Below, piece by piece: positions 1 through 64,000 of a stretch of DNA of 64,000 bases (position 1 is the first letter of the stretch; each line of letters opens with the position of its first letter). The notes under the pieces were generated by a model that had not been told where the DNA came from, made no database searches, and saw nothing but the letters and a program-made list of their open reading frames with translations. The stretch covers positions 4,902 through 68,901 of the forward strand of contig CBDHCS010000005.1 of assembly GCA_965261125.1 (NCBI GenBank), in the 5' to 3' direction. Made by a program: the position numbers and the translations under genes. The DNA is from Candidatus Poribacteria bacterium. Its GTDB lineage: Bacteria; Poribacteria; WGA-4E; WGA-3G.

Positions 1-419
1 TTGCACCTGATGAAGTTTACCGCCACGTCTATGAACATGTGTCATTAGGGAAGATTCACTTGTTAGCTCAAACCTTGCGGACCTTAGAACTTACTTCTGA
101 TGGTAAGATAGCTTGGGTTTTGGTTACGCAATCGATGCTAAAAGAAACGAAAACAACCATGGATGATATGGAAGGTTTTGTCAATCAGATTAAAGCCATT
201 GAAAGTGTTGAAGTTGCTATCTGTGTTTGCGAGTTACCAGGCGGCAAGACCAAGGTAAGCTTACGCAGCGAAGGTCGTGTTAATGTTGCTGCACTCGCGG
301 CGGAATTCAACGGTGGCGGGCATGAACGCGCTTCCGGATGTCGTATTGATCTTCCTCATGCACCTGCTATAAAGGCACTTTTAGCGAGTGCCAAGCAGCA
401 TGTTCAAGAAATTTGTTGA
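1..419 (+). CDS. C-terminal part of a DHH/DHHA1 phosphoesterase (NrnA-like oligoribonuclease / pAp phosphatase); the 5' end lies outside the window
   Basis: ORF 39..419 is open to the window edge. It carries a DHHA1-type GGGH motif (FNGGGHERASG). Confidence 0.55.
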   Translation, partial: APDEVYRHVYEHVSLGKIHLLAQTLRTLELTSDGKIAWVLVTQSMLKETKTTMDDMEGFVNQIKAIESVEVAICVCELPGGKTKVSLRSEGRVNVAALAAEFNGGGHERASGCRIDLPHAPAIKALLASAKQHVQEIC

Positions 420-500
420 TTTTTGTGTTCGGCTCTAACGGCACTATATCTACTCCGCAAAGTATATTACTGAGGAAGTAACAATTAGTGGAGAAAAGTT

Positions 501-1442
501 TTGCAAACCTACGATAATTTCGAATCTATCACCGAATTAACGCAGAACTCAGTTGTTACATTTGGCGTATTTGATGGATTACATATCGGTCACCAAGATG
601 TACTCAAAACAGTTCGTGCATGCGCTGATGCCGATGAACTTGTAAGCGTTCTGTTTGGGTTTTATCCACATCCCTTGGCATTCCTTGCGCCGGAAAAATG
701 CCCACCCGTTTTAATGTGCCTGCCGAAACGTATAGAAACACTTGAACAACTCGGAATAGACATTGCAATTTTTGTTAACTTCAATGAACAGATCGCATCA
801 ATGTCACCGCACACTTTTGTGAATAGTGTTTTGCTTGAGTCGTGCCGTGCCAAACATGTAGTTGTCGGTTATGCCTGCCAATTTGGAAAAGATCGGGAAG
901 GGAATGCAGCGTTATTGGAATCTATAGGCGAGCAGTTGCAATTTGGTGTTACGGTTGTTCCGCCGACTCAATTAAACGGTTTACCGGTACATAGCACACG
1001 CATCCGACAAGCAATTGCAAGAGGGGACCTCGGCTTAGCAGCGCAGCTGTTAGGAAGGATCTACTCCTTGAGTGGTACTATCATACGCGGCGATGGGCGC
1101 GGTAGGCAACTCGGTTTTCCTACTGCAAACATTGAACCGGGTGAACAACTTTGTCCCCCCAACGGTGTTTATGCTATTCGTGCAAAATTAGTAGACCGTT
1201 GGTTAGATGGTGTTTTAAACATTGGAATCCGGCCAACCTTTAATGGGACAAAATTTCAGGTAGAGAGCCACTTTTTTAATTTTAATGAAGCCATATATGA
1301 CGAAAATATAGAAATATTCTTTATTGAAAAGATTCGTAGCGAACGTAAATTCTCGAACATGCGTGCTTTGGTACAACAGATTCATAGGGATATCGCTGTT
1401 GCTGATGAAATACTTGCGCAGCAACCTAAGACGCATTTATAG
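501..1442 (+). CDS. ribF: Bifunctional riboflavin kinase / FMN adenylyltransferase
   Basis: 313 aa. N-terminal nucleotidyltransferase motif GVFDGLHIGHQ and a C-terminal riboflavin-kinase region. TTG start at 501. Confidence 0.85.
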   Translation: MQTYDNFESITELTQNSVVTFGVFDGLHIGHQDVLKTVRACADADELVSVLFGFYPHPLAFLAPEKCPPVLMCLPKRIETLEQLGIDIAIFVNFNEQIASMSPHTFVNSVLLESCRAKHVVVGYACQFGKDREGNAALLESIGEQLQFGVTVVPPTQLNGLPVHSTRIRQAIARGDLGLAAQLLGRIYSLSGTIIRGDGRGRQLGFPTANIEPGEQLCPPNGVYAIRAKLVDRWLDGVLNIGIRPTFNGTKFQVESHFFNFNEAIYDENIEIFFIEKIRSERKFSNMRALVQQIHRDIAVADEILAQQPKTHL

Positions 1443-1463
1443 TGAATCCAAAATCTAATCATT

Positions 1464-2099
1464 TTATAGTCGGTTTCCTACCCACAGAACGCCTCTGCGG
1501 ACTACCTCTTGAAAACTCGAATTTTCAAGCACAGCCATATCGTGTCCCAAGGCGAAATAGAAAATCCTACCCTCGCCATATTTATGGTGGAACGCCATAA
1601 CATGAGTTTCGTCCTTAGTGTTGTCATAAGCGTGCATCAGATGCTGCGAAGTGTCAGGATTGTGTTTTAGATAGTAGAGTTCATCTGTTACCTCAAAATC
1701 AGTTAACCCAGCGGAAATTGGATGATCAGAGTCGCTTACGTTGACTGTGAAATCCATATAAGGACTATGCCCGTTGAAAAATCCGTTGAGCATGCTGTGA
1801 TAGCCTTCAGATTCTCGGAAGGAAGCAGCTGCAGTGTGCAATCCAAAAAATCCACCACCTGATCGGATATAGTTGAGTAATCCTGCCTCTTGTTCCGCTG
1901 TAAGTTCACCAACATCGGTATAGAAAAGTACAGTGTTATAGATGTTAAGACCATCGGCAAGCACAGCGTAATCTCGTGAAAAATCGGCTTCAATGTTATC
2001 AGTGTTGTTAAGCATCTTTGTTAGGAACTTTCCGTTCCCTTCATGGTCGTGATAAATACCTTCTGTCCCGATAAATACAAGTGATTTAAGAATGTCCAT
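1464..2099 (-). CDS. ThuA-like (trehalose-utilisation, class-I glutamine-amidotransferase-like fold) protein
   Basis: 211 aa. GGGFFGLH motif typical of the ThuA family. Confidence 0.6.
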   Translation of the reverse strand: MDILKSLVFIGTEGIYHDHEGNGKFLTKMLNNTDNIEADFSRDYAVLADGLNIYNTVLFYTDVGELTAEQEAGLLNYIRSGGGFFGLHTAAASFRESEGYHSMLNGFFNGHSPYMDFTVNVSDSDHPISAGLTDFEVTDELYYLKHNPDTSQHLMHAYDNTKDETHVMAFHHKYGEGRIFYFALGHDMAVLENSSFQEVVRRGVLWVGNRL

Positions 2100-2109
2100 T
2101 TTTCTCCTT

Positions 2110-3141
2110 TTAATTGTTAGGCATCACAAGAACTTTTACGGAACCGTGTTCATCCCGTCCCGCTGCAACGGCAAAAGCTTGTGAAATCTCGTCCAATCTG
2201 AAACGGTGTGTGATCAATGGGGTAGGGTCAAGTTTGCGGGCAGCAAGCAGGTCAATAGCAATTTGGAACTCGGTTTTGCCACCACGCCTGCCATAACAAA
2301 ATGACCATAGGACCGTCAATTCACGACTGCGGGCAAACCGTTCTGAAAAGGTGAGTGGCGCGCCATGCCCGCCGACCATACAGACTCGCCCCCGTTTTGC
2401 TGCAATCTGCGTTGCTTGTTCCAACGTGTTTGCCTTACCACCGACTGCTTCAAAAACGACATCAGCCCCGCGCCCGTTGCTCCAATCCATGATGGCTTCC
2501 ACAGCATCAGTTTTATCTACATTAATTGGCACGGCACTGACTGCTTCATGGGCAATTTGTATGGGGGTATCCGGCTTTCCTAAAACTGCAATGGATGTCG
2601 CCCCTGCCACATTCGCTACCTGTGCAATCGTCAAACCGACGGGACCGCTCCCGATAATCGCAACGCGGTCACCAGGTGAGACCATCGCCCTATTGACAGC
2701 ATGTACTGCAACTGCATATACCTCTGCCAATGCACCACCTTCAGCGGAGACGCTATCTGGAAGAGAATAAGCATTTGAGGTGCGTGCAACCATATACTCA
2801 GCAAAACCGCCACCAGCGTGTCGTAAATTTCCACAGATATTATAGTAACCGTTGTAACATTCCGGACAATTGTTACATGGACTAATCGGCTCAATTGCGA
2901 CACGTTCCCCTGCTTTATGTTCGGTAACGTCTTTTCCTATATCTACAATTTGTCCCGTTAATTCATGTCCACCGATGCGAGGTGACAAAGGTTTATCCGG
3001 TTGATGGTGATATCCGTGCAGATCGCTTCCACAGATACCTGCCGCTTCTACCTGTACCAGGACCTGTCCAGTTTCTGGCGTTGGGTCAGGAACTGTTTCA
3101 ACTCGAATATCTTTTCCGCCGTAAAATTGGGCTGCTTTCAT
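2110..3141 (-). CDS. Zinc-dependent alcohol dehydrogenase family (sorbitol/threonine dehydrogenase-like)
   Basis: GICGSDLHGY zinc-ADH signature and a GxGxxG Rossmann motif (IGSGPVG). ATG at 3141 (MKAAQFYGG) is preceded by GGAGGG; the longer ORF extends to 3183. Confidence 0.85.
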   Translation of the reverse strand: MKAAQFYGGKDIRVETVPDPTPETGQVLVQVEAAGICGSDLHGYHHQPDKPLSPRIGGHELTGQIVDIGKDVTEHKAGERVAIEPISPCNNCPECYNGYYNICGNLRHAGGGFAEYMVARTSNAYSLPDSVSAEGGALAEVYAVAVHAVNRAMVSPGDRVAIIGSGPVGLTIAQVANVAGATSIAVLGKPDTPIQIAHEAVSAVPINVDKTDAVEAIMDWSNGRGADVVFEAVGGKANTLEQATQIAAKRGRVCMVGGHGAPLTFSERFARSRELTVLWSFCYGRRGGKTEFQIAIDLLAARKLDPTPLITHRFRLDEISQAFAVAAGRDEHGSVKVLVMPNN

Positions 3142-3218
3142 ATTCCCTCCACATGTGCTAAAAGTCTGTATAAAGCGTAGCACAGATAAAAGATTACGTC
3201 AAAGCGTTTTCTATATCA

Positions 3219-3351
3219 CAGGACTTACGCATTCCCCCCGCTTGCGGGGGGATAAAGGGGGGTAAAACCTTGAAAAGGACAAAAAATCAGGGTTAATATC
3301 CGTGAAAGGACAAAATTCTAAACAGGGATACTTGAATTTGCGTAAGTCCTG
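3219..3351. repeat. MITE-like element, family A copy 1. Terminal inverted repeats CAGGACTTACGCA ... TGCGTAAGTCCTG, with internal core CGCTTGCGGGGGGATAAAGGGGGG
   Basis: Perfect 13-bp TIRs. The same element recurs at 7677, 17150, 20231 and 28289. Confidence 0.8.
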
Positions 3352-3451
3352 TATCAATAGGGTTATTTAGTTTTCTGTCTTTCTTGCGAAGTTTATCACA
3401 AATGTTAATATTATGTAATATTCTGTAGGCCGGGTAGAGATCAGTGGAACC

Positions 3452-3621
3452 CCATAGGTGTCAACTGAAGGAAATATTTCTTGTTCTAAAAACCCTTCTG
3501 AATTAGCATGACGATTCGGACTGTCCCATATTTCAGTCCCGACAAATATCAAAAAGCACATTTGTCGGGACTGAAGAGGGTTGCCCATGTTTAGAAAACC
3601 CTTAAATTGACACCTATAGTG
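3452..3621. repeat. Palindromic intergenic element (family F). Outer inverted repeat CCATAGGTGTCAA / TTGACACCTATAGTG encloses a 14-bp-stem hairpin (3534..3573). It is followed by a REP-like hairpin GTGCGGTTTgaaACCACAC
   Basis: Inverted repeats read directly. The right-end motif (TTAAATTGACaCCTATaGTGCGGTTTCCTAACC) recurs at 7610..7646. Confidence 0.6.
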
Positions 3622-3761
3622 CGGTTTGAAACCACACCTCTGAGTTAGCGGGCCAACTGATACGCTAAACCCACATCTATGGTTGTCAACGTTTACGAAT
3701 AAACACCGGGGTTGTGTCGATCATTGATGAAGGGTTGTTTGCTGGTAATACTGTGAGGCAA

Positions 3762-6068
3762 CTAACGAATCTGCCATAGCAGGATTGTGCCGTCGTAGCT
3801 GCCGCTGACAATAGTGTTTCCATCTGGAGAAAGAGCCACAGTGTGAACACCTTCCGTATGTCCTGTGAGTGTATTTTTGTGTTCTCCAGTATGTGCGTTC
3901 CACAATCGCACCGTCTTATCATGGCTGCCAGTAGCGATCGTCTTTCCATCCGGAAAAAATACTATGGAGAAAACTACTTCTGTATGCCCACTGAGTGTCG
4001 CTATATGTTTACCTGTGCTTGCGTCCCATAACTGCACTGGAGGATTGTCGCCGGTTTCTGTAGGGTCCAGGGTTGTAAGTTCGCCCGTATTTGCGCCCCT
4101 CAAGTGCTGTGGGGCGTTCTCGCCGTAAATTCCGGTAGCGAGAGTGTTTCCATCTGGAGAAAACGCTACAGACTTGACAGCCCCCTTATGTCGTAATGTG
4201 TTTTTGTGTTCTCCAGTCCGTGCGTTCCACAATCGCACTGTCTTGTCAGCACTTGCACTGGCGATAGTTTCTCCATCCGGAGAAAATGCCACGGAATAGA
4301 TCGGACCTGTATGTCCTTTGAAAGTTGATATGTTTTTTTCTGTTTGCGTATCCCACAAACGTACCGTGTTATCGAGGCTTCCTGAAACGATCGTGTTTCC
4401 GTCTGGAGAAAATGCCACGGAATAGATCCCTTCTGTATGTCCTTTGAAAGTTGATATGTTTTTTCCTATTTGTGCGTCCCACAATTGCACTGTATTGTCA
4501 AACTTTCCACCAGTAACTATCATATTCCCATCCGGAGAAAACATTACGGAATCAACATCACCCGTGTTCCGTCCTATGAGTGTATTTTTGTTTTTTCCTG
4601 TTCGTGTGTCCCACAACTGCACTGTTCCATCATGATGACCACTAACAATGGTTTTACCGTCCGGAGATAACACTATGGAAGTGATCGACCACGTATGTCC
4701 TGGGAGGGTGTTTTTGCGTTTTCCTGTTTGTGCGTCCCACAAATGTACTGTATTGTCCCAACTCCCCGTAGCGATAGTTTTTCCGTCCGGTGAAAACACT
4801 ACAGAAGTAACAGCACCTTTATGTCCTGAGAATGTGCTTTTGTGCTTTCCTGTTTGTGCGTCCCACAACCGGGCTCTACTCCAATGCCCAGTAACGATCG
4901 TCCCTCCATCCGGTGAATACACTACGGAGCGGGCACTATCTGTGAGTCCTTTTAGTGTATTTAGTCTACTTTTGTATTCTCCACTGTTTGTGTCCCACAA
5001 ACGTACCGTGTTATCTTTACTTGTAGTAACGATCGTCCTTCCATCCGGAGAAAATGCGATAGCACGGACACTGTCTGTATGCCCAGTAAGTGTATTTTTG
5101 TTCTTTCCTGCCTGAGTATCCCACAACCGCACTGTTTTGTCCTCACTCCCAATCGCAAGAATGTTTCCATTCGGGGAAAATGCTAAAGAAACGACATTAG
5201 GAGGAAATGCTGCAGAAGTGGCATAATCTGGTGGACCTCCTGTGGATACAGCCAAATCTGTACCTCCTGTGAATATAATTTTGTGTTCTCCTGTCTGAGT
5301 ATCCCACAACCGCACTGTGTTATCTCCACTACTCAGGGTAGCGATAGTAGCACTATTAGGGGAAAATGCTATAGAAGTAACAGACGATGTATGTCCTTCG
5401 AGTGTAGCTAAGTTTGTCCCTGTCCGTGTATCCCATAGCCGGACAGTTTTGTCATAACTTGCTGTAACAATCGTTCCTCCATCCGAAGAGAATGCGATGG
5501 CACAGACACTGTCCGTATGTCCAGTAAACAAGTCAATTTCTTTTTCTTTACCGGGACGCGCGTCATAAATCCAAATTCCGATGGAACTTGCAACGGCAAG
5601 CCGAGTACCATCCGGCGAGAAAGCGACATTTCCTGTTATATCACCTTTACCGAGGCGCGCTTTTGCACCTTCGGGCAGCGCCCATTGTGTATAGTCTACT
5701 GAGTCGGATAAACTCTGATTTGATTCCTGTCCCGTGCCATTACCTCTACCGGGAGTATCAGAATTATTTCCAACTATATTTCGAATATCCGGTTTTGCAT
5801 CAATCTCCTGGACTATAGGTGCATCAATAAGTTCTACTGCCATCTCAGACTGCATGTCCAAACTATAAGGTTGCTGGAAGCGCGCTAAATTCTTACTGCC
5901 CATGCCAAGTATGAACACAATCAAAATGGCACCAGATGCAGCCAACACCCACGGCATAAAAGGATTGCTTCCAGAAGGTGCAACAGGATTAAGATGTGCA
6001 ACTTCTCTCATTATGTTTTCAGTTAAGTTTGCGGATATTTGGAAATTGCTGAGTGCCTCTCTAATCAT
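3762..6068 (-). CDS. Membrane-anchored anti-sigma factor with a large periplasmic WD40 beta-propeller domain (about 14 WD repeats)
   Basis: 768 aa. The N-terminal cytoplasmic segment is followed by a TM helix (WVLAASGAILIVFILGM) and then repeated FSPDG...WD units. It lies 14 bp downstream of an ECF sigma gene, with an AAGGAGG RBS. Confidence 0.75.
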   Translation of the reverse strand: MIREALSNFQISANLTENIMREVAHLNPVAPSGSNPFMPWVLAASGAILIVFILGMGSKNLARFQQPYSLDMQSEMAVELIDAPIVQEIDAKPDIRNIVGNNSDTPGRGNGTGQESNQSLSDSVDYTQWALPEGAKARLGKGDITGNVAFSPDGTRLAVASSIGIWIYDARPGKEKEIDLFTGHTDSVCAIAFSSDGGTIVTASYDKTVRLWDTRTGTNLATLEGHTSSVTSIAFSPNSATIATLSSGDNTVRLWDTQTGEHKIIFTGGTDLAVSTGGPPDYATSAAFPPNVVSLAFSPNGNILAIGSEDKTVRLWDTQAGKNKNTLTGHTDSVRAIAFSPDGRTIVTTSKDNTVRLWDTNSGEYKSRLNTLKGLTDSARSVVYSPDGGTIVTGHWSRARLWDAQTGKHKSTFSGHKGAVTSVVFSPDGKTIATGSWDNTVHLWDAQTGKRKNTLPGHTWSITSIVLSPDGKTIVSGHHDGTVQLWDTRTGKNKNTLIGRNTGDVDSVMFSPDGNMIVTGGKFDNTVQLWDAQIGKNISTFKGHTEGIYSVAFSPDGNTIVSGSLDNTVRLWDTQTEKNISTFKGHTGPIYSVAFSPDGETIASASADKTVRLWNARTGEHKNTLRHKGAVKSVAFSPDGNTLATGIYGENAPQHLRGANTGELTTLDPTETGDNPPVQLWDASTGKHIATLSGHTEVVFSIVFFPDGKTIATGSHDKTVRLWNAHTGEHKNTLTGHTEGVHTVALSPDGNTIVSGSYDGTILLWQIR

Positions 6069-6082
6069 CGGTTCCTCCTTCT

Positions 6083-6628
6083 TTAGTCTTGCCTTGCACG
6101 GCTGAGCCTACTCTTAATCGCACTTGACGATACACCTAAAAATCTGCTAATCTCTTCACACGTCATGTTGCCGAAGTAGTGTAGGACCATTACCGTCCGC
6201 TCACTCTCTTTTAGTTTAGAGAGCAACTTTTTGACGACTTCGCGTTGTTCATCTACCGTAACTTTTGCTTGTTCTGTAGCGACATATTGGGAATATGTCG
6301 GTTCTTCTATTATCTCAGTATCTATGTCTTCAAGCGATTCTGTCTCCAGGTGTTTTTTACGGAGCCATGCAAGGCATTGGCGCGTTGCAATTACGTATAG
6401 CCATCCAGAAAACTGATTCGGGTTTTTCAAGGTTGCCAATTTTTGATAGACCTTGAGAAAAGTATCTTGCGTAATTTCTTCAGCGATGTGAAAATCGCCT
6501 ATTTTCCGCCAAGCGAGTGCATGCACCTGTTTTTGGTATTTTTCCACCAAACTGGCAAAGGCAGTATCATCACCTGCAAGGATACTATATATCAGTTCAG
6601 CATCGTTATTTTTCATCAGATACCTCAA
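6083..6628 (-). CDS. ECF-type RNA polymerase sigma factor (sigma-70 family, regions 2 and 4)
   Basis: 181 aa. Region-2-like (DDTAFASLVEKYQKQVHALAWRKIGD) and region-4 HTH (MTCEEISRFLGVSSSAIKSRLSRAR). Confidence 0.85.
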   Translation of the reverse strand: MRYLMKNNDAELIYSILAGDDTAFASLVEKYQKQVHALAWRKIGDFHIAEEITQDTFLKVYQKLATLKNPNQFSGWLYVIATRQCLAWLRKKHLETESLEDIDTEIIEEPTYSQYVATEQAKVTVDEQREVVKKLLSKLKESERTVMVLHYFGNMTCEEISRFLGVSSSAIKSRLSRARQD

Positions 6629-6875
6629 AAAAGTGATAAATTAATGTCCTCTATATATAGTGACGCGGGGAGAGGGCAAAACGGTCGCATAATTCTGAAA
6701 AAAACTGTGGTTCAAGCTGTTTTTTCATGGAATAGATAGATTTCACAGGGGAATTTATTTCACAAACTGGAAAATTTGAAAAGATGTTGAGCTGCTGATT
6801 ATCTCTATGGGGAGGTGTGGTTTCAGCGTGGGGAGACCTATTCAGAAGCAACTTTTTGTTTGATGTGGCACGCAA

Positions 6876-7076
6876 TTAACGTACCTTCCATAGCAGAATT
6901 GTACCATCATCACTACCGCTGGCAATCATGTTTCCATCTGGTGAAAACGCAACGGAAGTGAGGCTAAACGGATCCGCAGAGTGGGTATTAGTGTGTTCTT
7001 TTGTGCGGGTATCCATAGGCGTCAATTTAAGAAAAGTAAGAACGATTTTTTGAAAAAAGTTGTTAAATGAAAACAC
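6876..7076 (-). pseudogene. Orphan fragment of a WD40 gene (last blade only)
   Basis: VAFSPDGNMIASGSDDGTILLWKVR matches the C-terminus of the 3762..6068 protein (VALSPDGNTIVSGSYDGTILLWQIR). There is no upstream propeller. Confidence 0.4.
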
Positions 7077-7129
7077 CTTTTGTATAATATAGAAAAATAA
7101 CCTTTATATTGAACAGAGAGGTGTTTCCA

Positions 7130-7474
7130 ATGAATACATTATCACAAATTCCTGAAAAAATGCAACAGATTCTGACAATGACTGATGATGATGCAGCACG
7201 CAATACAGGTTTTGTCAAAAGAAACCGCAAACTGACAGGCAGTCAGTTCGTGCAAACACTTGTTTTCAGTTGGTTAGAAAACCCAGATGCCACCTATACG
7301 CAACTCACACACACGGCTGGTTCCCTCGGCACACCTATCACGCGTCAAGCGATTGAACAGCGATTTACACCCGAAGCCGCAGAGACCCTCAAAGCAACTT
7401 TTGATGCTGCTGCGGTTGAGGGTATTTCTGCTGATCCACAAACGCTCCCACTTCCGCACGGACAATCACAATAG
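7130..7474 (+). mobile_element. Truncated N-terminal fragment of an IS4-family transposase
   Basis: VKRNRKLTGSQFVQTLVFSWLENPD resembles the conserved N-terminal KRRRRLPA..VVW.VLG..F motif of IS4 transposases. The ORF stops after 115 aa and has no DDE domain. Confidence 0.4.
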
Positions 7475-7676
7475 GTTTTCGCAAGTCTATCATATACCTC
7501 CGAGAAGTTTTTGATAAAATAAAACGAGCCTTTCAAAACGGATGCTATATTGAGGGCGGGCTGATAGAAACACAACATTGGAACATCTTGAAAATGCTAT
7601 ACAAAATCATTAAATTGACGCCTATGGTGCGGTTTCCTAACCGCACTTATTAGGGTGTTCACATGTTTCAAATTTA

Positions 7677-7795
7677 CCGGACTTACGCATTCCCCCCGCT
7701 TGCGGGGTTAGGGGGGTAAAATAGGCAGAAATTGGAGTTTTTAACCCTCTAAAACCCTTATCAGGGGAACTTTTAAACACATTACGTAAGTCCTG
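7677..7795. repeat. MITE-like element, family A copy 2 (shorter variant)
   Basis: TIRs CCGGACTTACGCA / TACGTAAGTCCTG, with the CGCTTGCGGGG core. Confidence 0.7.
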
Positions 7796-7842
7796 TTTAC
7801 TATAAGTTTTATAATACCACATTTTACAAATAAGGAATTTTT

Positions 7843-8637
7843 ATGGACATCATTTGTGCTTCTATCTGCTACCGAGGCTATGCTGAAGACGAAGTCACCG
7901 CAACCTTGAAATACGCGCCAAAAATCGGCTACCGCGCTATGGAGATTCACGGACCGCTTATCTGGAGCGTTGATGCTGTCCACGCATTTGACGTGGATGG
8001 CATGAAAAAGGAAATTGAAAAATCTGGCATGAAGTGTGTCGGTCTCTATCCTCCCGGTTGGGGCGGTAACGATAATGCCGATGTGAAAACACGTGCCGAA
8101 GCAATAGCGAAATGTGTAAATATTGCCGAACAACTCGACGCTACACATTTGACAACCAGCGGTGCACAACGTAGAACTGAACCTGGTGCATTAGACAGAG
8201 TGATTGCTTGTGTTCGCGAGGTATTGGCACGAATACCAGCTGAAAGTCACATCAAATTGACACTTGAACCACACCACGGAAATGTGCTTGAGCAACCAGA
8301 AGATTTTCAACGAGTATTAGACTCTATTCCTGATGAACGAGTAGGTGTCTGTATAGATACCGGACATTTCCACACGTCCGGTGTAGATACGCTTGCTGCT
8401 ATTCGTCAGTTCGGTGCACGTATCTATGCGGTGCATCTCAAAGATCATATCGGTGCTGTATCTGTCGGCATCGGGCGCGGTGAACTCAACCTTCAAGAAA
8501 TTATAGCAACACTCCAAGACGCAGACTATCAAGGCGATCTCACACTTGAACTGGAGGTAGAAGACCCAGAAAACCTACCACGCTATACTGAAGAAGCGTA
8601 TTTCTACCTTAGCGGGATGTTAGGTTTGCGTCTATAA
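7843..8637 (+). CDS. Sugar phosphate isomerase/epimerase (xylose-isomerase-like TIM barrel)
   Basis: 264 aa. Family-typical length and E/H/D-containing segments; RBS AAGGA. Confidence 0.7.
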   Translation: MDIICASICYRGYAEDEVTATLKYAPKIGYRAMEIHGPLIWSVDAVHAFDVDGMKKEIEKSGMKCVGLYPPGWGGNDNADVKTRAEAIAKCVNIAEQLDATHLTTSGAQRRTEPGALDRVIACVREVLARIPAESHIKLTLEPHHGNVLEQPEDFQRVLDSIPDERVGVCIDTGHFHTSGVDTLAAIRQFGARIYAVHLKDHIGAVSVGIGRGELNLQEIIATLQDADYQGDLTLELEVEDPENLPRYTEEAYFYLSGMLGLRL

Positions 8638-8655
8638 TAAGAATGGAAATAAAAC

Positions 8656-9879
8656 CTACTGCTGCCAACTTTCAATGAAATCTGAAACGCTATAATTTGG
8701 CGGCATCTCATTGAAATAGTACCGCATCGGTCCTGATTGAAAACCTGGCAAAAAGTGTTCTTCGTCCGTTTTCAGGAGTGCATCAAGCGGTTTGAAACGT
8801 TCCCAAAGAACAACTGCTTCCTCCCGCGTGAAACGTTCCTCAGCGAAGGGCGGTCCCCAATTAAGCGTGATGGAATGAAATCCTTTTCCGCGGTTTCGCA
8901 GGTCATCGGGAATATCTTCAAGTTCACATCCATGTGTCAGTGCCACAAAACATGCAGCTTTACATAAAAAGACTGTAGATAACAATTTTCCTTTCTCACC
9001 TCTATCTGGGTGTAATTTTTCAAGTGCTATGTGATAAGCGGTGGCATTCTTTTGAATCACAGCTTGAAGTGCGTATTCGGTCCACATTTGCATCTGATGG
9101 CTCCGTTTTTCCCACCGATCAAACATCTCTTGCACACGGGGTGAGAGATAATCCATATAATTTAGATTTGGATAGTGAGTAAAATTTGAAAACCCACCAT
9201 GTATTGTGCGGCGCATCTTCTGGCTGTAGTTGCTTCCCCAATGCAAGATTGGCAAAATATAGACCACACCATCACCTGCATTGAGATGTGTTTGCACTCC
9301 ATCTGGCAAAGGTACTCGCGGATCCGTCAACAATTGTTGGTTTTCCTCATCTGTGTTCACTCGTAGGTGGCTACCAGGGATAACCCATAAAACACTATCA
9401 TCGTAGAGTGAAAGATTCCACTGTACGTAGCGCGGTCCCGTTTCCAAAATATCATCAAGATAACCTTGTAGGGGTGCCGTATCAATCGGGTGATGATCGC
9501 GATGCCAAGCAGCAGGTCCTCGGTCACTCACTGGATTACACATAAGCATCATTTCGGTAACACCAGCATCCTCCACACCGAGCAGCTCACTACTAACGCC
9601 TTGCATGTTCTCGTGTGCCCAAATTTCAATGGCACTCGCTGTTTTTTTGTCTACAAGACCAGCGAGCGGTTCGCGTCCGAGAATTAAACGGGGTTGCGCC
9701 GAAGCCTCCCACACGCCTCCCGGTGGGTCATGTGGCTGCCGTTCCTTCACCCATATATCGAGCTGCCGTGATACCATCAGTTCATAACTTTTCCGAAGTT
9801 CATCCAGTTCATCTGGAGGAATTACTTCTCGCAGGACGAGATACCCTTCTTCGATGAATTGAATCCGATTTACTTTCAT
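8656..9879 (-). CDS. Putative Fe(II)/2-oxoglutarate oxygenase, PhyH-like
   Basis: 407 aa. HxD motif (WHRDHH) and a later His. Assignment is tentative. Confidence 0.4.
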   Translation of the reverse strand: MKVNRIQFIEEGYLVLREVIPPDELDELRKSYELMVSRQLDIWVKERQPHDPPGGVWEASAQPRLILGREPLAGLVDKKTASAIEIWAHENMQGVSSELLGVEDAGVTEMMLMCNPVSDRGPAAWHRDHHPIDTAPLQGYLDDILETGPRYVQWNLSLYDDSVLWVIPGSHLRVNTDEENQQLLTDPRVPLPDGVQTHLNAGDGVVYILPILHWGSNYSQKMRRTIHGGFSNFTHYPNLNYMDYLSPRVQEMFDRWEKRSHQMQMWTEYALQAVIQKNATAYHIALEKLHPDRGEKGKLLSTVFLCKAACFVALTHGCELEDIPDDLRNRGKGFHSITLNWGPPFAEERFTREEAVVLWERFKPLDALLKTDEEHFLPGFQSGPMRYYFNEMPPNYSVSDFIESWQQ

Positions 9880-9939
9880 AGGTTCTTTCCTAATGTGCGT
9901 TGCCCAGCGCGTTAACTAAGTCTCTTTAGTTGCTAAACG

Positions 9940-10671
9940 TTACCCACGTCCAACATAGAGTTGTCCAACGGGTAACACCGTTGCCTCTAACATATTGATA
10001 TTAGGTGGCAGCGTTGCCATGAGGACAGCAGCTTTAGCAAGTTCGTCAACATCCATCATCGGCTCAGACGGAGGAAATGGATGGTTCTGAATTCGTTCAA
10101 CATAAGTATTGCCGGGTTGCAAGCAGCTCGCCGTAATACCGTGGGCTCTACCTTCCAATGCTATTACCTGCGTCAATCCCCATATCCCGAATTTACTTGC
10201 ACTATAAGGCGCGCTACGTGGACGCACACGGTGTGCAGAGATACTACCGATATTGATAATACGTCCGCCTTCACCTTGTGCTTTCATAATCCGTATCGCT
10301 TCACGCGAGCAGAGAAACGGTGCACGGAGATTCACACCTATCACCTTATCCCATGCTTCCGTTGAAAGTTCGTCAATCGGACCGCCATCAAACGAACCAG
10401 CATTGTTAACAAGGATGTCTAAGCGTTCATATTCAGCCATCGCTTTTTCAAAGAGGACCTTAATTTGTTCCTCATCAGTAACATCAGTCGAGACAGCAAG
10501 AACTTTAACATTCATTTCGCGTAGTTCATTAGCAGTTTGCGAAAGCTGTTCAGCATTCCTTGCGGCAATAGTCAGACTTGCGCCTTCCGCAGCAAACCCT
10601 TTCGCTATGCCTTTCCCAATTCCTCTATTGCCCCCAGTAACAATTGCAACCTTTCCTTCTAATTGACCCAT
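9940..10671 (-). CDS. SDR-family short-chain dehydrogenase/reductase
   Basis: TGGNRGIGKGIA cofactor motif and YSASK catalytic motif. Its start overlaps the stop of the upstream gene (TAATG). Confidence 0.85.
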   Translation of the reverse strand: MGQLEGKVAIVTGGNRGIGKGIAKGFAAEGASLTIAARNAEQLSQTANELREMNVKVLAVSTDVTDEEQIKVLFEKAMAEYERLDILVNNAGSFDGGPIDELSTEAWDKVIGVNLRAPFLCSREAIRIMKAQGEGGRIINIGSISAHRVRPRSAPYSASKFGIWGLTQVIALEGRAHGITASCLQPGNTYVERIQNHPFPPSEPMMDVDELAKAAVLMATLPPNINMLEATVLPVGQLYVGRG

Positions 10672-11391
10672 TACGGATTCTCCTTTAACAATTCTAATAA
10701 CAAACTTTCTGTTCTAATTGCTTGCACCTTATTTCCTGCAAGGCGCATTGCAGCGAGATGTGCATGTAAAAATGCTAAATCTTCAGGTGTATCTACGTCG
10801 TACCAAGGGGGTAGAAGCTTGAGCGTAGCTTCTACGGTCTGAATACGTTTTACTGTCTGTTGAAAAACCTGCGGCGTACTCCACGCAATTTCCTCAAAGA
10901 TAAACGGAACTATTTTATTGAGATTTTCTATTGAAAAACCGATAAGATAATAACCGCCATCTACACTTGGACCAATAACAATATCGCGCGAGTCGAGACC
11001 TGCAACCGCTTCAAGAATATATGAAAGGGGAAGTGTCGGACTGTCGGAACCGACCAGTAAAATCTTTTCATATCCATTTTCGGATGCCCATTGCGTGGCA
11101 GAAGTAAGACGCACGCCCCAAATCTACGCCTGTTTGTGGAATGTAGGTAACATCGTTCCCAATTAACGCTTGTAAATCGCTTTGACTCTCTGGCGGCGTA
11201 TATGTGATAACCAAATCTATATTCGGGAGTTCAGCAAGGTTTTGGCACCAATCCAGGAGAAAAGCACGATATAACGATGCCGCTTGCTCTGGAGATAATA
11301 TTGGAAGTAGCCGCGTTTTTACCTGATTCGGGATCGGGTTTTTCGCGAAGACAATTAGACATGGACTCGATTCAGTATTCATCTGATGCAT
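10671..11391 (-). pseudogene. DUF2064 / TIGR04282-type glycosyltransferase-like gene split by a frameshift near 11105..11115
   Basis: ORFs 11068..11391 and 10671..11114 are consecutive parts of one family in different frames. The break is at a CCCC run. Confidence 0.5.
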
Positions 11392-11859
11392 CTCTCGTTT
11401 TAATAAACTTAAACAAGTTCACGCACCTCCAATTTATCAGATAACCGGGCAAAACGTCAACATAGAGTTGGATGTGTAAAGTTTTGGTTATATAATCTAA
11501 GTTGCCACATAGTAGCACAATTTGTTAGATTGTGTCTGTAAGGGCACAAACTAACAGATTGTGGGACAACTACTGTTATCCGCTATATTTCCGAAACAAG
11601 TTTATGAAAATGACCAATAACCTGAAAGTTCGCTGTATTAGGATAGGATACCATTTTTTATTATTCCCCCGCAACATCTCTGAACATCAGTGTTTCTACA
11701 AAAACTTTACACACTCCCTCTCAGGGTTATTTATAGTAAAGCCCATAATTATTTGGACACTTTTGTCCTTGTCCGCTCTCCCCCCGCTTGCGGGGGGTTG
11801 GGGGGCGGGATAAAGGAATATTTTCGTGTGTCCACTTAATTGTCGATTCTACTATAATG

Positions 11860-12250
11860 GGACACTTCTGTATCGCACCCTGTATGAAGATTAATTTATT
11901 AATTCGGTAATTTTCTATCCGTACGAGGCAAGTGTACTCCCCCGCTGGCGAGGCGGGGAATGCCTAAAGACGAATGCGCCTATGGCATTCGCCATGATTC
12001 ATACCCGGGGAATGCCAAAAGGCATTCATACCGTTGATTTCTTGATTTCTTCCTAACCTCGCCCAATTACCGAAATATTTTCTTAATCTTCATTTAGGTT
12101 GCGGACTCAGATGCACAACCTAAATGAAGATTAAGTTTTTAATTGGGTAATTATAATTTACTCCAAACCCCGGTAGGTGCGGTTTCCTAACCAATATATC
12201 TCCACGAATTACCTAATTTATTTTTTTATCTTCATATAGGTTGTGCTACA
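11860..12250. repeat. Composite family-D MITE (about 250 bp, long TIRs of the form TATGAAGATTAAtttattAATTCGGTAATT ... AATTACCGAAATATTttCTTAATCTTCATtTAGGTTG) plus extra solo TIR copies
   Basis: Internal GGAATGCC..GGCATTCC palindromes. The same architecture recurs at 24444, 37389, 43018 and 49570. Confidence 0.7.
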
Positions 12251-12384
12251 ACTTCTCTTGTCCGTTATGTTTCTGAAATAGGTTTATGAAGTTGAGATCG
12301 GTATTTGATTAGTTTTGTCGCTGACACCTTGCTGCGTGAGGGTAACGCCTAACTCATGAGAAACGACAGAGAGCAAGTGGCTTG

Positions 12385-12750
12385 TTAGCGCACCCCACTT
12401 TTTCGTGAGGCACGCATCGTTTTGCCATCTATAGCAACTGCGTCAAGACATCTTGTCAAATCGGGACAGCTTTCTATCATGATGTGGACCCATTGTGTCA
12501 GGGTTTCTTCTAATACCACAACATTTAATCTTTTCAATAGATTATGAATAGTTGCAGCACAAGGTGTTTTCTTGTGTGTCCATCCGAGTGCTTTTGCGAG
12601 TTTCGGTTGGGTTCGTGCCTAAGTTGCGATGGAGGTATACCCTTTATGTCCACACATCAATCCGATAACGATAAGGGCAAGAATGGATTTCAACGGATGT
12701 CGTCTTCCTTTATTCTTGCGTAGGTCTTCAAGTTTTGCTAACATATTCAT
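12385..12750 (-). mobile_element. Relic of an ISAs1-family (H-repeat) transposase, N-terminal third only, with an in-frame TAG
   Basis: The minus-strand translation MNMLAKLEDLRKNKGRRHPLKSILALIVIGLMCGHKGYTSIAT*ARTQPKLAKALGWTHKKTPCAATIHNLLKRL...AIDGKTMRASRK matches the ISAs1 N-terminal pattern (RHPL..IL...I.A.L.G; AIDGKT.R.S). Confidence 0.5.
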
Positions 12751-13023
12751 CAAGTGGCAAGATATTCTTCTTGTCATTGTTCACCTCAAAATAGGTAGTT
12801 TTAAGGTGAAGTATAGCAGGTATGGTGTCCAAAATCACGCTATATCTGCTTTTCATAAATAATAACAAATGTGATAAAATCTACCCGAAAAACCTAAAAC
12901 TAAATAACCCCGCGTGAAGATAGAAAGAGTTGAAAAAAGTTAGCAGATTTGATAAGCTGCGTTTGCATAGGATAGCCTCCTAATGCATAATGAGTCCTCA
13001 GTTTTTATCAATTAGGATGATGT

Positions 13024-13166
13024 CTTACTGGTTTACTCGCTAAACATTTATTATATACAAACTTACGTAATAGGTTCAAAAGCCTTCTCCCCTCGCTTGC
13101 GGGGGGATAAAGGGGGGTGTATTTACGGAATTCGAAACACAAAAACTTACCGAGTGAACCACTTAC
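13024..13166. repeat. MITE-like element, family B copy 1 (TIRs TAAGTGGTTnACTCG / CGAGTnAACCACTTA; shares the GCGGGGGGATAAAGGGGGG core with family A)
   Basis: Also present at 22588, 26218 and 26421. Confidence 0.7.
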
Positions 13167-13317
13167 GCTAAATGTCAAGCGAAATCTTCAAAACAAAACG
13201 CATTTTCATAATTCACCATATCGATTGAATTGAAAAGTTGTTAGCTTGTGTTATTGTACCGATATTTAGAACTTATCTGTAAACAGGTATAGAAATTTTC
13301 CGACAAAGGAGAAATCA

Positions 13318-14473
13318 ATGGAAAGATACCGAGTTGCTATTTTGGGTTGTAGAGGACGTGGAACAGCAGCTGCACGTGCATATCACGCGCACCCACGCAC
13401 CAAAATTGTTGGGCTTTGCGATTTGATTGAAGAAAGACGCAGAACATTAGGCGATGAAGTCAACGTAACAGCACAGTTCGCCGATCTTGATGAGATGATT
13501 CAACAAACGTCACCTGATATCGTTGCGATACCTACTGGTACTGAGTTTCACTACGATTTGTGTATGCGTGTTTTAGAACACGGCGTGCACATTGAAGTGG
13601 AAAAACCGATGTGTGTTGATCTTATGGAAGCTGATGCTGTGATAGCAAAGGCTGAGGAAAAAGGAGTGCAGGTAGCTGTGCATCATCAAGGGAGAGTTGG
13701 AGCATCTATGCAAGCGATTGCGCATGCCTTCAATGCCGGCAAAATTGGTGAATTGCGCTATATGTACGGCAGTGGAAAAGGATACTACGGTGGTTATGGC
13801 TTGATGAATATCGGCACGCATATGCTCAATAACATGCTACATTTTGGGAAGCGATGTGAAAACGTTGTCGCACAATTGACAACCGGCGGAAAGCCAATCA
13901 CACCCTATGACGTTGCCCCATCACCAAGTGGCATGGGAACTATTGCAGGTGAATATATCACGGCAACGATGCAGTATGAAGGCAACGTTACCGGCACATT
14001 ACTGCAACACCGTTTCGGCAAGATGGACACCAACGCTTATGCTATGGAACTCTTTGGCACCGAAGGCAGACTCTTTTGGAAAAAGCGGTGGTGCATGGCA
14101 CTTACCAACTCCACATTACCTTCCCGATGGCACAAACGACAAGTGGGAAACGCTGGAACTTATCTACCCTGACCACTATGACCCGAAAAGCAGTGCGGCT
14201 GAAGCCGATTACTGGTTTGTTGAGGAATATATCAATGCTTTAAATGAAGGTAGAGCACATACCTGCAGCGGTTATGCCGGACGACATATCATTGAGATGA
14301 TGATGGGCATCTTTGAATCTGCAGCTTATGGCATACGTGTGAATCTTCCCCAGAAAAACCGAAAACATCCATTACTACGGTGGCGTGAGGAATCAGGATT
14401 ACAACCACCAACAGAAATGCCACGCGGTTACGGTGAGTGGTTAACGTTGGAATCTAAGCGAATCCGTCAATGA
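13318..14473 (+). pseudogene. Gfo/Idh/MocA-family oxidoreductase interrupted by a frameshift near 14078..14090 (A5 run)
   Basis: ORFs 13318..14172 and 13907..14473 carry the N-terminal Rossmann part and the C-terminal family part in different frames. Confidence 0.6.
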
Positions 14474-14634
14474 AATCGTGTAGTAGCTGCGGTTTCCTAA
14501 CCGAACTAAATACTTTACACCTATTTTTCTACTATTGACAATTTAGTGGCGCTACGTTACAATAACAACTACTCGTAAAACAGTTGTTTAAAGAAGCGGA
14601 ACAGCAAGCAGTATAAAAATTACAAGGGGACAAA

Positions 14635-15462
14635 ATGAAGTTCAAACGCGAAGAAATTTTAACGCATTTACGCAACAACATTGATGCAGGCAAACCCATC
14701 ATCGGCGCAGGAGCAGGGACCGGTATTTCTGCGAAATGTGAGGAAGCTGGCGGCATCGACTTGATTATCATATACAATTCCGGCAGATTCCGAATGGCAG
14801 GCAGAGGTTCACTCGCAGGCATGATGCCTTACGGAGACGCAAACCAAATTGTCGTTGAGATGGCAAGCGAAGTGCTCCCTGTTGTCAAAAATACGCCTGT
14901 CTTAGCGGGTGTCTGCGGGACCGACCCCTTTCGTTTGATGGATATATTTTTAGCGCAAATAGATGCTGTCGGATTTTCCGGTGTACAGAACTTTCCAACA
15001 GTCGGATTGATTGATGGCACATTCCGCCAACTCCTTGAAGAAACCGATATGGGATACGGCCCCGAAGTGGAAATGATTCGCACAGCACACCAGATGGGTT
15101 TGCTTACCACACCGTATGCATTTAACGAATCTGAGGCTGAACAGATGGCAGATGCAGGGGCAGATATTCTCGTCGCGCACATGGGACTTACGACGAAAGG
15201 TTCTATTGGAGCAAAAACTGCTTTTACGCTTGAAGATGCTGCAAAACGGGTGCAAGCCATCCATGACGCTGCAAAAGGTGTTAACCCTGAAATCCTTGTA
15301 ATCTGCCACGGTGGCCCAATCGCTGAACCTGAAGATGCCACCTACGTCCTTGAAAACACCAAAGGCGTTGTCGGATTTTATGGTGCGTCAAGCGCTGAAC
15401 GCCTCCCGACAGAACGTGCAATTACGGAACAAATTGAAGCTTTTAAAAAAATAAAGTTATAG
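14635..15462 (+). CDS. Phosphoenolpyruvate-hydrolase-like TIM-barrel protein (PF09370-type; usual partner of UPF0261 proteins)
   Basis: 275 aa. [49 protein letters not shown] is characteristic of this family. Confidence 0.55.
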
Positions 15463-15565
15463 GACTCAATACCTTCGCCAATTATATTGAAAGGAATTTT
15501 ATTTGCGAAGTCTCGCAAACATCACAGAAAAATTAGATATAAACATATTTTGGGAGTAGTAATTT

Positions 15566-17059
15566 ATGGCAGAAACGAATGAACGTGTTGACGGCGGCAC
15601 ACTTCCCGATTGGGAAGTCGCTGAATTACCAGCACCGCCACGATATAAATTTGGTAGAGCGTTTAGAAGTATCTTAGGACCAGGAATCATAGCACTTGGT
15701 GCTTCAATCGGCAGTGGGGAGTGGTTACTGGGGCCTAAAATTACGGCACAATATGGTGGCACGCTACTCTGGATTGCGACTATAGCAATCGTACTTCAAG
15801 CAGTTCTAAACACGGAAGCAATCCGTTACACCCTTTACACCGGCGAACCGATGCTTAGTGGATATATGCGTAGTAAACCGGGACCACGGTTCTGGGCTAT
15901 TTTCTATTCAAGTATAGATTTTTTCGCCATTTGGCCTGGATGGGCGATGGCAGCTGCGACCGCGCTTGCTGCTGCATGGCTGGGGTTTATGCCCACAGAT
16001 GCTGAGCAGAACACTGTTCGCATCTTTGCATATCTCATCTTTTTCGGTTGTCTTGCCATTGTCATGTTTGGTGGAAAAATTTACAACGCACTTGAAAAAG
16101 TGTTACTCTTCATGGTTGTTTGGATTATAGGATATTTGGTAATCGTAGACGTGTTTATGGTACCGCTAAATGTGTGGTGGGCCGTCATAAAAGGTTTCTT
16201 TAGTTTTGGTGTATTGCCACCAGATGTACGTTCAGAAGACTTTGATTGGTTGTTACTCGGTGCGTTTGCTGCTTATGCAGGAAGTGGGGGTTTAGGCAAT
16301 ATCACGATTTCTAATTACGTCCGCGATAAAGGATGGGGCATGAGTAGCCTGGTGGGGGCAATTCCATCTATCATCGGCGGAAAAAACGTCAAGCTATCTC
16401 ACCTGGGGAAAGTGTTTCGCATCAGTCCTGAAAACCTTGAACGTTTTCGTGAATGGTGGAAATATGTCCGATTTGAACAGTACTATATCTGGGTGATCGG
16501 TTGTTTTATCGGTTTAGCACTTCCTGCAATGTTAACATTGGCTTATCCACCTGAAGAAATAATGAATGATTGGTCTGCTGCAGCATACCAAGCAGATGGC
16601 CTTGCAGCTAAAGGTGGTAGAATCATGTGGTACCTCACACTGTTATGTGGGTTTTGGGTGCTTTTCTCAACACAACTCGGCAGTGTGGACGGCGTTCCAC
16701 GACGGTTTACAGATATTATTTGGACAGGTTTCAAAAGCGCCCGAAAAATGGGTGACCACAACGCAAAATGGATATACTATCCGATTCTCATCGTCTATAT
16801 CCTGTGGGGTGTTATTGCAATGTATTTGGCAAAACCGTTACTAATGATAATAGTATCCGCAACGGTGGGCGGTTATCAACTTGTGATTTGTGCACTTCAC
16901 ACATTATATGTTAACCGAAAATTCTTGCCGAAAGAGATACAACCCCCGATATGGAAACAGATAGGTCTGCTGTTGTGTGCGGGGTTCTATTCTATTTTCG
17001 GAACAATTACGGTTTACCAAAAAGTACTTGAGCCTTATATTTTACCGATTTTTCAGTAA
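15566..17059 (+). CDS. mntH: Nramp-family divalent metal (Mn2+/Fe2+) transporter
   Basis: 497 aa polytopic membrane protein with the N-terminal Nramp signature region (GPGIIALGASIGSGEW). Confidence 0.75.
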   Translation: MAETNERVDGGTLPDWEVAELPAPPRYKFGRAFRSILGPGIIALGASIGSGEWLLGPKITAQYGGTLLWIATIAIVLQAVLNTEAIRYTLYTGEPMLSGYMRSKPGPRFWAIFYSSIDFFAIWPGWAMAAATALAAAWLGFMPTDAEQNTVRIFAYLIFFGCLAIVMFGGKIYNALEKVLLFMVVWIIGYLVIVDVFMVPLNVWWAVIKGFFSFGVLPPDVRSEDFDWLLLGAFAAYAGSGGLGNITISNYVRDKGWGMSSLVGAIPSIIGGKNVKLSHLGKVFRISPENLERFREWWKYVRFEQYYIWVIGCFIGLALPAMLTLAYPPEEIMNDWSAAAYQADGLAAKGGRIMWYLTLLCGFWVLFSTQLGSVDGVPRRFTDIIWTGFKSARKMGDHNAKWIYYPILIVYILWGVIAMYLAKPLLMIIVSATVGGYQLVICALHTLYVNRKFLPKEIQPPIWKQIGLLLCAGFYSIFGTITVYQKVLEPYILPIFQ

Positions 17060-17149
17060 TGGCAACTTGTTTCAAAACAGCTTGCCCATAAAGGCATGAA
17101 TTACGTGAGGATGTGCATAAAGTGGTTTCCTAACCACACTTTATACATC

Positions 17150-17309
17150 CAGGACTTACGCATTCCCCACGCTTGCTATTCTTAGCCCCTCGCTTGCGGG
17201 GGGTTGGGGGGATAAAGGGGGTAAAACCTTGAAAAGGACAAAAATCAGGGTTAAAATCCGTGAAAGGACAAAATTCTAAACAGGGATACTTGAATTTGCG
17301 TAAGTCCTG
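17150..17309. repeat. MITE-like element, family A copy 3 (carries a 21-bp internal duplication CGCTTGCTATTCTTAGCCCCT)
   Basis: TIRs CAGGACTTACGCA / TGCGTAAGTCCTG. Confidence 0.8.
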
Positions 17310-17345
17310 ACATCAATTTAAGAAATTATTGAAAGGAGAACAGTA

Positions 17346-18659
17346 TTGAAACAAAAGATTATTAGGGCATTTCTATCGTTGTTAACACTTCCGATTGTTG
17401 TTGTGATGAGCATTACCTTTATGATGATTGTTGGTTGCGATGAAGGAATGAATATGATTGATCCGGTGATAACAGAGCCGGGAGAGGAACCAATGACGCC
17501 TGACGGTCCGATAACGACTAATGGCGATATGAAACAACCGCCGGAAGAAATTCCTGGCGACAACAAAAATCTCGGATCAGAACAGCCGGAACTAACACCG
17601 GAACCGGATCCCGAGAAACCAGAGACATCGGAACCAACGTCAACCGTGACAATTACCGCGGTGACGCAGGCGAGTGACACATCAGTCACCGTCTCCGGTA
17701 CGAGCACCAATATCCCCGAAAGGGCGAAAGTAACTATCGTGCTGGGCGATGGCGCCATCACCGTGAAGGCAGTCGTTACTAAAGACGGCACCTGGACAAC
17801 AACCGTGCCTGCTAAAAAGACAGCACGGCTCAGCCCGGGAACCATAATGGTGAAAGCAACCGCGAAAAAGGTAACAGCCAAAAGCTCGTTTGAGATTGCG
17901 CCGCCGCCAGAACCGACACTGACGATTGACACCGTGGTACAAGCAGACGATGGCTCAGTCACCGTCTCTGGTACGAGCACTGAGATGCCTACAGGAGAAA
18001 CAGTAACCGTCACGTTCGCCGGTACTCTCATCGTGACAGCCACTGTTGACAACACCGGTGCCTGGACAGCGATGCTCGCCGGCACGAAAGCGGCGAATCT
18101 CGTCGTAGGGACTGTAGGGGTGAAAGCCGCCGCAGGCGCAGCAACGGCAGCAAGCTCATTTGAGAACAACCCGCCTGATCTGGCACACGGCATTCCTGTT
18201 TCTACGGATGTGGAACGCATCAAGATAAACATCGTTGCTGATGTCTACGGAGCGGATGATCCGCATTTCCAAGAGACATATCAACGACTTGATGCAGAAT
18301 ACGGCTCATTCTTTGATTTGGAGACCGAAGAAGGACAGGCGTATTTTCGCAAATTTGTTGTGTACAGATACAAAAACATAGGACTTGGAAACAGGGTTCC
18401 TGACGCTGATGAAAGGTGGGCATTGCGAGACCAATACTTTGAGGAGGCCTATGGCTTCTCTGCTGATTTCGCAAGGTGGTTGGTCTTTGAAATCTACCTC
18501 AAAGAAACCGGAGAGAAAATCACCGGGCTTTGGCAGAAAAACGGTATTGCCATGGAATACCTGCTACTCCAGATAGCCAATCCGGATGCGACCGAGGAAG
18601 AACTTTTGGAACTCCTGCGAGAATCCATTAGGGCGGGAAATGTGAGTATTGCTTTCTAA
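17346..18659 (+). CDS. Lipoprotein with two tandem Ig-like repeats of about 85 aa and a C-terminal domain of unknown function
   Basis: TTG start with an AAAGGAG RBS. Signal peptide with lipobox MMIVGC. Two near-identical modules (TVSGTST...TVKA...TAKSSFE), roughly 17640..18165. Confidence 0.6.
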   Translation: MKQKIIRAFLSLLTLPIVVVMSITFMMIVGCDEGMNMIDPVITEPGEEPMTPDGPITTNGDMKQPPEEIPGDNKNLGSEQPELTPEPDPEKPETSEPTSTVTITAVTQASDTSVTVSGTSTNIPERAKVTIVLGDGAITVKAVVTKDGTWTTTVPAKKTARLSPGTIMVKATAKKVTAKSSFEIAPPPEPTLTIDTVVQADDGSVTVSGTSTEMPTGETVTVTFAGTLIVTATVDNTGAWTAMLAGTKAANLVVGTVGVKAAAGAATAASSFENNPPDLAHGIPVSTDVERIKINIVADVYGADDPHFQETYQRLDAEYGSFFDLETEEGQAYFRKFVVYRYKNIGLGNRVPDADERWALRDQYFEEAYGFSADFARWLVFEIYLKETGEKITGLWQKNGIAMEYLLLQIANPDATEEELLELLRESIRAGNVSIAF

Positions 18660-18681
18660 ATTATTCTTCAACTATACATAG

Positions 18682-18714
18682 CGACCTACAAAATTGTAGG
18701 TCGTTATTTCTTTT
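18682..18714 (+). terminator. Rho-independent terminator between convergent genes
   Basis: Hairpin CGACCTACA-aaat-TGTAGGTCG followed by TTATTTCTTTT. Confidence 0.6.
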
Positions 18715-18753
18715 ACCAAGAACTGTCACTCGTATCACATAGTGCTGTGCCTC

Positions 18754-20037
18754 TTACTTGCAGATACCGCCGGCTTTGAAATCACATTCCTGAGGATAAG
18801 TGCAATGATTGTCATGGTAGCATTCTACACAAAAGCCAAATGCACAAGTTGGTGTAGAACCAGAGCAATCAGAATTAGATGAACACTCGGTAAAACAATG
18901 GGTTCCAAAAAGATTGTCTGCGCTGCACGACATTCCTGAACCGCAAGATTCTTGTACTTCCGCTTGACAACTGGAAGAAACATCCACTACAGCAGTATTA
19001 TCACTATTACATATAACCCCTGAATTACAACAATATGGTTTGTCATTGGTACTATCATCCGCACCGCCAAAAGCACCATCACAAGTCCAGGAAACATCAT
19101 CGTCGTATTGGTCGGTGGTATAACAAGTGGCAGCACTGTTAGTACCCTCGTCGCAGCCGCTTGCCTGCACTGTCCTGTCAGCACTGCCGACCGTCACCGT
19201 CCCAGAGCCGCTTGCGGTATCCGATCCGCAAATTTTGTTGTCAAGCTCACAAGTTACACCAACTGAACCACTATGGTAGTCTGAATCCAAACTTGTGGGT
19301 CTGTAGTAATAATAATCTGTTTCACCTGAAGCGTTTGTAGCAGTGTACCGGTAAGAGCAGAAATGGTAACAACCAAGGAAAGTGGCGTTAGCACAAATAC
19401 AGCTGGAAGAAAATGAAGTACACTCCTCATAAACGTCAGATTGAGTCGCTTGGGCATAATCAACACACCAAAATCCTCCACCGCAGTCTGCGCCTGTTGA
19501 GCAGGAATTCCCAAAACTAAAACTGTAGTAACCTATGCTCTGTGGTGCCGCATTGCCACACTTTCGATTAGCAGGAGGAACCACACAAGAGCCGTTAGCA
19601 TCAACACCAACAATCTTAGCACCTTCTTGATAATCGTAATAACTACTCATGCTCACCATGGTACCGGAACTGTTTTTATAGAAATAACTTATTACAGGAG
19701 ATGAATAATCATCACACCAAGAAGAATAATCATCATCAACAATGTTTGTCCCTGCGGTTGTGGCGAGACAAGACACACAAGAATTACTACTCTGCGACCA
19801 AGAGCCATTACTGCAGGTGTAAGAGCAGGAACCGGTATAGCCGGTGGCACAAGTGCCGCTCGAAGAGCCGCTTGCGGTGGCAGCGAGGGAACAGTTTGAA
19901 ATTGTTTGCGCAGTGCAGGAGGAAGGGGTGGGGGTGGGGGTGGGGGTGGGAGTAGAAGGTGCAGCAGGCGTACAGGTCACACTACTGTCTATTTTTTCAT
20001 CAGAAGTGTCCAAAAAATAGGCAATTTCACCAAACAA
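18754..20037 (-). CDS. Cysteine-rich (about 15% Cys), Ser/Gly/Tyr/Asp-rich protein with a (PT)5 linker. No recognisable signal peptide
   Basis: 427 aa ORF from a TTG start. There is no in-frame ATG or hydrophobic leader upstream before a stop. Knottin/EGF-like Cys spacing appears at the C-terminus (CSSNSDCSGSTPTCAFGFCVECYHDNHC). Confidence 0.55.
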   Translation of the reverse strand: MFGEIAYFLDTSDEKIDSSVTCTPAAPSTPTPTPTPTPSSCTAQTISNCSLAATASGSSSGTCATGYTGSCSYTCSNGSWSQSSNSCVSCLATTAGTNIVDDDYSSWCDDYSSPVISYFYKNSSGTMVSMSSYYDYQEGAKIVGVDANGSCVVPPANRKCGNAAPQSIGYYSFSFGNSCSTGADCGGGFWCVDYAQATQSDVYEECTSFSSSCICANATFLGCYHFCSYRYTATNASGETDYYYYRPTSLDSDYHSGSVGVTCELDNKICGSDTASGSGTVTVGSADRTVQASGCDEGTNSAATCYTTDQYDDDVSWTCDGAFGGADDSTNDKPYCCNSGVICNSDNTAVVDVSSSCQAEVQESCGSGMSCSADNLFGTHCFTECSSNSDCSGSTPTCAFGFCVECYHDNHCTYPQECDFKAGGICK

Positions 20038-20230
20038 ACCGCCAAAAACAACCCTTTTCCGTTGGCATAAAAATTGCTTAACGTTAGATATGCCTCCTTA
20101 GGTGAGTCGGAACTACAATCTCTGCAAAGCAAAATTGCATGCGTTAGGTTAAGATCCCTGATATTTCTCAACCATTTAGAGATAGAGTTTCCGACTCTTT
20201 TTTATCCCCAAACAGACATCCTATATTCAA

Positions 20231-20354
20231 CAGGACGGACGCATTCCCCTCGCTTGCTATTCTTAGCCCCTCGCTTGCGGGGGGTTGGGGGGTCGGGATA
20301 AAGGAGGGTGTATTAGAGTATTCAAAACACAAAAACGGACCGAGTAAACCACTA
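20231..20354. repeat. Chimeric A/B-family element (A-type 5' TIR CAGGACGGACGCA, B-type 3' end CGAGTAAACCACTA) that abuts the thrC stop codon
   Basis: The last 3 nt of the element (cta) form the thrC TAG stop on the minus strand. Confidence 0.65.
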
Positions 20355-21674
20355 AGAATCCAAATGTGTGTCTATCTGCTTAAGAACGTTTTCATAATCC
20401 GCTTCTAATTCCAGTGGGGTGTTAAAGTAGCGCGGTTTCGGTTGATCGGTAACGCTGTGATAAGCCACCTTGAAATCCGGGAATTTCAGTCCGTTAGCAG
20501 TAGAAATCACAATAACCCGATCATCTTTTTGGATCTGTTTGCGTTCAACCATTTTTATAAGTACAGCCAACGCAACCCCTGTATGTGGGCAATTGAATAA
20601 CCCTGTCCTATCTGCTCTGGCAGCGGCGTCAGCCAACTCCTCTTCAGATGCCTGATCTACGATACCATCAAACTGACGTAAGACACGGATAGCACGATGA
20701 ACAGAAACAGGATTACCAATCTGAATTGCAGTAGCTTGCGTGGATTGTGCAGTAATCGCGCTAAACTCTTTGAACCCCGTTTGAAAACTACGATAAAGCG
20801 GATTGGCGCGTTCAGCTTGCGCGCAGGCAATGCGCGGCAGCTTATCTATCATACCTAAATCACGCATCATCAAAAAACCTAAGCCAAGTGCAAACACGTT
20901 GCCAAGGTTACCGCCCGGTATAATAATCCAATCTGGCACCTCCCAATTAAACTGCTGCACAATTTCAATACTGATCGTTTTTTGTCCTTCAACGCGAAGT
21001 GAGTTGATAGAATTAGCAAGATAGAAATCCTTCCGCGCTGCAAGTTTTTGAACAATTGCCATGCATCCATCAAAATCTGTCTCAAGCGAAAGTGTTAATG
21101 CCCCATTCGCAATCGGTTGGATAAGTTGCTCGCGAGTCACTTTCTCTTTAGGTAACAGAATAATAGCAGGGATTCCCGCGGCTGAAGCATACGCAGCCAA
21201 AGAGGCGGAGGTGTCACCTGTTGAAGCACACATCACAGCACGGATATTGCCAGATTCAGAAATAATCTGATTTACCATTGAGACAAGCACCGTCATCCCA
21301 AGGTCTTTGAAGGAACCCGTATGACTGTTTCCACACTGTTTTATCCAAAGATCAGAGAGACCGAGTTGTTTACCGAAACGTTCTGCCCAAAACAAATTAG
21401 TACCACCCTCATACATAGAGATGATATTTTCATTATCAATATTCGGGCAAACAAGCTCCTTTTTACCCCAAACACCGCTTCCGTAAGGATATTCTGTCCG
21501 CATATAACGCTGTTCAAAAAGAGATTTCCAATCTGCCGCGCTACGTTGTTTCAACACGTCCAGGTCATGCCGAACCTCTAATAACCCATTACAATTTCTG
21601 CAGCGATAGATAATTTCAGTGAGTGGATAGGTGCATCCTTTTTCGCACTCAAACCATGCATTGTAATTCATCAT
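20352..21674 (-). CDS. thrC: Threonine synthase with an N-terminal zinc-ribbon
   Basis: 440 aa. PLP-lysine motif FKDLGMT. Cys4 ribbon CxxC...CxxC at the N-terminus. Confidence 0.9.
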   Translation of the reverse strand: MMNYNAWFECEKGCTYPLTEIIYRCRNCNGLLEVRHDLDVLKQRSAADWKSLFEQRYMRTEYPYGSGVWGKKELVCPNIDNENIISMYEGGTNLFWAERFGKQLGLSDLWIKQCGNSHTGSFKDLGMTVLVSMVNQIISESGNIRAVMCASTGDTSASLAAYASAAGIPAIILLPKEKVTREQLIQPIANGALTLSLETDFDGCMAIVQKLAARKDFYLANSINSLRVEGQKTISIEIVQQFNWEVPDWIIIPGGNLGNVFALGLGFLMMRDLGMIDKLPRIACAQAERANPLYRSFQTGFKEFSAITAQSTQATAIQIGNPVSVHRAIRVLRQFDGIVDQASEEELADAAARADRTGLFNCPHTGVALAVLIKMVERKQIQKDDRVIVISTANGLKFPDFKVAYHSVTDQPKPRYFNTPLELEADYENVLKQIDTHLDS

Positions 21675-22300
21675 TCTATATCTTCCTGAATAGCACCGAG
21701 ATGTTCCGGACTGTTTGATGTGGACAAGAGTTGTTCAATCTCTTCAAGAGATGGTAACTCAGACGGATTTTTTAACCCGAATTGCTGAAGAAAAGTATCG
21801 GTAGTAGAAAAAAGCAGTGAACGTCCTGCCCCCTCTTTTCTACCCGACACGCAAACAAGGTCTTTCTCTACAAGCGCATTGATAACACTATCACTGTTTA
21901 CACCGCGAATCGCTGATACATCACTGCGTGTAACAGGCTGTTTGTATGCAACAATCGCAAGCGTTTCTAAAGCAGAAGGGGACAACGTTACACGCACCTG
22001 CTGGATATAAAACTTTCGAATCCATTCCGAAAATTCTGGACGGGTACAAATTTGATAACCGTTCGCGATTTCAACCAGATGAAAACTGCGGTGCATCTGT
22101 TCATACTCATCACGAAGTTCGGAGAGCACTTTCCGAACTTCTCGAGCGTTTATCCCCGGCATTGCGTGCTGAAACTGTTTCACCGAAATCGGTTCGCTTG
22201 CAGCAAACAGAATCGCTTCTAATATCGATTTTATATTCTCTTCTGGTGCCACATCTGAATTGTTCACCAGCTGTTCAGGCGCAACATTTTCCAAATCCAT
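21671..22300 (-). CDS. scpB: Segregation and condensation protein B
   Basis: LEAILFAASEPISVKQ N-terminal winged-helix signature. 4-bp overlap with thrC. Confidence 0.85.
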   Translation of the reverse strand: MDLENVAPEQLVNNSDVAPEENIKSILEAILFAASEPISVKQFQHAMPGINAREVRKVLSELRDEYEQMHRSFHLVEIANGYQICTRPEFSEWIRKFYIQQVRVTLSPSALETLAIVAYKQPVTRSDVSAIRGVNSDSVINALVEKDLVCVSGRKEGAGRSLLFSTTDTFLQQFGLKNPSELPSLEEIEQLLSTSNSPEHLGAIQEDIE

Positions 22301-22394
22301 TTTCCGATAATTCCTATACTTTCTATAGACATTATAATGATTTAATTTGAATTATAGTAAAATCTAAAAATACGTGAGCACTTCGAATGACAAC

Positions 22395-22545
22395 CTACCT
22401 TTACACCCACTGCTGGCGAGGCGGGGAATCATGGCGAATACCATACGCGTATTCGCCAAATGGCATTCATACCCGGGGAATGACTAAATGTCATTCATAC
22501 CGTTGATTTCTTGATTTCTTCCTAACCTCGCCAATGTCCAGATAA
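22395..22545. repeat. Partial family-D element (core without TIRs)
   Basis: CTGGCGAGGCGGGGAATCATGGCGAATACC...CGTTGATTTCTTGATTTCTTCCTAACCTCGCC. Confidence 0.6.
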
Positions 22546-22587
22546 TTGTGGATTTTACTATAAGGTTTACCGATCGTCTTGGACCTC

Positions 22588-22755
22588 TTTAGTGGTTCAC
22601 TCGCTAAATATTTATTGTCCATAGAACTTACGGCATAGATCTAAAAGTCCCTTCCCCTTGCCATCGCATGCGCGTGTGGCATGCGAATTGGGGGGATAAA
22701 GGGGGGTGTATTTTCGGATTTCAAAACACAAATACTTACCGAATGAACCATTTAG
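22588..22755. repeat. MITE-like element, family B copy 2
   Basis: TIRs TTAGTGGTTCACTCG / CGAATGAACCATTTAG. Confidence 0.65.
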
Positions 22756-22826
22756 TCCCGTAGGGACGATATGTTTATAGAAAACGTTTGTCCACGGGAT
22801 CTTTAGTCCCGTAGGGACGATATGTT
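22751..22826 (+). promoter_or_regulatory. Paired-hairpin motif, locus 1: two identical 25-nt units TTTAGTCCCGTAGGGACGATATGTT separated by a 26-nt spacer that begins TATAGAAAAC
   Basis: Read directly. A second locus at 53729..53798 has the same architecture and spacer start but different, still self-complementary, hairpin arms. Confidence 0.5.
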
Positions 22827-22899
22827 ACTATAGCACAAAACCCAAAATCTGTGAAAACAACAAAAACAATTAGTTAACTGGTACAAGTCGTTATACTTT

Positions 22900-23685
22900 C
22901 TATGCAGTAGATGTCGTCCTCTCTCCATCAACCGCTTTGACAATATATATACTTTCAAATAAACCTGTTTGTACAGTTACAATCTTCCCTATTCGGATAA
23001 GTTCTAAAACAGCGAGAAATGTAACGATAAGATCAAGTTTGCTTGAAGATAATAGGAATAGACTTTCGAAAAGCAATTGGTCTGCACTCTCTAATTGGTT
23101 CTCAATAAAGGCTATTTTATCCTCAACAGTAATCGTTTCTTCTTCAACTGTCTCATACTCCTCATCCGGTTCAACCTGAGTAATTTGGTCATTGATATTC
23201 TTAAAGGCAGTGAGCAGGTCAAACAGTGTAGCTTTAATTTCATAAGTCCGTGTCCCATCTAAATCCGCATGTGACTTTGAACTTCTGTTGTATATTGAGG
23301 TGCGCCGTTCAGCATAAATATCCAAAACTTGAGCTGCTTCTTTATAACGTTTGTACTCTAAAAGTTGTTGGACAAGTTGTTCTTGATTGCCTATCGGATG
23401 CTCAGTATCTGAGACAACTTGCGGCAAAATGCTTTGTGATTTTATATACAGAAGGGTTGCCGCCATCACCAAAAAATCGGATACTATATCCAAATCTAAC
23501 CGCTCCATCAGATTAACATATTCCAGATACCGATCCGTAATTTCGGCAATCTGAATATCGTAAATATCCATCTCCTCCCTCTGAATCAGATGGAGGAGTA
23601 GGTCAAGTGGTCCCTCAAAACCGTCTAATTTGACAGCGTAAATAGGATGTTTGCTTGAATGGGTGGGTGAAATATCTGCTAACAT
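22900..23685 (-). CDS. scpA: Segregation and condensation protein A
   Basis: 261 aa. LDGFEGPLDLLLHLI kleisin N-terminal motif. Confidence 0.85.
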   Translation of the reverse strand: MLADISPTHSSKHPIYAVKLDGFEGPLDLLLHLIQREEMDIYDIQIAEITDRYLEYVNLMERLDLDIVSDFLVMAATLLYIKSQSILPQVVSDTEHPIGNQEQLVQQLLEYKRYKEAAQVLDIYAERRTSIYNRSSKSHADLDGTRTYEIKATLFDLLTAFKNINDQITQVEPDEEYETVEEETITVEDKIAFIENQLESADQLLFESLFLLSSSKLDLIVTFLAVLELIRIGKIVTVQTGLFESIYIVKAVDGERTTSTA

Positions 23686-23728
23686 TTGTTTTTATTTAAT
23701 TTATATCTATAGCATCATTCATACTTCT

Positions 23729-24415
23729 TTATCGGACTCCGACAATTTTTCCGATAAAATCGAGTGTTTCAGTACTTATGTAATGTAGAAATATGAATAT
23801 ATAATTTGGTATCCCTATTAAACTGGGTAAAAAAATAAGAGCAATAAGAATGGGCATTCCATAAGGGGCAAGTTTTGAAAATTGGCGTGATGCGCTTTCA
23901 GGTAACAAGCCATTCACCACACTAAAACCATCCAGCGGAAAGAGCGGGAGCATGTTAAATGCCGCGAGAAATACACTAATAAATGCAGAAAAAACCAATT
24001 CTCGCTTAATTCGTAAATGTACTATAGATTCAGTTACGTCTAAAAACCCAAAAACTAATAACAATTTAAGGATGCCCAAAATAATGAAAGTGAGGACAAT
24101 ATTCATAAAAGGACCAGCAGCTGCAATCAGCATTATATCTCTTCTCGGATGCCTGAGATTATATGGATTTACCGGCACAGGTTTTGCCCAACCAAAGAAT
24201 CCTCCACCGAAGATCGAACCAATCAAAGGTAAAAACAGGGTCCCAATGGGATCAATATGTACTGCTGGATTTAAGGTCATCCGTCCCTGGTCGCGCGCAG
24301 TTGAATCGCCCAACATATTGGCAGATTTCGCATGTCCCCATTCATGAAAGGTTAACAGAATGATGAACTGTGTTACGATTAGAATTGCTTGCCATATTGC
24401 GTTTGGATTAAACAT
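23729..24415 (-). CDS. Site-2-protease-type (M50) zinc metalloprotease, membrane-embedded
   Basis: HEWGHA HExxH motif inside a polytopic membrane protein. Confidence 0.75.
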   Translation of the reverse strand: MFNPNAIWQAILIVTQFIILLTFHEWGHAKSANMLGDSTARDQGRMTLNPAVHIDPIGTLFLPLIGSIFGGGFFGWAKPVPVNPYNLRHPRRDIMLIAAAGPFMNIVLTFIILGILKLLLVFGFLDVTESIVHLRIKRELVFSAFISVFLAAFNMLPLFPLDGFSVVNGLLPESASRQFSKLAPYGMPILIALIFLPSLIGIPNYIFIFLHYISTETLDFIGKIVGVR

Positions 24416-24443
24416 ATTTAGCTATACTTACGTGAATATTTTG

Positions 24444-24690
24444 TATCACACCCTGTTAGGTTGTGTCCGATGTATTTTGTGTCACAACCTATATGAAGAT
24501 TAATTTATTAATTCGGTAATTTTCTATCCGTACGAGGTAAGTGTACTCCCCCGCTGGCGAGGCGGGGAATCATGGCGAATACCATACGCGTATTCGCCAT
24601 GATTCATACCGTTGATTTCTTCCGAACCTCGCCAAATTACCGAAATATTTACTTAATCTTCATTTAGGTTGTGTCCGATGCTTTAAGGAA
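24444..24690. repeat. Family-D composite MITE, copy 3. The cca stop codon lies inside its right TIR
   Basis: Left TIR CTATATGAAGATTAATTTATTAATTCGGTAATT, right TIR AATTACCGAAATATTTACTTAATCTTCATTTAGGTTG. TTAGGTTGTGTCCGATG is directly repeated at both outer ends (24455 and 24664). Confidence 0.7.
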
Positions 24691-26115
24691 CTGAAAGTGT
24701 GAATATGCTTCCGATTTAGAGTTAATTTTCCCATCCAATTGTGCCGCAAACATATCCCAAAGTATTGTTGCAAAGGATTTTCCTGGCTTTTCACCCCACT
24801 GAATCAGATCATCGCCCGTAATAAAAGGCTGTACCTTCCGCAAAGTCCAAAGGTAATCTCCAATACTTTTACGTTGCGCATCCGAATATCCTAAAACAAG
24901 TGCTTCAAGCGAAAAAGGTTTTAGAGTTTGATAAATTTTGCTGGGTGCAGTTGTTTCCGTAAAAGAATCCACGACACCTAACAATTGGCGATATGCGGTT
25001 AGTGGTGTCTGTACTTTATATATGGTTTTATTTTCATATACGTAAGTTAATCTGTTTTCGGCATCAACAATGCCCCATTTTCCGTTATGATCCCAAATAG
25101 AAGCATTTTCAGATAGTTCCAAACCAAGTTTCTCAAAAACGAATCGGACTGTTTTTTTAGAAGGAATTTCTTGATTCAACACTTGCGTTGCGCTTGCTAT
25201 GCGGCGGAGTTGATGCTCCAATACAAGTCTGAAACAGAGAGCCTCAATCTGATATATCGGCATTCCATGCAAGTTGTTTATGCCGAATAACGACATCCAT
25301 CGCACAATATTTGGCTGAAAATCTTCTCCAGTAATATGCTCTGATGCCCATGAAATTGCTTGTTGTGCGGTTTGAAAATCAGACGAGAAAGTCCGAGAGA
25401 TTTTCCAGCCCGGAAAAATTGCCTGATATGCACCCAATTTCGCAAGTGCTTGAACAATTTGGGGCGCGTTGTTTTCAAGTAAGACTCTGTCAATTTCGTT
25501 CCGTATCCGTTCACCACTAAGCTGCGCTAAAAGTCCGATTGCCTCTTTAATGAGCAGTCCATCAGTCACCGCAATACCGAAGTCATAACGTCCCGCATAT
25601 CTGCAAGCACGAAAGATACGAGTTGGATCATCTGTGTAACTCTGGTCGTGGAGAACCCGAACGGTGCCGGTCTTAAGATCGGCAAGTCCACCCGTTTTAT
25701 CAATAACGTCCCCAAAATGAGTGGCATCTAGCCGCATTGCTAATGCGTTGATAGAAAAATCTCTCCGCCGTAAATCCTCTGTTATCGTGCCATTTTCTAC
25801 CTTAGGTAACGTTCCAGGCTTTTGATACGTTTCACGCCGTGCAGTGACAAAATCAACTTTCGGTTTAGTCGGATTTGCTGGTGTGACGGTTGCTGTGCCA
25901 AACTGTTCATGCACCTGCAAGGTACCATCCCAACGGTTTTGCATCTCTTTTGCAACGCTGATTGCATCTCCTTCCACCACAATATCAATATCAAAAGTGG
26001 GGCGTTTTAGTAGAAGGTCTCTGACCAATCCGCCAACAAGATAGACATGCTTTCCACCGACTTCACCGATTTCGTGTAATATGTCTAAAAGCAATTCAGG
26101 GATATCAGGTGTCAT
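24664..26115 (-). CDS. cca: CCA-adding enzyme / poly(A) polymerase family tRNA nucleotidyltransferase
   Basis: YLVGGLVRDLLL...DIDIVVEGD head-domain motifs. Confidence 0.8.
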   Translation of the reverse strand: MTPDIPELLLDILHEIGEVGGKHVYLVGGLVRDLLLKRPTFDIDIVVEGDAISVAKEMQNRWDGTLQVHEQFGTATVTPANPTKPKVDFVTARRETYQKPGTLPKVENGTITEDLRRRDFSINALAMRLDATHFGDVIDKTGGLADLKTGTVRVLHDQSYTDDPTRIFRACRYAGRYDFGIAVTDGLLIKEAIGLLAQLSGERIRNEIDRVLLENNAPQIVQALAKLGAYQAIFPGWKISRTFSSDFQTAQQAISWASEHITGEDFQPNIVRWMSLFGINNLHGMPIYQIEALCFRLVLEHQLRRIASATQVLNQEIPSKKTVRFVFEKLGLELSENASIWDHNGKWGIVDAENRLTYVYENKTIYKVQTPLTAYRQLLGVVDSFTETTAPSKIYQTLKPFSLEALVLGYSDAQRKSIGDYLWTLRKVQPFITGDDLIQWGEKPGKSFATILWDMFAAQLDGKINSKSEAYSHFQFLKASDTT

Positions 26116-26136
26116 TTTCTTTTGTAAGGGAGGTTC

Positions 26137-26550
26137 TTAGTGGTTCACTCGCTAAACATTTATTATATAACCTAAGTTGCCACCTTCTTTGTAGCATAAT
26201 CTGTTAGATTGTGCATCTTAAGTGGTTTACTCGCTAAACATTTGTTACATATAGAGTTTACGGCATAGATCCAAAAATCCCCTCCCCTCGCTTGCGGGGG
26301 GATAAAGGGGGGTGTATTTAGGACGTTCAAAACACAAAAACGGACCGAGTCAACCACTTAGCGCAAGCATCGCTAAAGGATAACGTCTTTATGTAGCATA
26401 ATCTGTTAGATTGTGCATCTTAAGTGGTTGACTCGCTAAACATTTATTATGGACAAAACTTACGGCATAGATCCAAAAATCCCCTCCCCTCGCTTGCGGG
26501 GGATAAAGGGGGGTGTATTTAGGACGTTCAAAACACAAAAACTTATTAGC
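26137..26550. repeat. Cluster of family-B MITEs (one solo TIR at 26137, full copies at 26218..26346 and 26421..26548) interleaved with the GTAGCATAATCTGTTAGATTGTGC motif
   Basis: Two full copies in tandem within 400 bp; near-identical internal sequence. Confidence 0.7.
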
Positions 26551-26586
26551 GGAACATCACTAAGGATAACGTCCGTTGCTGCAATC

Positions 26587-27267
26587 TTATACAAACGCGA
26601 AAACGCGGGTCGGTGCACCAGAGCTTCTTGCCAACTTTAAAGGCGCAATGACTACATAAAAATGTGTCGGCAGTTGACTCAAATTGCACAAATCTTCTAC
26701 ATGCGGGATACCTGCTCCCAGAAAAACGAGGTGCGCAGGTGGCAAACCGTCATACAACGGGGGATGCCCTGCCACAGCATCAATACTGCATGCATCTGTA
26801 CCGATAACCTTAATCCCTTTTTCAACAAGAAATTCAGCCGCATCTTCACTAAAACCGATCCATTCACGGTTAAAATTGTCTTGATAGACAAATCTATCCA
26901 TTCCTGTTCGCATAAAGACGATGCTGTCTTGCGGAATCTCTCCGTTTTCTGTTATCCATGCCGCAACATCTTCGGCAGTCACTGCATCATTCGGTTTCTT
27001 AATCGCAGAAAAATCCATTAACACCGCATGCCCCATCAATTTTTCCTTCGGAATTTCGGCAACAGTAAACCCGTCTGGATACATCAAGCAGGAAGCGTCA
27101 ATATGTGTGGAGCAGTGACCAGACATATCAACACGGCTCTCAAAGTAACCATCTTTTTCTAATGTTGCTTGATCGTAGATGTGAACGGGATCAATCGGCA
27201 ATTCTCGCGGACTATTTTCGTCAACGACGTAAGACAGATCCAGCACGTTTTGAAAGTCAAGATGCAT
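26587..27267 (-). CDS. Cyclase-family protein (kynurenine-formamidase-like metal hydrolase)
   Basis: 226 aa with HxxH...D/E-type cyclase-family motifs (SGHCSTHIDA). Confidence 0.65.
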   Translation of the reverse strand: MHLDFQNVLDLSYVVDENSPRELPIDPVHIYDQATLEKDGYFESRVDMSGHCSTHIDASCLMYPDGFTVAEIPKEKLMGHAVLMDFSAIKKPNDAVTAEDVAAWITENGEIPQDSIVFMRTGMDRFVYQDNFNREWIGFSEDAAEFLVEKGIKVIGTDACSIDAVAGHPPLYDGLPPAHLVFLGAGIPHVEDLCNLSQLPTHFYVVIAPLKLARSSGAPTRVFAFV

Positions 27268-27462
27268 TTTGTTCTCTCATTCTTTTTGTCTATTATAAAT
27301 ATAGTATAGCACATTTCGCATCACAATTCAAGCAGTAAAAAACTATGCGTTATCCTAAAACCTACCTTTCCCGCAAACCTATTGGATATCTATGGGATAT
27401 CTATTGTTCTCCGCATCGGTTTTCCGCCAAATGCTGTCCCATTATCAGATAAAATATAACGT

Positions 27463-28080
27463 ATGAAAAACAGAGAAAAACCTACACCCTCAGAACATGA
27501 GACGCGTACCGAAGACGATAACAAACGCACTATCAATCGACTCCTCAACTTATACGATACAATGCTGGAGGAATACACCGATGTCATGCAAGTACCGGAA
27601 GACGAGGAGAGTCCCACGTACGCAGACAAACTTAACCTGCTCAAGCAACTCACCGCTATTGCCGATCCACTCATGCGACGTTGGAATATCACGCATCAAG
27701 GATACGACAGCAGCGTCCGCAAAGCACAAACCAAGCAAGACGACAGTCCCACCGACACGCCACCAGCCAAACCCACTGAGCAAAACAAGACAAACGAACT
27801 TCTCCATGCCAGAGAAATCGAACCCGGTGTGATGGAAACATTTACCCTCTCCCCATCTGGAGAAGAACAGAATAACCAAATTGTCAAAGTCAAAGAGATT
27901 GAACCCGATCTGTATGAGGTGATAGACCCATCTGGGCAAAACGAACAAGTCCGTCTGCGCATCGTCCAAAGTTTCCATCCAGATATGTTAGATACAATAA
28001 AAAGAATGATGATCCCATTCCCAGAGGAAGAAGACGAATCCGAATCGACAGCTGTCACCCCAAACATCCCAGATACTTGA
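27463..28080 (+). CDS. Hypothetical acidic protein
   Basis: 205 aa ORF with no recognisable motif. Flanked by repeats. Confidence 0.35.
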   Translation: MKNREKPTPSEHETRTEDDNKRTINRLLNLYDTMLEEYTDVMQVPEDEESPTYADKLNLLKQLTAIADPLMRRWNITHQGYDSSVRKAQTKQDDSPTDTPPAKPTEQNKTNELLHAREIEPGVMETFTLSPSGEEQNNQIVKVKEIEPDLYEVIDPSGQNEQVRLRIVQSFHPDMLDTIKRMMIPFPEEEDESESTAVTPNIPDT

Positions 28081-28124
28081 CACCACAGTAATATAACCTA
28101 ATGGAGTGTCCATCTTTATATTAC

Positions 28125-28195
28125 AGGTCGCGATTCGGAGATCGCTCCTACAAAAATCTTGTCCAGGGTAGGAGGGAACTCCGATTCCCGACTAT
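28125..28195. repeat. Family-C palindromic element (GTCGCGATTCGGAGATCGCTCCTAC ... GTAGGAGGGAACTCCGATTCCCGAC)
   Basis: About 70-bp imperfect palindrome. Other copies at 33036..33085 and 60100..60180. Confidence 0.65.
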
Positions 28196-28288
28196 TGCTT
28201 ATACCTACAATTTTAGACTGGACTATCCACTAAGTTGCTTCTTATGTCCCACAATCTGTCCGGAGATTAAGAAAATATTTCGGTAGTA

Positions 28289-28452
28289 TAGGACTTACGC
28301 ATTCCCCTCGCTTGCTATTCTTAGCCCCTCGCTTGCGGGGGGTTGGGGGGGGATAAAGGGGGGTAAAGCCTTGAAAATGACAAAAATCAGGGTTAAAATC
28401 CGTGAAGGGACAAAATTCTAAACAGGGATACTTGATTTTGTGTCCGTCCTGA
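28289..28452. repeat. MITE-like element, family A copy 5
   Basis: TIRs TAGGACTTACGCA / TGTGTCCGTCCTG. Carries the same 21-bp internal duplication as copy 3. Confidence 0.75.
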
Positions 28453-28457
28453 CGGTA

Positions 28458-29225
28458 TCATTTTTTAAAGTAGTTTAATACGGTATCATGCAGAATCCCA
28501 TTCGTTGCCACCAGTGAAGCAGTATCTTTTGTGATGGCTTGCCCCTGGATATCTGTCACCGTCCCACCCGCTTCTCGTACAATAACTGTAATCGCAGCGA
28601 TGTCCCAGATACTAATCGCCGCTTCAATTACAGCGTCTACTCTACCAGAAGCGACAAGGTGATACATATAGAAATCGCCAAACCCTCGGGTACGGGCAGC
28701 ATTGTTGATAAGGTTATAAATACCGGGGAAAGTGCCTTTTTCCACAAACCACTTTAGTCCGCCATGGCAGATCATCGCCTCTGCAGGCTCTGAAACAGTG
28801 GAAACTTTTATCGGTTCACCGTTTAGGAATGCGCCTTTGCCTACTTCAGCGTACAGTACCTCATTTAATAGTGGTGCATTGGAAACGCCCAGGATAAGTG
28901 CGTCATCCTTCATCAGTGCAATCTGTGTACCAAAGATTGGAATTTTCCGAATGTAATTCTTAGTGGCATCAATCGGATCAATAATCCATAGATAAGGTGA
29001 TGTTCCCTCTTGTGTACCATATTCTTCGCCCAAGAATCCGTGGTCGGGAAATGCCTGCGTGATGGTTTCGCGTATCGCTTTTTCCGCTTCGGTATCAGCG
29101 CGAGTAACCGGGGTATCGTCATCCTTTAGTTCAACATTCAATGCATCGGTTGTGTAATAGGACGTGATAATTTCTTCAGCGTTTTTGGCTGCCTCAAGTG
29201 CCACATCTAAAAAAAGACTTGTCAT
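28458..29225 (-). CDS. suhB: Inositol-monophosphatase-family phosphatase
   Basis: WIIDPIDATKNY metal-binding motif. Confidence 0.8.
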   Translation of the reverse strand: MTSLFLDVALEAAKNAEEIITSYYTTDALNVELKDDDTPVTRADTEAEKAIRETITQAFPDHGFLGEEYGTQEGTSPYLWIIDPIDATKNYIRKIPIFGTQIALMKDDALILGVSNAPLLNEVLYAEVGKGAFLNGEPIKVSTVSEPAEAMICHGGLKWFVEKGTFPGIYNLINNAARTRGFGDFYMYHLVASGRVDAVIEAAISIWDIAAITVIVREAGGTVTDIQGQAITKDTASLVATNGILHDTVLNYFKK

Positions 29226-29483
29226 GGATTCTCCTATGCGACATACGGTTTATTTTAATAACGTGAGTTCGGAAATAAAGAAACGGGAGCTGAATGTCCG
29301 AAATAACTTGAATTTGGGGTATAGGTATGTGAGTGTTTTGCCTATTGGACCATCTAAAACCTTCAAATAGGGAAACAAACGACTGTCCCACGAACTGTTA
29401 GTTTGTGGAGCAACTACTGTGTCCGTTATATTTCCAAAACAGGTTTATGAAAGCGTCCCAATCATTTCAAGGTTCACCATAAA

Positions 29484-31616
29484 TTACCTGAGGATACTAA
29501 ATTTGCCAATTTGTCGGACAACCGAATCTGCTTGCGTTGCAGCGATGTGGTAAATGTAGATACCCGAAGCGAGCGGCACGCCACGAAGGTTTGAACCGTC
29601 CCACTGAAATTTTCCAGGGGCAAGGACATTCTGATGTGTTTTGTTATAGACCTTCTCCCCTTTAATAGTAAAAATTTCAAGGGACACAGTGTCTGCGGAC
29701 TGGGAGGCAGAGAGTTGATACGCAAACGTCATTCCCGATGCTGATGGACGAAAAGGGTTCGGGTAAACACGGATCTGTGCAAGCGCGAAAGATTCGGGTT
29801 CTATCTGTTCGATTAACAACTTGTATGACGCAACACTGCTGAATCTACCGTCGGATGTTACCACAAGATATAACGTCTGTTGAGCAGAAGGTTGGTAAAG
29901 AATTTGGTAGCCGAGTAGATCAGGTGCTTTTTCGCCTATTGCTAACGTCTCTCCTGTCATCGTCAAGAGCGATAAACGGTAATCCAGATTTGCTGGAAAA
30001 TCTGATAGTGTTGCGCGGACTGTTACACCGCCAGCAGCTTCAATTCTATAAGAATCCTGGGTATCCGAAGCGTCGTATAGAAAAGAGTAATAGGGTTGGG
30101 CATAAAAGATTGGGAATGCCGTTCCTATAGTATCATTCGGTTCATAAGTATCACCAAACGAAACGAGCATCTTCATGACTGGGCCTTCAGGGCCAATGTT
30201 AGTTATAGATATACCGGTTGGCGTTCCATCGTTTGCACTACTGTTCGGCAAAGTGCCTGGCGTAAAGGCAGTTTGGTTATCATCTGCAGAGTAGGCTGCG
30301 CCTTCCGTGATGGTTTTGATGTTTATGATGTTCGGATCATCGGGATGAATGCCGAAATGTTCAGGATCATTAGGGTCTTCAAGCCAAATCTGTTGTGCGG
30401 CATCATAACTACGAAGGTCACGCACCTGTGTCTCATCAATGTGCCAAATGAGGATGCCGGATTCAGGCAGATAGGTATCAAAGGTAGCACCGGAGGCTTT
30501 ATATCGGTTTTCTATGAGAAAAAATTCTCTGTTAGTGGTAGCAAGTGCATCCCGGCCCTGTGGAATATCGATTTTAAAAAGTTTATCTGTTTTGGGTGGC
30601 AGTTCGAAAGCTGGAACAGATATCTGGCCACTTTGAGTGATGTTAACAGGCTTAATCCAACCAACGCGACCATTTTCTGGGCGGGCATCAAAATCCCATT
30701 TCAGGTACCCCATGATATGGCTGGGTGCTAATCCGTCCCCTAAACTAAAAACTTCTCGACCTTGATATGGACCGAATGCTCCCATCAATCCCCATTTATG
30801 ATCGCGAGCATCTGTGTAGGTAAACGCGTAGACATCTGGCGCGCCGAAGTCGTGGAAGAATTCGTGAAAGTAGATGCCTAAATGAGGTTTTTCAAAATCT
30901 GGTTCTTCGGCGACAACAACGGCAGTATCAACTCGAACACCGTCTACGATAACGTTGACATCTGGCGTTAAGATTGACCAGATATCATTAACTGCCTTAA
31001 CCGGGTCTATTGCACTGTAGGATGCTTCGTCATTCCCCGCATGAATGAGAAATAGGTGGTCAACGACTCCGTCTTTATCACGATCGTACTTTGAAAAATC
31101 GACGGTTGCATCTACAGCATGGCACGCTTCGGCGATTAGTTCTCGATAACGTTGTACTGGTCCTGGACCTTCAATTTCTCCATAATAACGCATCGGTTTC
31201 TTTGCGCGAATCCATTCGTTGCCTGCGGGCAGAACACCTCCAGCGGGTCCTGGCTGCACATCCATCTGGCCGTAAGAATTTTCGCGAAAGTAGGTTTTTA
31301 GGGAAACACCGGTTTCTGCAAATAGATATTCATTGAATTCAGCGCTGGTTCTTTTGCCCGGTTGATCGCTGAAATCAATTTTCAGGGCGAGGACATATTC
31401 AATACCGTCCGGTTGTAGTACGCTCTGTTCTCTGGCGAAGCAACAGCCATCCAACGCTTGTAAATATTTTGAGACACTGAGTTCAGAATTCTGCCCGGCG
31501 GAAGGTTTCGGCTTCATTTCACCGGTAACCGGATCTATGTCAAAATAGAGATACGGATTAGGCGGAGCAGCAAGACTAAATGTTGTAGCCGTGAGGAGGT
31601 ATCCCACGCAGAGCAT
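29484..31616 (-). CDS. Secreted M6-like (immune-inhibitor-A-type) zinc metalloprotease with a C-terminal beta-sandwich sorting-type domain
   Basis: HEFFHDFGAPDVY zinc-binding motif. Probable signal peptide MLCVGYLLTATTFSLAAP (start 31616; the ORF is open to 31850). The C-terminal about 90 aa resembles T9SS/Por-type secretion domains. Confidence 0.55.
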   Translation of the reverse strand: MLCVGYLLTATTFSLAAPPNPYLYFDIDPVTGEMKPKPSAGQNSELSVSKYLQALDGCCFAREQSVLQPDGIEYVLALKIDFSDQPGKRTSAEFNEYLFAETGVSLKTYFRENSYGQMDVQPGPAGGVLPAGNEWIRAKKPMRYYGEIEGPGPVQRYRELIAEACHAVDATVDFSKYDRDKDGVVDHLFLIHAGNDEASYSAIDPVKAVNDIWSILTPDVNVIVDGVRVDTAVVVAEEPDFEKPHLGIYFHEFFHDFGAPDVYAFTYTDARDHKWGLMGAFGPYQGREVFSLGDGLAPSHIMGYLKWDFDARPENGRVGWIKPVNITQSGQISVPAFELPPKTDKLFKIDIPQGRDALATTNREFFLIENRYKASGATFDTYLPESGILIWHIDETQVRDLRSYDAAQQIWLEDPNDPEHFGIHPDDPNIINIKTITEGAAYSADDNQTAFTPGTLPNSSANDGTPTGISITNIGPEGPVMKMLVSFGDTYEPNDTIGTAFPIFYAQPYYSFLYDASDTQDSYRIEAAGGVTVRATLSDFPANLDYRLSLLTMTGETLAIGEKAPDLLGYQILYQPSAQQTLYLVVTSDGRFSSVASYKLLIEQIEPESFALAQIRVYPNPFRPSASGMTFAYQLSASQSADTVSLEIFTIKGEKVYNKTHQNVLAPGKFQWDGSNLRGVPLASGIYIYHIAATQADSVVRQIGKFSILR

Positions 31617-31635
31617 TATGAATGCAAAAGATCTG

Positions 31636-32955
31636 TTAATCAAATTCACCACCACATTTTCTGCACAAAATGTAGAACTGGATGTCATCAGAATGGGCGT
31701 GTTGTTTAATAAGATCCACTGCTTGGTCCGGCAAATCTGCTTCACATTTTTGGCATTTATAGAGCGAACCTTCGGGTTCAGGAAATTTTCTGATATCGCC
31801 CCAGATGTCATGAAGCCAGTATTTAAATTCCCATGGAAACTCGGTCTCAACAGCTTTAGATATTTCTACTGCATGACGAATTAATTTTTGGCAATCTTCA
31901 AAGGTTGCAGGTTCATACGGGTGAGGTTCTGTGTGGAGGGGAATCGGTTTGCCTTCGGATGCGGTTTCTGGGTTAAACCTGCGCGAACGTGTCAGCAAGA
32001 TTTGGTCTAACCGTGTGCCTGGTTCTCTCCCTTTTGACCAGACGCGGTAATAACCTCGTCTTTTGACGTTAAAATAACCAGGGGTTGACTTCCCCAGTGG
32101 GTGTGTTGAAGTATCCCATAGCCAACGGTTCCATTTGGAATCGTCGCCAGGAACTGCCCAAATTTTGATTGCATTCGGCCCACCTTGTTCATCCCAAGGA
32201 TAAGGTTCTACATCTTCAATGCCGACCCAGTAAGAGTCTTGGCTGCCCGATTTATAATAGGTGCGAATCCATACGTACCACTTACCAGTTTTTGGGATGT
32301 AAACTTCATAAATACTGCGAGCCCCTCTGGCACTGTCGATGGCTTTGCCGTTAGAGGCTTCTGCCTCATCTACAATTTTTACACCGTTATCAAAATGTAT
32401 TGCAGTTTCTGCTTCAATAATAAGCGTATTTCTTGGAACACGGATCAATTCCTGTCTTGTATTTTTCTCTTCTCGCTCAGTTTCTTCTTTTTCTTCTTCT
32501 TCTGGCAGTGCTTGTTCTGGTTCAGTATAACTATTTCCGAACCGTTGACATGCGCGTTCAAACTGTTTTTCGGAAAGGTTTGCATCGTAAAAGCAATCCC
32601 GGACTCCTTTCTTCCAGAGGTCCAGAAGCAGAAACATAGCTTTTAGATTCCCATCAGGTCGTTTACGGGTGCCGACAACAATCAGCATACCGGTATCTCG
32701 TGAACGACTGACAAGACACAGATGGAGTGGATATTCAGGTGGTGCAACTTTTCGGCTTTTTACGATAAGCGGACTATAATATTTACAGCGATGGTCACAT
32801 CCGGGTATTTTTGCCCGTTTAGCACTACAACATTCTGGGCAAATGATCATGCTGCTGAGAGCAGGACATGTACGCTTACCATTACCGGAACGGCATGTAC
32901 GGCATCTGTGTTGTTTGGTACGTTTTTGTCTGGTAGAAAATCTCTGATGGCGCAT
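31636..32955 (-). CDS. Hypothetical protein with Cys clusters at both termini (zinc-ribbon-like) and an acidic linker
   Basis: 439 aa. N-terminal CRTC...CPEC...CDHRC and C-terminal CQKC...CRKCGGEFD. No family recognised. Confidence 0.45.
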   Translation of the reverse strand: MRHQRFSTRQKRTKQHRCRTCRSGNGKRTCPALSSMIICPECCSAKRAKIPGCDHRCKYYSPLIVKSRKVAPPEYPLHLCLVSRSRDTGMLIVVGTRKRPDGNLKAMFLLLDLWKKGVRDCFYDANLSEKQFERACQRFGNSYTEPEQALPEEEEKEETEREEKNTRQELIRVPRNTLIIEAETAIHFDNGVKIVDEAEASNGKAIDSARGARSIYEVYIPKTGKWYVWIRTYYKSGSQDSYWVGIEDVEPYPWDEQGGPNAIKIWAVPGDDSKWNRWLWDTSTHPLGKSTPGYFNVKRRGYYRVWSKGREPGTRLDQILLTRSRRFNPETASEGKPIPLHTEPHPYEPATFEDCQKLIRHAVEISKAVETEFPWEFKYWLHDIWGDIRKFPEPEGSLYKCQKCEADLPDQAVDLIKQHAHSDDIQFYILCRKCGGEFD

Positions 32956-33029
32956 AGTTTTTTGTGTAAATTAGGCAGTTGTCCTGTCTGAATCGTTATG
33001 GTAAATTATGTAAATAAGTTTACATATAT

Positions 33030-33310
33030 TCTGTAGGAGCGATCTCCGAATCGCGACAAAACGAATAATAGTCGGGAATCCAAATCAACGGTATGGATGC
33101 CTTTTGGCATTCCCCGGAGTTCCCATCTACATCTCAGATGTCCAGTTAATTGTAGAATCCATTATAATTATCTGAACCAAGATGGACAAGATTATAGGAT
33201 TTTCAGGATGAGTCCAATCCTATGCGGAGACTCCAATCCTGACCATCTTGTCCTCCCGGGGAATGCCTAAATGGCATTCCCCGTATGGTATTCTGCATTG
33301 GTTAGGAAAC
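33030..33310. repeat. Family-C partial copy followed by a divergent family-D copy
   Basis: CTGTAGGAGCGATCTCCGAATCGCGAC, then a region with GGAATGCCnnnnGGCATTCC palindromes and a terminal GGTTAGGAAACCG hairpin. Confidence 0.55.
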
Positions 33311-33394
33311 CGTACCTACCGTCGTATATAAATAATTATAGATTTTACTATAAACAAAACTGTTAACTGATCAGTTAACAAGACGTTCTGCGAT

Positions 33395-35740
33395 TTATTC
33401 GGTATCTACATCTACATCCACATGCACATCGGGCGCATCACTTGGGCGGTTAACCAGATCAGCGAGATATTCTGCGATCTTGTCTGCGATTTGTCCGGCA
33501 TCCACATCGGCAAAGTTAAAGAGTTCCTTGAGCATCGGTGAAATTGCACCTGTGTCAAGCAACGTATTCGCAAACCGTCCCATGCTGCTTCGGTTGATAC
33601 CGCCTTTGCCATCATTATTGCCCATATCAAGAATTTTGATGCTGTCAATTTGCTCTACAGGACGCATCATTTGTTCAACAATGTCTGGAGCTTCTTCAAT
33701 TAATTCTAAGATTGCTTCTTGAACAAGGACACGTTGTTCAGCAACGTTGCGGGCTTCATATTCCGCCATTTCACCTTGTGCTTTGGCTCGTGCTTCCGAC
33801 AACACCGCATCAGCGAGACGTTCAATCGGCTGTGCTTGTGCTTCGGCACCGAGGATTGCAACGTCACGTTGCCATTCCGCACCTTTTATCTGTTCGGTGG
33901 CAGTAACATTGACTTCCGCCCCCATGCGTTCTGCTTCAGCCTCTAACTGTTCTTTCTCTGCAAGTGCGGTAAGCTGCTGTTTGTTGGCAACATCAATCTT
34001 CCTATCTTCGTCAGTAAGTGCGACGCGTAATTCTTGACCGATACGTGCCTGCTCCACCGTCAACATTTTATTAATTTCAGTAAGTTCCACCTGTTTGTTT
34101 TGGTCAATTTGTGCGGTTTCAACAACAAGGTTTTTCTCAATCTCGCGCTGTTGCACCTGCTGTTCTTGTGCGAACTTGGCTGTCTGCACAGTCAACTCAC
34201 GTTCAACATCTCGCAATTCAACACCCTCTTCCTGAACAATACGGGCTTTTTCTACGAAGAGTTGTTTCTCAAACTCACGTTCTTGTACCTGTTGTTCTTG
34301 GCTTATTTTATTGACTTCAACGGCTAACGTCTTGGCGATCTCAGTAAGTTCCACCTGTTTGTTTTGGTCAATTTGTGCGGTTTCAACAACAAGGTTTTTC
34401 TCAATCTCGCGCTGTTGCACCTGTTGTTCTTGGGCGAATTTCGCAGTTTGCACAATTAAGTCTCGCTCAACATCTCGCAATTGGACACCCTCTTCCTGAG
34501 CGATGCGCGCTTTTTCTACCATGAGCTGCTTCTCTATCTCGCGAACTTCAATTGTCTGTTCCTGTTCAATTTTCTCCATTTGCACAGTGAGATGTTGTGC
34601 AATTTCAGCAAGCTGAACAACTTTGGTTTGGTCAATTTGTGCGGTTTCAACGACGAGGTTTTTCTCAATCTCGCGCTGTTGTACTTGTTGTTCTTGGGCG
34701 AATGTCGCAGTTTGAACTTCTAATTCTAACTCAACTTCTCGTAATTGGACACCCTCTTCTTGAGAAATACGGGCGCGTTCAACCTCCAACTTCATTTCAT
34801 ATTCACGTTCTTGGACGCTCTGTTCCATCTCAAATTGGAACTTTATGGTTTCAGCTTCACGTTCTGCAGCATAAATAGCGATATTTTTCTGTTGATCAGA
34901 TTCTGCCCATGCTTGCTCTTGTTCTGCTTCAAGTATCTGAATACGTGCCTCAACATTAATTTGTTCGATGGCAACTTCTTTTGCTTTAATGGCAGCTTCT
35001 TTATCTCGCTCTTGTTCGGCAGTGATTTCAGTAATTTCTCGGATACCGACAGCGTCAAATCGGTTGTCGGGATTGAGCGTTTCAATGGGAGTTTGATCAA
35101 CCTGGATAATGGAAACGGTATCAAGTGTCAATCCATTATGGAGTCTCAGGTTTTCTCCGCAAGCATCCTGAACGTTCTCAGCGAATTCAAGACGTTTCTG
35201 TAGCAGGTTTTGAATTTCGCTTTCGGCAGCAACGCTTCTTAACGCACCATCCAACATCGGTTCAATTAATTCACGGATAGTTTCTGGTGTCATGGATTTA
35301 TCGCCGAGGGCTTGGGCAGCTTTTAAGATTTCATCATCATCAGGATTAACTTTAATATAGAAAACGACTTCAACGTCAGCGCGGTTGAAGTCGTTGGTAA
35401 TCAAGGAATCAGAGGCTTCGCGAACCACCTCAATTCGCATGGTATTCAGAGAGATCTCTTTGATTTCATGGATAATGGTGTTAACCCAGAGACCACCCGT
35501 AATACGAATCTTTTCCCTTGCACCACCTGTTCTGACCAATGCTACATCTGCTTTCGGTATCCTATAGCGGATAACAGAGCCTATAAAAGCAGCCAACCCC
35601 CCAATGAATACAACTGCTATAACACCCATCCAGCGCAGAACGTTAGTTTGGTTTTCAGCATCAATTAGTCGATCATAAGCGAAATACCCAATAACACTTA
35701 CAACAACAATTAAAAAAATAACAGCCAGAATAAGACGCAT
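33395..35740 (-). CDS. Flotillin / SPFH (band-7) family membrane protein with a very long coiled-coil region
   Basis: 781 aa. N-terminal TM plus SPFH domain, then a Q/E-rich coiled coil made of 88-aa repeats. Confidence 0.75.
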   Translation of the reverse strand: MRLILAVIFLIVVVSVIGYFAYDRLIDAENQTNVLRWMGVIAVVFIGGLAAFIGSVIRYRIPKADVALVRTGGAREKIRITGGLWVNTIIHEIKEISLNTMRIEVVREASDSLITNDFNRADVEVVFYIKVNPDDDEILKAAQALGDKSMTPETIRELIEPMLDGALRSVAAESEIQNLLQKRLEFAENVQDACGENLRLHNGLTLDTVSIIQVDQTPIETLNPDNRFDAVGIREITEITAEQERDKEAAIKAKEVAIEQINVEARIQILEAEQEQAWAESDQQKNIAIYAAEREAETIKFQFEMEQSVQEREYEMKLEVERARISQEEGVQLREVELELEVQTATFAQEQQVQQREIEKNLVVETAQIDQTKVVQLAEIAQHLTVQMEKIEQEQTIEVREIEKQLMVEKARIAQEEGVQLRDVERDLIVQTAKFAQEQQVQQREIEKNLVVETAQIDQNKQVELTEIAKTLAVEVNKISQEQQVQEREFEKQLFVEKARIVQEEGVELRDVERELTVQTAKFAQEQQVQQREIEKNLVVETAQIDQNKQVELTEINKMLTVEQARIGQELRVALTDEDRKIDVANKQQLTALAEKEQLEAEAERMGAEVNVTATEQIKGAEWQRDVAILGAEAQAQPIERLADAVLSEARAKAQGEMAEYEARNVAEQRVLVQEAILELIEEAPDIVEQMMRPVEQIDSIKILDMGNNDGKGGINRSSMGRFANTLLDTGAISPMLKELFNFADVDAGQIADKIAEYLADLVNRPSDAPDVHVDVDVDTE
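34077..34790. repeat. Intragenic tandem repeat, about 264 bp x about 2.7 copies, inside the flotillin gene
   Basis: Near-identical DNA copies start at 34077, 34341 and about 34600. They encode ETAQIDQ...QQREIEKNLVV units. Confidence 0.8.
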
Positions 35741-35780
35741 TAATTTCTCCTATTATAAACATCACTTTCAGAAATTGTTT

Positions 35781-37196
35781 CTATTGGAAGATTATGTCAC
35801 TGTTTTCGTGTGTCCTATAACGTCCCTTGAGTGGTTGGCGTGGAGAGGTTTGCCATGCGAGACTTGCAAGATAACAGAGTGTATTTTCAATTAAAGGTTT
35901 AGCGACAGCGGTTTTATGGGCATCCCGTGTATCTACGGCAAAACCGACGTAGTATCCGTCCCCCCACTGTAACTGGATGCCGATTGGACCGCCATTGTCT
36001 TCTCTAACAACCAACTTTCGATAACTTGGGTCATTGGTAACCCAATGGTCATCCGTCACCAAATTATCAACATTGATCTTATGGGGCCATGTAAACATAC
36101 CCGTTTTTTGACCGTCTTCGGTAATCGTCACATTGGCATCTCCAGCCTCAACGACATCAATAGGATGGCGTTCCACAGGTAGCCAGTCGCCACGCCATGC
36201 GGATTCAGATGCGTGGACACCATCAGGTGGTACGATATTGTTATCCATAGCGGATGTCCACACAACACCGCCTTTTCTAACGAAGTCTTTGATCGCATCG
36301 TCAGCGTCTTCAACAAAATACTCTCCGTCATGCCCCGTGGCAAACCAAGTGAACCAAATAATATCATAATTGGTGAGTGTAACGTTAGAGAGTTTTACGG
36401 CATTATTTGGGTCGCCTCGGTTATCAGGGTTATCGTTAATATGGACTGTTGTATATTGAAATTCTAAACCTTCAAGCGTCGTGAGAGATTGCAAAACGGC
36501 AGGTTCGCCTGTCATATTATCACCTACAACAATTAGCACGCGGAAGACACCTAACGGCACAATCTTTATAGATGACATGATGTCGGAAAACGATTGTGAG
36601 TGTGGCAAGTCACGAAGATTTCTTATTGATTTCTTGAATTCCCGAGAGTTTAAGTCTAAGTTGATCCTCCGTCCTTCGAAATTCACATGTTCGTAGAAGC
36701 TGATATGGCATCCACTAAAAGGGAAATTCGGACCGCGCTGAATACGAACAGAAGAGATCATATCGTTCATGCCGATTTCGAATATTGAACTGATATCACG
36801 CATGATAAGACTCCGCTGCCCGCTGAAATCCACATCGCGAAATACCTCTATGATAACAGGGACTGCCCCATACACCGGCGGGGTCGGATGCGCAGCTGGA
36901 CTAAAACTTATAGATGTAATTGCATCACCAAAATTGTAAGGTATCTCATGGATGTTTGGATAGAATCCTGGTGCTAAAACCAATCGCCTTCCTTTATAAT
37001 TAGCATGTTCATGAAAAATTGCCTTGTAGTTCGGAGACGCAGTGAAACCAGGTCCTTGGTATATCTTAATAGAAGATATTATATCCTGGACACCTATTTC
37101 GGTTGTATTCGGGATGGATTCTACGAGGGTTATCTTGCGTCCTTGATAATTAACGTGCTCAAAGACTTCAACGACTAACCTCGGTGTGCTTGCCAT
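35781..37196 (-). CDS. Protein with four N-terminal beta/gamma-crystallin-like Greek-key repeats and an uncharacterised C-terminal domain
   Basis: Repeats FEHVNYQGRKITL / FHEHANYKGRRLVL / FRDVDFSGQRSLIM / FYEHVNFEGRRINL. Lies immediately upstream of flotillin on the same strand. Confidence 0.45.
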   Translation of the reverse strand: MASTPRLVVEVFEHVNYQGRKITLVESIPNTTEIGVQDIISSIKIYQGPGFTASPNYKAIFHEHANYKGRRLVLAPGFYPNIHEIPYNFGDAITSISFSPAAHPTPPVYGAVPVIIEVFRDVDFSGQRSLIMRDISSIFEIGMNDMISSVRIQRGPNFPFSGCHISFYEHVNFEGRRINLDLNSREFKKSIRNLRDLPHSQSFSDIMSSIKIVPLGVFRVLIVVGDNMTGEPAVLQSLTTLEGLEFQYTTVHINDNPDNRGDPNNAVKLSNVTLTNYDIIWFTWFATGHDGEYFVEDADDAIKDFVRKGGVVWTSAMDNNIVPPDGVHASESAWRGDWLPVERHPIDVVEAGDANVTITEDGQKTGMFTWPHKINVDNLVTDDHWVTNDPSYRKLVVREDNGGPIGIQLQWGDGYYVGFAVDTRDAHKTAVAKPLIENTLCYLASLAWQTSPRQPLKGRYRTHENSDIIFQ

Positions 37197-37388
37197 TTAT
37201 CTCCCCTTCGCTGAAGGTCATTATGTCTATTTTAGTTTGATAATTTATTATATCATTGAATTAAAGGGGTTGTCAAGGTAAAAGAAGGCAAATGTTACTT
37301 TTTGTCCTTGACACCTCAAAAAAAATATGATAGGTTTTTATAGTGAACTTGATAAACTTGTTTTGGAACATTACGGACAAGAGAAGTT

Positions 37389-37583
37389 GTAGCATAACCT
37401 GTTAGGTTGTGCATATTAGTCCGCAACCTAAATGAAGATTAAGAAAATATTTCGGTAATTTGGCGAGGTTAGGAAACCTCGCCAGCGGGGGAGTACACCT
37501 GCCTCGTACAGATAGAAAATTACCGAATTTATAAATTAATCTTCATACAGGTTGCGGTACAGAAGTGTCCCATTAATTATAGG
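37389..37583. repeat. Family-D composite MITE, copy 5 (reverse orientation)
   Basis: Same modules as 11860 and 24444. The element creates an artificial 5' extension of the downstream ORF (37552). Confidence 0.7.
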
Positions 37584-37661
37584 TTTTATTATAATTTCTA
37601 CTGAGCCATTCGTGACCTCATATTTCGACAAACCTGTTACTCAAAGATTGAGGGTAACACC

Positions 37662-38535
37662 GATGCGCAATAACAAAATTTTCGTTTTATGTTGCTTTAT
37701 GTGTATCAGCGCGATCCTGGTCTACCTTCTCATAAGGATAGAAGAAGCTGATCGGGAAGAGAAAGCTGCCTTGATACCGATTGAACTTCCGTATACTTGG
37801 GTGGGCAATATTAGCAAAACACCCATCACTGAACCGTCCGGTGTAACCTATCACCCAGGACGAAAGACGTTGTTCGTTGTAGATGATGAGGGACATATTC
37901 ATGAAATTCGACCAGATGGTACGGTTATCCAAACGAAGGCGTTACAAGCACGCGACCTTGAAGGAATTACGATTAATCCGATAACGGGATGGCTTTACGC
38001 AGCCGTTGAGGATGACGAAACCATTTTGGAAATTAATCCGCAGACACTTACAATCCTTCGGGAATTTAAAATCAATCGTACTTTTGAGGGGAAACCACTC
38101 CTAAAAAAGGGGGGTATGGGAATAGAGGCAATAACCTTTGTTCCGGACGTATTACACCCGGAGGGCGGAACCTTTTGGATTGGTAATCAATCATTTAGCC
38201 GCAAACCTGGCGGGGAACCCTCTATTATATGTGAGGTCGTTGTACCGCTTCTCACTTCTAACGCAACAGAGGCTGAAGGCACTATTATTCGTTTTTTTGA
38301 GATGAATCTTTTGGATATTTCTGGACTTGCCTACAATGCAAAAGCAGATTCTCTTGTGCTAATCAGTGATACAACAAACCTTTTGGTAGAACTCAAACGA
38401 GATGGTACACACCTTCAGCGCTACCTATTGCCGGGTGATGATCAGGAAGGGATAACATTAGATGGACTCGGTTATATGTATATTGCGCAGGAAAATGGGC
38501 AAATCATTAAGTTGGCTGATAGAAGGCTTCGTTGA
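37662..38535 (+). CDS. Membrane-anchored SdiA-regulated / phytase-like beta-propeller family protein
   Basis: Start MRNNKIFVLCCFMCISAILVYLL (TM). Then YHPGRKTLFVVDDEGHIHEI..., typical of the SdiA-regulated family. Confidence 0.5.
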
Positions 38536-38551
38536 AGAGAAATCGCTATAT

Positions 38552-38755
38552 TCACTCGGAATCTTGAAGTCGGAGCACGACGACTCCCGGCATCAAATCT
38601 AAAATAGGGTTAAGCGAAGCATATTGTTCAGCAGTGTATCCACAATCTATTCGCCATAACACCTGAACATTACCCTCATCGTAGATAACACCGGTGGCAA
38701 GTTTATTCCCTTCGGCATCTTCTAACTGAAAACTTCTGCGGCGTTTTGTGTCCAT
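38552..38755 (-). CDS. Small hypothetical protein (67 aa)
   Basis: ORF only. Confidence 0.2.
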   Translation of the reverse strand: MDTKRRRSFQLEDAEGNKLATGVIYDEGNVQVLWRIDCGYTAEQYASLNPILDLMPGVVVLRLQDSE

Positions 38756-38811
38756 AGCAGGACCCTCTGAATTCAGAACTTCTAAAAGCCAATTGTTTTA
38801 TAATATACACA

Positions 38812-39651
38812 TCAAAGTTCAACAAAATCGGCATCTACGTGATGAGAGATTACGCCGGCTTCATGGCCACGGTTGAGCAATTCCTGCACCGCTTTTCTGC
38901 CGCTTTCTCCATAATCCAAAGTATAATCATTAACATACATGCCAACGAACTTATCCGCGAGATCGGTTTCCATGTCTCGTGCATAAGTCATCGCATATTC
39001 AAGCCCGCGCTCCCGATGTTCAAGTGAATATTGAATACTCTGTTTTAACAAAGAGGTAATAGCGTGAATTTTCTCGTCACCAAGATTGCGGCGGATAACA
39101 TTTGCGCCAAGAGGGAGTGGCAATCCGGTTTCTTCGTGCCACCATTCCCCTAAATCAACTATTTTGTGTAGCCCTTCCCGTGCGTAAGTCAGTTGTCCTT
39201 CATGAATAATGAGTCCTGCGTCAACTTCACCTTGTTGGACAGCCGCAATAATCTTGTCAAAGCGGTACGTTTTTGTTTCAACCTGGGGCTGGTAAAGTTT
39301 CGTTGTGAGATATGCAGTCGTCATCTCTCCCGGTATTGCGATACGTTTGCCGGTGAGGGTTTTCATTGGTGTTTTGGAAACGATTAGAGGACCGTACTTA
39401 TCCCCAATGCTTGCCCCACAGGGCATAAGTGCGTAATTATCTGCAACATACGCATAGGCATGAACGGAAATCGCTGTAACTTCAAGTTCAGCTGCGAGTG
39501 CACGTTTGTTCAAGGTCTCAATGTCTTCTATAACGTGAACAATTTCAAACGGTTCGGTGGCAATAAGCCCTTTTGCGAGGGCATAAAACATGAAAGCATC
39601 ATCAGAATCAGGGCTATGCCCAATCCTAATTTTTTCAGTCTCTGGCATCAA
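38812..39651 (-). CDS. Futalosine-pathway menaquinone biosynthesis protein, MqnA/MqnD family
   Basis: 279 aa. IGHSPDSDDAFMFYAL N-terminal signature of the MqnA/MqnD periplasmic-binding-like fold. Confidence 0.65.
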   Translation of the reverse strand: MMPETEKIRIGHSPDSDDAFMFYALAKGLIATEPFEIVHVIEDIETLNKRALAAELEVTAISVHAYAYVADNYALMPCGASIGDKYGPLIVSKTPMKTLTGKRIAIPGEMTTAYLTTKLYQPQVETKTYRFDKIIAAVQQGEVDAGLIIHEGQLTYAREGLHKIVDLGEWWHEETGLPLPLGANVIRRNLGDEKIHAITSLLKQSIQYSLEHRERGLEYAMTYARDMETDLADKFVGMYVNDYTLDYGESGRKAVQELLNRGHEAGVISHHVDADFVEL

Positions 39652-39694
39652 ATGTTCCTTTCTAACATTGTTGTTTCCGTATGTTTATGTTATC

Positions 39695-40639
39695 ATGCAT
39701 AACATGGTAACACAAAAATATCTCTATCTTATGGCGATTCCGTCTCAACTGACAGAACTGGCATCAGCGGAATCGGTTGCGTTAACGGGTGCTGCTCCAG
39801 ATGCGTCCGGTATTACGGTTTCGGATACGTGTACTGATGTGTGCCGAGGTGCTTATCTCAAAAGTTGTACCGAAGTTCTCTTTGAAACCGGAAACGTATC
39901 AGAACTCTATGCAAATATTCGGTCTGCAGATTTGCATGCAGATGGATTTCGGGTGTCAGTTATCAAAAAGCCGCGCAACCTGAATGTTGACTCAATGGCA
40001 TTAGCCCGCGAGTTAGGCAGTTTCATTGAAGGCAAGCCAAATTTGTCGTCTCCGCGAGTTGTTTTTTTAACCGTTATTACCCCAGATAAAATTTGGTTCG
40101 GTAGACTTCTCTCTGAATCTGATGGCATGTGGGTTGCACACGATCAGCGTCCACATGTGACTTCCAGCTCATTACCTGCAAGACTTGCGCGCGCCCTCGT
40201 TAACCTTGTGGCTTCTCCCGGCGAACATCTGCTTGATCCGTGTTGTGGCACCGGTACGATTGTCATGTCGGCAGCACATTGCGGTGTGCAAGCATCGGGC
40301 TATGATATTAACCCGCGTATGGTCGGCGCAACAACCAAGAATCTGAAGCATTACGGACTTACAGCTGACGTGCAATTATGTGATGCGCGGACGATACAGC
40401 GGCAGTTTGACGTGATTGCTACAGACCTACCTTATGGCATAAGTCTTGTTAAAGATACTGCCGTGACTACTGAAATTTTAGGAAATCTACGGACGCGCGC
40501 GCCAAAAGCAGGGTTTATTGATATCCGTGACCTTAGCCAGCCGCTTACTGATTTAGGGTATCAAGTGGATAGCATTATTCCCGTTCCGAAGTTGCGTCTT
40601 GTTCGGCGTATTTTTATTACTTCCAGCGGCGATCAATAG
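39695..40639 (+). CDS. SAM-dependent RNA methyltransferase (UPF0020 / Trm11/RlmL-like, N6-adenine/guanine-N2 type)
   Basis: SAM motif LLDPCCGTGTIVMSAA and a DLPYG catalytic motif. Start uncertain (ATG at 39695 or 39704; the ORF is open from 39590). Confidence 0.65.
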   Translation: MHNMVTQKYLYLMAIPSQLTELASAESVALTGAAPDASGITVSDTCTDVCRGAYLKSCTEVLFETGNVSELYANIRSADLHADGFRVSVIKKPRNLNVDSMALARELGSFIEGKPNLSSPRVVFLTVITPDKIWFGRLLSESDGMWVAHDQRPHVTSSSLPARLARALVNLVASPGEHLLDPCCGTGTIVMSAAHCGVQASGYDINPRMVGATTKNLKHYGLTADVQLCDARTIQRQFDVIATDLPYGISLVKDTAVTTEILGNLRTRAPKAGFIDIRDLSQPLTDLGYQVDSIIPVPKLRLVRRIFITSSGDQ

Positions 40640-41079
40640 TCATCAATATTTTCGTAAAAATCAGTCTCCGGTAGGTACTCACCTTCGTCAAGCTCCTCCT
40701 CTTCATAGTCTTCATATTCGTCTAAATTCAAGAGTGAGTCAAGTTCACTCAGATTATCGATGTAGATTTTGCAAATCCAACCATCACCTTCCGGTACACT
40801 GTTGATGATTTCAATATCTTCTTCAAGTGCTGTATTGACTTCGTAAATCTCGCCAGCAACGGGTGCATAAAGATAAAAGTTTCCCCCGGTTTCGGTTTCA
40901 ATTCTACCAATAATTTCGCCTTGTTCGCACTCTTGTTCAGGGGACACATCAACAAAAATAATTTCGCCGTAAAGATGTTGGGCGCGTTCTGTGATGCCAA
41001 TAGTTCCCTCTGTGTCAACAACTTCAATCCATTCGTGCGTAGTTGTATATTTTACTGTGCTCAACGTGCATTCCTCCAA
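40633..41079 (-). CDS. Glycine-cleavage H-protein-like protein that lacks the lipoyl-lysine and has an acidic C-terminal tail
   Basis: HEWIEV...GITE...APVAGEIYEVNTALEEDIEIINSVPEGDGWICKI matches the GcvH fold. The ESVKA lipoylation motif is replaced by ETETG. Confidence 0.65.
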   Translation of the reverse strand: MEECTLSTVKYTTTHEWIEVVDTEGTIGITERAQHLYGEIIFVDVSPEQECEQGEIIGRIETETGGNFYLYAPVAGEIYEVNTALEEDIEIINSVPEGDGWICKIYIDNLSELDSLLNLDEYEDYEEEELDEGEYLPETDFYENIDDY

Positions 41080-41091
41080 TAAGCTAAAACC

Positions 41092-41694
41092 TTACTGTAA
41101 TTCTGTTTCTGTAATTCCAATACTTTGAAGCTGTGCTTTGAAAGTTTTTAACTCTTTTTGCTGAATCTGAATTGCGATATTTGGGGTTGGGTCATATTCA
41201 ATGTTTGTTACTTGACCTCCCAAGCGTTTACATAGTTTGACAACTGCACCTATATGAGAATAGGGGACACTTACGTCTAAGTTGTGATAAAAAGTCCGAG
41301 TTTCTAAAGTTGCATTTTTAAGGCATGCGCGTGCGCATGTGCCATAAGCTCTAATTAATCCACCAATTCCAAGGTTGGTCCCACCATAATACCGTGCAAC
41401 AACGATTATCGTATTAGATAATCCGGTAGCACGAATTGCAGTGAGGATAGGGGTTCCTGCGGAATGTATCGGTTCACCTGCATCAGTTGCATATTCAAGA
41501 TTTTTATTGCCACTACCGATGCGATAAGCATAACAGTAGTGTGTAGCTTGACGGATCCGCGCTCTAACATCAGCAACAAACTTTTTGACTGCATCGTGGC
41601 TATTTACTGCTGATGCTTCTCCAAAAAAACGAGACTTTTTCACTACATGTTTAGCGGTAGCGATTCCGACAATTGTTTGGTACTCGCTTGACAT
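41092..41694 (-). CDS. yigZ: IMPACT / YigZ family protein
   Basis: 200 aa. UPF0029 N-terminal motif (FFGEASAV....HYCYAYRIG). Confidence 0.75.
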   Translation of the reverse strand: MSSEYQTIVGIATAKHVVKKSRFFGEASAVNSHDAVKKFVADVRARIRQATHYCYAYRIGSGNKNLEYATDAGEPIHSAGTPILTAIRATGLSNTIIVVARYYGGTNLGIGGLIRAYGTCARACLKNATLETRTFYHNLDVSVPYSHIGAVVKLCKRLGGQVTNIEYDPTPNIAIQIQQKELKTFKAQLQSIGITETELQ

Positions 41695-41842
41695 AATTCT
41701 TGTTTTTGTAATATTGGATACTGTATCTATATAAAAGTTTGAAAGTTTTGTAGAGCAAACTGTCAGTTTGCGTTTTCACAAGCACAATCTCACAGATTAT
41801 GCTACAAAGAGGGCAACTTAGGTTAAAATGATCAAAGAGTGT

Positions 41843-43030
41843 TTAAAAATCCTGTCCGATTGAAAAAGTATAGACTGCAGTGCCTTGGACGATATGAATG
41901 CGTTCATCCTCAGACACACTCGGCTTGAATTGAGGGGTATAAGCGGCATTTAGTGTAATGTTTCCGAACCGTGCCCCAAATCCGAAGCAGAGACCTTCTG
42001 CTTTCCAATTTCGCTCCTCCATTTCAAACGTAGCATCTTCCAAAAGAAAAACCGAAGCGTAACGCTTTTCAGTGTCCCTAAGGTATCCGATTCTACCGCC
42101 GATACGGTCGTGAAACCAAACTTCAGCGCCAAGGTTCGCTCGGACACCATCACTAAAAGGAGGGTGTAAATCAAATCCGAGCCGTAAAGACACGTTTGAA
42201 ATTTCGCGTTGGTAAGTTATACCCGCAATAAGATTGCGGCGAATTTTATCTGGAATAACGGGATCAACAAACGACAATCCATTACTTAAATTACGGATGA
42301 CAATGCCTGCCTGAAGTGCATTTCCAAATTTCTGAATGAGTCCGATATCATAGACGTAACCACGTCCGAGATGCTCGGTTTCCGACGGATCGGTAACTTT
42401 AGACCGCAACCACTTTGCATCAAATCCAATGAAGGTGCCTCTGAAACAATTTACACCGTAACCGAGTCCAATAGCAAGGTTATTTTTTGGAAAACTATTG
42501 AGTGCTTTTCCTTCGTGGTCGACACGGCGAAAGGATCCTTCATGTGCTGTAGATAAAGCAAAACCTATAGTGCCGAATCTGCCTATTGGAAATGCGCAAT
42601 TCAATGTTTCAATACCGGCAGCACGCTGTTCATACTGGCTATAATCCTCGTAGTTTGCATTGAAATTCGGTTTAGAAAGGAGGGCAACGGTCCGTGGAAA
42701 ACGTGCCATGTGAATTACAAATTGATCTCCCTTAGCAACACCGATACCAGCGGGGTTGTTACCAAGCGCGTTTGCGCCAGTGGTTGCCCCGACAAAACTT
42801 CCACCCATTCCACGATGCTCAGCACCAAGCAACTGTTTGAGAAATCTGTCTGCTTCTGCAGTTGTATTTGCCACTGAGGCGGTACCATTTGAAACATAAA
42901 AACAGGAAACAAGGTAGAATAGGCAAATCAACAAAGATATTTTTAAATACTGTAGTGACTGAATCTGGCAGAGCGAGGATCGTAAATTTCTTTTCACTTT
43001 CTTACTTACTCCAAGGGCATATTGTAGCAT
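41843..43030 (-). CDS. Putative outer-membrane beta-barrel protein
   Basis: Signal-like segment, alternating amphipathic strands, C-terminal ...YTFSIGQDF ending in Phe. The ATG at 43030 lies inside a repeat; a GTG at 42997 is an alternative start. Confidence 0.45.
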   Translation of the reverse strand: MLQYALGVSKKVKRNLRSSLCQIQSLQYLKISLLICLFYLVSCFYVSNGTASVANTTAEADRFLKQLLGAEHRGMGGSFVGATTGANALGNNPAGIGVAKGDQFVIHMARFPRTVALLSKPNFNANYEDYSQYEQRAAGIETLNCAFPIGRFGTIGFALSTAHEGSFRRVDHEGKALNSFPKNNLAIGLGYGVNCFRGTFIGFDAKWLRSKVTDPSETEHLGRGYVYDIGLIQKFGNALQAGIVIRNLSNGLSFVDPVIPDKIRRNLIAGITYQREISNVSLRLGFDLHPPFSDGVRANLGAEVWFHDRIGGRIGYLRDTEKRYASVFLLEDATFEMEERNWKAEGLCFGFGARFGNITLNAAYTPQFKPSVSEDERIHIVQGTAVYTFSIGQDF

Positions 43031-43300
43031 AATCTGTTAGATTGTGCTTATGAGTGCGCAAACTGAATGAAGTTTAAGAAAATAAATCGGTAATTTGGCG
43101 AGGTTAGGAAGAAATCAAGAAATCAACGGTATGAATGACATTTAGTCATTCCCCGGGTATGAATACCATTTAGGTATTCCCCGCCTCGCCAGCGGGGAGT
43201 ACACCTACCTCGTACGGATAGAAAATTACCGAATTAATAAATCAATCTTCATACAGTTTGCGCTACGAAATTTCGTGAATTGTGTCTGTATATTAGGTTA
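43018..43300. repeat. Family-D composite MITE, copy 6, with outer GTAGCATAATCTGTTAGATTGTGC flank
   Basis: Same internal order as copy 7 (49570). Confidence 0.7.
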
Positions 43301-43301
43301 T

Positions 43302-43697
43302 CTAAGCTGAACATAGTGTCACCTGTGCGACAGCATAATTAACTGTGTGCGACAGGCTAACAAAGGTTGTGACAACGCCGAGTTCTGATGCATATTGCTT
43401 TACTTTTCCGTGCAAAACAAGCGAAGGTTTTCCAAGAGCGTCCGCGCAAATTTCTACATCCTGCCAATTCATTCCAGTGGTTAAACCGGTACCGAGTGCT
43501 TTAAGGGTTGCCTCCTTTGCAGCAAAGCGGGCGGCAAGCCGTGCGTAACGCGTTTGTGTTTCTCCGCAATAGGCAAGTTCTTGAGGCGTATAGACGCGAT
43601 GCTCAAACCTACTGCCCCATCGAAGCGATAGATGCCTAATCCGTTCAACCTCAATAATATCAATACCAATTCCTTGGATATTTTGTTGGAGCATCAA
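43302..43697 (-). CDS. acpS: Holo-[acyl-carrier-protein] synthase
   Basis: 131 aa. GIGIDIIEVERI motif. Confidence 0.85.
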   Translation of the reverse strand: MMLQQNIQGIGIDIIEVERIRHLSLRWGSRFEHRVYTPQELAYCGETQTRYARLAARFAAKEATLKALGTGLTTGMNWQDVEICADALGKPSLVLHGKVKQYASELGVVTTFVSLSHTVNYAVAQVTLCSA

Positions 43698-43718
43698 TTT
43701 TTGTGAGTTGTTTACGTT

Positions 43719-44546
43719 TCACCGATAAAGAGTATCTATCATCCGTGCTGCACGGACTGTAGCCTTAACATCATGGACGCGTACAATATCTGCCCCATGT
43801 GTGATTGCCCAACAGGCCGTAGCGAGAGAGCCTTCAACCCTTTCAGTTACAGGAAGGTCTAATAAGTTGCCAATAAAGGATTTTCGTGATGTGCCGATTA
43901 ATATCGGCTTGTTTAGTTGTCTGAATACGTCAAGATGTTTTAAAACCTGTAAATTCTGTTTGATAGTTTTGCCGAATCCGATGCCAGGGTCTACAATTAT
44001 ACGGTTTGGATCAATGCCATTTTGTATTGCATCGTCAATCCAACTTTCTAATGCCTCGTAAATTTCTTTCACGACATTTTGATACTGTGGTGCCTGTTGC
44101 ATTGTACGTGGTGTCCCCTTCATGTGCATAAGTATAACACCCGCTTCCATTTCTGCTGCAACGTGTGCCATCGCGGCATCCCTACGAAGTGCGGTAATAT
44201 CGTTGATGATATGTGCCCCAGCTTCAAGTGCTTGTTGTGCTACCACTGCTTTTGTAGTATCAATGGAAAGTGGAACATTTAGTTGTTCAGAAACAACTGC
44301 ACGGATAACCGGTAATATCCTTTCTAATTCTACTTTTGCTGTCACCGGTTCCGCCCCTGGGCGCGATGATTCCCCGCCGATGTCAATAATAGTTGCCCCT
44401 TCTGCTACCATGGTTTTGGCATGCGCAACAGCAGTGCCAACATCAAGATAAGCACCGCCATCCGAAAATGAATCGGGGGTAACATTTAGAACACCCATGA
44501 TGTGGGTGCTGTCGCCAAAAGAGAGCGATTTACCACGGCAGTTCAT
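43719..44546 (-). CDS. folP: Dihydropteroate synthase
   Basis: [14 protein letters not shown] pterin-binding signature. Confidence 0.9.
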
Positions 44547-46454
44547 ATAAGAGGCTTAGCGGGCAACTGCGGCCGGGGTCCGAGTATCTCTTCAATTTCT
44601 TCAGTAATTAACGTTTCTCGTTCTAACAAGGCATCGGCGAGTAATTTCAAACCCTCAAGATTCGTTTCTATAATCTCTTTTGCCTTTTCGTAACACTCCG
44701 TTATGATGTCAAAAACAGCTTTATCAATAGCAATTGCTGTTTCTTCACTGTAATCCTGGTGTACTGCCAGTTCTTTGCCCAGGAAGACCTGTTCATCTCT
44801 TCTGCCGAAAGCCAATGGTCCCAATGGACTCATCCCCCATTGTGTGACCATTCGACGGGCAAGATGGGTTGCTTGTTCAAAATCGTTTTGTGCGCCAGTC
44901 GTCTGCTCACCGAAGATAATTTCTTCAGCTACACGCCCACCGAGTGCAAAAATAATATGTGCAAGGAGTCCCTTCTTATTTAGATTATGTCGTTCTTCCA
45001 GGGGTAGCTTAGCTGTTACGCCCAACGCTCTCCCACGCGGAACGATTGTACATTTATAGTTAGGGTCACTTTCTGGCACAAAATGCAACATGAGCGCATG
45101 TCCTGCTTCATGATAGGCAGTGATGCGCCGTTCTTCGTCACTAATCACCAAACTACGACGTTCAGGTCCCATCAGAACGCGATCTTTCGCTTCATCAAAG
45201 CAGCTCATATCAATCGTTTCTTTGTCTTGCCTCGCGGCAAGGAGCGCGGCTTCGTTCGCCATATTTTTCAGGTCCGCTCCTGAAAATCCAGGTGTCGCTT
45301 TCGCTAAGATCTCCAAGTTGACATCTTCAGCTATTTTATAAGGTTCTTTTGTGTGAACGTCAAGAATCGCTTGCCTGCCTCGAACATCGGGTAAATCAAC
45401 GATAATCTGACGGTCAAACCTGCCGGGGCGCAATAGGGCAGGGTCAAGAACATCCGGACGGTTTGTAGCTGCGATCACGATGACACCTTCAGACGACTCA
45501 AAACCTTGCATGCCGACAAGCAGTTGATTTAAAGTTTGTTCGCGTTCGTCATGCCCGCCGCCGATGCCAGCCCCTCGATGGCGACCCACAGCATCAAGCT
45601 CATCAATAAAAATGATACAAGGTGCGTTCTTTTTACCCGTTTCAAATAGGTCACGGACTCTGGATGCACCCACCCCGACAAACATTTCAACAAAATCGGA
45701 TCCGCTGATGGTAAAAAATGGGACATCTGCTTCACTTGCAACGGCTTGCGCCAGCATTGTTTTACCCGTACCGGGGGGGACCGACTAACAACACACCTGT
45801 AGGAATTGTTCCACCCAGTCTCTCAAACTTTTTAGGTGCTTTGAGAAATTCAATAATTTCTTCAAGTGCCTCTTTTGCCTCATCTACCCCTGCGACATCT
45901 TCAAACTTTGGTAACTTTTCGTTTTCCGTATGGAGTGTGGCACGACTTTTACCAAAGGAAAGTGCGCGGTTTCCGCTCCCTTGCATCTGCCGAGATAGAA
46001 AAATCATCAACCCCAAAAATATCAATAACGGAACTATTGTTGTGCCGAAAACGAGTAACCAATTAGGAAAATTAGAGGCAGGTTTGGCATTGTACGGGAT
46101 GCCGACGTTATCAAGTCTTTCCTGGATTCCATAATCGTCATTTGTATCACGGCTTGCCTTAAATTCTCCTGCCCATTTTTCAGGCACCACCATATTTGGG
46201 CTTTCCAATTCTATCCTAATTTCCATCAGATAATTCTCGTGAAACTTACCTTCAATCCACTCGTCATCAAGAATCAAATGCCCATCAAAGCGGTTACCTT
46301 TATCCTTTACGTAGTTTGGATCTATGTAGTTATGAAAGTCGGATGTTGCTAACTGGATAACAAGGTCGCCACGGTTGATAAGTTGGTAAATAGCGACAAC
46401 AACAACTAACCCCAAAATAAACCACACAAACATGTTTTTTGTGTTCTTGTTCAC
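44543..46454 (-). CDS. ftsH: ATP-dependent zinc metalloprotease FtsH, interrupted inside the Walker A motif by a 1-bp insertion in a C7 run (plus-strand G7 at about 45769..45776)
   Basis: N-terminal ORF ends ...LLVGPPRYG*. Removing one C restores [16 protein letters not shown]-terminal ORF has the AAA and HEAGH protease domains. ftsH-folP synteny as in other bacteria. Confidence 0.85.
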
Positions 46455-46783
46455 AACTTATTGCCTCGTTTTGATTAAAATTTACCACACTTTGAGCGAT
46501 GCCGTAGACCATAGCACGCATTCAGAACAACCACTCAAATTATGCACGCTCACGTAATTTTAGCGGCAATCTGCTTCTTCTGTGTCTGTTTTTAGAAAAG
46601 ATGTTTAAACTTTGTGAGTAAATTATAACATACTTTTTGCTTAATATCAACTGAAATTTTAAAATTCCTTCTCATGACCATTCTTCACTATATTTCTATC
46701 CCCATCAATAACTTATTGCAAATCCGCTATATTTTAAGATATACTGTAGGAAAAGATAAACAGATAAATAGGATTTTGATAAA

Positions 46784-47962
46784 GTGCGTATTATTTTTTA
46801 TACGGGCAAAGGTGGTGTCGGCAAAACGACTATCTCTGCTGCGACAGGCATGAAGTTGGCATCGCTTGGATATAAGACGCTTGTTATCTCACTTGACGTA
46901 GCACATTCGCTCCGCGACTCGTTTGATAGTGAAGCGTCCCTGATAGCAGAGCGTACCGAAAAACAGATACACATCTGCGACAATCTCTGGATACAGGAAA
47001 TTAACGTTCAAGAAGCGATTACTGAATATTGGGATGAGGTTTACAACTACATCCGTTCTTTACTGAATCGTTCTGGTCTTGAAACGCTTGTAGCAGAAGA
47101 GATAGCTGTATTTCCGGGGATGGAAGAGATCTGCGCGCTGCTTTACATCAACCAGTATGTCCGTGAAAACACATACGACGTTATTATCCTTGACTGTGCG
47201 CCGACAGGTGAATCGTTGCGGTTTGTTAGTATCCCTACTACGCTTGAATGGTATATGAACCGCATCTTCAAATTAGAGCGGAATCTTGCAAGAATCGCAG
47301 GGCCTGTGATTGAAAAGGTCAGTTCTGTCCCATTACCAAAGGATGCTTATTTCCAAAATATCCAGAACCTCTTTGATAAATTAGAAGGGATTGATACAGT
47401 ACTAACGGACCCGAAAATTACAACTGTGCGCTTGGTAACAAACCCAGAAAAAATTGTCATCAAAGAGACACAACGTGCATTTATGTACTTCTGTCTTTAC
47501 GGGTTATGTATTGATGCGGTCATTATTAACCGTATTTTTCCTGAGGGTATTGATGTAAAGTTTTTTGAAGCTTGGAAACAGACACAACAGCAATATATTG
47601 AAGAAGCCGAGAACTATTTTTCGGATGTGCCAATTTGGAAGGTTAATCTTTTTGACGATCAGATTGTTGGGGAAACAGGACTCCGTAGGTTAGGAGATGT
47701 CCTCTATCCTGACATTGATCCTGCAGAAAAGTTCTCGGATCAAAGTCCGTATCAATTTCGGAAAGTTGACGGTATTTATCAACTTGTGATGCAGCTTCCA
47801 TTTTTAACCAAGCAAGAAGTTAACCTTGCCAAGCATGGTGATGAATTAATCGTTACAATTGGCGGTTTCAAGCGACATGTTGCTTTACCACGCAGCCTTG
47901 CAAGCACTAAAGCAACAGGAGCAAAACTCACTGGACAGCAACTTGTTATTACCTTTCAATAA
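46784..47962 (+). CDS. ArsA/Get3-family P-loop ATPase fused to a C-terminal Hsp20/alpha-crystallin-like domain
   Basis: GTG start. GKGGVGKTT P-loop and DCAPTGESLRF signature. The C-terminal about 90 aa form an HSP20-like beta-sandwich (GDELIVTIGGFKRHVALP). Confidence 0.75.
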   Translation: MRIIFYTGKGGVGKTTISAATGMKLASLGYKTLVISLDVAHSLRDSFDSEASLIAERTEKQIHICDNLWIQEINVQEAITEYWDEVYNYIRSLLNRSGLETLVAEEIAVFPGMEEICALLYINQYVRENTYDVIILDCAPTGESLRFVSIPTTLEWYMNRIFKLERNLARIAGPVIEKVSSVPLPKDAYFQNIQNLFDKLEGIDTVLTDPKITTVRLVTNPEKIVIKETQRAFMYFCLYGLCIDAVIINRIFPEGIDVKFFEAWKQTQQQYIEEAENYFSDVPIWKVNLFDDQIVGETGLRRLGDVLYPDIDPAEKFSDQSPYQFRKVDGIYQLVMQLPFLTKQEVNLAKHGDELIVTIGGFKRHVALPRSLASTKATGAKLTGQQLVITFQ

Positions 47963-48039
47963 ACTTTTTGTAAATTCATACGTCTCATATTGCGCTTTAA
48001 AGGAATGAATCTCAATACAGATAAGAGCGTATTAACCAA

Positions 48040-48813
48040 ATGATGATATTTCCAATTCCGAGAAGGAAAAAAGGTGAACCATTTAGTGACGAACAAACTC
48101 CGCCACGCCATTACTTAGTTAATACCCTCACAGATAAAGCCGTACTTACTGTAGCCTTTACCACATTTTTAACGTTCTTATTACTGTTTTTATTACCGAT
48201 CAGGTCGTTAGGTATCGGCGCTATCTGGTGGCTTTACCCAAACCTATTGATTGCAATCGGATGGTTTGGCTATCTCATCCGATTAAATAGAAATATCGCT
48301 GAGGATGAATCGTCCCAATTGTTATTCCATAGTGTTTTATTTGGATCGGCAGCTACAGCAACATACTTGCCGTTGGACTGGTTATTTTCGAGAGAATTGC
48401 GGTTTATCGTCTACACCAGTTACGATTTTTGGGTAAATGTAACGACACCTATTGGCTTGATAATGACTTGGGTGCTTTTCGCAACATTAGCCGTTTACTG
48501 CTACCATCGGCTTGAAATGTTCGGTCTGCACCGTTTCGCTGCTTCAGGGATAACAGGGATTGCCGCTGCGATTGGAAGCATCGTTATCTACGGACTTGGA
48601 AAAGAACTATGGGAATGGAATGTCCTGCGTGTTGATAATATTCCACACATTGCAACCGTTCCAATTTTTATCCCAATTACATTTTTACTTACCTACACCC
48701 TCTATCCTTACTACTTTCACCGTAGGCAACATGCATTGATAGCTGGGATACGGTGTGGGCTTTTCATGGGAATGGTGATGTTTTTGAGTTTTTTCGTCTT
48801 TTGGCGTATATAA
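48040..48813 (+). CDS. Polytopic membrane protein, unknown function
   Basis: 257 aa with about 6 predicted TM helices. Immediately downstream of the ArsA-Hsp20 gene. Confidence 0.45.
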   Translation: MMIFPIPRRKKGEPFSDEQTPPRHYLVNTLTDKAVLTVAFTTFLTFLLLFLLPIRSLGIGAIWWLYPNLLIAIGWFGYLIRLNRNIAEDESSQLLFHSVLFGSAATATYLPLDWLFSRELRFIVYTSYDFWVNVTTPIGLIMTWVLFATLAVYCYHRLEMFGLHRFAASGITGIAAAIGSIVIYGLGKELWEWNVLRVDNIPHIATVPIFIPITFLLTYTLYPYYFHRRQHALIAGIRCGLFMGMVMFLSFFVFWRI

Positions 48814-48927
48814 AAGTAAGAAGCAGGATAATTAACGTTTGACAAATCATAGATTAGGCGCGCGGATGTAAACTCAACCTCTTTAGAAAATATGGCATGA
48901 AAGGATTCGTTAGCATTAGGAAAAAAC

Positions 48928-49488
48928 ATGGACTTACTTGAAAAGAAAAGGATACGTTCAACAACGATATTGGCGGTACGTCGTAACGGGCAAATCGCTA
49001 TTGGTGGAGATGGTCAGGTTACGTTAGGTGATACGGCTATTAAACATAGTGCTCGTAAAATTCGTAAGATTTATCAGGATAGTGTTCTTATCGGGTTCGC
49101 GGGGTCTGGTTCAGATGCGCTTACCCTCTATGAAAATTTAGAGAAGAAATTGGAACAGTACCGAGGCAACCTGCAGAAAGCTTCGGTGGAGCTCGCAAGA
49201 GATTGGCGTAGTGATCGTATTCTTAGACGTGCGGAAGCTTTGATGATAGCGATCAATGAAAACGATAGCTATCTGATTTCTGGTAACGGCGATCTCATCA
49301 TCCCTGACGACGATATTCTCGCTATTGGTTCAGGTGGTTCAATTGCGCTCTCTGCTTCCCGAGCTTTACTTAAATACTCAGAGCTGACCGCCGCTGAGGT
49401 TGTCGCTGAAGCATTAAAAATTACGAGTGAAATCTGCATCTACACAAACGCGCAGATTGAAATTGAATCAATTGAAACTGAAGAATAG
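48928..49488 (+). CDS. hslV: ATP-dependent protease subunit HslV
   Basis: TTILAVRRNG...GGDGQVT N-terminal Thr active-site region. Confidence 0.9.
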   Translation: MDLLEKKRIRSTTILAVRRNGQIAIGGDGQVTLGDTAIKHSARKIRKIYQDSVLIGFAGSGSDALTLYENLEKKLEQYRGNLQKASVELARDWRSDRILRRAEALMIAINENDSYLISGNGDLIIPDDDILAIGSGGSIALSASRALLKYSELTAAEVVAEALKITSEICIYTNAQIEIESIETEE

Positions 49489-49569
49489 GATAACCCAAGT
49501 TGCTACCTATAAGTTTTTAGACATGCAAATACCGTTTTTTATTGAGAATAGTTCGTTATAGGTGAACTA

Positions 49570-49826
49570 TTGTAGAGCAACCTGTTAGGTTGCGTCCGCT
49601 ACGGCACAACCTAAATGAAGTTTAAGAAAATAAATCCTAAATGAAGTTTAAGAAAATAAATCGGTAATTTGGCGAGGTTAGGAAGAAATCAACGGTATGA
49701 ATGCCATTAAGGCATTCCCCGCCTTGCCAGCGGGGAGTACACCTACCTCATACGGATAGAAAATTACCGAATTAATAAATTAATCTTCATACAGATTGTG
49801 CTACAGAGATGGCAACTTAGATTAGG
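49570..49826. repeat. Family-D composite MITE, copy 7, inserted between hslV and hslU. Contains an internal 27-bp tandem duplication CCTAAATGAAGTTTAAGAAAATAAATC
   Basis: Read directly; same module order as copy 6. Confidence 0.75.
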
Positions 49827-49894
49827 ATATTCAAAATTTCTGTTATTTTGGTTGCGGCACAGCGGATGTGCCACCACCTTTTTAGGAGGTTACA

Positions 49895-51394
49895 TTGGAG
49901 AAATCAACTGTTGAAACGAAAATTTTGGCGGACGCGTTAACCCCCCGGCAAATTGTGGAAGAGCTGGATAAGTATATTATTGGGCAGTTTGAAGCGAAAC
50001 GGAGCGTTGCGATTGCGCTGCGTAATCGCGCCCGTCGGCAGATGCTTGCGGACGATATGCAAGATGAAGTTTCACCGAAAAATATCATCATGATCGGCTC
50101 AACGGGTGTCGGTAAAACAGAAATCGCCCGTCGCCTCGCGCGCCTTGTTGATGCACCATTTATCAAAGTCGAAGCCTCTAAATATACGGAAATCGGTTAC
50201 GTTGGGCGTGATGTTGAATCAATGATTCGCGATCTTACGGAACTCTCTGTCAGCAGAGTGAAAGTAGAACAGACCGCCTCTGTTGAAGAAGAAGCATTAA
50301 AATTAACCGAAGAACGTTTATTAGACAGCTTATTCCCGATGCCTCGGTCTTTAAAAAGTCAACCCACTCAAGAACCCCCCGATGACCTTGATATAGATGA
50401 AGATATAGATATAATAGATGAAGATATAGATGAAGACGACATCCCATTTCCGTTTGATTTAGTAGACACAACTGACGAACAAAATGAGGCGTTAGAAAGA
50501 CAACGCGAACGACACCTCAAGACGCGTGAAAAATTACGGCAGCAATTGAAGGATGGTAAATTCGAAGATAAAGACGTTGAAATCAACATGAAAAGTCGAA
50601 GTATGCCGTTTGTGGAGATATTTTCGCCGGGTGGTATTGAGGAGATGGACATTAACTTTAAGGATATGTTCAGCAGCATTCTCCCGAATCAGACAAAAAA
50701 ACGGCGGGTGAAGGTATCCGAAGCACGACAAATTCTGGTGCAAGAGGAAGCGGAAAAACTAATTGATATGGATGCTGTCATCAGTGAAGCGATTGAACGC
50801 GTTGAAAACTCTGGGATTGTCTTTTTAGATGAAATTGACAAAATTGCAGGGCGCGAATCTCGACAGGGACCGGATGTGTCACGCGAAGGTGTACAACGTG
50901 ATATCCTGCCAATTATTGAAGGGAGCACCGTCACAACGAAATATGGTGCAGTGCGTACACATCACATCTTGTTCATTGCTGCGGGTGCCTTTCATGTCTC
51001 TAATCCGTCAGACCTCATTCCTGAACTTCAGGGGAGGTTTCCTATCCGCGTTGAACTCAAAAGTCTAAATAAAGATGACTTCAAATCTATTTTGACCGAA
51101 CCGAAAAATGCATTAGTCAAGCAGTATACGGCACTCCTCCAGACCGAGGGAATAGAAGCAGATATTACTGAAGATGCGATTGACGAAATCGCTGCGCTCG
51201 CGTTTCAAGTAAACGAGTCTGTGGAGGATATCGGTGCCCGTCGTCTACACACGATCATGGAAAAACTTTTTGAGAACCTGTTTTTTGACGCGCCTGATCT
51301 TGAGGAGAAGGGTGTTACTGTTGATGCAGATTATGTCAGAGGTGAATTGGCAGAAATCGTTAAGGATCAGGATCTGAGTAGGTATATTCTTTAG
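49895..51394 (+). CDS. hslU: ATP-dependent protease ATPase subunit HslU, with an acidic [17 protein letters not shown] insertion in the I-domain
   Basis: TTG start after AGGAGG. Walker [16 protein letters not shown]. Confidence 0.9.
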
Positions 51395-51417
51395 GTTGCA
51401 AAACTCAGTTCGTAGGT

Positions 51418-52305
51418 TTATCTATCTCCCGATGTCTGACGCATCCGTTTTGCAGCGAGATATTGTTTTTCAAATCGGGCTATACCTTCAGCCTTTTGAA
51501 GAAACGTGTCTAAATAGCGGTGCATCATGACGTGATCCTCTTTCTTCTGATATGCCAGCGCAAGACGATAATATGCCTCTACTTCATCGGCATCCAGAGA
51601 TACACCTTTTTCATAGGCTCGGATAGCACTGAGCAGTTCATCGGTTTCTTCATAAGCGAGACCGAGGTTAAAATAGACCGTAGCATCGCCTCCATCAAGT
51701 TCTATTCCTGCTGTGTAATACTGAATAGCCTCCGAATATGATTCCCGGTTGAGATAGGCATCCGCAAGATTGTAATAGGTATCCACGAACGCTGAGTCGG
51801 CATTCAAGGCGTTTTGATAAGCCTCCAATGCTTCATCAAACCTGTCCGACATATCGTAAGCATAACCGAGATTATTATAAAAGGCGGGATTTTCCGGTTC
51901 AATTTCAAGCGCAGCCCGAAACATTTCTATCGCAAGGAGAAACAGGCGGAGATCAATATAAACTAAACCCAGATTGTTATAGGCGTGCTGATGTTTTTCG
52001 TCAAGGGAAATTGCTGCTTGAAAAGACTCTATCGCCTTCTCGTGCTCACGCAATTGATGATAGATTTTTCCTAACGCAACATGCCCTTCCGGATCAATGG
52101 GATTGAGTTCTTGTCCCATTTCAAGTTTTAAAGCCTCACGCTGCAGTTCTCTGCGCTGCTGTTGTGCTTCATCAGGAGCAGGACATCCATATAGAAAACA
52201 GGTTAGCAATAGAAGGAACCACCCTGCCCCCCTTATCAAGTGGGAAAAGAGGGCTGGTTTCCCTACAACGTTTAGAAAGGAATACTGATGATTATTGATA
52301 CACAT
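51418..52305 (-). CDS. TPR-repeat lipoprotein
   Basis: Multiple 34-aa TPR units (AYNNLGLVY...). Lipobox-like FLYGC. Start uncertain: the ORF is open to 52473 and overlaps the next gene. Confidence 0.6.
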   Translation of the reverse strand: MCINNHQYSFLNVVGKPALFSHLIRGAGWFLLLLTCFLYGCPAPDEAQQQRRELQREALKLEMGQELNPIDPEGHVALGKIYHQLREHEKAIESFQAAISLDEKHQHAYNNLGLVYIDLRLFLLAIEMFRAALEIEPENPAFYNNLGYAYDMSDRFDEALEAYQNALNADSAFVDTYYNLADAYLNRESYSEAIQYYTAGIELDGGDATVYFNLGLAYEETDELLSAIRAYEKGVSLDADEVEAYYRLALAYQKKEDHVMMHRYLDTFLQKAEGIARFEKQYLAAKRMRQTSGDR

Positions 52306-53124
52306 ACGCATTTTTATGACCCGACACGACCTGAAGGCGTGCCGTGGCCAAACCCTAATGACGATCTGCTTTACCGCACCGTTATGCCAGACGACTATAA
52401 AAAACTTGCTGTGCCTGAAGGCGTAACGGGCACTGTAGTCGTTGAGGCAAGCAGATGGGTTGAAGATAACCAATGGATTCTTGACCTTGCGGCGAATGAA
52501 CCGTTTATTGTTGGGTTCGTTGGCAATTTAAACCCAAACGATGCCGATTTTGAAAAAAACCTAAATCGGTTTTCTGCCAATCCGCTTTTCCGGGGAATAC
52601 GTCTCGGTGGTGGACACTTGCAGTCACTTGGTGATGCAGACTTCATGAAAAATATTGAGAAATTGGCAGAGAAAGAACTTACCTTAGACCTCCTCATAAA
52701 TCCTGATGCGTTACGGAACGTACCTGCCTTGGTTGAACATACACCGACAATGCGAGTTGTGATTAACCACATCGCTGGCGTTCGCGTTGATGGTAATCCA
52801 CCTGATGCCGCGTGGGTTTCAACAATCCAAGAAGTTGCGCGCTATCCGAATGTCTACTGCAAGGTATCGGGTTTAGCGGAACACACAGGACAAACTCCCG
52901 CCCCTGAAGATGTGGCATACTACACGCCAACAATAGACGTTTTATGGAAAGCATTCGGTGAAGACAGACTCATCTACGGCAGTAACTGGCCTGTGTCCGA
53001 ACGTTTTGCTCAATATAAAGTCGTGCAAAAGATTGTAAACGACTACTTCAGTCCGAAAGGTGATGAAGTCAAGACGAAATTCTTCTGGCAAAATGCAAAG
53101 GCAGCGTACCAGTTATCGGTTTAG
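52288..53124 (+). CDS. Amidohydrolase-2-family (TIM-barrel metal-dependent hydrolase)
   Basis: MIIDTHTHFYD metal-binding start and a conserved C-terminal His/Asp. Confidence 0.7.
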   Translation: MIIDTHTHFYDPTRPEGVPWPNPNDDLLYRTVMPDDYKKLAVPEGVTGTVVVEASRWVEDNQWILDLAANEPFIVGFVGNLNPNDADFEKNLNRFSANPLFRGIRLGGGHLQSLGDADFMKNIEKLAEKELTLDLLINPDALRNVPALVEHTPTMRVVINHIAGVRVDGNPPDAAWVSTIQEVARYPNVYCKVSGLAEHTGQTPAPEDVAYYTPTIDVLWKAFGEDRLIYGSNWPVSERFAQYKVVQKIVNDYFSPKGDEVKTKFFWQNAKAAYQLSV

Positions 53125-53690
53125 TCGACCCATCGGATAAACTCCGCTGCGGGTTTGCGTTTCGGTTCTTTAATCTCTGCGGGATAGCCTGTATAGAAAA
53201 AGCCGATGATATATTCCTGCGATGAATCTATTCCAAGCAACTGATAGGTCTTTTCTTCCATCGTGATGCTGCCCGTGCTCCACTGCATGCCGACACCTGC
53301 ATCCCACGCAGCAAGTTGGACATTCTGCATCGCACAACAGGCAGCGGCGTAATCTTCACGCTGACGTTGTTCGTCTCCATCTTGGATACAGGACACAGCG
53401 ATAATCGTTGGCTTGGACATGAATTTTTCGTAAGCCAATTCGCCTATCTTTGCCAGATTCTCGGCATCCACGTGGTCTGGCGTATCCTCCATCTTTATTT
53501 CTCGGTAACGTTGTGCAAGAATCAACTTTGTTTTTTCACCGATGACGGTGAACCGCCACGGTTCTGTGACATGGTGATTCGGTGCCCATATCCCGTAACT
53601 GAAAATTTGTTCAATTACGTCATTTGGTACGGGTTCCTGTTTGAATTTGAAAATGGTTCGTCTTGAGATAATTGCATCTTTTACGTCCAT
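53121..53690 (-). CDS. Nitroreductase-family flavoprotein
   Basis: AIISRRTIFKF...VPNDVIEQI nitroreductase N-terminus. ATG at 53690 is preceded by AAAGGAGG. Confidence 0.75.
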   Translation of the reverse strand: MDVKDAIISRRTIFKFKQEPVPNDVIEQIFSYGIWAPNHHVTEPWRFTVIGEKTKLILAQRYREIKMEDTPDHVDAENLAKIGELAYEKFMSKPTIIAVSCIQDGDEQRQREDYAAACCAMQNVQLAAWDAGVGMQWSTGSITMEEKTYQLLGIDSSQEYIIGFFYTGYPAEIKEPKRKPAAEFIRWVD

Positions 53691-53728
53691 AAAATCCTCC
53701 TTTATATATAACACCAAAAGTATTCAGT

Positions 53729-53798
53729 CGCTCCAGCGGAGCGATATGTTTATAGAAAAATGTTAGTCCTCTCTACCGCTCCAGCGGAGCGGTATGTG
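53729..53798 (+). promoter_or_regulatory. Paired-hairpin motif, locus 2: CGCTCCAGCGGAGCGATATGTT, then a 26-nt spacer TATAGAAAAATG..., then CGCTCCAGCGGAGCGGTATGTG
   Basis: Same architecture as 22751..22826 with compensatory arm changes (GTCCC/GGGAC to GCTCC/GGAGC). Lies 40 bp upstream of the nitroreductase start codon on the minus strand. Confidence 0.5.
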
Positions 53799-53939
53799 CG
53801 GAATCCACTTGCAGCCTCAAATGGATGTTTTTCCAAATTATGTTATCCTTGTTCAGGCAGCTACTTGCGTTACATTAGAGATTCTGGCACCAACTTACGT
53901 GTCCATTCACATACAACCTAACGGGTGTCTACTACCATG

Positions 53940-54743
53940 TTAATTCCATCCAGTCAATTGCAAGTATTTTTCCCAGAGCGGATCGCCCCACAGCAGCACA
54001 ACCACAGCAGCGCTTGCAAGGAAAGGACCATAAGGAATCGGACTTTGCCGACTTTTCTTGCCAGTTGCGATAAGCAGTGTCCCGATAACAGCGCCACTGA
54101 AAGCAGACAACGCTATCACCATAGGCAGTGCGGGCCACGCTCCGAGAAACAATCCGATGATCGCCATAAGTTTGATGTCTCCGCCTCCCATCGCTTTTTT
54201 ACGCATAATTGCGCTGCCAACAAACGCAATTATCCATAATACCAAACCGCCTGCTACAAACCCAATAAGTCGCATCTTTAGATAATCTAAATCTTTATCA
54301 TGATAAGCAATTGTACACACTATTCCTAATCCAAGCACCAATCCTGTGAGACTTATAACATTTGGAATAATGTAGTGCTGCGCATCAATCACAGCAATCG
54401 GTATCAACACAGACACAAAAATGAGTGCATGTACTAACTCAAGCGTCTTGCCAAATTGGTAGAACATCATGAGAAACAGCACTGCGGTTGCCAGTTCAAC
54501 TATCGGATAAAGGACAGATATTTTCACTTTGCAATGCCGACACTTACCGCGTAAAAACAGATAACTTAAAAGTGGGATATTGTCGTAAAACTTTATTGAC
54601 TGATTACATTCAGGGCAAAAGGACCTGCGCGGCGAATAGATAGACATATCCGAGCGGGGAATGCGGTAAATACAGACATTGAGGAAGCTGCCAATTGCCA
54701 ATCCTAACAGAAAAATGATGATTTGTATCCAGATTTCGTCCAC
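53940..54743 (-). CDS. pilD: Prepilin peptidase (A24 family)
   Basis: N-terminal CxxC...CxxC zinc motif and polytopic membrane domain (LGLAIGSFLNVCIYRIP). Confidence 0.85.
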   Translation of the reverse strand: MDEIWIQIIIFLLGLAIGSFLNVCIYRIPRSDMSIYSPRRSFCPECNQSIKFYDNIPLLSYLFLRGKCRHCKVKISVLYPIVELATAVLFLMMFYQFGKTLELVHALIFVSVLIPIAVIDAQHYIIPNVISLTGLVLGLGIVCTIAYHDKDLDYLKMRLIGFVAGGLVLWIIAFVGSAIMRKKAMGGGDIKLMAIIGLFLGAWPALPMVIALSAFSGAVIGTLLIATGKKSRQSPIPYGPFLASAAVVVLLWGDPLWEKYLQLTGWN

Positions 54744-54746
54744 AGA

Positions 54747-55166
54747 TTACCACCAGTATTTTTCACCTTGTGCAGCGTCCGCGTGATAAACCCTGCTGAT
54801 TTCAGCGATGCCGCCTAACCGATATTTTGTTGGCACACGCGGGTGATTTTTCGCAATTCCGACTTTATAGTTTTCTTGGACCAGGGCATAGTTTCCACCC
54901 CAAGGCGTTTTTGGAACGGATTTTAGATAGGCGCCACGCCACCCTTCTATGCCAGGATCGGTTAAGAGTTGATCCAAACGCGTTGGATACGTCTGGGTGT
55001 GTTTGTAGTATTTCTTGATTGCTATGGCGAGCACTTCAACGTCTACATCTGCTTGGCTAACTTTGCGATATTCTGCCCAGGGTGGATAAGAAAGGACCCC
55101 GATAATAATTACTATTGCAACCAAAATAAGAAGTTGAATGCGGGTCATGCCGCTGTTTTTGTGCAT
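54747..55166 (-). CDS. GspG-like pseudopilin (type II secretion / type IV pilin superfamily), with Gln instead of the conserved Glu at position 5 of the mature pilin
   Basis: Leader MHKNSG | MTRIQLLILVAIVIII. C-terminal ...WRGAYLKSVPKTPWGGNYAL matches the GspG domain. Confidence 0.65.
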   Translation of the reverse strand: MHKNSGMTRIQLLILVAIVIIIGVLSYPPWAEYRKVSQADVDVEVLAIAIKKYYKHTQTYPTRLDQLLTDPGIEGWRGAYLKSVPKTPWGGNYALVQENYKVGIAKNHPRVPTKYRLGGIAEISRVYHADAAQGEKYWW

Positions 55167-55169
55167 TTC

Positions 55170-56552
55170 TTAATTATCAGAATCTGGGCGGGCGATACTG
55201 TATTTATTCATCTTTTTATACAAATTACTTCGCTCAACATCCAACACTTCGGCAGTTCGCTTGATGTTCCAATCATTTTCTTTCAAGGCTGCCACAATAC
55301 ATTGTGCCTCAGCTGAATCAACCATCGTACTTAGCGGTGTATTGGACTGATAAGCTGCCGTAGTGTCTAATATCTGCGCTTCATCCTTTTCGATCGGTAA
55401 CACATCTGCAACATCAGTCGGCAAAATAATATCCCTATTCACCATAATAAGTAGTCGTTCAACAATATTTTTGAGTTCACGAATGTTGCCGGGCCAGCGG
55501 TAAGATTGGAAAACAGGATATGCTTCCGCAGCAAAGGTTTTCGGTGTAGATGCCATATTCATCTGTAACCGTTCAGCAAAGTATTTTGCGAGTATTGGGA
55601 TATCCTCACTTCGGTCCCGCAGCGGTGGCACCTCAATAGGTACAATTTTGAGACGGTAATAGAGGTCTGTTCGGAATTGCCCGCGCTCAATTTCTAAAGG
55701 AAGATTCTTGTTTGTTGCGGCGATGATTCGGACATCAACATTGCGAATCTGCTGGCTGCCGAGTCTCTCCACTTCTCCATATTCAAGCACGCGTAGGACT
55801 TTTGCCTGTGCTTTTAAACTCATATCGCCTATTTCATCAAGGAAAAGTGTGCCGCCATCAGCGAGTTCGAATCGTCCCTGCCGCATAGAATCAGCACCTG
55901 TAAACGCGCCGCGTTCATGTCCAAAGAGTTCACTCTCAACAAGTTCTTCAGGTAACGCTGCACAGTTTAATGGGATAAAGGGTTTGTCAGCACGTTTGCT
56001 ATGTCTATGGATTGCATTCGCAACGAGTTGTTTACCAGTACCATTTTCGCCAGAAATAAGCACCCCCAGATCGCTTGCTGCTACTTGACGTATTTCGGAG
56101 CGAAGTTTGAAAACCGCCTCACTCTCACCTACCATTTCGTCATCAACAACAATCTGTGACTTAAGAATCTCATTCTCTTTTGCTAAACGCGAGAGTTCTA
56201 AAAAAGGTTCGATATTGGATAGAATTTCATCCACACTCGCCGGTTTTGTGATGTACTGCTTCGCGCCGAGCGCCATCGTTTTAACGGCGATTTCAATATC
56301 CTGCTGTGCGGACATCATTACGACATTGAGATGCGGGTGCTGCTCAAGTAATTTTGTCAACGTTTGGACACCATCTATGCCTTTTTCCATCATTATATCT
56401 AACAGTACAAGATCAATATCCTCAGACATACAAAGTTGTAACGCCTCTTCTCCACTCGATGCGGTCAAGGTCTTGTACCTTTTCAGTTTCAATCCTTGGG
56501 AAAGCTGTTTCAAAATGTTCTTTTCGTCATCTACAATAAGGATAGTATTCAT
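55170..56552 (-). CDS. Sigma-54-dependent response regulator (NtrC/PilR type)
   Basis: REC domain (LIVDDE), AAA+ sigma54 activator (GESEAV...GENGTGKQL; GAFTGA) and a C-terminal HTH. Confidence 0.9.
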   Translation of the reverse strand: MNTILIVDDEKNILKQLSQGLKLKRYKTLTASSGEEALQLCMSEDIDLVLLDIMMEKGIDGVQTLTKLLEQHPHLNVVMMSAQQDIEIAVKTMALGAKQYITKPASVDEILSNIEPFLELSRLAKENEILKSQIVVDDEMVGESEAVFKLRSEIRQVAASDLGVLISGENGTGKQLVANAIHRHSKRADKPFIPLNCAALPEELVESELFGHERGAFTGADSMRQGRFELADGGTLFLDEIGDMSLKAQAKVLRVLEYGEVERLGSQQIRNVDVRIIAATNKNLPLEIERGQFRTDLYYRLKIVPIEVPPLRDRSEDIPILAKYFAERLQMNMASTPKTFAAEAYPVFQSYRWPGNIRELKNIVERLLIMVNRDIILPTDVADVLPIEKDEAQILDTTAAYQSNTPLSTMVDSAEAQCIVAALKENDWNIKRTAEVLDVERSNLYKKMNKYSIARPDSDN

Positions 56553-56605
56553 ATTTCTGTGCCTCTAAACTGAGATAGTTCGTAAGTTATCCATCTCCTA
56601 ACCTC

Positions 56606-58519
56606 TTACACGTTAGTTGTTGGCTCGGCCTCAGGCGGTATCATGGCAGGTGTGCTCTCGGTGAGGTATGATGTTTCGTTAAAGGTAATCCGTATCGTTG
56701 TTCCAACGTTTTCAGCTGATTCAACTGCGATTTCTCCACCGTGGACAGTGATAATGCGGCGTACAATTGCCATACCGAGGCCGGTGCCATAGGGCTTAGT
56801 TGTGTAGTCGGATGCAAAAAGGTTTTGTTGGGTTTCTTCGGACATGCCGTGTCCAGTATCTTTCACTTCAAGCGAGATATTCCTACCCTTTTCGAATGGT
56901 ACCGAAAAAGTTCCAAGGGTGAGCGTTCCACCGTCTGGCATCGCTTCAATTGCATTCTTAACAAGATTTCCCACTGCACGTTCCATCTGTTCTTGGTCTA
57001 ATGAGAGTAGTGGCAGCGGGCTCAACTGTTTTTCAACCTTAATATGCTGCGCTTGAGACAATTCCATATACAATTTCAAAACAACATGGACAATATCGTT
57101 CAAATTAACTGGATGTCTATCAGGAACAGGTAATCGGGCATATTGATGAAACTCATCTATTAGTCCACGTATACGGTCAACTTCTTCAATAATTGTTTCC
57201 GTGCATTCATCAAAAATTTTCTCAAAAATTTCCGGTTGATCTTTCGCAGCTTGCAGGTTCTCTACAGAGAGCCGAATCGGAAATAGTGGATTTTTGACTT
57301 CATGCGCGAGTTGGCGCGCGACATCCTGCCACACGGCAACCCTTTCGGCTGCTTTGTGCTCCTCCAAACTCTGCTTCAATGCAAGGGCCATCTGGTTGAA
57401 TCCATCAGCAAGTGTTCCAACTTCGCCCTTAGATTGAACGGTGATTTGATACGCAAGGTTTCCAGCACCGATTTCGTTTACCCCTTGCTTAAGTTGAGCA
57501 ATTGGTCGCGTGATTCGTCTGCTTACAAGATAACTGCTGCAGTATACAAGGACAGCCCCGCCGCCTATACTCAACAATAATATCACCCTCATTTGCCTCT
57601 GCCATTGGATTCTATTTTTATGTGAGTAAGCAATGATCAATTCCACAAAAGGCAATCTTTGCGTATCCGAGAAAGGGATGTTTAAGATGTCTGTACGGAC
57701 AACAGTAAAGGTAGGCGTCCATGTCTCATTATCTGATACTTCTACCGTATCAGATTGCGGAATATCTTTCAAAGTGACCACTAACTCCTTAACAGGTTCC
57801 CCTTCCGCCTCCTTCACCTGCTTCTGTCGTTCCCATTCATCTTTTAAAGTCGGTGTATGTGCAATATAGTTTAAGGGAATCCACTCCTCCTGTTCATCCT
57901 TTCTTTTTACAAGAAAAATCGGATGTTCCTCTGGTTGGCTAAGCATTGCCCCTTCTAACCAATTTTGAAGGGATTTACCACCGGTGACAAACCCCCAATC
58001 CAACCACTGAGTCACCTCAACGACTAACTGCGGTTCCTCATCGGTCTCAATAATCCGCTCACGAATTGTGCCTTTCCCTTCTTTGTATGTCACATCCGAT
58101 TTTGCTTCAGATGCATCTAAAATTTTGCTGCCGATACGTGGGTCATCTCTCCGTTTGCTCAACAACAATATACCCTCGGTATTACCACATTCAAAAACAT
58201 TAAAATTGGTTGGAGGTATGTTTCTGCCACCGCCCCTTTCTACTTCCCGGATAGCACTACGCAAAACCCTATCTTCACCTTTTGCTTTCACCTCGTTTCG
58301 AATAGCATTAACGAATTGTGCATACATCTTGGAAATACGAGATTTCAAGGCTACTACGTCTTTATCAAGTTGTTCATTAAAAGCACGGTCAATCAGTAAA
58401 CTTGCAATCCCAAAGATAACGGCAAACATGAGCAGAAACACCAGGCTATAAGTGAAGAAAATCTTGTTCTGGAGCCGTAGCGTGGATAATTTGTTGAGAA
58501 CTTTTTGCGCATATCTCAT
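56606..58519 (-). CDS. Sensor histidine kinase (membrane, HAMP-like linker, HisKA, HATPase)
   Basis: H-box LAHEVKNPL and ATP lid GTGLGMAIV. 4-bp spacing to the regulator. Confidence 0.85.
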   Translation of the reverse strand: MRYAQKVLNKLSTLRLQNKIFFTYSLVFLLMFAVIFGIASLLIDRAFNEQLDKDVVALKSRISKMYAQFVNAIRNEVKAKGEDRVLRSAIREVERGGGRNIPPTNFNVFECGNTEGILLLSKRRDDPRIGSKILDASEAKSDVTYKEGKGTIRERIIETDEEPQLVVEVTQWLDWGFVTGGKSLQNWLEGAMLSQPEEHPIFLVKRKDEQEEWIPLNYIAHTPTLKDEWERQKQVKEAEGEPVKELVVTLKDIPQSDTVEVSDNETWTPTFTVVRTDILNIPFSDTQRLPFVELIIAYSHKNRIQWQRQMRVILLLSIGGGAVLVYCSSYLVSRRITRPIAQLKQGVNEIGAGNLAYQITVQSKGEVGTLADGFNQMALALKQSLEEHKAAERVAVWQDVARQLAHEVKNPLFPIRLSVENLQAAKDQPEIFEKIFDECTETIIEEVDRIRGLIDEFHQYARLPVPDRHPVNLNDIVHVVLKLYMELSQAQHIKVEKQLSPLPLLSLDQEQMERAVGNLVKNAIEAMPDGGTLTLGTFSVPFEKGRNISLEVKDTGHGMSEETQQNLFASDYTTKPYGTGLGMAIVRRIITVHGGEIAVESAENVGTTIRITFNETSYLTESTPAMIPPEAEPTTNV

Positions 58520-58617
58520 ACTTACATTCCCGAAAAGACACAATGAATTGGGCCATTACGAACGCGGTTATTTCGAACAAACGGACAGACATTTATGTAT
58601 TTGACTATAAAATACCG

Positions 58618-60051
58618 TTAACGCCTTTTCATTTCGCGTGCGATTTGTTCAGTGCGCTTTTTATATCCTTCAACAGCCGATTGATGATAGGTTAACTCTT
58701 CTGCAAGCATTGGAACACCATTGATAAGATGAAGTTCCTGCAATCTGCCTTTTACAGCGACGGTATCCATTAGAGTCCGCATCAATTGGCACAGATTGCT
58801 GATGTCTCGTTTTGGGATCGTTAACGTAACATTCGGAATTCCCTTCTCTGTAAAATCCATCTCTGTCCCACGATACGAGGCAGTTTGACTGTCATTCATA
58901 GAAAGCCCTTCAAATGCCTCTAATCCACTTTTTTCATCTCCATACGGGATTGTTAAGTCTGCACCAAGGTTCTCCCAATGGATAAACATAACTGCCTTAT
59001 CTCTCGGTCCAGCAAGAATACCGTTGAGTATAGAATGATTGCTCGTGGGGCCTTTTGCAGCAATAACGTTAGAACCGATGCCGTTTTCTTGAATCGATTC
59101 AGTATAGAGTTGAACAAACCATTCACCAAGGCGACTGTTGTCTGCATAATTATAGAAAACAATACTACTTGCCCCGTAATATTTCTCAACAGAGTCAAGC
59201 CATAGTGCCAAGTGGGACGCGGTATTATTGGGATGTGTGTATGGCAGCTGAAAACTCTCATCTGCGCGTTGGACACCATCAACCGCAGCATTTATCCTAT
59301 TTTCTGGAGTCTCGTCAATTCCTGCTGTCATCGCTAAAAAGAATAAACCGACAGGTGAAAAAGCAGAAAAACGACCACCGACACCTTCGGGAACAGGAAG
59401 TATACCGTAGAACGAAGATTCTTGATGGAATTGATAGAGAAGACTTTTTTCAGTTAACCCCGTGGTTGCGATAATCTGGTTTCGCCACTCTCCGAATTCT
59501 TGTTGGAGTCTATCCCGAATAATCATTAGCGTTGCGAGGGTTTCACCTGTTTTTCCCGATTTGCTGATGACATTGAAAAGTGTTTTGTGTAACAAGTTGC
59601 GCGATTTCAACATATCAAGTAACGCTTTCAACCGAACTGGATCGAAGGTATCACCTGTGAAGTAGACCTCTGGTGCACTACCTCGTTCAGAAGTTGACAA
59701 TAGGTTGTGATACGGATGATTGGCGGTTTCGTGAAACACACGTGCGCTTAAATCAGACCCGCCTATGCCGACAGTTACAAAAACAGCAAAATCGCCCCTC
59801 GCTTTGGCAGATAAGGCAAGTACCTGTTGAATATGTTCTTTTTGAAGATGGGCGCGTGTCCATGCACGCAAATTTTGCTCTAATACGGATAGCGGCGCAT
59901 CTACCTCCTCTTTAAACAGTGCTTGGATATTCTCCAAACGTTTATCAACTGGACTACCTTCATCTTCCCCATCTGTCTCTGCACAAACAAGCATTTTGAG
60001 TCTCAAACCTGAATCGCTTCCTAATTCTATCTGTTTTACACTTGAATTCAT
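58618..60051 (-). CDS. pgi: Glucose-6-phosphate isomerase
   Basis: VGIGGSDL and ISKSGKTGET motifs. Confidence 0.85.
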   Translation of the reverse strand: MNSSVKQIELGSDSGLRLKMLVCAETDGEDEGSPVDKRLENIQALFKEEVDAPLSVLEQNLRAWTRAHLQKEHIQQVLALSAKARGDFAVFVTVGIGGSDLSARVFHETANHPYHNLLSTSERGSAPEVYFTGDTFDPVRLKALLDMLKSRNLLHKTLFNVISKSGKTGETLATLMIIRDRLQQEFGEWRNQIIATTGLTEKSLLYQFHQESSFYGILPVPEGVGGRFSAFSPVGLFFLAMTAGIDETPENRINAAVDGVQRADESFQLPYTHPNNTASHLALWLDSVEKYYGASSIVFYNYADNSRLGEWFVQLYTESIQENGIGSNVIAAKGPTSNHSILNGILAGPRDKAVMFIHWENLGADLTIPYGDEKSGLEAFEGLSMNDSQTASYRGTEMDFTEKGIPNVTLTIPKRDISNLCQLMRTLMDTVAVKGRLQELHLINGVPMLAEELTYHQSAVEGYKKRTEQIAREMKRR

Positions 60052-60099
60052 CTCTATATTATCCTTTTATTACCTCCAAAAATTGTTGTCAACGTATTA

Positions 60100-60180
60100 T
60101 TGTCCGTCGCAATTCGGAGATCGCTCCTACCGATGGACTGCTTATGGTAGGCGGGAACTCCGATTCCCGACTCCTATTCA
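60100..60180. repeat. Family-C palindromic element, copy 3
   Basis: GTCGCAATTCGGAGATCGCTCCTAC...GGTAGGCGGGAACTCCGATTCCCGAC. Confidence 0.65.
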
Positions 60181-60214
60181 AGATCCATCAATTAGCACTT
60201 GATAAAGCAGTAGT

Positions 60215-60625
60215 TTAAACTCTCCCATACTTATCGTCAAGCCGGACAATGTCTTTCTCATCAAAATGTCCGAAAGCGATTTCCAGGACCCTGTAGTTTT
60301 GAGATTCGCCGATGAGTTGATGTTTTGCACCTTGCGGAATAAAAACCGGCTCCATCGGATCGGGATGGACCACCTTATCCTCAATCCGAATACATGCACC
60401 TTCGTCAAGCGGGATCCACAGTTCACTCCGACGGTGATGATACTGATAACTTACCTGTTCACCAGCACGGATCTCCAAAATCTTGACTGTCACCGGTTGG
60501 TTCAGGACATATTGAATAAAACGTCCCCACGGTTTTTCTGTCGTCAATATCTCTGATAGCACTTTAGATGGGTCTGTTATAGGTGCAAATGCGTGTTCGG
60601 CATTTGCAATAATCTGTTTCTCCAT
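60215..60625 (-). CDS. Cupin-domain protein (type-II phosphomannose-isomerase-like cupin)
   Basis: 136 aa. YQYHHRRSELWIPLDEG cupin motif 1. Confidence 0.65.
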   Translation of the reverse strand: MEKQIIANAEHAFAPITDPSKVLSEILTTEKPWGRFIQYVLNQPVTVKILEIRAGEQVSYQYHHRRSELWIPLDEGACIRIEDKVVHPDPMEPVFIPQGAKHQLIGESQNYRVLEIAFGHFDEKDIVRLDDKYGRV

Positions 60626-61056
60626 TGGTCACCTACGCCAACAGTTTGCTATAGTTTAGCACAACTTGAATGGATAAGGCAAGCAGAAAAACGCGTGAAT
60701 CAGAGGCATTCAATTGTCACAGAATACTCTCGTGGGATGGTTTTCTAAGTCCGATATTATAAAATTTCCGCTTTGTCTGAACCAAGATTCTCATGATTGA
60801 AGATTTTGTCCCAACAGATCATTCACAGGGCGCAAAGTTTATGATGCATTGTGCTAAATCCGCAAGAGGCACCTTGATGAAAAATAATCTTGGTAATCTG
60901 CTAATCCTGAAAATCCTGGTTCAGACAATAAGATTCAGAGATTGACATTTAATCCAACCTATAGTAGAATAAATACAACGTTAAAATGATTTATATATTG
61001 CCCACGTTTTTCTATCCAGACAGGTGTTTAGCACAACGCAAAAGGAGAACAAACCG

Positions 61057-62151
61057 ATGAAAAACACGTTGTGTTTAATTTTGACAGCACTGTTGATAGC
61101 ATTCACATTTACATTTAACAGTCTTGCCCAAACCCCACAGGATGATCCACAACAGGGGGATCCACAACAAGGGGATCTCCCTGATGGCGCGGAAGTGCGG
61201 TCCGGGCCTGAGCAAGGTAGGATCAGAGATATAAAGTTTTCCCCCGATGGCACACGCCTTGCAGTGGCGAGAAGCCGCGGTATTTGGCTCTTGGATGTCC
61301 AGACAGGTGACGAACTTGTGCAATTCACAGGTTTTGCGGATTCTGCTGCTACTATTGCATTTAGCCCGGATGGCAATATGTTGGTCGGTAGTAGCATAAA
61401 GGACAATACCGTTCGTTTGTGGGATGTACACACAGGTAGGAACATCCGAGCATTCAAAGGACGCAGTAAGAAGAATTGGGTAGGGGACGTAGCGTTTAGT
61501 CCGGATGGCAAAACTATCGTAATTAGGCGTTGGAACAAAACCCTCTGTCTATTGGATCTGAACACAGGCAAAACCCTCCGAATATTCAAAAAGGATACAG
61601 AAAAGATATCACGTGTTGCGTTTAGCCCGGATGGTAGGACTATCGCAAGTAGCGGTGAGGATAAAACTGTGCGTCTGTGGGATGCACACACGGGCAAAAA
61701 CCTTCACACACTCACAGGGAATACGGAAAGGATATGGCACGTAGCATTTAGTCCGGATGGCAAAATGATAGCAAGTAAAAGTAATGATGATACTGTGCGT
61801 CTGTGGGATACGCACACCGGACAACCCCTACGCACAATATATATGTCTTCTCTTGGCTTCAACTTTGCGTTCAGTCCGGATAGCAAGATGATCGCATGTA
61901 TCGGTTTCGGTACTATCGATCTATGGGATGTGAACACGGGACAACACTTACGAAAACTCATAAAAACCTACAGACGACTAGCTTCTACACTGAATATCGG
62001 ACGCTTGATTGCGTTCAGTCCGGATGGCAGGATGATCGTAAGTGCTGGTCCATTTGAAGTCCATCTGTGGGATGCAAACACAGGACAACTCCTCCGAAAA
62101 CTCATAAGTCATCCCAAAGGCACTGATGTACGATCATTCCAAAGGAACTAA
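61057..62151 (+). CDS. Secreted WD40 beta-propeller protein (paralog 1)
   Basis: RBS AAAGGAG. Signal peptide MKNTLCLILTALLIAFTFTFNSLAQ, then about 7 FSPDG...WD blades. Confidence 0.75.
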   Translation: MKNTLCLILTALLIAFTFTFNSLAQTPQDDPQQGDPQQGDLPDGAEVRSGPEQGRIRDIKFSPDGTRLAVARSRGIWLLDVQTGDELVQFTGFADSAATIAFSPDGNMLVGSSIKDNTVRLWDVHTGRNIRAFKGRSKKNWVGDVAFSPDGKTIVIRRWNKTLCLLDLNTGKTLRIFKKDTEKISRVAFSPDGRTIASSGEDKTVRLWDAHTGKNLHTLTGNTERIWHVAFSPDGKMIASKSNDDTVRLWDTHTGQPLRTIYMSSLGFNFAFSPDSKMIACIGFGTIDLWDVNTGQHLRKLIKTYRRLASTLNIGRLIAFSPDGRMIVSAGPFEVHLWDANTGQLLRKLISHPKGTDVRSFQRN

Positions 62152-62154
62152 CCG

Positions 62155-63417
62155 ATGAAAAATAGATTGTTTTCAATTTTGACAGCACTTTTGATAATAG
62201 CATTCACATTTACATTTAATAGTCTCGCCCAAGATTCACCGCAAGAGGATATAGAGGATTTACTTGAATCAATACGAGAGAAAGCAAAGGATTTAAGTAA
62301 GGCCGAGAAAACGGGCGCGGTCAATAAACTTGTTTATTCTACCAACGATATAAGTTTTTCCCACGATGGCAAACGGCTCGCGTTGGCAGGGAACTACGGC
62401 ATTTTGATCTACGACATTCAGAGAAATCGCAAAAACGTTCAGGCAAGTTACAAACCTACCAAATTGAGAGAACATCAGAGGAGAGGGTGGCGGGTAGCGT
62501 TTAGTCCAGATGGCAAGCTAATCGCAAGTGCGAATGCTACAGGCACCCTTTACCTATGGGATGCGAAAACGGAAAAACTCCTTCGGACAATCGAAGGTGA
62601 GCCAGGATATTCACCTTTCTCGTGTATGGCATTTAGTCAGGATGGCAGGATACTCGTTACCGGAGGGAACAAGATTATCACAAGGGATCCTTGGATAAGC
62701 GAGGGCATAGTGCTTTTGTGGGATGCACAGACAGGAGAACACATCCGAACCCTAACAGGACATACGAGACATGTCGATAGTGTGGCATTTAGTCCGGACG
62801 GCATAACTATCGCTGCGGGTGACTCCGTCACTATCAGGGCAGATGGTAAAGACAGTGGAGATGCCACAGTGCGTTTATGGGATGCACGGACGGGAAAACT
62901 TCTTCGGACCTTAATGAGACATGGGGGTGAGATCAAATGCTTGGCGTTTAGTCCGGATGGAAAACTGCTCGCAAGTGGTGGGCCGTTCGACCCTGTTCGT
63001 TTATGGGATGTAAACACCGGACAACACATCAGAACACTCGCAAGTGATAGGACAAGAACTCCGAAGGATCTGGATCAAGGGAGGCCGTCGTTTGATTCGG
63101 TAGATAGCATTGCATTTAGCCCAGATGGTAGCACACTTGCAAGTTCCAGTATACTGCGGGCCCGCCTATGGGATGTAAAACGGGGACGACTCCTCCTAAA
63201 ATTCAGAGACCAAAATTCAGGCAATGGTCCTAGTGTAGTGGCGTTTAGTCCAAATGGAAAGACTATCGCAATCAGTAGAAGTTATGAACTTGAGCAAATA
63301 GTTCCCAAAAGCAATGGCGTTAAAATTACGAAAGAAATAGAACTGTGGGATGCGGAAACGGGAAAACATCTCCATAGGATCAAGTTAGAAAGGTACAGAT
63401 TCCAAATTTACCGATGA
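62155..63417 (+). CDS. Secreted WD40 beta-propeller protein (paralog 2)
   Basis: Signal peptide MKNRLFSILTALLIIAFTFTFNSLAQ is nearly identical at DNA level to paralog 1. It starts 3 bp after the paralog-1 stop. Confidence 0.75.
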   Translation: MKNRLFSILTALLIIAFTFTFNSLAQDSPQEDIEDLLESIREKAKDLSKAEKTGAVNKLVYSTNDISFSHDGKRLALAGNYGILIYDIQRNRKNVQASYKPTKLREHQRRGWRVAFSPDGKLIASANATGTLYLWDAKTEKLLRTIEGEPGYSPFSCMAFSQDGRILVTGGNKIITRDPWISEGIVLLWDAQTGEHIRTLTGHTRHVDSVAFSPDGITIAAGDSVTIRADGKDSGDATVRLWDARTGKLLRTLMRHGGEIKCLAFSPDGKLLASGGPFDPVRLWDVNTGQHIRTLASDRTRTPKDLDQGRPSFDSVDSIAFSPDGSTLASSSILRARLWDVKRGRLLLKFRDQNSGNGPSVVAFSPNGKTIAISRSYELEQIVPKSNGVKITKEIELWDAETGKHLHRIKLERYRFQIYR

Positions 63418-63512
63418 AAAACACGTTGTGTTCAATTTTGACAGCACTGTTGATAGTACTCACGTTTACATTTGATAGCCTTACCCAAACTCCGCAGGAT
63501 GATCCATAACAA
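63414..63512 (+). pseudogene. Third copy of the signal-peptide cassette, ending at a stop after 32 codons (MKNTLCSILTALLIVLTFTFDSLTQTPQDDP*)
   Basis: ATGA overlap with the paralog-2 stop, exactly as between paralogs 1 and 2. Followed by a GCGGTTTCCTAACC hairpin. Confidence 0.4.
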
Positions 63513-64000
63513 GAGCATTAAATATGTTTACACTCCCCGGTAGATGCGGTTTCCTAACCAATGCAGAATACCGGACGCTTATGCTGCCGGAGTTTTCTCC
63601 AAAATTACAGAAATGATAAATTAATCTTTGGACAGTTTTCTCTACAGAAGTGTCCCGTTAATTGTAGGTTTTTCTATAGCGGATGTATTTAGGGCGTTCA
63701 AAATAGAAATCCACGATAATTAGCGTTACGTTCCAATACCGTCAGTTTATCACAAAATTAGCTACTGTCAATCTGTTTTACAAAAATAAACTATAGAAAA
63801 AATGTTGCATGCCTGCTGCAAACGTGGTATAATTACTATAATTTGATCACATGTCCAAAACGATATTACCAGAGATACACACCTCCAGATTTGCACAGCG
63901 GGTTCTCTCGTCATGAGAGTCTGATGCAAATATGAAGGGGGTGGACGTATAAACCCAATGCGGAGTCTTGCGGCTCCAGTAAACCCAGGAGGTTATTTTT

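Follow-up and report, generated by a model that had tools for sequence, protein, structure and literature searches.

A TA target duplication defines the IS630/Tc1-mariner elements. GTAG-tagged REPs and REPINs are reportedly mobilised by REP-associated tyrosine transposases, and in Nostoc punctiforme small dispersed repeats of 21-27 nt are said to sit within larger repeats and MITEs. Among the closest described systems, the RUP elements of Streptococcus pneumoniae insert at TA dinucleotides (PMC2229807), while several insertion sequences (ISs) target REPs, e.g., IS1397 and ISKpn1 (IS3), IS621, ISPa11 and ISPpu9 (IS110) and ISRm22 (IS4) (PMC1525189). The REP-targeting families named in this survey are IS3, IS110, IS4, IS256 and IS5, with IS630 unmentioned (PMC1525189), and Poribacteria are unmentioned in the abstract and the GTAG-families section of Di Nocera 2013 (PMC3733652).

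The window, i.e., the whole 64-kb stretch of Candidatus Poribacteria DNA analysed here, contains several kinds of small mobile element in its intergenic DNA, and the observed counts of six motifs lie far above those expected by chance. This bears out the original prediction of miniature mobile elements with common sequence blocks. The DNA is not cyanobacterial; the best named homologues of its CCA-adding enzyme come from Candidatus Poribacteria. The resulting mosaic is probably explained by several independent kinds of element that are nested in each other's hairpin loops. The MITEs of the window are ORF-free, measure 112-216 bp and occur in 4-6 copies per family in 64 kb, in a metagenome-assembled genome whose assembly could affect copy numbers and some junctions. 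By self-BLAST, non-coding repeats amount to 3.7 kb or 5.8% of the window, which is less than the 8-10% first estimated. Elements were found by reading in 19 of the 23 gaps of at least 150 bp, which moderates the earlier statement that nearly every gap longer than 150 bp carries one. The repeats at 3758-5527, 34053-34837 and 61047-63511 were rejected as MITEs, as they fall within long ORFs (768, 781, 375 and 420 aa); the first and the last of these regions show the 126-nt periodicity typical of WD40 repeats. Twenty ORFs of the window scanned against Pfam match housekeeping genes or have no match, and among them there is no intact transposase, the sole transposase trace being a relic that is unrelated to families A, B and D:

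12284-12777, - strand: frame-shifted and truncated relic of an ISAs1-family transposase gene (Pfam DDE_Tnp_1_assoc, E = 7e-10)

The lack of an intact transposase and the ISAs1 relic had both been anticipated, together with an IS4 relic, of which none was found in the window.

Families A and B and their common block

Families A and B are recognised by their ends. With at most two mismatches, the A end CAGGACTTACGCA has nine matches in the window versus 1.16 expected (3219/3339, 7677/7783, 17150/17297, 20231, 28289 and 3853). The ninth match, at 3853, has two mismatches, lies inside a WD40-repeat gene and is probably due to chance. The B end TGGTTYACTCGSTAA has eight matches versus 0.32 expected (13029/13147, 22593/22736, 26141, 26223, 26425 and 20337). 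Terminal inverted repeats (TIRs) of 13 nt in A and 11-15 nt in B are far above chance. A ends are present at all five A copies of the original prediction (3219, 7677, 17150, 20231 and 28289), and its B copies have B ends located at 13029, 22593, 26223 and 26425. Apart from the chimera at 20231 considered below, the copies are as follows:

3219-3351, + strand: family A MITE of the K-hairpin subtype, 133 bp, 13-bp TIRs, 5-bp duplication TATCA (DNA fold z = -5.6)
7677-7795, + strand: family A MITE, 119 bp, target duplication TTTAC
17150-17309, + strand: family A MITE, 160 bp, duplication ACATC, K hairpin enlarged by an additional block, CGCTTGC-14 nt-CGCTTGC
28289-28451, + strand: family A MITE whose right end is degenerate and which lacks a clean target duplication
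13029-13161, + strand: family B MITE, 133 bp, ends TGGTTyACTCGsTAA, 5-bp duplication CTTAC
22593-22750, + strand: family B MITE, 158 bp, target duplication TTTAG
26141-26356, + strand: composite B element, target duplication CTTAG
26425-26559, + strand: B copy with a degenerate right end, within a 202-bp tandem duplication

The body of the A copy at 7677-7795 corresponds to the form that is common in other Poribacteria. The composite B element encloses a nested piece of REP R1 (26191-26214) and a second B left end (26223), and the 202-bp tandem duplication, which takes in both B and REP sequence, pairs 26190-26311 with 26392-26513 at 89% identity. Duplications of 5 bp flank three of the five A copies of the window and three B copies (CTTAC, TTTAG and CTTAG), and they are perfect in 53 of the 109 paired A copies overall, which are usually 119-134 bp long. 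The A head (17 nt) was located in more than 112 stretches, and almost all of these belong to 21 Poribacteria assemblies. A or B ends were not found on any autonomous element in about 0.96 Mb of Poribacteria DNA, so that the status of A and B as MITEs rests on their ends, their duplications and one empty site. On these grounds, we assign A and B to the classical non-autonomous MITEs of DDE type; each has its own TIRs and produces a 5-bp duplication at AT-rich sites. An IS4-family element nested within an A copy was considered as the autonomous parent of A and rejected in that role.

An additional feature of these two families is the K block, a stretch of 24-31 nt that is identical in A and B and that B carries in a second species too (L150). 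The 24-nt core, originally described as identical in A and B, matches exactly at 3239, 13094 and 26289 versus 0 matches expected. The block also occurs alone and at the joint of a chimeric element:

11780-11816, + strand: solo K block (CCCCCCGCTTGCGGGGGG...ATAAAGG), outside A and B elements
20231-20351, + strand: chimeric element, A head and B tail meeting in the common K block

K has neither ends nor duplications of its own and is not explained by nesting; the 31-nt block common to A and B may have originated by recombination. The chimera, recognised as such in the original prediction, bears both an A end and a B end. As no target duplication flanks it (TTCAA on one side, CTAAG on the other) and synteny with the relative L002 stops at its position, recombination is the best reading of this element.

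The chimera, the K block with its occurrence in the B copy of L150, the 202-bp duplication covering B and REP, and the 5-bp duplications common to A and B would all fit a different view of the mosaic, namely a single network in which modules are reshuffled by recurrent recombination or in which one transposition machinery serves every family. Such a network is nevertheless unlikely. A, B and D have ends that bear no relation to each other, D comes with an IS630-family transposase of its own and with a distinct insertion signature, C, R1 and H have REP architecture, and most of the common blocks consist of an intact small element inside an intact larger one, for which uninterrupted hosts exist. 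The earlier proposal that one machinery mobilises all families is not supported, in view of 5-bp duplications with differing ends in A and B, of an IS630 origin with a 1-bp duplication in D and of REPs of the GTAG type. Recombination between families, the other earlier proposal, holds as the best reading of the chimera and finds little support as the source of most modules, which nesting explains better. Nesting of independent elements therefore remains our preferred explanation.

Family D and its insertion at hairpin centres

Six D elements of the window are complete, with both 29-nt ends, and one further copy consists of a core:

11884-12093, - strand: family D MITE, 210 bp, two E-type hairpin units in the core, inside a REP R1 loop
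12124-12235, + strand: D-type shell, 112 bp, with an H-type REP as cargo
24493-24663, - strand: family D MITE, 171 bp
37432-37546, + strand: basic family D MITE, 115 bp, inside a REP R1 loop (DNA fold z = -9.4)
43067-43252, + strand: family D MITE, 186 bp, one and a half E units
49641-49790, + strand: family D MITE, 150 bp, loop of the core hairpin occupied by one E unit (49684-49719)
22412-22534, - strand: D core with E units and no D ends

The shell at 12124-12235 divides a REP R1 palindrome precisely in the middle, its flanks being complementary at 10 of 10 positions, and the D element at 43067-43252 sits at the centre of GCGCAAACTG-A-CAGTTTGCGC. The D element at 49641-49790 has a duplicated left end immediately upstream. 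The core hairpin of the basic element at 37432-37546 is GGCGAGG-TTAGGAAA-CCTCGCC and holds no E unit; the variable D cores differ by E units that are present or absent in a hairpin loop. Of seven D copies proposed originally, five correspond to sites with a complete D and the one at 22395 to the core without ends at 22412-22534. The candidate at 33085 was rejected as a D copy, being a 35-nt E module within a family C hairpin, and the fusion of C and D that had been described at 33030-33310 is accordingly a C hairpin with an inserted E module.

Family D is a miniature derivative of a 1.24-kb IS630-family IS that is intact in other genomes. The intact parent (L112, 2331-3570; 1.24 kb) has 31-nt inverted ends abutting an ORF of 384-395 aa that scores 179 bits against the NCBIfam IS630 model (NF033545; cut-off 100) and matches Pfam DDE_3 and HTH_32 above their cut-offs. 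One end of this IS is matched without a difference over 31 nt by three D ends of the window (D11884_L, D24493_L and D49641_R). The inverted repeats of D measure 28-31 nt and are likewise far above chance, and fourteen columns are invariant across 16 ends. A second IS has the same ends and a protein 85% identical to that of the first, and the transposase family of the D parent comprises 1385 proteins, many of them on contigs of about 1241 bp. An intact transposase with D-like ends, for which the original prediction had suggested a search, is thus available outside the window.

For D as for its parent IS, the insertion point is the dyad centre of hairpins, and it is usually a single base and not TA that is duplicated. 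In 19 of 26 D or IS copies the flanks pair at no fewer than 7 of 10 positions, as compared with 0.5% of random sites, and the same base is found on both sides in 25 of these 26. At 20 further distinct full-length IS sites, every insertion (20/20) is at a palindrome centre and 17 have the same flanking base on both sides. Overall, 42 of the 46 D and IS sites are bordered on each side by one identical base (A, T, G or C), and no placement of the element boundaries yields TA on both sides. A D insertion compared with its orthologous empty site in L001 also shows the gain of one base. This duplication of one base, missing at three of the 20 distinct full-length sites, runs counter to the TA duplication by which the superfamily is defined. 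D and the IS are hosted by REP loops, by the hairpin of the A head, and by F and E hairpins.

REP units, module E and additional families

The palindromes of family C, the R1 flank and the short H hairpins are GTAG-tagged REP units or REPIN-like doublets. In the window, the R1 flank GTAGCATAATCTGTTAGATTGTGC has 6 matches versus 0 expected and the short hairpin TGCGGTTTCCTAACC has 7 versus 0.07, in line with the REP-like hairpins originally listed. Family C, placed earlier near 28125, 33036 and 60100, forms true palindromes at 28127, 33033 and 60106. The units are:

11512-11567, + strand: REP R1 doublet of REPIN type, inverted GTAG-tagged hairpins 9 nt apart (DNA fold z = -6.2)
41750-41805, + strand: REP R1 doublet, GTAG tags outside
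37389-37412, + strand: REP R1 unit whose inverted partner (37423-37431 and 37547-37560) is split by D
43024-43047, + strand: REP R1 unit, the flank of the original prediction, with its partner split by D at 43067
49572-49594, + strand: REP R1 unit, partner split by D at 49641
29385-29411, + strand: REP R1 variant, tag GTCC, followed by a 40-nt tail that is conserved
28127-28193, + strand: family C, GTAG-tagged REP dimer, tags inside (...CTCCTAC-16 nt-GTAGGAG...; DNA fold z = -4.5)
33033-33130, + strand: family C dimer, tags outside, loop of the second hairpin interrupted by E
60106-60172, + strand: family C dimer, tags inside (DNA fold z = -2.8)
7627-7646, + strand: REP H unit, GTGCGGTT-TCCT-AACCGCAC
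3619-3637, 14483-14506, 17120-17141, 33295-33321 (- strand) and 63538-63572: further REP H units

The flank that had seemed to travel with B and D copies is therefore an independent REP R1, and D lies in the loop of its partner. The GTAG tag precedes 23 of 36 hairpins of R1 form, C units start with GTAGGAG, and H units start with GTAG(G/A/C)TGCGG at several sites. Stems have 7-8 bp and loops 3-4 nt, the fold z-scores of doublets range from -2.8 to -6.2, and the R1 stem varies in a compensatory manner (AAC/GTT in 12 cases, ATC/GAT in 6 and ACC/GGT in 3). Stem, loop and sub-family criteria (stem of 6-13 bp, short loop) follow those given in PMC3733652. R1, C and H are presumably moved by a REP-associated tyrosine transposase. 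In another assembly (L204), a 66-residue gene fragment matches the model of this transposase (NF047646, E = 9e-13) and is directly followed by an R1-type doublet, a single case that lies outside the window; neither the window nor the Poribacteria loci that were sampled yielded a gene for such a transposase.

Module E is an element of about 35 nt that consists of a fixed 9-nt tag (AAATCAACG) followed by a variable hairpin. It is found in hairpin loops of unrelated hosts. Its 38 copies occur in at least five host contexts whose other copies are E-free, as exemplified by the 35-nt unit at 33081-33115 in the loop of the second hairpin of the family C dimer at 33033-33130. This comparison of paralogous hosts suggests that E is mobile. 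The behaviour of D and that of E can be brought together in a joint reading, which we advance tentatively and hold at slightly less than an even chance. In it, an IS630 lineage, made up of the 1.24-kb IS with its 384-aa transposase and the derived MITEs, would have given up the TA target for a one-base stagger at the exact dyad centre, and the E modules, carried by some enzyme into the loops of hairpins, would form a new class of tiny mobile DNA. If true, target choice in this IS630 lineage would be guided by DNA symmetry or extruded structure and not by sequence, and the tagged hairpins of about 35 nt would represent a class of mobile DNA distinct from GTAG and CGTC REPs.

The window also contains at least two families, M and S, that were absent from the original list, as well as F units:

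11470-11716, + strand: family M, MITE-like, ends GGrTGTGTAAAGTTTTkG, encloses a REP R1 doublet
33172-33256, + strand: family S palindromic element (similarity judged by eye)
60775-60926: second copy of family S, ends GTCTGAACCAAGAT... and ...ATCCTGGTTCAGAC (similarity by eye)
22751-22833, + strand: two F units (hairpin GTCCC-GTAG-GGAC, then GATATGTTTATAGAAAA)
53725-53762: F-unit variant

In other genomes, F hairpins host insertions of D and E.

Filled and empty sites and the origin of the mosaic

Relatives of the window provide two empty sites, and with them the insertion polymorphism and target duplications that the original prediction had proposed to look for. The B copy at 22593-22750 is precisely absent from L001, where the site reads GGACCTC-TTTAG-TCCC; the neighbouring gene, for the CCA-adding enzyme, has 95% protein and 96% DNA identity, and the DNA beside the site is about 88% identical. 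The D copy at 24493-24663 is also absent from L001, which has an uninterrupted REP there (CACAACCTAATAGGTTGTG). In L002, which is 87-89% identical, gaps of 22-60 bp are found where the window has 250-600 bp, and the elements between these genes are all absent. Nesting is likewise seen across genomes, with D inside A (L112, L157, L175, L180 and other loci), A inside a D end (L115) and an IS4-family IS within the K hairpin of A, accompanied by a 9-bp duplication (L160 and L173).

These comparisons bear on two further explanations. The first is that repeats were collapsed or misjoined during metagenome assembly or binning. The contig is indeed metagenome-derived, and many IS copies stand alone on contigs of 1.24 kb or 1.34 kb, showing that the repeats do break assemblies. 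Yet the same families, junction types and duplications are present in 21 independent assemblies, several of them single-contig chromosomes of 4-6 Mb, and the genes flanking the elements in the window are intact and syntenic with those of relatives, which makes an artefact extremely improbable. The second is that the repeats are selected by the host as terminators, promoters, mRNA stabilisers or small RNAs and kept for their structure. This would accord with the compensatory changes that preserve the pairing of REP stems, with the almost exclusively intergenic location of the elements, with a recurrent 30-nt module that ends in TATAAT and sometimes lies immediately upstream of genes, and with the insertion that separates scpA from scpB, between which a relative has 22 bp. 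However, target duplications and precise presence or absence in close relatives point to transposition, the same elements interrupt one another and IS elements, no Rfam family matches the window repeats, and the two regions scanned show no enrichment of terminator-like or promoter-like sites. We thus regard host function as a quite improbable general explanation, less so than an artefact, while exaptation of single copies by the host is possible.

The preferred reading, nesting of independent elements, builds on what can be observed directly, i.e., the repeats with their ends and duplications, the two empty sites, the link between D and IS630, the preference for hairpin centres and the phylum-wide spread. 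According to this reading, modules appear to be common to several families mainly because elements insert into one another, above all into hairpin loops. A and B would insert as independent MITEs with 5-bp duplications, and D and its IS630-family parent at hairpin dyad centres, where the central base would usually be duplicated once. The REPs of types C, R1 and H would be mobilised by the REP-associated tyrosine transposase, and E units would enter the loops of unrelated host hairpins. Each new element would supply new palindromes and thereby new targets, so that targeting would reinforce itself and the mosaic would grow like Russian dolls. Homologous recombination between copies would add a minority of structures, such as the chimera at 20231, the duplication at 26.2-26.5 kb and perhaps the K block.

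Compared with known systems, family D is most similar to RUP and IS630-Spn1 of S. pneumoniae: both RUP and D are small and non-coding, have TIRs that match those of an IS630-family IS, are presumed to be moved in trans and are often located inside other mobile elements (PMC2229807). In contrast to RUP, D and its parent are inserted at the dyad centre of palindromes, usually with duplication of a single base (A, T, G or C). In this respect they resemble the REP-targeting ISs, which are found almost only inside REP hairpins and whose joined flanks rebuild the REP (PMC1525189), although the D lineage differs from these in having abundant MITE derivatives with the same targeting. The IS4-family element in the K hairpin of A is reminiscent of ISRm22. 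R1, C and H are similar to the GTAG REPs as portrayed in PMC3733652, with an unpaired GTAG at one end, a stem of 6-9 bp and a short loop, complementary stem sub-families, and head-head or tail-tail dimers separated by a few to tens of bp. R1 is distinguished from simple REPs by conserved tails of 20-40 nt.

As in the bacterial interspersed mosaic elements of E. coli, short intergenic hairpin repeats are mixed in variable order. The Poribacteria mosaic differs from those of E. coli and Nostoc in phylum and sequences, and in that much of its nesting can be traced to one transposon family with a hairpin-centre target. Module E, at about 35 nt, is longer than the Nostoc repeats and has a fixed 9-nt tag. 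In all, the mosaic represents a known kind of genome parasite that was previously undescribed in this lineage of uncultured sponge-associated bacteria, and that includes an IS630 variant unusual in its target.

Non-coding repeats of the window and their spread in Poribacteria

Self-comparison separates two sorts of repeat in the window, those within long ORFs and non-coding ones in the gaps between ORFs. The non-coding repeats amount to 3.7 kb (5.8% of the window), and at least one element is present in 19 of the 23 gaps of at least 150 bp (gaps read by eye). The ORF-internal repeats lie at 3758-5527 and 61047-63511, where a 126-nt periodicity suggests that they are probably WD40 repeats, and at 34053-34837, where a 264-nt unit is present three times; they are unconnected with the mobile elements described here. 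Two long ORFs of tandem 126-nt units, at 3762-6068 (minus strand) and 61024-63417 (plus strand), account for most families reported by the repeat finder, and the gap 6872-6946 holds a fragment related to these units.

The motifs named in the original prediction of a dense network of miniature elements are all real, since their counts far exceed those expected from shuffled sequence, and the observation therefore holds, with the corrections given below.

Matches of six repeat motifs in the window, with the shuffled expectation
Ends of MITE family A: 9 matches, 1.16 expected
Core common to families A and B (24 nt): 4 matches, 0 expected
"Flank" now assigned to the R1 hairpin family: 6 matches, 0 expected
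H hairpin: 7 matches, 0.07 expected
Ends of family D (29 nt): 12 matches, 0 expected
Ends of MITE family B: 8 matches, 0.32 expected

Six complete D elements are present in the window, and two predicted copies were reassigned, 22395 as a D core devoid of ends and 33085 as a module named E that lies within a family C hairpin. Of the two transposase relics predicted, that of ISAs1 was confirmed and that of IS4 was not found. As anticipated, no transposase is among the 20 window ORFs compared with Pfam, which gave ordinary housekeeping genes or no match, and tblastn of the window with IS630-like, IS4-like and IS982-like transposases detected no remnants. An Rfam search at gathering thresholds and a tRNA search of the window returned no RNA family and no tRNA, and promoter and terminator scans of two repeat-rich gaps gave no enrichment. 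A 30-nt module, G (GTGTCCAnTTAATTGTAGATTTTACTATAAT), carries TATAAT at its end and occurs 27 times in 18 loci; in the window it is found at 11835, 22535, 33133, 33330, 37565 and 63650 (plus strand) and at 11740 and 22340 (minus strand). Some G copies precede gene starts by 40-70 nt, and a simple σ70 scan called no promoter in them.

Poribacteria are uncultured and widespread sponge symbionts whose genomes come only from metagenomes. The best named relatives of the CCA-adding enzyme encoded at 24664-26115 are from Candidatus Poribacteria. A scan of one genome per species with a 17-nt query from the A head found this sequence in at least 112 stretches and, among the matches listed, nearly all are in 21 Poribacteria assemblies, several of which are single-contig chromosomes. 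Four of the listed matches fall in other phyla and are probably due to chance (a collection this large is estimated to hold some 70 chance matches to a 17-mer). About 0.9 Mb of Poribacteria DNA came from the A-head scan and served as the sample for all families. A cyanobacterial origin, with Nezha or small dispersed repeats, was suggested by the WD40 genes and the G+C content but rejected, as the protein relatives and the A-head matches both indicate Candidatus Poribacteria. A scan of viral contigs with the hairpin of K, the block common to A and B, gave 69 single matches that appeared non-specific and were left out of the analysis. Among the papers listed in a literature search for MITEs or REPs in Poribacteria, none contained that name.

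Hairpin centres as insertion sites of family D and its IS630 parent

A 1240-bp element located in the head hairpin of an A copy (locus L112) has 31-nt inverted ends (ATGAAGATTAATTTATTAATTCGGTAAT...) that directly abut a single ORF. The product of this ORF scores 179 bits against the NCBIfam model "IS630 family transposase" (cut-off 100) and also matches Pfam DDE_3 and HTH_32. Three D ends of the window are identical over 31 nt to one end of this element, and a second IS from an independent data set, with 85% protein identity to the first, has the same ends. Family D is a miniature form of this IS630-family element. The transposase family comprises 1385 proteins at E <= 1e-40, many of which come from contigs about 1241 bp long, as would be the case for a repeat that breaks assemblies.

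D and its parent target the centres of palindromes. In a first set, taken from the window and the Poribacteria loci and comprising 26 copies of D or the IS, the 10-nt flanks are complementary at seven or more positions in 19 copies, a level reached by 0.5% of random positions, and the same single base stands on either side of the element in 25. A second set drew on three additional transposase clusters and added 30 full-length copies, which represent 20 distinct sites; all 20 are palindrome centres, and the base on either side, which may be A, T, G or C, is identical in 17. The hosts are REPs tagged with GTAG (types R1 and H), the A head hairpin, hairpin units named F and E hairpins, and for each host type an uninterrupted copy was found. 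An orthologous empty site is provided by the close relative L001, which reads CACAACCTAATAGGTTGTG where the window has ...CCTAA[D]ATAGG.... Comparison with each of these uninterrupted sequences gives a gain of one base besides the element itself, and this base is the middle one of an odd-length loop; the simplest reading of these junctions is that the target would be cut with a one-base stagger. Duplication of TA is the rule for IS630/Tc1-mariner elements, as stated for RUP (PMC2229807); it was rejected for D after all boundary placements had been tried and none fitted the empty sites. In the five window copies with readable internal orientation, D has the same orientation relative to the REP. 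Orientation-specific insertion was nevertheless rejected, because full-length IS copies elsewhere occur both ways. Five IS families are named in a survey of insertion sequences that target REPs, with no mention of IS630 (PMC1525189). Each insertion could in turn bring new palindromic targets, so that the repeat thicket would grow, an idea amenable to testing.

The core hairpin of D at 37463-37484 (GGCGAGG-TTAGGAAA-CCTCGCC) shares its loop sequence with the H-type REP at 7627-7646 (GGTTAGGAAACC, opposite strand), so that D may have captured an H-like REP as its cargo. A three-level nest occupies 722-1979 of locus L126, in which an IS982/IS4-like element (742-1871, DDE_Tnp_1) lies in a D copy that is itself inserted in an F hairpin loop.

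REPs, hairpin modules and the MITE families A and B

Family C, the R1 "flank" and the short hairpins are REPs. In R1 (GTAGCATAATCTGTTAGATTGTGC), an unpaired GTAG precedes a hairpin with an 8-bp stem and a 3-nt loop; the tag is present on 23 of the 36 R1-form hairpins of the sample, and the stem exists in three compensatory versions (AAC/GTT, ATC/GAT and ACC/GGT). Some R1 units stand alone, and others form inverted doublets with a spacing of 9-10 nt (11512-11567, 41750-41805). A different GTAG unit, present as a dimer, makes up family C; its tags lie on the inner side in the copies at 28127 and 60106 and on the outer side in that at 33033. H hairpins are mainly singles. These features agree with the published definition of GTAG REPs (PMC3733652). 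The R1 "flank" had been predicted to travel with D; instead, in three of three cases D has inserted into a doublet, in the loop of its second REP, so that the first REP is left as a neighbour of D. Regular-expression searches of the sampled loci found no tyrosine transposase. On contig ptg000755l of ERZ18545484 (locus L204, around 114-116 kb), an IS copy was met by chance inside an R1-type doublet; this doublet comes directly after a gene that matches "REP-associated tyrosine transposase" over its final 66 residues (E = 9e-13), and the sample of this contig holds H and G modules of Poribacteria type. The link between a tyrosine transposase and these REPs is a lead, not a demonstration.

Module E, of which 38 copies were found, is about 35 nt long and consists of AAATCAACG, a hairpin of variable sequence and CCC(G). 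Its hosts are the core hairpin of D, with E in the loop (filled at 49671-49728, empty at 37463-37484), a hairpin of family C (E at 33081-33115), F hairpins, A bodies of another species and one further hairpin, and its insertions show no duplication. The D copies of the window differ mainly in their number of E units, which is zero, one or two. From comparison of these paralogous copies we infer that E may be mobile in its own right. K is native to one A subtype, occurs solo at 11780 and is present in B of a second species; nesting is no explanation for its being common to A and B. Another MITE/IS family, M, has the ends GGGTGTGTAAAGTTTTTG(TCAC), and its window copy (11470-11716) encloses an R1 doublet; longer M copies of 854 and 1090 bp in OZ242381.1 (L140 4575-5428 and L101 5915-7004, in that order) have direct repeats at their ends. 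A palindromic family, S, with the ends GTCTGAACCAAGAT... and ...ATCCTGGTTCAGAC, was recognised from similarity judged by eye at 33172-33256 and 60775-60926 and near 5700 of locus L083.

A and B are ordinary MITEs. The ends of A are CAGGACTTACGCA, and the sample contains 109 copies with paired ends, mostly of 119-134 bp, 53 of which lie at AT-rich sites between perfect direct repeats of 5 bp (TATCA, TTTAC and ACATC in the window). The ends of B (TGGTTyACTCGsTAA) differ from those of A, and its duplications are also of 5 bp (CTTAC, TTTAG and CTTAG). The B copy at 22593-22750 is absent from L001, which has the same scpA-scpB spacer and an empty site reading GGACCTC-TTTAG-TCCC; L001 is 95% identical to the window in the CCA-adding enzyme protein (96% in its DNA) and about 88% identical in the DNA beside the B site. 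In the more distant relative L002 (87-89% identical), 22-60 bp separate genes that are 250-600 bp apart in the window. Movement of these elements thus took place while close lineages were diverging. The scpA-scpB spacing is 22 bp in L002 (13025-13048) and 600 bp in the window (22301-22899), where F, B, D-core and G modules lie between the two genes, and scpA and scpB may be transcriptionally uncoupled there.

No autonomous element for A or B was found in the sampled Poribacteria DNA. An IS4-like parent of A was suspected because 635-2115 of locus L160 has A ends and a DDE_Tnp_1 ORF, and A resembles a deletion derivative of it in BLAST. This parentage was rejected, since relatives of the transposase belong to elements of 1335-1357 bp with ends of their own (CACTTACCCCCATTTTT) and duplications of 9-13 bp; an IS4-family element is nested, in both orientations, in the K hairpin of A copies in L160 and L173. 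This 1.34-kb IS (L160 751-2085, L173 2353-3688, L185, L186 and L187) is found in GC-rich or AT-rich palindromes, and one of its K-hairpin hosts is a 54-nt "mini-A" made of just two ends and K. The K hairpin of three A-type copies (17172-17200, 20253-20281 and 28311-28339) contains CGCTTGC-TATTCTTAGCCCCT-CGCTTGC, a 7-nt direct repeat flanking a 14-nt filler that could be the footprint of an earlier insertion. In OZ242381.1, the head hairpin and a 67-nt unit are tandemly amplified within A copies (L158 5123-5367 and 6085-6570), which resembles minisatellite expansion within MITEs.

Recombination and relation to known systems

The original prediction attributed the modular pattern to repeated recombination between families or to one shared machinery. 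Recombination is real but secondary. Copy 20231 joins an A end to a B end in K, has no target duplication and sits exactly where similarity to L002 stops; these features are those expected if an A copy had crossed over with a B copy. A further rearrangement is a 202-bp tandem duplication at 26.2-26.5 kb. The repeats are likely rearrangement breakpoints. Synteny stops at the A/B chimera in the window.

Dense, phylum-wide MITEs and REPs explain the fragmentation of Poribacteria assemblies, can be used as strain-typing markers and flag intergenic regions that annotation pipelines will misread. An IS630 lineage with hairpin-centre targeting and a one-base duplication would, if confirmed, be a novel variant. 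It brings to six the number of IS families known to target REPs. As a testable case of a DDE transposase changing its target rule, this relative of IS630/Tc1-mariner elements is the most useful lead of the analysis. These results are useful to Poribacteria genomics and to transposition specialists, and leave the basic picture of bacterial mobile DNA unchanged. The lineage itself is undescribed for such elements, and all components have known counterparts: family D in the IS630-derived MITE RUP, R1, C and H in GTAG REPs and REPINs, the parent IS of D in the known REP-targeting IS elements, and the mosaic of the window in mosaic repeats of BIME or Nostoc type.

Follow-up and report, generated by a model that had tools for sequence, protein, structure and literature searches.

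A poribacterial ECF sigma factor locus with a WD40 sensor, probably a one-base split copy of a family of membrane-tethered sigma factors

Extended ECF sigma factors and the poribacterial locus

Among sigma factors, the ECF members that carry regulatory extensions are considered the counterpart of one-component systems. To our knowledge, very few of them have been investigated, and none of these has a WD40 sensor. Among the described systems closest to the locus reported here are the ECF57 proteins (formerly ECF01-Gob), Planctomycete sigma factors with C-terminal WD40 extensions. The passages of PMC8999054 that treat this group describe two cysteines that possibly link sigma2 and sigma4, and file the group under activation by protein interaction. 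A sigma-WD40 fusion is thus not unprecedented. ECF57 proteins occur at 5.3 copies per planctomycetal genome (Casas-Pastor et al., PMC7826278), and membrane fractions of Tuwongella contain sigma factors of this type (PMC8567305). IutY of Pseudomonas putida (ECF243) is a hybrid sigma/anti-sigma protein for which it has been demonstrated experimentally that sequential proteolysis by Prc and RseP frees the sigma factor (PMC8999054, PMC5411451). The members of ECF52, ECF48 and ECF53 (for example SCO4117 of Streptomyces coelicolor) carry a C-terminal extension with transmembrane (TM) helices and an extracytoplasmic domain, and it has been proposed that proteolysis activates them by removing this extension (PMC8999054). 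A literature search found no publication joining Poribacteria, a sigma factor and WD40.

The locus examined here lies in a 64,000-nucleotide stretch of Candidatus Poribacteria DNA (hereafter the window). An earlier note on this DNA had proposed an ECF sigma gene followed, 14 nt downstream on the same strand, by the gene for a 768-aa anti-sigma factor with a short cytoplasmic N-terminus, one TM helix and about 14 WD repeats. The order, strand and spacing of the two ORFs hold with slightly corrected coordinates, and the layout of the longer protein is borne out by hydropathy, Pfam, AlphaFold2 and Foldseek. What changes is the interpretation: the locus probably belongs to a large family of ECF sigma factors, apparently confined to Poribacteria, that are tethered to the membrane as single polypeptides, and is split here by one base. 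The features to which the text refers are as follows.

3765..5681, minus strand: fourteen WD40 blades, two seven-bladed propellers in the model (residues ~130-768; Pfam, blade count, AlphaFold2, Foldseek)
5694..5894, minus strand: predicted extracytoplasmic stalk (residues 59-125; conservation and low pLDDT)
5895..5963, minus strand: predicted single TM helix (residues 36-58; hydropathy and AlphaFold2)
5964..6068, minus strand: conserved, putatively cytoplasmic linker (residues 1-35 of the 768-aa ORF, MIREALSNFQISANLTENIMREV…; consensus over 74 loci)
6069..6082, minus strand: 14-nt 'gap', coding (…KKEEP) in relatives, with AAGGAGG at 6074..6080, 5 nt ahead of the ATG at 6066-6068
6083..6616, minus strand: ECF sigma domain ORF (177 aa, sigma2 and sigma4; PF04542, PF08281, TIGR02937)
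6086..6091, minus strand: frameshift site (alignment with 12 orthologs and paralogs; three-frame translation)
6661..6689, minus strand: ECF-type promoter candidate, TGCGACC (-35), 16-nt spacer, GCGTCA (-10), ending ~45 nt upstream of the sigma start
6876..7013, minus strand: WD40 gene remnant, last blade (internal repeat-to-repeat deletion; 83-87% nucleotide identity to the 3' end of gene 1235..4057 of locus L012)
7130..7474, plus strand: IS4-family transposase N-terminal fragment (NF033592), abutting the truncated WD40 remnant

Read from its farthest TTG, the sigma ORF spans 6083..6628 on the minus strand; the probable start codon is the ATG at 6616, which is preceded by GAGG and yields 177 aa. 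Pfam identifies Sigma70_r2 (2.3e-15) and Sigma70_r4_2 (4.3e-14), and the NCBIfam profile TIGR02937 (sigma70-ECF) scores 96.1 bits against a cut-off of 42.9. With region 2 and region 4 domains only and a family profile above its curated cut-off, the protein is an ECF (group 4) sigma-70 factor, and its NCBIfam matches of the equivalog type (SigW the best, and others) all fall far below their cut-offs. In an AlphaFold2 model of the sigma domain, searched with Foldseek, the fold resembles SigW, AlgU and sigmaE chains, with an rmsd of 7-12 Å to anti-sigma-bound sigma chains versus 27-29 Å to RNAP-bound ones.

The downstream ORF (3762..6068, minus strand) begins 14 nt past the sigma TAA, and no terminator-like site was found on the minus strand between the two. 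Pfam matches WD40 in 13 stretches of the 768-aa protein (E = 7.8e-147), and a pattern count gives 14 'SPDG…LWD' blades, the first of them recognized by eye. In the AlphaFold2 model (pTM 0.81), residues 135-766 are all-beta, mostly with pLDDT ≥ 90, and the best PDB matches found by Foldseek are tandem two-propeller proteins: 2ymu, Aip1 (1nr0, 'two seven-bladed propellers') and Utp proteins. These models confirm that the predicted ectodomain is a double WD40 propeller. The sole hydrophobic segment, residues 36-58, reaches 2.22 in a 19-residue Kyte-Doolittle window, and residues 39-57 are modelled as helical. Beyond it, the putative stalk opens with a conserved juxtamembrane motif, LARFQQPYSLD.QSEM.VELIDAP, and continues as a disordered low-complexity stretch, pLDDT falling below 50 at residues 56-122. 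The single TM helix and the Sec signal peptides of paralogous WD40 proteins together support an N-in/C-out topology in which the WD40 sensor would be exported, as the earlier note had supposed; the orientation of the helix is deduced from the N-terminal position of the sigma domain in relatives.

Two short helices are predicted in the linker, with pLDDT 72-79 in the AlphaFold2 model of a fused homolog (P0009). On one of the counts that the earlier note itself named as refuting, its identification of the protein as an anti-sigma factor fails here: no Pfam or NCBIfam family, anti-sigma or other, matches residues 1-142 at E ≤ 10. Likewise, no Pfam family matches the junction segment at E ≤ 10, and the linker contains neither HxxxCxxC nor any other Cys/His motif. 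A class I anti-sigma domain comprises roughly 80-90 aa. Only 36 residues precede the TM helix, and a cytoplasmic N-terminus of this length is too short for such a domain.

One reading frame across the junction

When the frame of the 768-aa ORF is read upstream of its ATG in a three-frame translation, it continues the C-terminus of the sigma domain (…RARQ|RLKKEEP|MIREAL…). Specifically, this upstream extension reads ARLKKEEP-MIREAL, and the sigma ORF itself ends in '…SRLSRARQD*', prematurely with respect to its relatives, which read on past the '…RARQ' stop point of the window as '…RARQRLKKEEPMIREAL…'. A nucleotide alignment with 12 orthologs and paralogs places CAA GA(C) of the window opposite CAA CGN C. 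The missing nucleotide belongs to an Arg codon just past sigma region 4, at 6088/6089, and its loss leads to the TAA at 6083-6085 and costs the sigma domain its last residues (RLKKEEP). Judged from these alignments, the 14-nt 'intergenic gap' arose through a 1-nt frameshift within a single ORF.

The relatives were sought in a genome scan with a single conceptual junction peptide as the query. There were 289 matching stretches, and the best 80 loci, which were examined, are all from Candidatus Poribacteria and all have one continuous ORF across the junction, mostly of 870-1140 aa. An exhaustive HMMER search yielded 247 cluster representatives (50% identity) at E ≤ 1e-3. Homologs of the N-terminus of the 768-aa protein bear sigma region 2 and region 4 domains in front of it; a full sigma domain precedes the module, which then starts from residue ~184, in 103 of the best 150 cluster representatives, and every named match to the family is from Candidatus Poribacteria. 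A separate downstream anti-sigma gene conserved in the relatives examined is ruled out by these counts. Of the canonical co-transcribed gene pair that had been proposed, it stands that the two parts belong together, but in relatives they are one protein. The closest relative (L006) is 93% identical over the junction and encodes 912 aa. Loci L012 and L008 are orthologous to that of the window, since the downstream genes are common to all at 91-94% nucleotide identity, and the intact gene there measures 905-907 aa from its ATG.

As read from these sequences, family members start with a sigma2-sigma4 domain in the cytoplasm; a conserved linker (~45 aa), a single TM helix and a conserved juxtamembrane stalk lead from it to a presumptive exported sensor. 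Some members have non-WD40 ectodomains, among them a subfamily of ~443 aa; ectodomains are evidently interchangeable across the family. Whereas ECF57 is a Planctomycete group and the present family belongs to Candidatus Poribacteria, a comparison by architecture and description finds in both an ECF core fused C-terminally to a long WD40 region and several paralogs per genome; the tie to Planctomycete sigma-WD40 systems drawn in the earlier note was apt. The extension is fused to the core in all full-length relatives, and in the window only once the missing base is restored. The ECF01-Gob proteins presumably also have a TM helix between sigma core and WD40 region. In contrast to the 'protein interaction' class to which ECF57 is assigned, the poribacterial family has a clear predicted TM helix and signal-peptide paralogs that would place the propellers outside the cytoplasm; it also differs in its conserved internal SD/ATG and its non-WD40 ectodomain variants. 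With regard to cysteines, the family alignment has one in sigma2 in 122 of 122 sequences and one in sigma4 in 99 of 122, and a motif search found both in 32 of the 80 genomic loci.

By analogy, IutY is the best mechanistic model for intact family members. Like the poribacterial relatives, it begins with an ECF sigma domain and continues, in a single chain, through one TM segment into a periplasmic C-terminal domain. It has, however, a FecR-type anti-sigma region and a TonB-dependent transducer for cell-surface signalling, whereas the poribacterial sensor is predicted to be a WD40 double propeller; no FecR or other anti-sigma profile of Pfam or NCBIfam matches the window ORFs, and no TonB-dependent receptor gene adjoins the locus. 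ECF52, ECF48 and ECF53 are actinobacterial and carry a zinc-finger (ZAS-like) anti-sigma domain, unlike the poribacterial linker with its lack of a Cys/His motif or profile match. The window as sequenced most recalls the RseA/RsiW type, in that a sigma gene precedes the gene for a putative N-in single-pass protein with a large extracytoplasmic domain and sigma chains from such complexes give the best superpositions for the sigma model. Against this likeness, the window has no anti-sigma domain in a cytoplasmic part of 36 aa, and all relatives examined have one ORF.

The intact proteins are likely to be membrane-tethered one-component sigma factors that, like IutY, are released by regulated proteolysis. 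The gene would be autoregulated from its TGCGACC-N16-GCGTCA promoter. The sigma domain of the intact protein would be kept inactive at the membrane, an autoinhibition that we infer by analogy, possibly via linker helices packed on sigma2/sigma4; the pLDDT of the linker and the closed-form PDB matches of the sigma model bear on such docking only indirectly. A periplasmic ligand or protein on the propellers would then trigger site-1 and subsequently site-2 (RseP-type) proteolysis, and this proteolysis would free the sigma domain, as has been shown experimentally for IutY. The internal start described below may also give a sigma-less TM-WD40 isoform.

The origin of the split

If all relatives examined are fused, then is the base missing from the organism, or only from its assembly? 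We consider a real recent mutation and an assembly indel about equally probable. The reading in which the organism has an ordinary intact fused gene, and the two ORFs are an artefact of sequencing or assembly, has close to an even chance. Within ~8 kb in the window three genes including this one are frameshifted, and two of these lesions fall at homopolymer runs: one in a DUF2064 gene, where by our reading G3 became G4, and one at an A5 run in a GFO/IDH/MocA gene. Many such fragmentations occur in related long-read metagenome contigs. Neither half of the present gene has a further lesion, and if the codon was AGA, the lost base could have come from an AAA run. Nevertheless, the site is not a long homopolymer, the poribacterial genomes examined here have real IS insertions and deletions within this gene family, and an IS-truncated gene lies directly upstream. 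Nor was an independent copy of the strain found, either in exact and gapped pattern scans of metagenome contigs (0 matches) or in exact-protein look-ups of three window proteins (none on record).

If the frameshift is real, the locus might be a decaying pseudogene that is being lost like its IS-damaged neighbour, with neither product functional, but we judge this unlikely. The adjacent WD40 gene has indeed been cut to one blade beside an IS4 remnant, and in other assemblies the orthologs (the P0001 locus, P0308 and P0312) are interrupted elsewhere along the gene. For the sigma part, dN/dS also rises slightly, from 0.06 in comparisons with more distant relatives to 0.17 with the closest one. 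Decay is harder to reconcile with a single lesion that leaves the promoter, both start sites and 945 codons intact, and with a downstream ORF that is still translatable from its own SD.

A real and functional split, in which a free ECF sigma factor would be sequestered in trans by the 36-residue tail of the TM-WD40 protein and the pair would be newly made by gene fission, appears improbable. Its appeal is that the downstream ORF can be translated alone, from an SD and ATG that pre-exist in perfect form, that a sigma-less TM-WD40 gene starting at the same Met is intact elsewhere (P0149, 889 aa, in two assemblies), and that neither half is otherwise damaged, dN/dS against L006 being 0.13-0.17. 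The linker helices are also conserved, and in a model of moderate confidence they lie beside a compact sigma domain. However, no anti-sigma profile matches at E ≤ 10 and only 36 residues are cytoplasmic; the split arrangement is unique to the window among the loci examined; the sigma factor loses its last residues; and the split may be absent from the organism.

Programmed -1 ribosomal frameshifting, which past CAA would restore …RARQ-RLKKEEPMIREAL… and with it the fused protein, was rejected as very unlikely, since CAA GAC TAA offers no slippery X XXY YYZ heptamer, the SD-like element follows the shift site instead of preceding it, and none of the 80 relatives needs a shift.

Internal start, promoter and neighbouring remnants

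Whatever the origin of the split, the second ORF of the window evidently starts at an SD and ATG that are already present in intact genes, where the AAGGAGG 5 nt ahead of the ATG lies in frame within the coding sequence. In raw counts over related sequences, the K-E dipeptide at the junction is encoded by AAG-GAG in 66 of 78 family ORFs, versus 11% of the other K-E dipeptides of the same ORFs. Of the 75 copies of AAGGAGG in 231 kb of family ORFs, ~66 stand at the junction site, and SD and ATG are conserved while flanking synonymous sites vary. The ~443-aa non-WD40 subfamily is without GGAGG. At two loci from which the sigma domain has been deleted (L090/L091, an 889-aa ORF present in two assemblies, and L086), the promoter is retained and the ORF starts at the internal Met, intact in the former. 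It is possible, and we propose it tentatively, that AAGGAGG-N5-ATG is a working internal start and that an intact gene yields both a tethered sigma factor and a sigma-less TM-WD40 isoform, which might act as a decoy receptor or a trans-acting inhibitor. If the internal start works, then because it pre-exists, one indel or one deletion would be enough for the family to pass from a one-protein to a two-protein architecture or back. The locus in the window (fission by frameshift) and L090 and L086 (sigma deleted, promoter kept) would in that case capture sigma/anti-sigma-like modules as they arise from, or merge into, a one-component sigma factor.

ECF autoregulatory promoters have an AAC-containing -35 and a CGT-containing -10 element. 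In the family, 59 of 80 loci have TGNNACC-N15/16-GCGTCA upstream, with a median distance of 49 nt to the start codon. The strict motif has one match in the 64-kb window, versus 0.04 expected from shuffles, and a regulon search of the window found no second strict copy beyond the gene's own promoter; looser versions (16 found versus 23 expected in the window) are not above chance. Rfam detects no RNA family in the window.

The family constitutes a large natural data set: its genomic copies number at least 289 in Poribacteria species representatives, and its proteins fall into 247 clusters (50% identity). Its apparently interchangeable ectodomains, recognizable promoter, and sigma-less and split derivatives make the release of a tethered sigma factor approachable by heterologous reconstitution, as is the question of what bacterial periplasmic WD40 propellers sense. 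Exported eukaryote-like repeat proteins of sponge symbionts are thought to mediate host contact, and a sigma factor wired to an exported repeat domain would couple host or particle sensing to transcription. For annotation, sigma and 'anti-sigma' pairs of this type need a frameshift check before they are filed as two genes.

The earlier note had also reported an orphan last blade and a truncated IS4 transposase beside the locus, and had taken them as traces of a second sigma/anti-sigma-WD40 locus destroyed by IS activity. Both elements are present, and an IS-damaged WD40 gene does adjoin the locus, but its counterparts lack a sigma domain. Specifically, the fragment ORF 6876..7076 (minus strand) encodes one WD40 blade (PF00400, 2.2e-10) that shares 58% identity with the final blade of the 768-aa protein, and it matches the C-terminus '…SGSDDGTILLWKIR*' of the syntenic WD40 gene in L012 (1235..4057) and L008, which begins with a signal peptide. 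On this sequence match, the fragment is what is left of a signal-peptide WD40 gene and does not derive from a second sigma locus. The ORF at 7130..7474 has no Pfam match, and its NCBIfam match to NF033592 (E = 2.1e-8, 33.7 bits versus a cut-off of 115) covers only positions 11-91 of 332, so it is an N-terminal fragment rather than a full DDE transposase. Other neighbours of the locus are an alcohol-dehydrogenase-like gene, ThuA, RibF, a TIM-barrel gene and PhyH.

One reading frame behind two ORFs

The locus consists of two ORFs and a candidate promoter:

6083..6628, minus strand: ECF sigma ORF at its maximal extent, from the farthest TTG start
3762..6068, minus strand: 768-aa TM-WD40 ORF, starting 14 nt past the sigma TAA
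6661..6689, minus strand: candidate ECF-type promoter, the sole strict match within the 64 kb (0.04 expected)

This layout is the one described in an earlier note on this DNA. The sigma ORF, whose likely start is the ATG at 6616 (177 aa), contains Sigma70_r2 and Sigma70_r4_2 domains (Pfam) and scores above the NCBIfam sigma70-ECF superfamily cut-off. AAGGAGG lies 5 nt ahead of the 768-aa ORF start, and no terminator-like site was found between the two ORFs. The 768-aa protein has a single hydrophobic segment (residues 36-58) and 14 WD40 blades by our count (13 stretches by Pfam), in agreement with the one TM helix and roughly 14 repeats ascribed to it earlier. An AlphaFold2 model with 62 relatives as input (pTM 0.81; residues 135-766 mostly at pLDDT >= 90) predicts residues 39-57 as a helix and 58-122 as a disordered stalk, followed by an all-beta body, and its nearest PDB neighbors have two propellers in tandem: 2ymu, Aip1 ('two seven-bladed propellers') and Utp proteins.

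The earlier note took the ORFs for two separate genes, whereas relatives hold one continuous ORF across the junction. Specifically, one genome was scanned for each species, and the junction peptide proved to be encoded in 289 stretches; in the best 80 of these, all from Candidatus Poribacteria, the tblastn match covers sigma region 4, linker, TM helix and stalk in one frame (80/80), and the ORF spanning the junction is mostly 870-1140 aa long. Similarly, homologs of residues 1-154 of the 768-aa protein run '…RARQRLKKEEPMIREAL…' without a break, and sigma region 2 and 4 domains precede this homology wherever the homologs are long enough. HMMER, run exhaustively over 1.84 billion cluster representatives with the 140 N-terminal residues as query, yielded 247 relatives at E <= 1e-3. 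Among the best 150 of these, 103 have a complete sigma domain and their module begins at about residue 184, whereas 11 begin exactly at the internal Met.

Because the window shares its downstream alcohol-dehydrogenase-like, ThuA-like and RibF genes with L012 and L008 at 91-94% nucleotide identity, these two loci represent the orthologous locus, in which a single ORF of 905-907 aa, counted from ATG, makes up the gene. The closest relative, locus L006 (93% across the junction), encodes 912 aa. Where the relatives read CAA CGN CTA AAR AAG GAG GAA CCG ATG, the window reads CAA -GA CTA AAG AAG GAG GAA CCG ATG; in this nucleotide alignment the Arg codon is short of one base, and TAA is therefore in frame. 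The window sigma ORF ends in '…SRLSRARQD*', and the 768-aa frame translated upstream of its own ATG reads 'ARLKKEEP-MIREAL', which is how ECF region 4 normally ends, with a linker after it. The 14-nt 'gap' is a frameshift scar.

A real mutation and an assembly artefact are about equally probable causes of this split. An artefact is favored by the frameshifts in two further window genes, for DUF2064 and GFO/IDH/MocA proteins, and by many similar breaks in related long-read metagenome contigs, whereas genuine IS insertions and deletions are documented here for this Poribacterial gene family, and both halves of the split gene are without other lesion and show dN/dS of 0.13-0.17 versus the closest ortholog. 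Pattern scans of metagenome contigs and exact-protein look-ups found no independent copy of the window strain. The interrupted window genes, and a further pair of overlapping ORFs, are:

10671..11391, minus strand: DUF2064 gene split into two overlapping ORFs, on our reading by a shift at a G run (G3 to G4)
13318..14473, plus strand: GFO/IDH/MocA oxidoreductase gene, frameshifted at an A5 run
29484..31850, minus strand: Peptidase_M6 (immune inhibitor A-like) protein with a C-terminal FlgD_ig/CHU_C (type IX secretion) domain
31636..32955, minus strand: 439-aa ORF upstream of the Peptidase_M6 ORF, no Pfam match

The DUF2064 shift has the context …GATTTGGGGCGTG…, and the Pfam match covers profile positions 47-120 only, in the downstream part. 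The oxidoreductase shift has the context …TGGAAAAAGCGG…, after which the C-terminal part goes on in another frame. The Peptidase_M6 and 439-aa ORFs overlap by ~215 nt, which may reflect another frameshift or a mis-set start.

Topology of the WD40 protein and the neighboring debris

The anti-sigma N-terminus proposed for the 768-aa protein does not hold by the profile comparison suggested along with it: residues 1-142 match no Pfam or NCBIfam profile at a threshold as loose as E <= 10, nor does the junction segment match any Pfam profile. Only 36 residues form the cytoplasmic part ahead of the TM helix. The proposed topology, with the WD40 domain outside, is supported by the one TM helix and by Sec signal peptides on paralogous WD40 proteins, encoded upstream in L012 and L008 and by two tandem genes of the window:

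61024..62151, plus strand: signal-peptide WD40 gene, ~375 aa
62155..63417, plus strand: signal-peptide WD40 gene, ~420 aa

Since these paralogs are of the same type, their signal peptides argue that such propellers function outside the cytoplasm. The leader peptides of the two window products are nearly identical (MKN.L..ILTALLI.FTFTFNSLAQ), and this genome seems rich in exported WD40 proteins.

Two fragments beside the sigma ORF had been attributed to a second sigma/anti-sigma locus destroyed by IS activity:

6876..7076: WD40 blade fragment, one blade
7130..7474: IS4-type transposase fragment, N-terminal quarter

Both are present. IS activity did play a part in destroying a WD40 gene, but that gene encoded a secreted paralog and did not belong to a second sigma/anti-sigma locus. 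At 83-87% nucleotide identity, the blade fragment resembles the 3' terminus of a signal-peptide WD40 gene, which L012 and L008 carry between mutL and the sigma gene. Homology ends at ~7013, beside the IS4 fragment, and two blades appear to have been lost from the remnant by repeat-to-repeat recombination. Overall, the observation in the earlier note is confirmed and its interpretation is supported in part.

A conserved internal SD/ATG and sigma-less derivatives

Intact family genes contain AAGGAGG-N5-ATG in frame. AAG-GAG encodes the K-E pair at the junction in 66/78 ORFs, versus 11% of K-E dipeptides elsewhere in these ORFs, and of 75 AAGGAGG occurrences in 231 kb of family ORFs, ~66 fall at the junction site. 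These counts are a statistic over related ORFs that ignores phylogeny, but the codons flanking this SD (Arg, Leu, Ile, Glu) vary freely, a contrast that speaks for selection at the nucleotide level.

Natural sigma-less derivatives of the family exist:

L090, 2140..5170 and 5400..7027: sigma-deleted copies, also in L091
L086, 2623..3477: sigma-deleted derivative, its WD40 part itself frameshifted

L090 and L091 come from two independent assemblies. In them an out-of-frame junction links the promoter and the first 12 codons of sigma to '…RLKQEGP', giving in L090 a 34-aa leader that enters the linker out of frame, and an intact 889-aa TM-WD40 ORF begins at the internal Met. The whole unit occurs twice in tandem. 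L086 has the promoter joined directly to the internal SD/ATG (AAGGAAGAACCC-ATG-MIREAI).

The Poribacterial family and a proposed mechanism

The architecture is of a known kind, because both sigma-WD40 fusions, described in Planctomycetes as ECF01-Gob, now ECF57 (PMC8999054, PMC7826278 and PMC8567305), and hybrid sigma/anti-sigma proteins that span the membrane, namely IutY and ECF52/48/53 (PMC8999054), have been reported. The Poribacterial family shares the WD40 fusion with ECF57 and the membrane-spanning single-polypeptide form with the latter group. A literature search found no paper joining Poribacteria, 'sigma factor' and WD40. To our knowledge, what is new is the size of the Poribacterial expansion with its swappable ectodomains, the conserved promoter and internal SD/ATG, and the naturally occurring split and sigma-deleted derivatives.

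By analogy, release through regulated proteolysis is the most likely mode of action of the intact proteins. Each would be a one-component transmembrane signal transducer, its sigma domain kept at the membrane and perhaps clamped by the linker helices while a ligand or partner protein docks on the exported double propeller. A first cut in the conserved juxtamembrane region, then an intramembrane one by a site-2 protease, would free the sigma domain to activate its own promoter and further targets. Such a pathway has been demonstrated for IutY, on which Prc and RseP act in sequence (PMC8999054 and PMC5411451), and has been proposed for ECF52 SCO4117 (PMC8999054). A sigma-less isoform may also arise from the internal start. 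As sequenced, the window would yield an untethered sigma, along with a TM-WD40 protein made from the SD already in place.

Both the cytoplasmic linker and the juxtamembrane motif LARFQQPYSLD.QSEM.VELIDAP are highly conserved (74 loci), and the latter is a candidate protease or partner site. It is as well conserved as the linker across paralogs with differing ectodomains. In the 768-aa protein it lies within residues 59-125 (5694..5894, minus strand), the remainder of which is low-complexity and predicted to be disordered.

ECF sigma factors are usually autoregulated. In 59/80 loci a bipartite ECF-type motif, TGNNACC-N15/16-GCGTCA, precedes the start codon by a median of 49 nt, which fits autoregulation from the candidate promoter. 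The window copy is TGCGACC-N16-GCGTCA.

Ectodomains differ within the family, from WD40 at the window locus to a conserved, unannotated ~170-aa domain with no Pfam match in a large ~443-aa subfamily (proteins P0057, P0063, P0089 and others; locus L092, 3001..4329) that shares sigma, linker, TM and stalk. At its junction GGAGG is absent (AAG AAG GCA GAA CCC ATG), and the promoter motif was not seen upstream of its genes.

For P0009, a fused homolog, AlphaFold2 predicts sigma2 with confidence and sigma4 with moderate confidence, and pLDDT is 72-79 in both linker helices. The model superposes on the sigma chains of sigma/anti-sigma complexes (SigW-RsiW, CnrH-CnrY, AlgU-MucA) at rmsd 7-12 A and far worse, at 27-29 A, on RNAP-bound sigma chains, which weakly supports a closed, inhibited state. 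P0009 (267 aa; L001/L002/L003, 6001..8132) is cut off right after the TM helix, presumably by IS insertion. Its gene lies directly upstream of a DDE-transposase (IS) gene cluster, and the L001/L002/L003 genomes are IS-rich.

Follow-up and report, generated by a model that had tools for sequence, protein, structure and literature searches.

How a protein so rich in cysteine comes to lack a signal peptide is the question raised by an ORF at 18754..20037 on the minus strand of a 64,000-nt stretch of a Candidatus Poribacteria MAG (hereafter the window). Poribacteria are uncultivated sponge symbionts, and their extracellular eukaryote-like proteins are leading candidates for host recognition. An earlier note on this DNA had offered three readings, namely non-classical export, an intracellular metal- or redox-binding role and a mis-assembled 5' end. 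We favour a faulty 5' end, as a genomic truncation rather than as a demonstrated mis-assembly: judged by comparison with its homologs, the chances are somewhat better than even that this ORF is the 3' remainder of a gene which encoded a secreted protein, modular and disulfide-rich, and has lost its 5' end.

A cysteine-rich gene without a leader

The ORF comprises 427 codons plus a stop and opens with TTG, as previously described. We counted 39 cysteines (9.1%) rather than the roughly 60 claimed, a share about nine times that of the window's other genes (1.0%), and the reported richness in particular residues agreed with the composition found (S 70, T 44, G 39, C 39, A 34, D 34, Y 27). Its codons are native, with usage inside the window's range (GC3 0.38 versus 0.39), and no ORF longer than 84 aa was found on the opposite strand; the ORF is a real gene sequence. 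Cysteine spacing, with one CC and one CxC, resembles that of disulfide domains. The metallothionein-like reading implied by an intracellular metal or redox role found no support, given the aromatic content (27 Tyr, 15 Phe, alongside 4 Trp) and the extracellular-type domains, and this 427-aa ORF does not show what defines such proteins, namely a small size, dense clusters of CxC, CC and CxxC, and aromatics that are few or absent.

Contrary to the claim that the TTG was the only start, in-frame candidates also occur at codon 9 (TTG) and codon 20 (GTG), and the public annotation of the contig starts the gene at the GTG (19980), giving a 408-aa product that is likewise leaderless. Using inspection and a simple hydrophobicity rule rather than SignalP, and asking for a basic n-region, an h-region of 7-15 hydrophobic residues and either a cleavage site or a lipobox, we found no hydrophobic stretch after any of the in-frame starts (codons 1, 9 and 20), in agreement with the reported absence of a signal peptide. 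Upstream and in frame, the sequence GGISNVKQFLCQRKRVVFGG also reaches a TAA at 20098-20100 without a hydrophobic segment, as claimed. A Shine-Dalgarno sequence at 4-10 nt was sought before the three candidate starts and found before none of them; such sequences precede many window genes, the convergent lipoprotein gene described below having AAGGAG at 7 nt.

The ORF is separated from thrC by 314 bp, of which 122 are a repeat element. In the unique 192-nt spacer 5' of the ORF (20038..20229, minus strand), no sigma-70-like promoter was recognised, and no start codon was found at usable distance from an orphan TAAGGAGG at 20093-20100. The ORF runs co-directionally with scpA-scpB-thrC, so read-through transcription is possible, which counts against its being a silent remnant. 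Its first 17 codons (MFGEIAYFLDTSDEKID; 19987..20037, minus strand) have no homolog in the relatives, and a T-rich terminator-like hairpin extends into them (terminator-like site 20043..20020); they are probably former non-coding sequence now read in frame. A run of six A followed by TAG in the +1 frame (19992..19997, minus strand) is noted as a caveat rather than a demonstrated feature: one added A there would join a hydrophobic +1-frame peptide (..GLFLAVCLVKLPIFWTLLMKK) to IDSSVTCTP...

Modular architecture of an undescribed family

Alignment with homologs identified SVTCTP (19969..19986, minus strand) as the retained tail of a conserved block, GSCxxW..S..VTCTP, that comes after an FN3-like region in P0001, P0018 and P0049. 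The two Cys of this block would form a disulfide; the partner Cys (GSC) is absent from the window ORF, which leaves C22 orphaned. The (PT)5 linker noted earlier is present as TPTPTPTPTP at aa 29-38 (19924..19953, minus strand). It is followed by a 6-Cys domain of ~48 aa, module A (aa 41-87; 19777..19917, minus strand), which is absent from Pfam and has the pattern C..T.I..C.L.....G.SSG.C..GY.GSCSY.C.NG.W....N.C. Module A is widespread, occurring in tandem arrays in secreted and prepilin-type proteins, and its context in the proteins that share it includes InlB B-repeats or N_methyl. Most of the matches listed (197 in all) cover module A alone, and about half of the relatives listed, mostly these module-A-only matches, have an N-terminal hydrophobic leader or prepilin motif. 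The second half of the module (C..GY.G.C...C..G.W....C) is weakly like CCP and adhesion-GPCR motifs. Module A is 85% identical to that of P0001 and the core is strongly diverged, with ~31% identity over the whole match; for aa 18-90, which contain module A, comparison with L009 gave pN 0.22 and pS 0.73.

The core domain (aa ~100-345; 19003..19740, minus strand) starts with WC(D/N)DYS..YFY, and its best-conserved part, aa 223-345, reads ..TCE.N.CG...V.VG..DR...DGC..GTN....Y....W.C.G..GG.D....PY.C..G..C. The family's core motifs, WC[DN]DYS..Y[FY]Y, ..TCE.N.CG, DGC..GTN, W.C.G..GG.D and PY.C..G..C, are present in the window ORF. The C-terminal Cys knots (aa 357-426; 18760..18969, minus strand) include two CxxC-x5-C-x6-C-x4-7-C units. 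The knottin-like spacing claimed for this end was matched by Pfam Toxin_23 (PF08093) at aa 382-404 (23.5 bits against a cutoff of 22.2), a marginal score from one 23-residue stretch that is driven by Cys spacing. Toxin_23 peptides themselves are short, secreted and of the inhibitor-cystine-knot fold. An EB-module match was seen in the relative P0018, at an equivalent repeat type elsewhere in that protein. Searches of Pfam, NCBIfam, PADLOC, PHROGs and PDB (sequence and profile) with the ORF returned only the marginal Toxin_23 match and a meaningless PADLOC match, and the core had no match in PDB or Pfam. An AF2 model of the ORF, built on 12 aligned sequences, had low confidence overall (mean pLDDT 49.8), with beta-hairpins at pLDDT 70-83 in the region of the C-terminal knots only, and Foldseek of this low-confidence model against PDB gave no match.

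The core is rare, with ~12 relatives known among 1.84 billion representatives. HMMER searches of these aligned P0018 with aa 18-410 of the ORF and matched the core in P0010, P0024, P0029, P0035, P0037, P0049, P0053 and P0069; core identity to the relatives is 30-40%, and tblastn E values go down to 1e-51 (8e-51 for P0018). A profile search of a 90%-clustered database returned P0069 alone. Genome contigs scanned for the family yielded one weak Patescibacteria match, to module A, and metagenome and viral contigs yielded none. Of 25 columns invariant in nine other members, the window ORF keeps 24, the same as other members do. On its sequence, the window ORF belongs to an unnamed and undescribed Poribacteria-type family with a Cys-rich core, whose members known to date all come from Candidatus Poribacteria and related metagenomic contigs; in the literature on Poribacteria cysteine-rich proteins, we found nothing specific to it.

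The longest relatives carry a signal peptide and, at the N-terminus, small Cys-rich domains, together with an FN3-like region, 6-Cys modules that may be absent, a core of ~250 aa and CxxC knots. P0049 begins with a classical signal peptide, and at the P0003 locus (L002) the same signal peptide and first domain lie upstream, in another frame. The ORF's relatives are extracellular proteins of modular build. Homology to a secreted adhesin-like family, which the earlier note had set as a refutation of its reading, was found in substance, the family itself being undescribed. The intact family protein would work outside the cell, in adhesion or host interaction.

Homology ends inside a conserved block

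In tblastn comparisons with P0018, P0001, P0049 and P0003, homology starts abruptly at nt 19983-19986 (aa 18-19), a breakpoint that lies within the GSCxxW..S..VTCTP block and not at a domain boundary. The window copy is without the signal peptide, N-terminal Cys domains and FN3-like region of the longest members. The upstream 38 codons resembled the matching homolog region no better than shuffles did (p = 0.35-0.86), no remnants of the missing N-terminal domains were found upstream or across the window, and the 314 bp before thrC are too short for them. We rejected the idea that a MITE had inserted into the gene and split it, since the far side of the repeat element borders directly on thrC.

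The comparison with homologs points to a truncation in which a deletion or rearrangement would have removed everything 5' of the last residues of the block after the FN3-like region, joining the remaining gene part to the 3' flank of thrC. Left over would be the linker, one module A, the core and the knots, with leader, well-spaced RBS and recognisable promoter absent. Because signal peptide, spaced RBS and promoter are lacking, export of the product is improbable, and the gene is probably silent or weakly expressed; the truncation would inactivate it. An N-terminal part absent within the contig, together with missing translation signals, is a criterion for calling pseudogenes, and the ORF has both traits. 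The truncated gene is probably decaying, and would be a young remnant in which stops have not yet accumulated. Stops, frameshifts and conserved-residue loss were sought as signs of decay in the remaining 410 codons and none was found; these intact codons and the 24 retained invariant positions give no sign of relaxed constraint, which counts against decay. With pS at ~0.7, the compared sequences have diverged far. Loss elsewhere is suggested by the closest partner ortholog (70% identity, L014), which is without any Cys-rich neighbour.

Leaderless relatives occur at other loci as well, namely P0053 at L006 (identical in three assemblies), P0018 at L003, P0024 at L011, and P0001. The ORFs at L003, L006 and L011 start within a domain or at its margin and have stops 5' of them, and the L009 gene is open for 659 codons with its signal-peptide region gone. 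Truncation points vary among loci and no alternative N-terminus is common to them; P0018 has GGGAGG shortly before its GTG. Repeated loss of the 5' end alone, with the rest preserved, is not predicted by simple neutral decay. Because the assembly is error-prone, with dnaE split into five ORFs, the frameshifts in L002, L004 and L011 were not counted as evidence. A selenocysteine at a TGA replacing a Cys codon just 5' of P0018 was dropped, since 24 codons farther 5' the frame holds another stop (TAG), and a hairpin element directly adjoins the site. Hydrophobic stretches in alternative frames, such as that at L006, were given little weight because coding DNA rich in Ser, Cys, Asp, Asn and Tyr codons is inherently hydrophobic when read in the +1 frame.

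A convergent lipoprotein gene accompanies the family

The convergent lipoprotein reported beside the ORF was confirmed at 17346..18659 (plus strand). It has a signal peptide with lipobox (..MIVGC; GCDEGMNM), a disordered Pro/Glu linker in which the motif NGxxKQP is invariant, two Ig-like domains of the Ca-tandemer/BIg type and a C-terminal 7-helix head, for which no convincing structural match was found. A 13-bp hairpin between the convergent genes (18678..18707) is likely a bidirectional terminator. The same lipoprotein family lies immediately downstream and convergent in all nine loci of the Cys-rich family, the window included. The partners at L003, L005, L006, L009 and L012 are 42-59% identical to that of the window (E 1e-48 to 1e-157); in L011, and to a weaker degree in L004, it is chiefly the C-terminal head region that is similar, and the match in L002 is confined to the N-terminal leader/linker part. 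This constant pairing is a new observation, and the intact Cys-rich protein presumably works together with the neighbouring lipoprotein.

The description of both genes as flanked by MITEs held in part. A G+C-rich intergenic repeat copy lies at 20230..20351, between the thrC stop and the spacer, and a related copy at 17150-17311, upstream of the lipoprotein gene, but these repeat families are not specific to the gene pair, occurring in at least nine intergenic regions of the window and also in the related MAG loci L003, L006 and L009.

Alternatives to the proposed genomic truncation

It is unlikely, though not far-fetched, that the ORF encodes a functional leaderless protein, translated from the TTG or GTG, perhaps on read-through transcripts of the thrC operon, which acts in the cytoplasm or leaves the cell non-classically, perhaps with involvement of its lipoprotein neighbour. 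An intact reading frame with 24 of 25 invariant positions, native codon usage and the gene pair conserved in nine of nine loci argue for such a function, as do the leaderless relatives; since at least three of these, in other assemblies, lack a leader too, export may be non-classical. However, the breakpoint falls inside a conserved block, the variable truncation points share no alternative N-terminus, SD and promoter are both missing, signal-peptide-bearing relatives exist, the context of module A is extracellular, the partner gene is convergent rather than co-transcribed, and it is established knowledge that at least 38 disulfide-type Cys would hardly fold in a reducing cytoplasm. An assembly artefact, with the segment for leader and N-terminal domains lost or collapsed close to the repeat element when the MAG was assembled, appears very unlikely. 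The contig is represented by a single assembly, the repeat element is 190 nt upstream of the ORF, and the window holds at least one homopolymer frameshift, in the C7 run of ftsH (45773-45779), where an extra C breaks GPPGTGKT; yet the other 7-nt homopolymers in coding regions are in frame, the breakpoint (~19986) is roughly 240 nt from the repeat edge, a full-length gene would need at least 0.4 kb of missing DNA, beyond an indel, and similar truncations occur in independent assemblies of other genomes. The slimmest chance among the readings goes to a frameshift-hidden signal anchor, in which an extra A in the A6 run (19992-19997) would fuse ..GLFLAVCLVKLPIFWTLLMKK to IDSSVTCTP..., whether the cause is an error of sequencing, phase variation or a ribosome slipping by -1 at AAA AAA TAG. 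The hydrophobic stretch does stop three codons before the homology start, runs of lysine codons that end at a stop are classically slippery, and ftsH again provides a homopolymer frameshift in the window. Nevertheless, the peptide has no basic n-region or cleavage site and carries a mid-peptide Lys and then KK, which are unfavourable for export; its sole start with SD-like spacing is a TTG, T-rich terminator-like sequence gives hydrophobic codons by chance, and no relative has a counterpart of this sequence.

Leaderless partial genes might instead be silent or switchable cassettes, activated by recombination with an expression site that supplies promoter and signal peptide, or serving as donors to it, a reading by analogy that we regard as highly improbable. 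Neisseria pilS, Mycoplasma pulmonis vsa and Campylobacter fetus sap are silent partial surface-protein cassettes, and like the ORF they are intact surface-protein coding segments without promoter and leader; unlike at these loci, the 64-kb window holds no expression site, recombinase, recombination site or cassette array. Consistent with cassettes are the several intact ORFs that miss the 5' end alone, the highly conserved module A beside a strongly diverged core, and a (CT)n tract within the signal-peptide region of L002. On the other side, the window has neither a second family copy nor an inverted repeat flanking the 5' end, every copy has a locus and a lipoprotein gene to itself, the L002 assembly is the error-prone one, and purifying selection explains the conservation of module A (pS 0.73, with no blastn match to L009). 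Recent gene conversion behind that conservation was rejected because there is no DNA-level L009 match and synonymous sites are saturated, and an invertible 5' segment because no suitable inverted repeats were found. Quite unlikely, too, is a broader proposal in which the Cys-rich gene and the convergent stalked lipoprotein would form a two-gene Poribacteria surface/host-interaction module, with changes confined to the 5' end recurrently switching off, diversifying or re-deploying the Cys-rich partner; leaderless copies would then be stored cassettes, or a functional class with partner-dependent non-Sec export, and would not be decaying.

Relation to known systems

Under the favoured reading of a 5' truncation, a leaderless Cys-rich protein is in itself probably an ordinary finding, a gene minus its 5' end, but the family is out of the ordinary: it combines three sequence modules without a Pfam, NCBIfam or PDB entry. 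The conserved gene pair gives a concrete, testable handle for mutual binding, localisation and host targets, and recurrent 5'-only loss in several genomes could mean selection against display of the protein, or a switching mechanism. The ORF resembles 5'-truncated pseudogenes (PGAP 'incomplete; missing N-terminus') in being without a homolog-defined N-terminus in mid-contig and without an RBS, whereas its 410 remaining codons carry no frameshift or stop and the public annotation keeps a 408-aa protein.

Among eukaryotic-type small modules, Toxin_23 (spider Magi-5 knottins), the EB module and Sushi/CCP-like motifs have Cys spacing similar to that of the ORF, but scores were marginal or non-significant (E 0.5-1.7 against PDB), with no structural match, and Toxin_23 is a 30-aa toxin whereas the window stretch sits in a 427-aa bacterial multidomain protein. 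The stalk of the partner lipoprotein resembles the Ca2+-stabilised BIg tandem repeats of RTX adhesins (LapA, MpIBP); unlike these, it has only one or two repeats, a lipobox anchor rather than type I secretion, and an unrelated 7-helix head.

Composition and start of the Cys-rich ORF

The Cys-rich ORF (18754..20037, minus strand) comprises 427 codons beginning with a TTG, and its product contains 39 Cys (9.1%, versus 1.0% in 35 other window genes), the "about 60" of the earlier note being an overcount. The remainder of that description of composition stood: Ser, Thr, Gly, Asp and Tyr are high, and a TPTPTPTPTP linker lies at aa 29-38. No ORF longer than 84 aa was present on the opposite strand. 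Relative to the mean of the window, codon usage was lower by about 1 SD, and GC3 looks native (0.38 versus 0.39). The TTG had been taken as the sole start; further in-frame starts exist at codon 9 (TTG) and codon 20 (GTG), and an exact-sequence look-up revealed that the public annotation of the 159,015-bp contig uses the GTG, yielding 408 aa. As noted earlier, a signal peptide was absent from every version of the product (TTG and GTG starts), and the upstream frame ran 21 codons to a TAA without encoding a hydrophobic segment. The window codes for bacterial proteins, including a sigma-54 activator, HAMP/HisKA kinases, FtsH and an M6 peptidase with a type-IX-like C-terminal domain.

Modules shared with relatives

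The only Pfam match to the ORF was a marginal one to Toxin_23 (aa 382-404), and searches of NCBIfam, PHROGs and PDB with the ORF gave no match. A HMMER scan against 1.84 billion representatives returned 197 matches, and most of those listed covered only aa ~35-95, where a 6-Cys module of ~48 aa (module A, aa 41-87) lies behind most of them. Tandem arrays of module A were found in proteins carrying signal peptides, prepilin N-methylation motifs or InlB B-repeats, indicating an extracellular context. The rest of the ORF was matched by nine of the listed proteins (P0010, P0018, P0024, P0029, P0035, P0037, P0049, P0053 and P0069) and, in tblastn, by P0001 (E = 2e-40) and P0003 (E = 2e-26). The aligned core (aa ~100-345) has strongly conserved motifs, the window sequence retaining 24 of the 25 positions invariant in other members, while the C-terminus bears CxxC-type knots similar to those scoring as EB-module in P0018. 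The profile of the core had no match in PDB, the AlphaFold2 model of the ORF was poor (pLDDT 49.8, 12-sequence alignment), and Foldseek with that model found no structural match. The module A profile gave only non-significant, CCP-like matches in PDB.

A probable loss of the 5' end

The longest relatives carry additional domains N-terminal to the ORF-matching part; P0049 starts with a classical signal peptide (MGKKMTLFFPLVLLLLVGLLAGMVFAKD), followed by small Cys-rich domains and an FN3-like region also found in P0018 and P0001. In tblastn, window homology to relatives starts at nt 19983-19986 (aa 18-19), where SVTCTP corresponds to the end of a block conserved in homologs, GSCxxW..S..VTCTP. 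The window retains only the tail of this block, leaving Cys22 without its likely partner in a putative disulfide. The 38 codons upstream did not score above shuffles against the corresponding homolog region (p = 0.35-0.86), and no remnants of the N-terminal domains were found elsewhere in the window. Given this lack of remnants, and just 314 bp (122 bp of it repeat element) between the ORF and the stop of the upstream gene thrC, the missing part is not recoverable by indel correction. A Shine-Dalgarno sequence at usable distance was found at 0 of 3 candidate starts; many window genes have one, including the neighbouring lipoprotein gene (AAGGAG at 7 nt). No sigma-70-like promoter was found for the ORF, whose first codons coincide with a T-rich terminator-like hairpin. 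In the simplest reading, a genomic 5' truncation would have brought what is left of the ORF up against the 3' flank of thrC, and we consider it somewhat probable that the ORF is a 5'-truncated member of a secreted family. The earlier observation is partly confirmed; its reading as unusual leaderless biology (non-classical export or an intracellular metal or redox role) is mostly replaced by such truncation.

The leaderless state of the ORF is not a one-off. In L009, an NCBI MAG locus whose lipoprotein is 59% identical to that of the window, the frame is open for 659 codons, including the first domain of P0049, and the signal-peptide region is gone, reading MGDVDFCDV* before a frameshift in a C run. 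P0018 (L003) begins at a GTG within a Cys-knot array, right after a TGA where P0049 has Cys, and the L006 and L011 ORFs start just ahead of the core with stops upstream, the L006 sequence being identical in three assemblies. L002, L004 and L011 come from one error-prone long-read assembly with dnaE split into five ORFs, and we therefore discounted a frameshift between the signal peptide and P0003 (L002). Part of the signal-peptide region of the P0003 gene (L002, about 9600-9700) consists of a (CT)n dinucleotide repeat that reads LSLSLSLSLSL, a classic slipped-strand tract, here in an error-prone assembly.

A functional leaderless protein appears unlikely, since truncation points vary among loci and no alternative N-terminus is shared, a pattern that favours repeated loss over a leaderless form by design. 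Neutral decay would nevertheless not be expected to spare everything but the 5' end. With synonymous sites saturated (pS about 0.7), dN/dS is uninformative beyond a signal of long-term purifying selection, which peaks around module A (pN 0.22 over aa 18-90).

An assembly artefact at the ORF 5' end is improbable. The window has one clear homopolymer frameshift, in ftsH (44543-46454, minus strand), which is split into two ORFs at a C7 run within the Walker A motif (45773-45779); it reads VGPPRYG*, and removing one C restores GPPGTGKT, and the split could stem from an indel in the assembly or mark ftsH as a true pseudogene. Other 7-nt runs in window coding regions are in frame. That the ORF is a silent cassette is a shade more doubtful still, as the window yielded neither inverted repeats nor a second family copy nor a recombinase that would support a switching system. 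The least weight falls on an anchor hidden by frameshift, in which lengthening the A6 run at 19992-19997 by one A would fuse a +1-frame hydrophobic peptide (..GLFLAVCLVKLPIFWTLLMKK) to IDSSVTCTP, because this peptide makes a poor signal sequence, none of the relatives has an equivalent, and the DNA encoding it is T-rich and terminator-like.

The convergent lipoprotein

The convergent lipoprotein gene described earlier (17346..18659, plus strand) is not incidental to the Cys-rich gene: the same family lies immediately downstream and convergent in 9 of 9 readable Cys-rich-family loci (window, L002, L003, L004, L005, L006, L009, L011 and L012). Identity to the window lipoprotein was 42-59% in L003, L005, L006, L009 and L012 (E = 1e-48 to 1e-157); similarity in L011, and more weakly L004, was mainly in the C-terminal head region, and in L002 was limited to the N-terminal leader/linker part. 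The undescribed Cys-rich family with its invariable lipoprotein neighbour is the part deserving follow-up. Pairing dependence is one-way, as the closest ortholog of the window lipoprotein (70% identity, L014) lacks a Cys-rich gene beside it. The window and L009 lipoprotein genes share 74% DNA identity (best 680-nt segment), whereas blastn found no match between their Cys-rich genes, indicating that the latter evolve much faster.

The lipoprotein family counts at least 55 close members. Relatives of the window protein are named 'Candidatus Poribacteria bacterium', as are the named members of the 90%-identity cluster to which the window's thrC belongs. The AlphaFold2 model of the lipoprotein is confident (pLDDT 86.5) and shows a signal peptide with lipobox, a disordered linker bearing an invariant NGxxKQP and a 7-helix head, for which no convincing structural match was found. 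Other members have the lipobox, linker and Ig repeats in common and differ in their heads. P0199 and P0205 keep these constant parts with the C-terminal head swapped, the P0199 head resembling that of the L002 neighbour and P0205 carrying a CarboxypepD_reg domain together with ISHELAHAHQH, an HExxH motif. In L006 (P0053), partner copies 80% identical flank the Cys-rich gene on either side (6524-7588 and 9320-10315); the 412-nt upstream region holds, at 7760-8000, a tandem duplication of a ~70-nt motif (GGCA.AAT.CGCGTTTGGTATTCTG.AT...ATCAAGATGGAT), and a type I-D CRISPR-Cas cluster (Csc1, Csc2, Cas3-like) follows shortly downstream. Directly upstream of the window lipoprotein gene is a 497-aa multi-pass membrane protein without Pfam match (15566-17059, plus strand).

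Repeats and other window genes

G+C-rich intergenic repeats with core CCCCTCGCTTGCGGGGGG..ATAAAGGGGGG occur at 3218-3353, 7676-7755, 11774-11817, 13083-13165, 17150-17311, 20230-20351, 22560-22754, 26190-26542 and 28290-28453, and an A+T-rich family (..CAACCTAAATGAAGATTAAG.. / ..ACAGGTTGCGGTACAGAAGTGTCCC..) at 11854-12152, 24463, 37387-37593, 43022-43299, 49570-49837 and 63601. Both recur in L003, L006 and L009, loci of related MAGs of the Poribacteria, which are known sponge symbionts; sample prefixes on related contigs (KELL22-1, PANK22-1) may point to sponge metagenomes. On the minus strand, the M6 (immune inhibitor A) peptidase (29484-31850) has a FlgD_ig/CHU_C type-IX-like C-terminal domain, a 781-aa flotillin/SPFH-domain protein (33395-35740) contains three tandem 264-nt repeats (34053-34837, 70-81% identical), and a 471-aa beta/gamma-crystallin-domain protein lies at 35781-37196. 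Two long genes of 126-nt periodic units with a recurring GTGGGATG (..WD..) motif, at 3762-6068 (minus) and 61024-63417 (plus), are putatively WD40-like by this periodicity.

Follow-up and report, generated by a model that had tools for sequence, protein, structure and literature searches.

What are the two paired-hairpin loci that stand out in the analyzed window, a stretch of 64,000 nucleotides from a Candidatus Poribacteria genome? At each of them a short hairpin and its 3' flank occur twice on the same strand, and an initial annotation suggested a structured RNA or a binding site recognized by shape or dyad symmetry, with a loose resemblance to a minimal orphan array. We conclude that the window motifs are copies of a short dispersed palindromic repeat of Poribacteria, a repeat of the REP kind. 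Quite probably, both loci are REP-like same-strand doublets cognate to a Y1 enzyme of TnpA-Y1 subclass 1.2, locus 2 being a relic of a transposase cassette and locus 1 a copy borne by a MITE.

Anatomy and covariation of the paired hairpins

Direct reading of the sequence resolves locus 1 into two copies of an exact 25-nt direct repeat, TTTAGTCCCGTAGGGACGATATGTT, each with the hairpin GTCCC-GTA-GGGAC; between the copies lie 26 nt, TATAGAAAACGTTTGTCCACGGGATC, with the first bases TATAGAAAAC. Locus 2 has core hairpins GCTCC-AGC-GGAGC with stems that extend to 7 and 9 bp, followed on the 3' side by GATATGTT and GGTATGTG, and its 26-nt linker, TATAGAAAAATGTTAGTCCTCTCTAC, begins with TATAGAAAAA (Table 1). 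The hairpins start 51 nt apart at locus 1 and 48 nt apart at locus 2. The apparent spacers of the two loci are homologous to each other (TATAGAAAA[A]YGTTWGTCC), and the 17-mer GATATGTTTATAGAAAA has exact matches at both loci and at no other window position. When the window was searched with a covariance model of the doublet with filters off, locus 1 scored 84.6 bits (E = 9e-21) and locus 2 scored 75.5 bits (E = 2e-18); the next matches were the reverse strands of the same two loci, and the rest had E-values of at least 0.1. The paired-hairpin layout described in the initial annotation is borne out by both the direct reading and the model. In the proposed comparison of fold energies, the loci folded as DNA gave z-scores from -3.4 to -4.5 against shuffled sequences.

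Both loci are intergenic and lie between minus-strand genes: locus 1 has scpA (stop at 22900) and scpB (start at 22300) on its two sides, and locus 2 has the prepilin peptidase gene (stop at 53940) and the nitroreductase gene (ATG at 53690-53688). The placement of locus 2 upstream of the nitroreductase gene was correct, the doublet being 38 nt from the ATG; the ribosome-binding site previously put at 53691 is the AGGAGG at 53701-53696.

Table 1. Features of the two paired-hairpin loci and of the DNA around them, in window positions.
Feature	Positions	Strand	Description
Locus 1, unit 1	22751..22775	+	TTTA, A-type hairpin GTCCC-GTA-GGGAC (22755-22767), and GATATGTT (22768-22775)
Locus 1, linker TATAGAAAACGTTTGTCCACGGGATC	22776..22801	+	First bases finish the conserved 3' tag ATGTTTATAG(AAAA)
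Locus 1, unit 2	22802..22826	+	Exact copy of unit 1; hairpin 22806-22818, GATATGTT 22819-22826
MITE-X right arm	22827..22891	+	Ends with the inverted repeat TTAACTGGTACAAGTCGT (22874-22891)
Inserted repeat block	22327..22891		Between scpB start 22300 and scpA stop 22900; missing in L022; has GGGGGGATAAAGGGGGG-type and other MITE pieces
Left 12-nt direct repeat TATACTTTCTAT	22315..22326	+	First 7 nt, TATACTT, are the expected 7-bp MITE-X target duplication
Right 12-nt direct repeat TATACTTTCTAT	22892..22903	+	Overlaps the scpA stop codon
Locus 2, unit 1	53728..53750	+	C-type hairpin (TC)GCTCC-AGC-GGAGC(GA), core 53730-53742, and GATATGTT 53743-53750
Locus 2, linker	53751..53774	+	Starts with TATAGAAAAATGTTAGTCC; kept in the orthologous doublets of L088, L042, and L038
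Locus 2, unit 2	53775..53798	+	C-type ACCGCTCC-AGC-GGAGCGGT, core 53778-53790, overlapping GGTATGTG 53791-53798
Trailer remnant	53799..53835	+	Homologous to the segment that follows the Y1 stop codon and precedes the right hairpin doublet in L088, L042, and L038
Leader remnant	53870..53914	-	In L088 and L042, the sequence aligned with GTATGTGAATGGACACGTAAGTTGGTGCCAGAATCTCTAATGTAA comes after the left hairpin doublet, upstream of the Y1 gene

The general unit combines a G+C-rich stem of 5 bp, preceded by an A at -1 and closed by a loop of 3-4 nt, with a G, two nucleotides NN, and the constant 3' tag ATGTYTATAG, which starts 3 nt past the 3' arm. The A is the sole conserved base on the 5' side (91% and 83%), and the base 3' of the stem is usually G; conservation of the outer 5' flank TCTTYA is limited to Poribacteria. 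The five core positions of each stem are practically always paired across the 57 doublets of the seed; U-A and C-G alternate at pair 2, and C-G and U-A at pair 3. Among 143 distinct matches of the model, 99.6% of stem cells are paired, and 108 cells are doubly changed, compared with 30 +/- 4 after shuffling (0 of 500 shuffles); all slid controls collapse. When sites were anchored at the tag (ATGTNTATAG), a perfect hairpin of at least 5 bp was found upstream in a fixed register in 79% of 509 cases vs 2.6% of random positions, and these hairpins represent 55 different stem/loop combinations. With environmental relatives included, at least 25 distinct stem sequences are observed. Thus, the arms covary while the flank and the spacing are kept, as had been proposed from the two loci alone, and this pattern fits a site that is read by shape.

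Dispersal in Poribacteria and the insertion at locus 1

Poribacteria are sponge symbionts. The family was scanned for in one genome per species, using the exact 20-mer core pattern GATATGTTTATAGAAAAN{1,2}GTT and 8-kb stretches. The exact core occurs in at least 118 stretches. Among the matches listed, 115 belong to about 25 Candidatus Poribacteria MAGs, where the copies are spread over whole chromosomes, and the three from outside Poribacteria have no hairpins and are chance matches. The covariance model identified 261 doublets in 833 kb of the listed stretches. In 911 kb of these stretches, perfect hairpins that have a 5-bp stem and a 3-nt loop are most often of four types: A (GTCCC-GTA-GGGAC, n = 274), B (GTTCC-GTA-GGAAC, n = 86), C (GCTCC-AGC-GGAGC, n = 32), and D (GCCCC-AGC-GGGGC, n = 10). 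The initial annotation had allowed for a degenerate repeat fragment, with no further copies or with copies whose arms merely diverge; instead, there are hundreds of copies, and they covary.

In the listed stretches the units are combined in several ways. Same-strand doublets include A+A+ (24 cases), A+B+ (13), and C+C+ (13). Convergent quadruplets (++--) are also present, an example being A+A+A-A- with 17 cases. In larger arrays, n units on the plus strand precede m units on the minus strand; the totals run to 8 and above, with a period of roughly 49-55 nt and near-identical linkers. This organization bears on the resemblance to a degenerate or orphan CRISPR-like mini-array, which was suggested by the repeat-spacer-repeat appearance with units of about 25 and 26 nt. 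The 26-nt "spacer" is, however, a conserved part of the unit, common to different loci and genomes, and the period is too short. No cas genes lie near loci 1 and 2, whose neighbors are housekeeping genes, and the change of orientation within arrays is unlike CRISPR. The near-identical linkers and the mixed-orientation arrays thus exclude a CRISPR-like array, whose probability we regard as negligible.

Repeat clusters avoid coding regions: only 2 of 175 fall inside open frames of at least 150 codons, vs 65% of random intervals. Copies are found in many unrelated intergenic contexts. Relative to the flanking reading frames, unidirectional clusters show no orientation bias (++ in 12 cases, -- in 12, convergent in 7, and divergent in 5). 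The suggestion that the element is tied to redox or stress genes does not agree with this dispersal. Other small mobile elements were also observed inserted into hairpin loops of the family.

The history of locus 1 can be reconstructed from a relative, L022, whose ScpA and ScpB proteins are 88.5% identical to those of the window. The gap between scpA and scpB is about 25 nt in L022 vs 599 nt in the window, so that L022 represents the empty site of a 577-nt insertion, and locus 1 does lie in DNA inserted between the two genes, as the initial annotation had it. A family of MITEs with a central A+A+ doublet, designated here MITE-X, is 222-225 bp long, has the terminal inverted repeats ACGAGTTGTGCT...AGCACAAGTCGT, and elsewhere shows 7-bp target duplications in 10 or more loci. 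In the window, the right inverted repeat and the TATACTT duplication are present and the left inverted repeat is missing; a GGGGGGATAAAGGGGGG-type repeat takes the place of the left arm. The insertion as a whole is flanked by the 12-nt TATACTTTCTAT and not by a 7-nt repeat, as the MITE-X duplications would predict. Judging from these sequence comparisons, locus 1 probably came in on a 222-225 bp MITE, which does not account for the left end of the insertion. Loci with the right flank atctgtgaaaaca were considered as orthologous scpA-scpB junctions and rejected, since tblastn finds scpA and scpB only in L022; this flank is an arm of a MITE.

Locus 1 is not an isolated case. C-type doublets sit within another MITE with terminal inverted repeats (ACCCAAGTTGCTACCT...), and many Poribacteria copies are central in MITEs with terminal inverted repeats and target duplications. 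As these copies are carried inside MITEs, part of the spread of the family is passive, and much of the spread of the MITE-borne copies may owe nothing to a Y1 enzyme.

The same observations weigh on a cis-regulatory structured RNA (a leader, an attenuator, or an sRNA) acting on scpB and the nitroreductase gene. In its favor, the stems covary and fold better than shuffled sequences; moreover, both copies are upstream of minus-strand genes and would be transcribed, and the Rfam family Acido-Lenti-1 yields weak matches of 16.3 and 14.9 bits. These scores are below the gathering score of 37, and no Rfam family matches at its gathering score. The transcripts of scpB and the nitroreductase gene would read the element as its reverse complement. 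In addition, many copies form palindromic composites or tandem arrays, and L022 has intact scpA and scpB with no copy between them. Taken together, the extragenic dispersal of hundreds of copies, the absence of orientation bias, and the Rfam result argue against a gene-specific regulatory RNA, which we consider extremely improbable.

The associated Y1 HUH transposase

Candidate partner genes were defined as reading frames bracketed by hairpin clusters in the listed stretches. Three bracketed frames belong to the Pfam family Y1_Tnp: L019:1083-1553 (E = 7e-30), L088:3614-4090 (E = 5e-27), and a frameshifted copy in L042. The hairpin doublets around the Y1 gene are inverted, with the tag side towards the gene (-> -> gene <- <-), and this bracket is present in L019, L088, L042, and L119-L125. 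The Y1 homologues P0008 and P0003 have the same bracket with C-type hairpins.

The Y1 proteins score 88 and 72 bits with the NCBIfam IS200/IS605 model (transpos_IS200, cut-off 55) but only 33 and 30 bits with the REP tyrosine transposase model NF047646 (cut-off 80). Among solved structures, ISDra2 TnpA (2xm3, the best) and IS608 TnpA are their closest relatives, and the proteins have both the HUH and the Tyr motif. An alignment of 12 homologues, most of them 157-159 aa long, has the motifs [DN]H[IVL]H, WQ (CQ in one protein), and YI.NQE.HH; in Poribacteria these are the HuH motif [DN]HIH, the tyrosine motif YI[QK]NQE.HH (e.g., YIQNQEKHH), and a C-terminal tail of ~30 aa. The TnpA-Y1 subclass 1.2 comprises low-copy proteins that are not IS-like and have no REPs (Quentin et al., 2018; PMC6006769). 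Its motifs are DH[IV]H, WQ, and Y---Q--HH, with a length of about 148 aa and a conserved C-terminal tail of ~30 aa (Table 1 in PMC6006769). By their motifs, the Poribacteria Y1 proteins fit this subclass.

The type of hairpin follows the type of enzyme. Two Poribacteria Y1 paralogues that are 64.5% identical bear different hairpins, A/B and C, respectively. A 67%-identical homologue has arrays of another hairpin, AGGTCC-GTAA-GGACCT, with the tag unchanged. Among 80 metagenomic homologues (57-68% identity, one 86%), the tag is found upstream in the forward orientation at 25 loci and downstream in the reverse orientation at 30 loci, the chance expectation being about 0.003 per flank. These tags adjoin locus-specific hairpins, e.g., AACGCC-GGA-GGCGTG, AACCAC-GTA-GTGGTG, and AGCGCC-AGC-GGCGCG. 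Hairpin and tag together flank the Y1 gene in about a third of environmental loci (soil, sediment, and freshwater contigs), and about 60% of the environmental homologues have no tag within 700 nt. Based on homology and on this genomic association, we infer that the hairpin-plus-tag unit is the cognate DNA site that the Y1 enzyme would bind and cut. A literature search returned no paper on the association of this hairpin with subclass 1.2 and no REP/RAYT work on Poribacteria, and searches with the tag sequence gave false matches only (e.g., PCR primers).

Another explanation is that the repeats are duplex DNA sites for a host protein, such as a nucleoid protein, gyrase, or a dyad-reading repressor, and that the association with Y1 genes is incidental. 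The 13 bp of each hairpin form a near-perfect palindrome, locus 2 overlaps the region where the promoter of the nitroreductase gene is likely to lie, and in E. coli the REP/BIME elements bind IHF, gyrase, and Pol I. However, pairing is kept while the stem sequence varies freely, as expected for a folded single strand but not for a duplex read by its sequence; the constant ATGTYTATAG is asymmetric; and the Y1 association is far above chance. Host-protein sites are, therefore, very improbable. The shape-reading partner is likely to be a Y1 HUH transposase acting on single-stranded DNA, rather than an RNA-binding factor or a dyad-symmetric repressor. Of the possibilities raised by the initial annotation, recognition by shape stands, with folded DNA as the likely recognized form, and the gene-specific RNA and the recognition of a dyad are not supported.

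Locus 2 provides an example of a Y1 cassette in decay. Orthologues of the nitroreductase with 93-96% identity are present in L042, L088, and L038, where the intergenic order is left C hairpins, Y1 gene, right C-C- doublet, and nitroreductase gene. In all three, the right flank of the Y1 gene shows a base-for-base alignment to the locus 2 doublet. Together with ~35 nt beyond it, the doublet aligns with the segment that separates the Y1 stop codon from the nitroreductase ATG; the window carries a 48-nt deletion, which has brought the doublet to its present distance from this ATG. On the left side of locus 2 the hairpin has degenerated and there is no Y1 reading frame; tblastn detects no Y1 coding sequence anywhere in the window. 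These alignments identify locus 2 as what survives of a decayed Y1 cassette, namely its right flank, the Y1 gene and the left hairpins having been lost. No promoter-like site was seen in the locus 2 linker by eye or with a scanner, using sigma-70 and sigma-54 readings. A terminator-like call of the scanner was rejected, being merely the hairpin and its T-rich tag.

The units could also be the ends of an ordinary active IS200/IS605 element, with the gene-less doublets as PATE-type MITE deletion derivatives that retain the left and right hairpins on one strand. The scores with the IS200/IS605 model and the similarity to ISDra2 and IS608 TnpA are consistent with this, the same-strand doublet resembles a minimal left end plus right end, and in one contig (L121) a TnpB gene adjoins the Y1 gene. 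On the other hand, the hairpins around the Y1 gene are inverted and not direct, an arrangement that rules out excision of the gene on one strand. The Y1 neighbors are constant across assemblies, and at the nitroreductase locus they are constant in three or more genomes. For P0008, glycosyltransferase and deacetylase genes are neighbors in most of six places (of 24 contigs), and the downstream gene is the same in six of six; this constancy indicates a resident gene and not a jumping IS. Y1 protein clusters are mostly on 1-3 contigs, and in their Y---Q--HH motif and C-terminal tail the Y1 proteins match subclass 1.2, which is not of the IS kind (PMC6006769). An ordinary IS200/IS605 origin is, thus, unlikely.

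If the doublets are cognate to a resident subclass 1.2 enzyme, the following mechanism can be suggested by analogy. The TnpA proteins of IS608 and ISDra2 and the E. coli TnpA-REP have an established single-strand mechanism. The Y1 enzyme would similarly bind the folded hairpin on single-stranded DNA and read its shape together with the constant tag, which would explain the covarying stems. It may then cut and rejoin DNA beside the tag, allowing gene-less units to spread and the number of units in arrays to change. The inverted brackets would immobilize the Y1 gene itself while the gene-less units spread or vary in number, and some copies would travel passively inside ordinary MITEs with terminal inverted repeats. 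Any effect on the expression of scpB or the nitroreductase gene, via hairpins in their transcripts, would be a by-product. The homology of terminal units stops within GATATGT(TTAT), and we speculate that this end is compatible with joining near ATGT.

A broader proposal is that the unit is the missing cognate site of subclass 1.2 and defines a new REP class, characterized by (i) a ten-nucleotide 3' tag, (ii) flanks of the stem that are usually A/G, and (iii) same-strand doublets and arrays. We lean slightly towards this proposal. The subclass 1.2 group is widespread, with >5,000 homologues in a protein search. If the proposal is true, Poribacteria share a new class of REPs with many bacteria of soil, sediment, and freshwater, and the Rfam Acido-Lenti-1 "sRNA" might be a DNA repeat. 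The folded hairpin with ATGTYTATAG is a candidate DNA substrate for a large uncharacterized branch of HUH/Y1 enzymes. For annotation, both window motifs should be treated as repeat elements and not as regulators of scpB or the nitroreductase gene, with locus 2 marking the decayed transposase cassette. Poribacteria genomes contain layered, nested small mobile elements, which bears on MAG assembly, strain typing, and the genome plasticity of sponge symbionts.

Comparison with known repeat systems

The closest parallels are provided by the REP/BIME elements and their TnpA-REP (RAYT) proteins, the REPtron of E. coli, Pseudomonas, and Stenotrophomonas. Both systems consist of short extragenic palindromes in high copy number, with several hairpin subtypes per genome (A, B, C, and D here; Y, Z1, and Z2 in E. 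coli). In both, a low-copy Y1 HUH gene is found at a fixed locus and is bracketed by inverted repeats, and the hairpin type tracks the Y1 lineage. Small elements occupy hairpin loops here, as IS elements occupy REPs. Canonical REPs have GT[AG]G at the 5' foot, whereas the Poribacteria unit has no GT[AG]G and instead carries the ten-nucleotide tag 3 nt past the 3' arm. The stems are much shorter here (5-7 bp), and the module on which the family is built joins units of one strand through a conserved linker into doublets or arrays, rather than using inverted pairs alone. The REP protein belongs to class 2 (Y---NP), whereas the Poribacteria Y1 protein belongs to class 1 (Y---Q--HH) and is under the NF047646 cut-off. 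Because both the GTAG foot and a class-2 RAYT are absent, we do not file the family as a canonical REP.

The convergent ++-- composites, which are long imperfect palindromes of REP-like units, are similar to REPINs, the inverted REP doublets (Bertels and Rainey, 2011). Unlike REPINs, the window loci are direct doublets that cannot form a single long hairpin, and there are arrays of at least 8 units.

IS200/IS605 elements and their PATE/MITE derivatives share with the present system small recognition hairpins and a Y1 HUH enzyme that has an IS200-like core and a length of ~155 aa, and the two same-strand hairpins resemble the left-end and right-end hairpins. Here, however, the hairpins are inverted around the gene, the gene is not multi-copy in the contigs read, and the tnpB partner is usually absent.

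A further lead is the Rfam family RF01687, Acido-Lenti-1. The 3' half of its consensus, CUA-auuUAUgcC-GUgCC-UUC-GGcAC-U, is laid out like the reverse complement of the unit, CTATAAACATATC-GTCCC-TAC-GGGAC-T, and in L193 a match of 26.9 bits (gathering score 37) is found ~440 nt downstream of a Y1 homologue. All matches are under 37 bits and the 5' hairpin of the family has no window counterpart, so that the similarity is a lead only.

Nesting in MITEs recalls the small dispersed repeats (SDR) of cyanobacteria, which Elhai and colleagues reportedly described in 2008 as very small units nested in MITE-like frames; the likeness is one of description and offers a possible lead. TnpA-Y1 subclass 1.2 is common in cyanobacteria. 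With this subclass the Poribacteria enzymes share the motifs, the C-terminal tail, and the low copy number, at a length of 157-159 aa. The subclass was published as having no REPs; here, its probable members are encoded by genes flanked by hairpin repeats, not only in Poribacteria but also in many contigs from soil, sediment, and freshwater.

Borders of the locus 1 insertion and neighbouring repeats

Locus 1, a REP-like hairpin doublet, lies within a 577-nt scpA-scpB insertion that is bounded on both sides by the 12-nt direct repeat TATACTTTCTAT. The duplications of its carrier MITE are only 7 bp long, in contrast to this 12-nt repeat, and the left inverted repeat of the MITE is missing here. 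The left neighbour of locus 1 is one copy of a further repeat family, CCCCCCGCTTGCGGGGGGATAAAGGGGGG ... AAAACACAAAAAC, which is marked by a G-rich palindrome. The window is also rich in the MITE family TTAGGTTGTGC..GCAACCTAAATGAAGATTAAG..TTCGGTAATTTGGCGAGGTTAGGAA. In other Poribacteria genomes, split hairpins are fused directly to the ATGAAG end of this MITE.

Coordinates of the repeats, insertions and rearranged regions (L numbers, comparison sequences)
Feature	Sequence	Positions
12-nt direct repeat TATACTTTCTAT	window	22315-22326, 22892-22903
G-rich-palindrome family	window	3228-3267, 7686-7725, 11774-11813, 13083-13165, 20261-20336, 22652-22754, 26258-26542, 28319-28453
MITE family TTAGGTTGTGC..GCAACCTAAATGAAGATTAAG..TTCGGTAATTTGGCGAGGTTAGGAA	window	11854-12152, 24463-24521, 37387-37593, 43022-43299, 49570-49837, 63601-63678
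ATGAAG-end junction GTCCCGT/ATGAAGTTTAAG	L031, L112	
ATGAAG-end junction CCAG/ATGAAG	L107	
Loop-inserted ~34-nt mini-element	L030, L069, L087, L094, L016, L027 and others	e.g. L094 ~6630-6700
Pieces related to the mini-element	window	22417-22510
~85-nt duplication	L042 (OX638351.1)	440-524 vs 1266 onward
48-nt difference	window vs L088	53691-53728 vs 4198-4283
TnpB gene	L121	1-710 (minus strand)
Sub-threshold RF01687 matches	window	22755-22776, 22805-22853 (minus strand)
Sub-threshold RF01687 match	L193	1494-1554
126-nt repeats	window	3790-7000 (minus strand), 61350-63400 (plus strand)
264-nt tandem unit	window	34053-34837

The Y1 cassette and the nitroreductase locus in relatives

In OX638351.1, a second copy of about 85 nt, covering the ribosome-binding site and 5' coding end of the nitroreductase gene, precedes a frameshifted Y1 transposase gene. 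The Y1 cassette in this genome seems to lie within a duplication of its target region. Three relatives retain 48 nt that the window lacks in the interval separating the right doublet from the ribosome-binding site of the nitroreductase gene, and hence the native promoter region of this gene may be altered in the window. In one assembly variant, a TnpB gene (OrfB_IS605/Cas12f-like) is located directly upstream of the resident Y1 gene; a glycosyltransferase gene occupies this position in the other contigs.

Coding repeats

Elsewhere in the window, 126-nt (42-codon) repeats form long runs. Because they encode AFSPDG..WD-type motifs, these runs probably correspond to large WD40-repeat proteins, which are typical of sponge symbionts. 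A 264-nt unit in three tandem copies (81% and 70% identity) may represent a repeated protein domain.

Loop insertions and resemblance to known elements

The hairpin loop is an exact and repeated insertion point (GTCCCG/insert/TAGGGAC) of a ~34-nt mini-element, CCAAATGC..GCATTTGGCGTTGATTTGG, and its variants. Such insertions lengthen about 20 of the 261 covariance-model hits. This resembles the behavior of REP-targeting IS elements, which enter REP loops. Matches to the Rfam family Acido-Lenti-1 (RF01687) are all sub-threshold, at 14.9, 16.3, and 26.9 bits against a gathering score of 37. The 3' half of Acido-Lenti-1 has the layout of the reverse complement of the Poribacteria hairpin unit, and this "sRNA" family may itself be a related DNA repeat.
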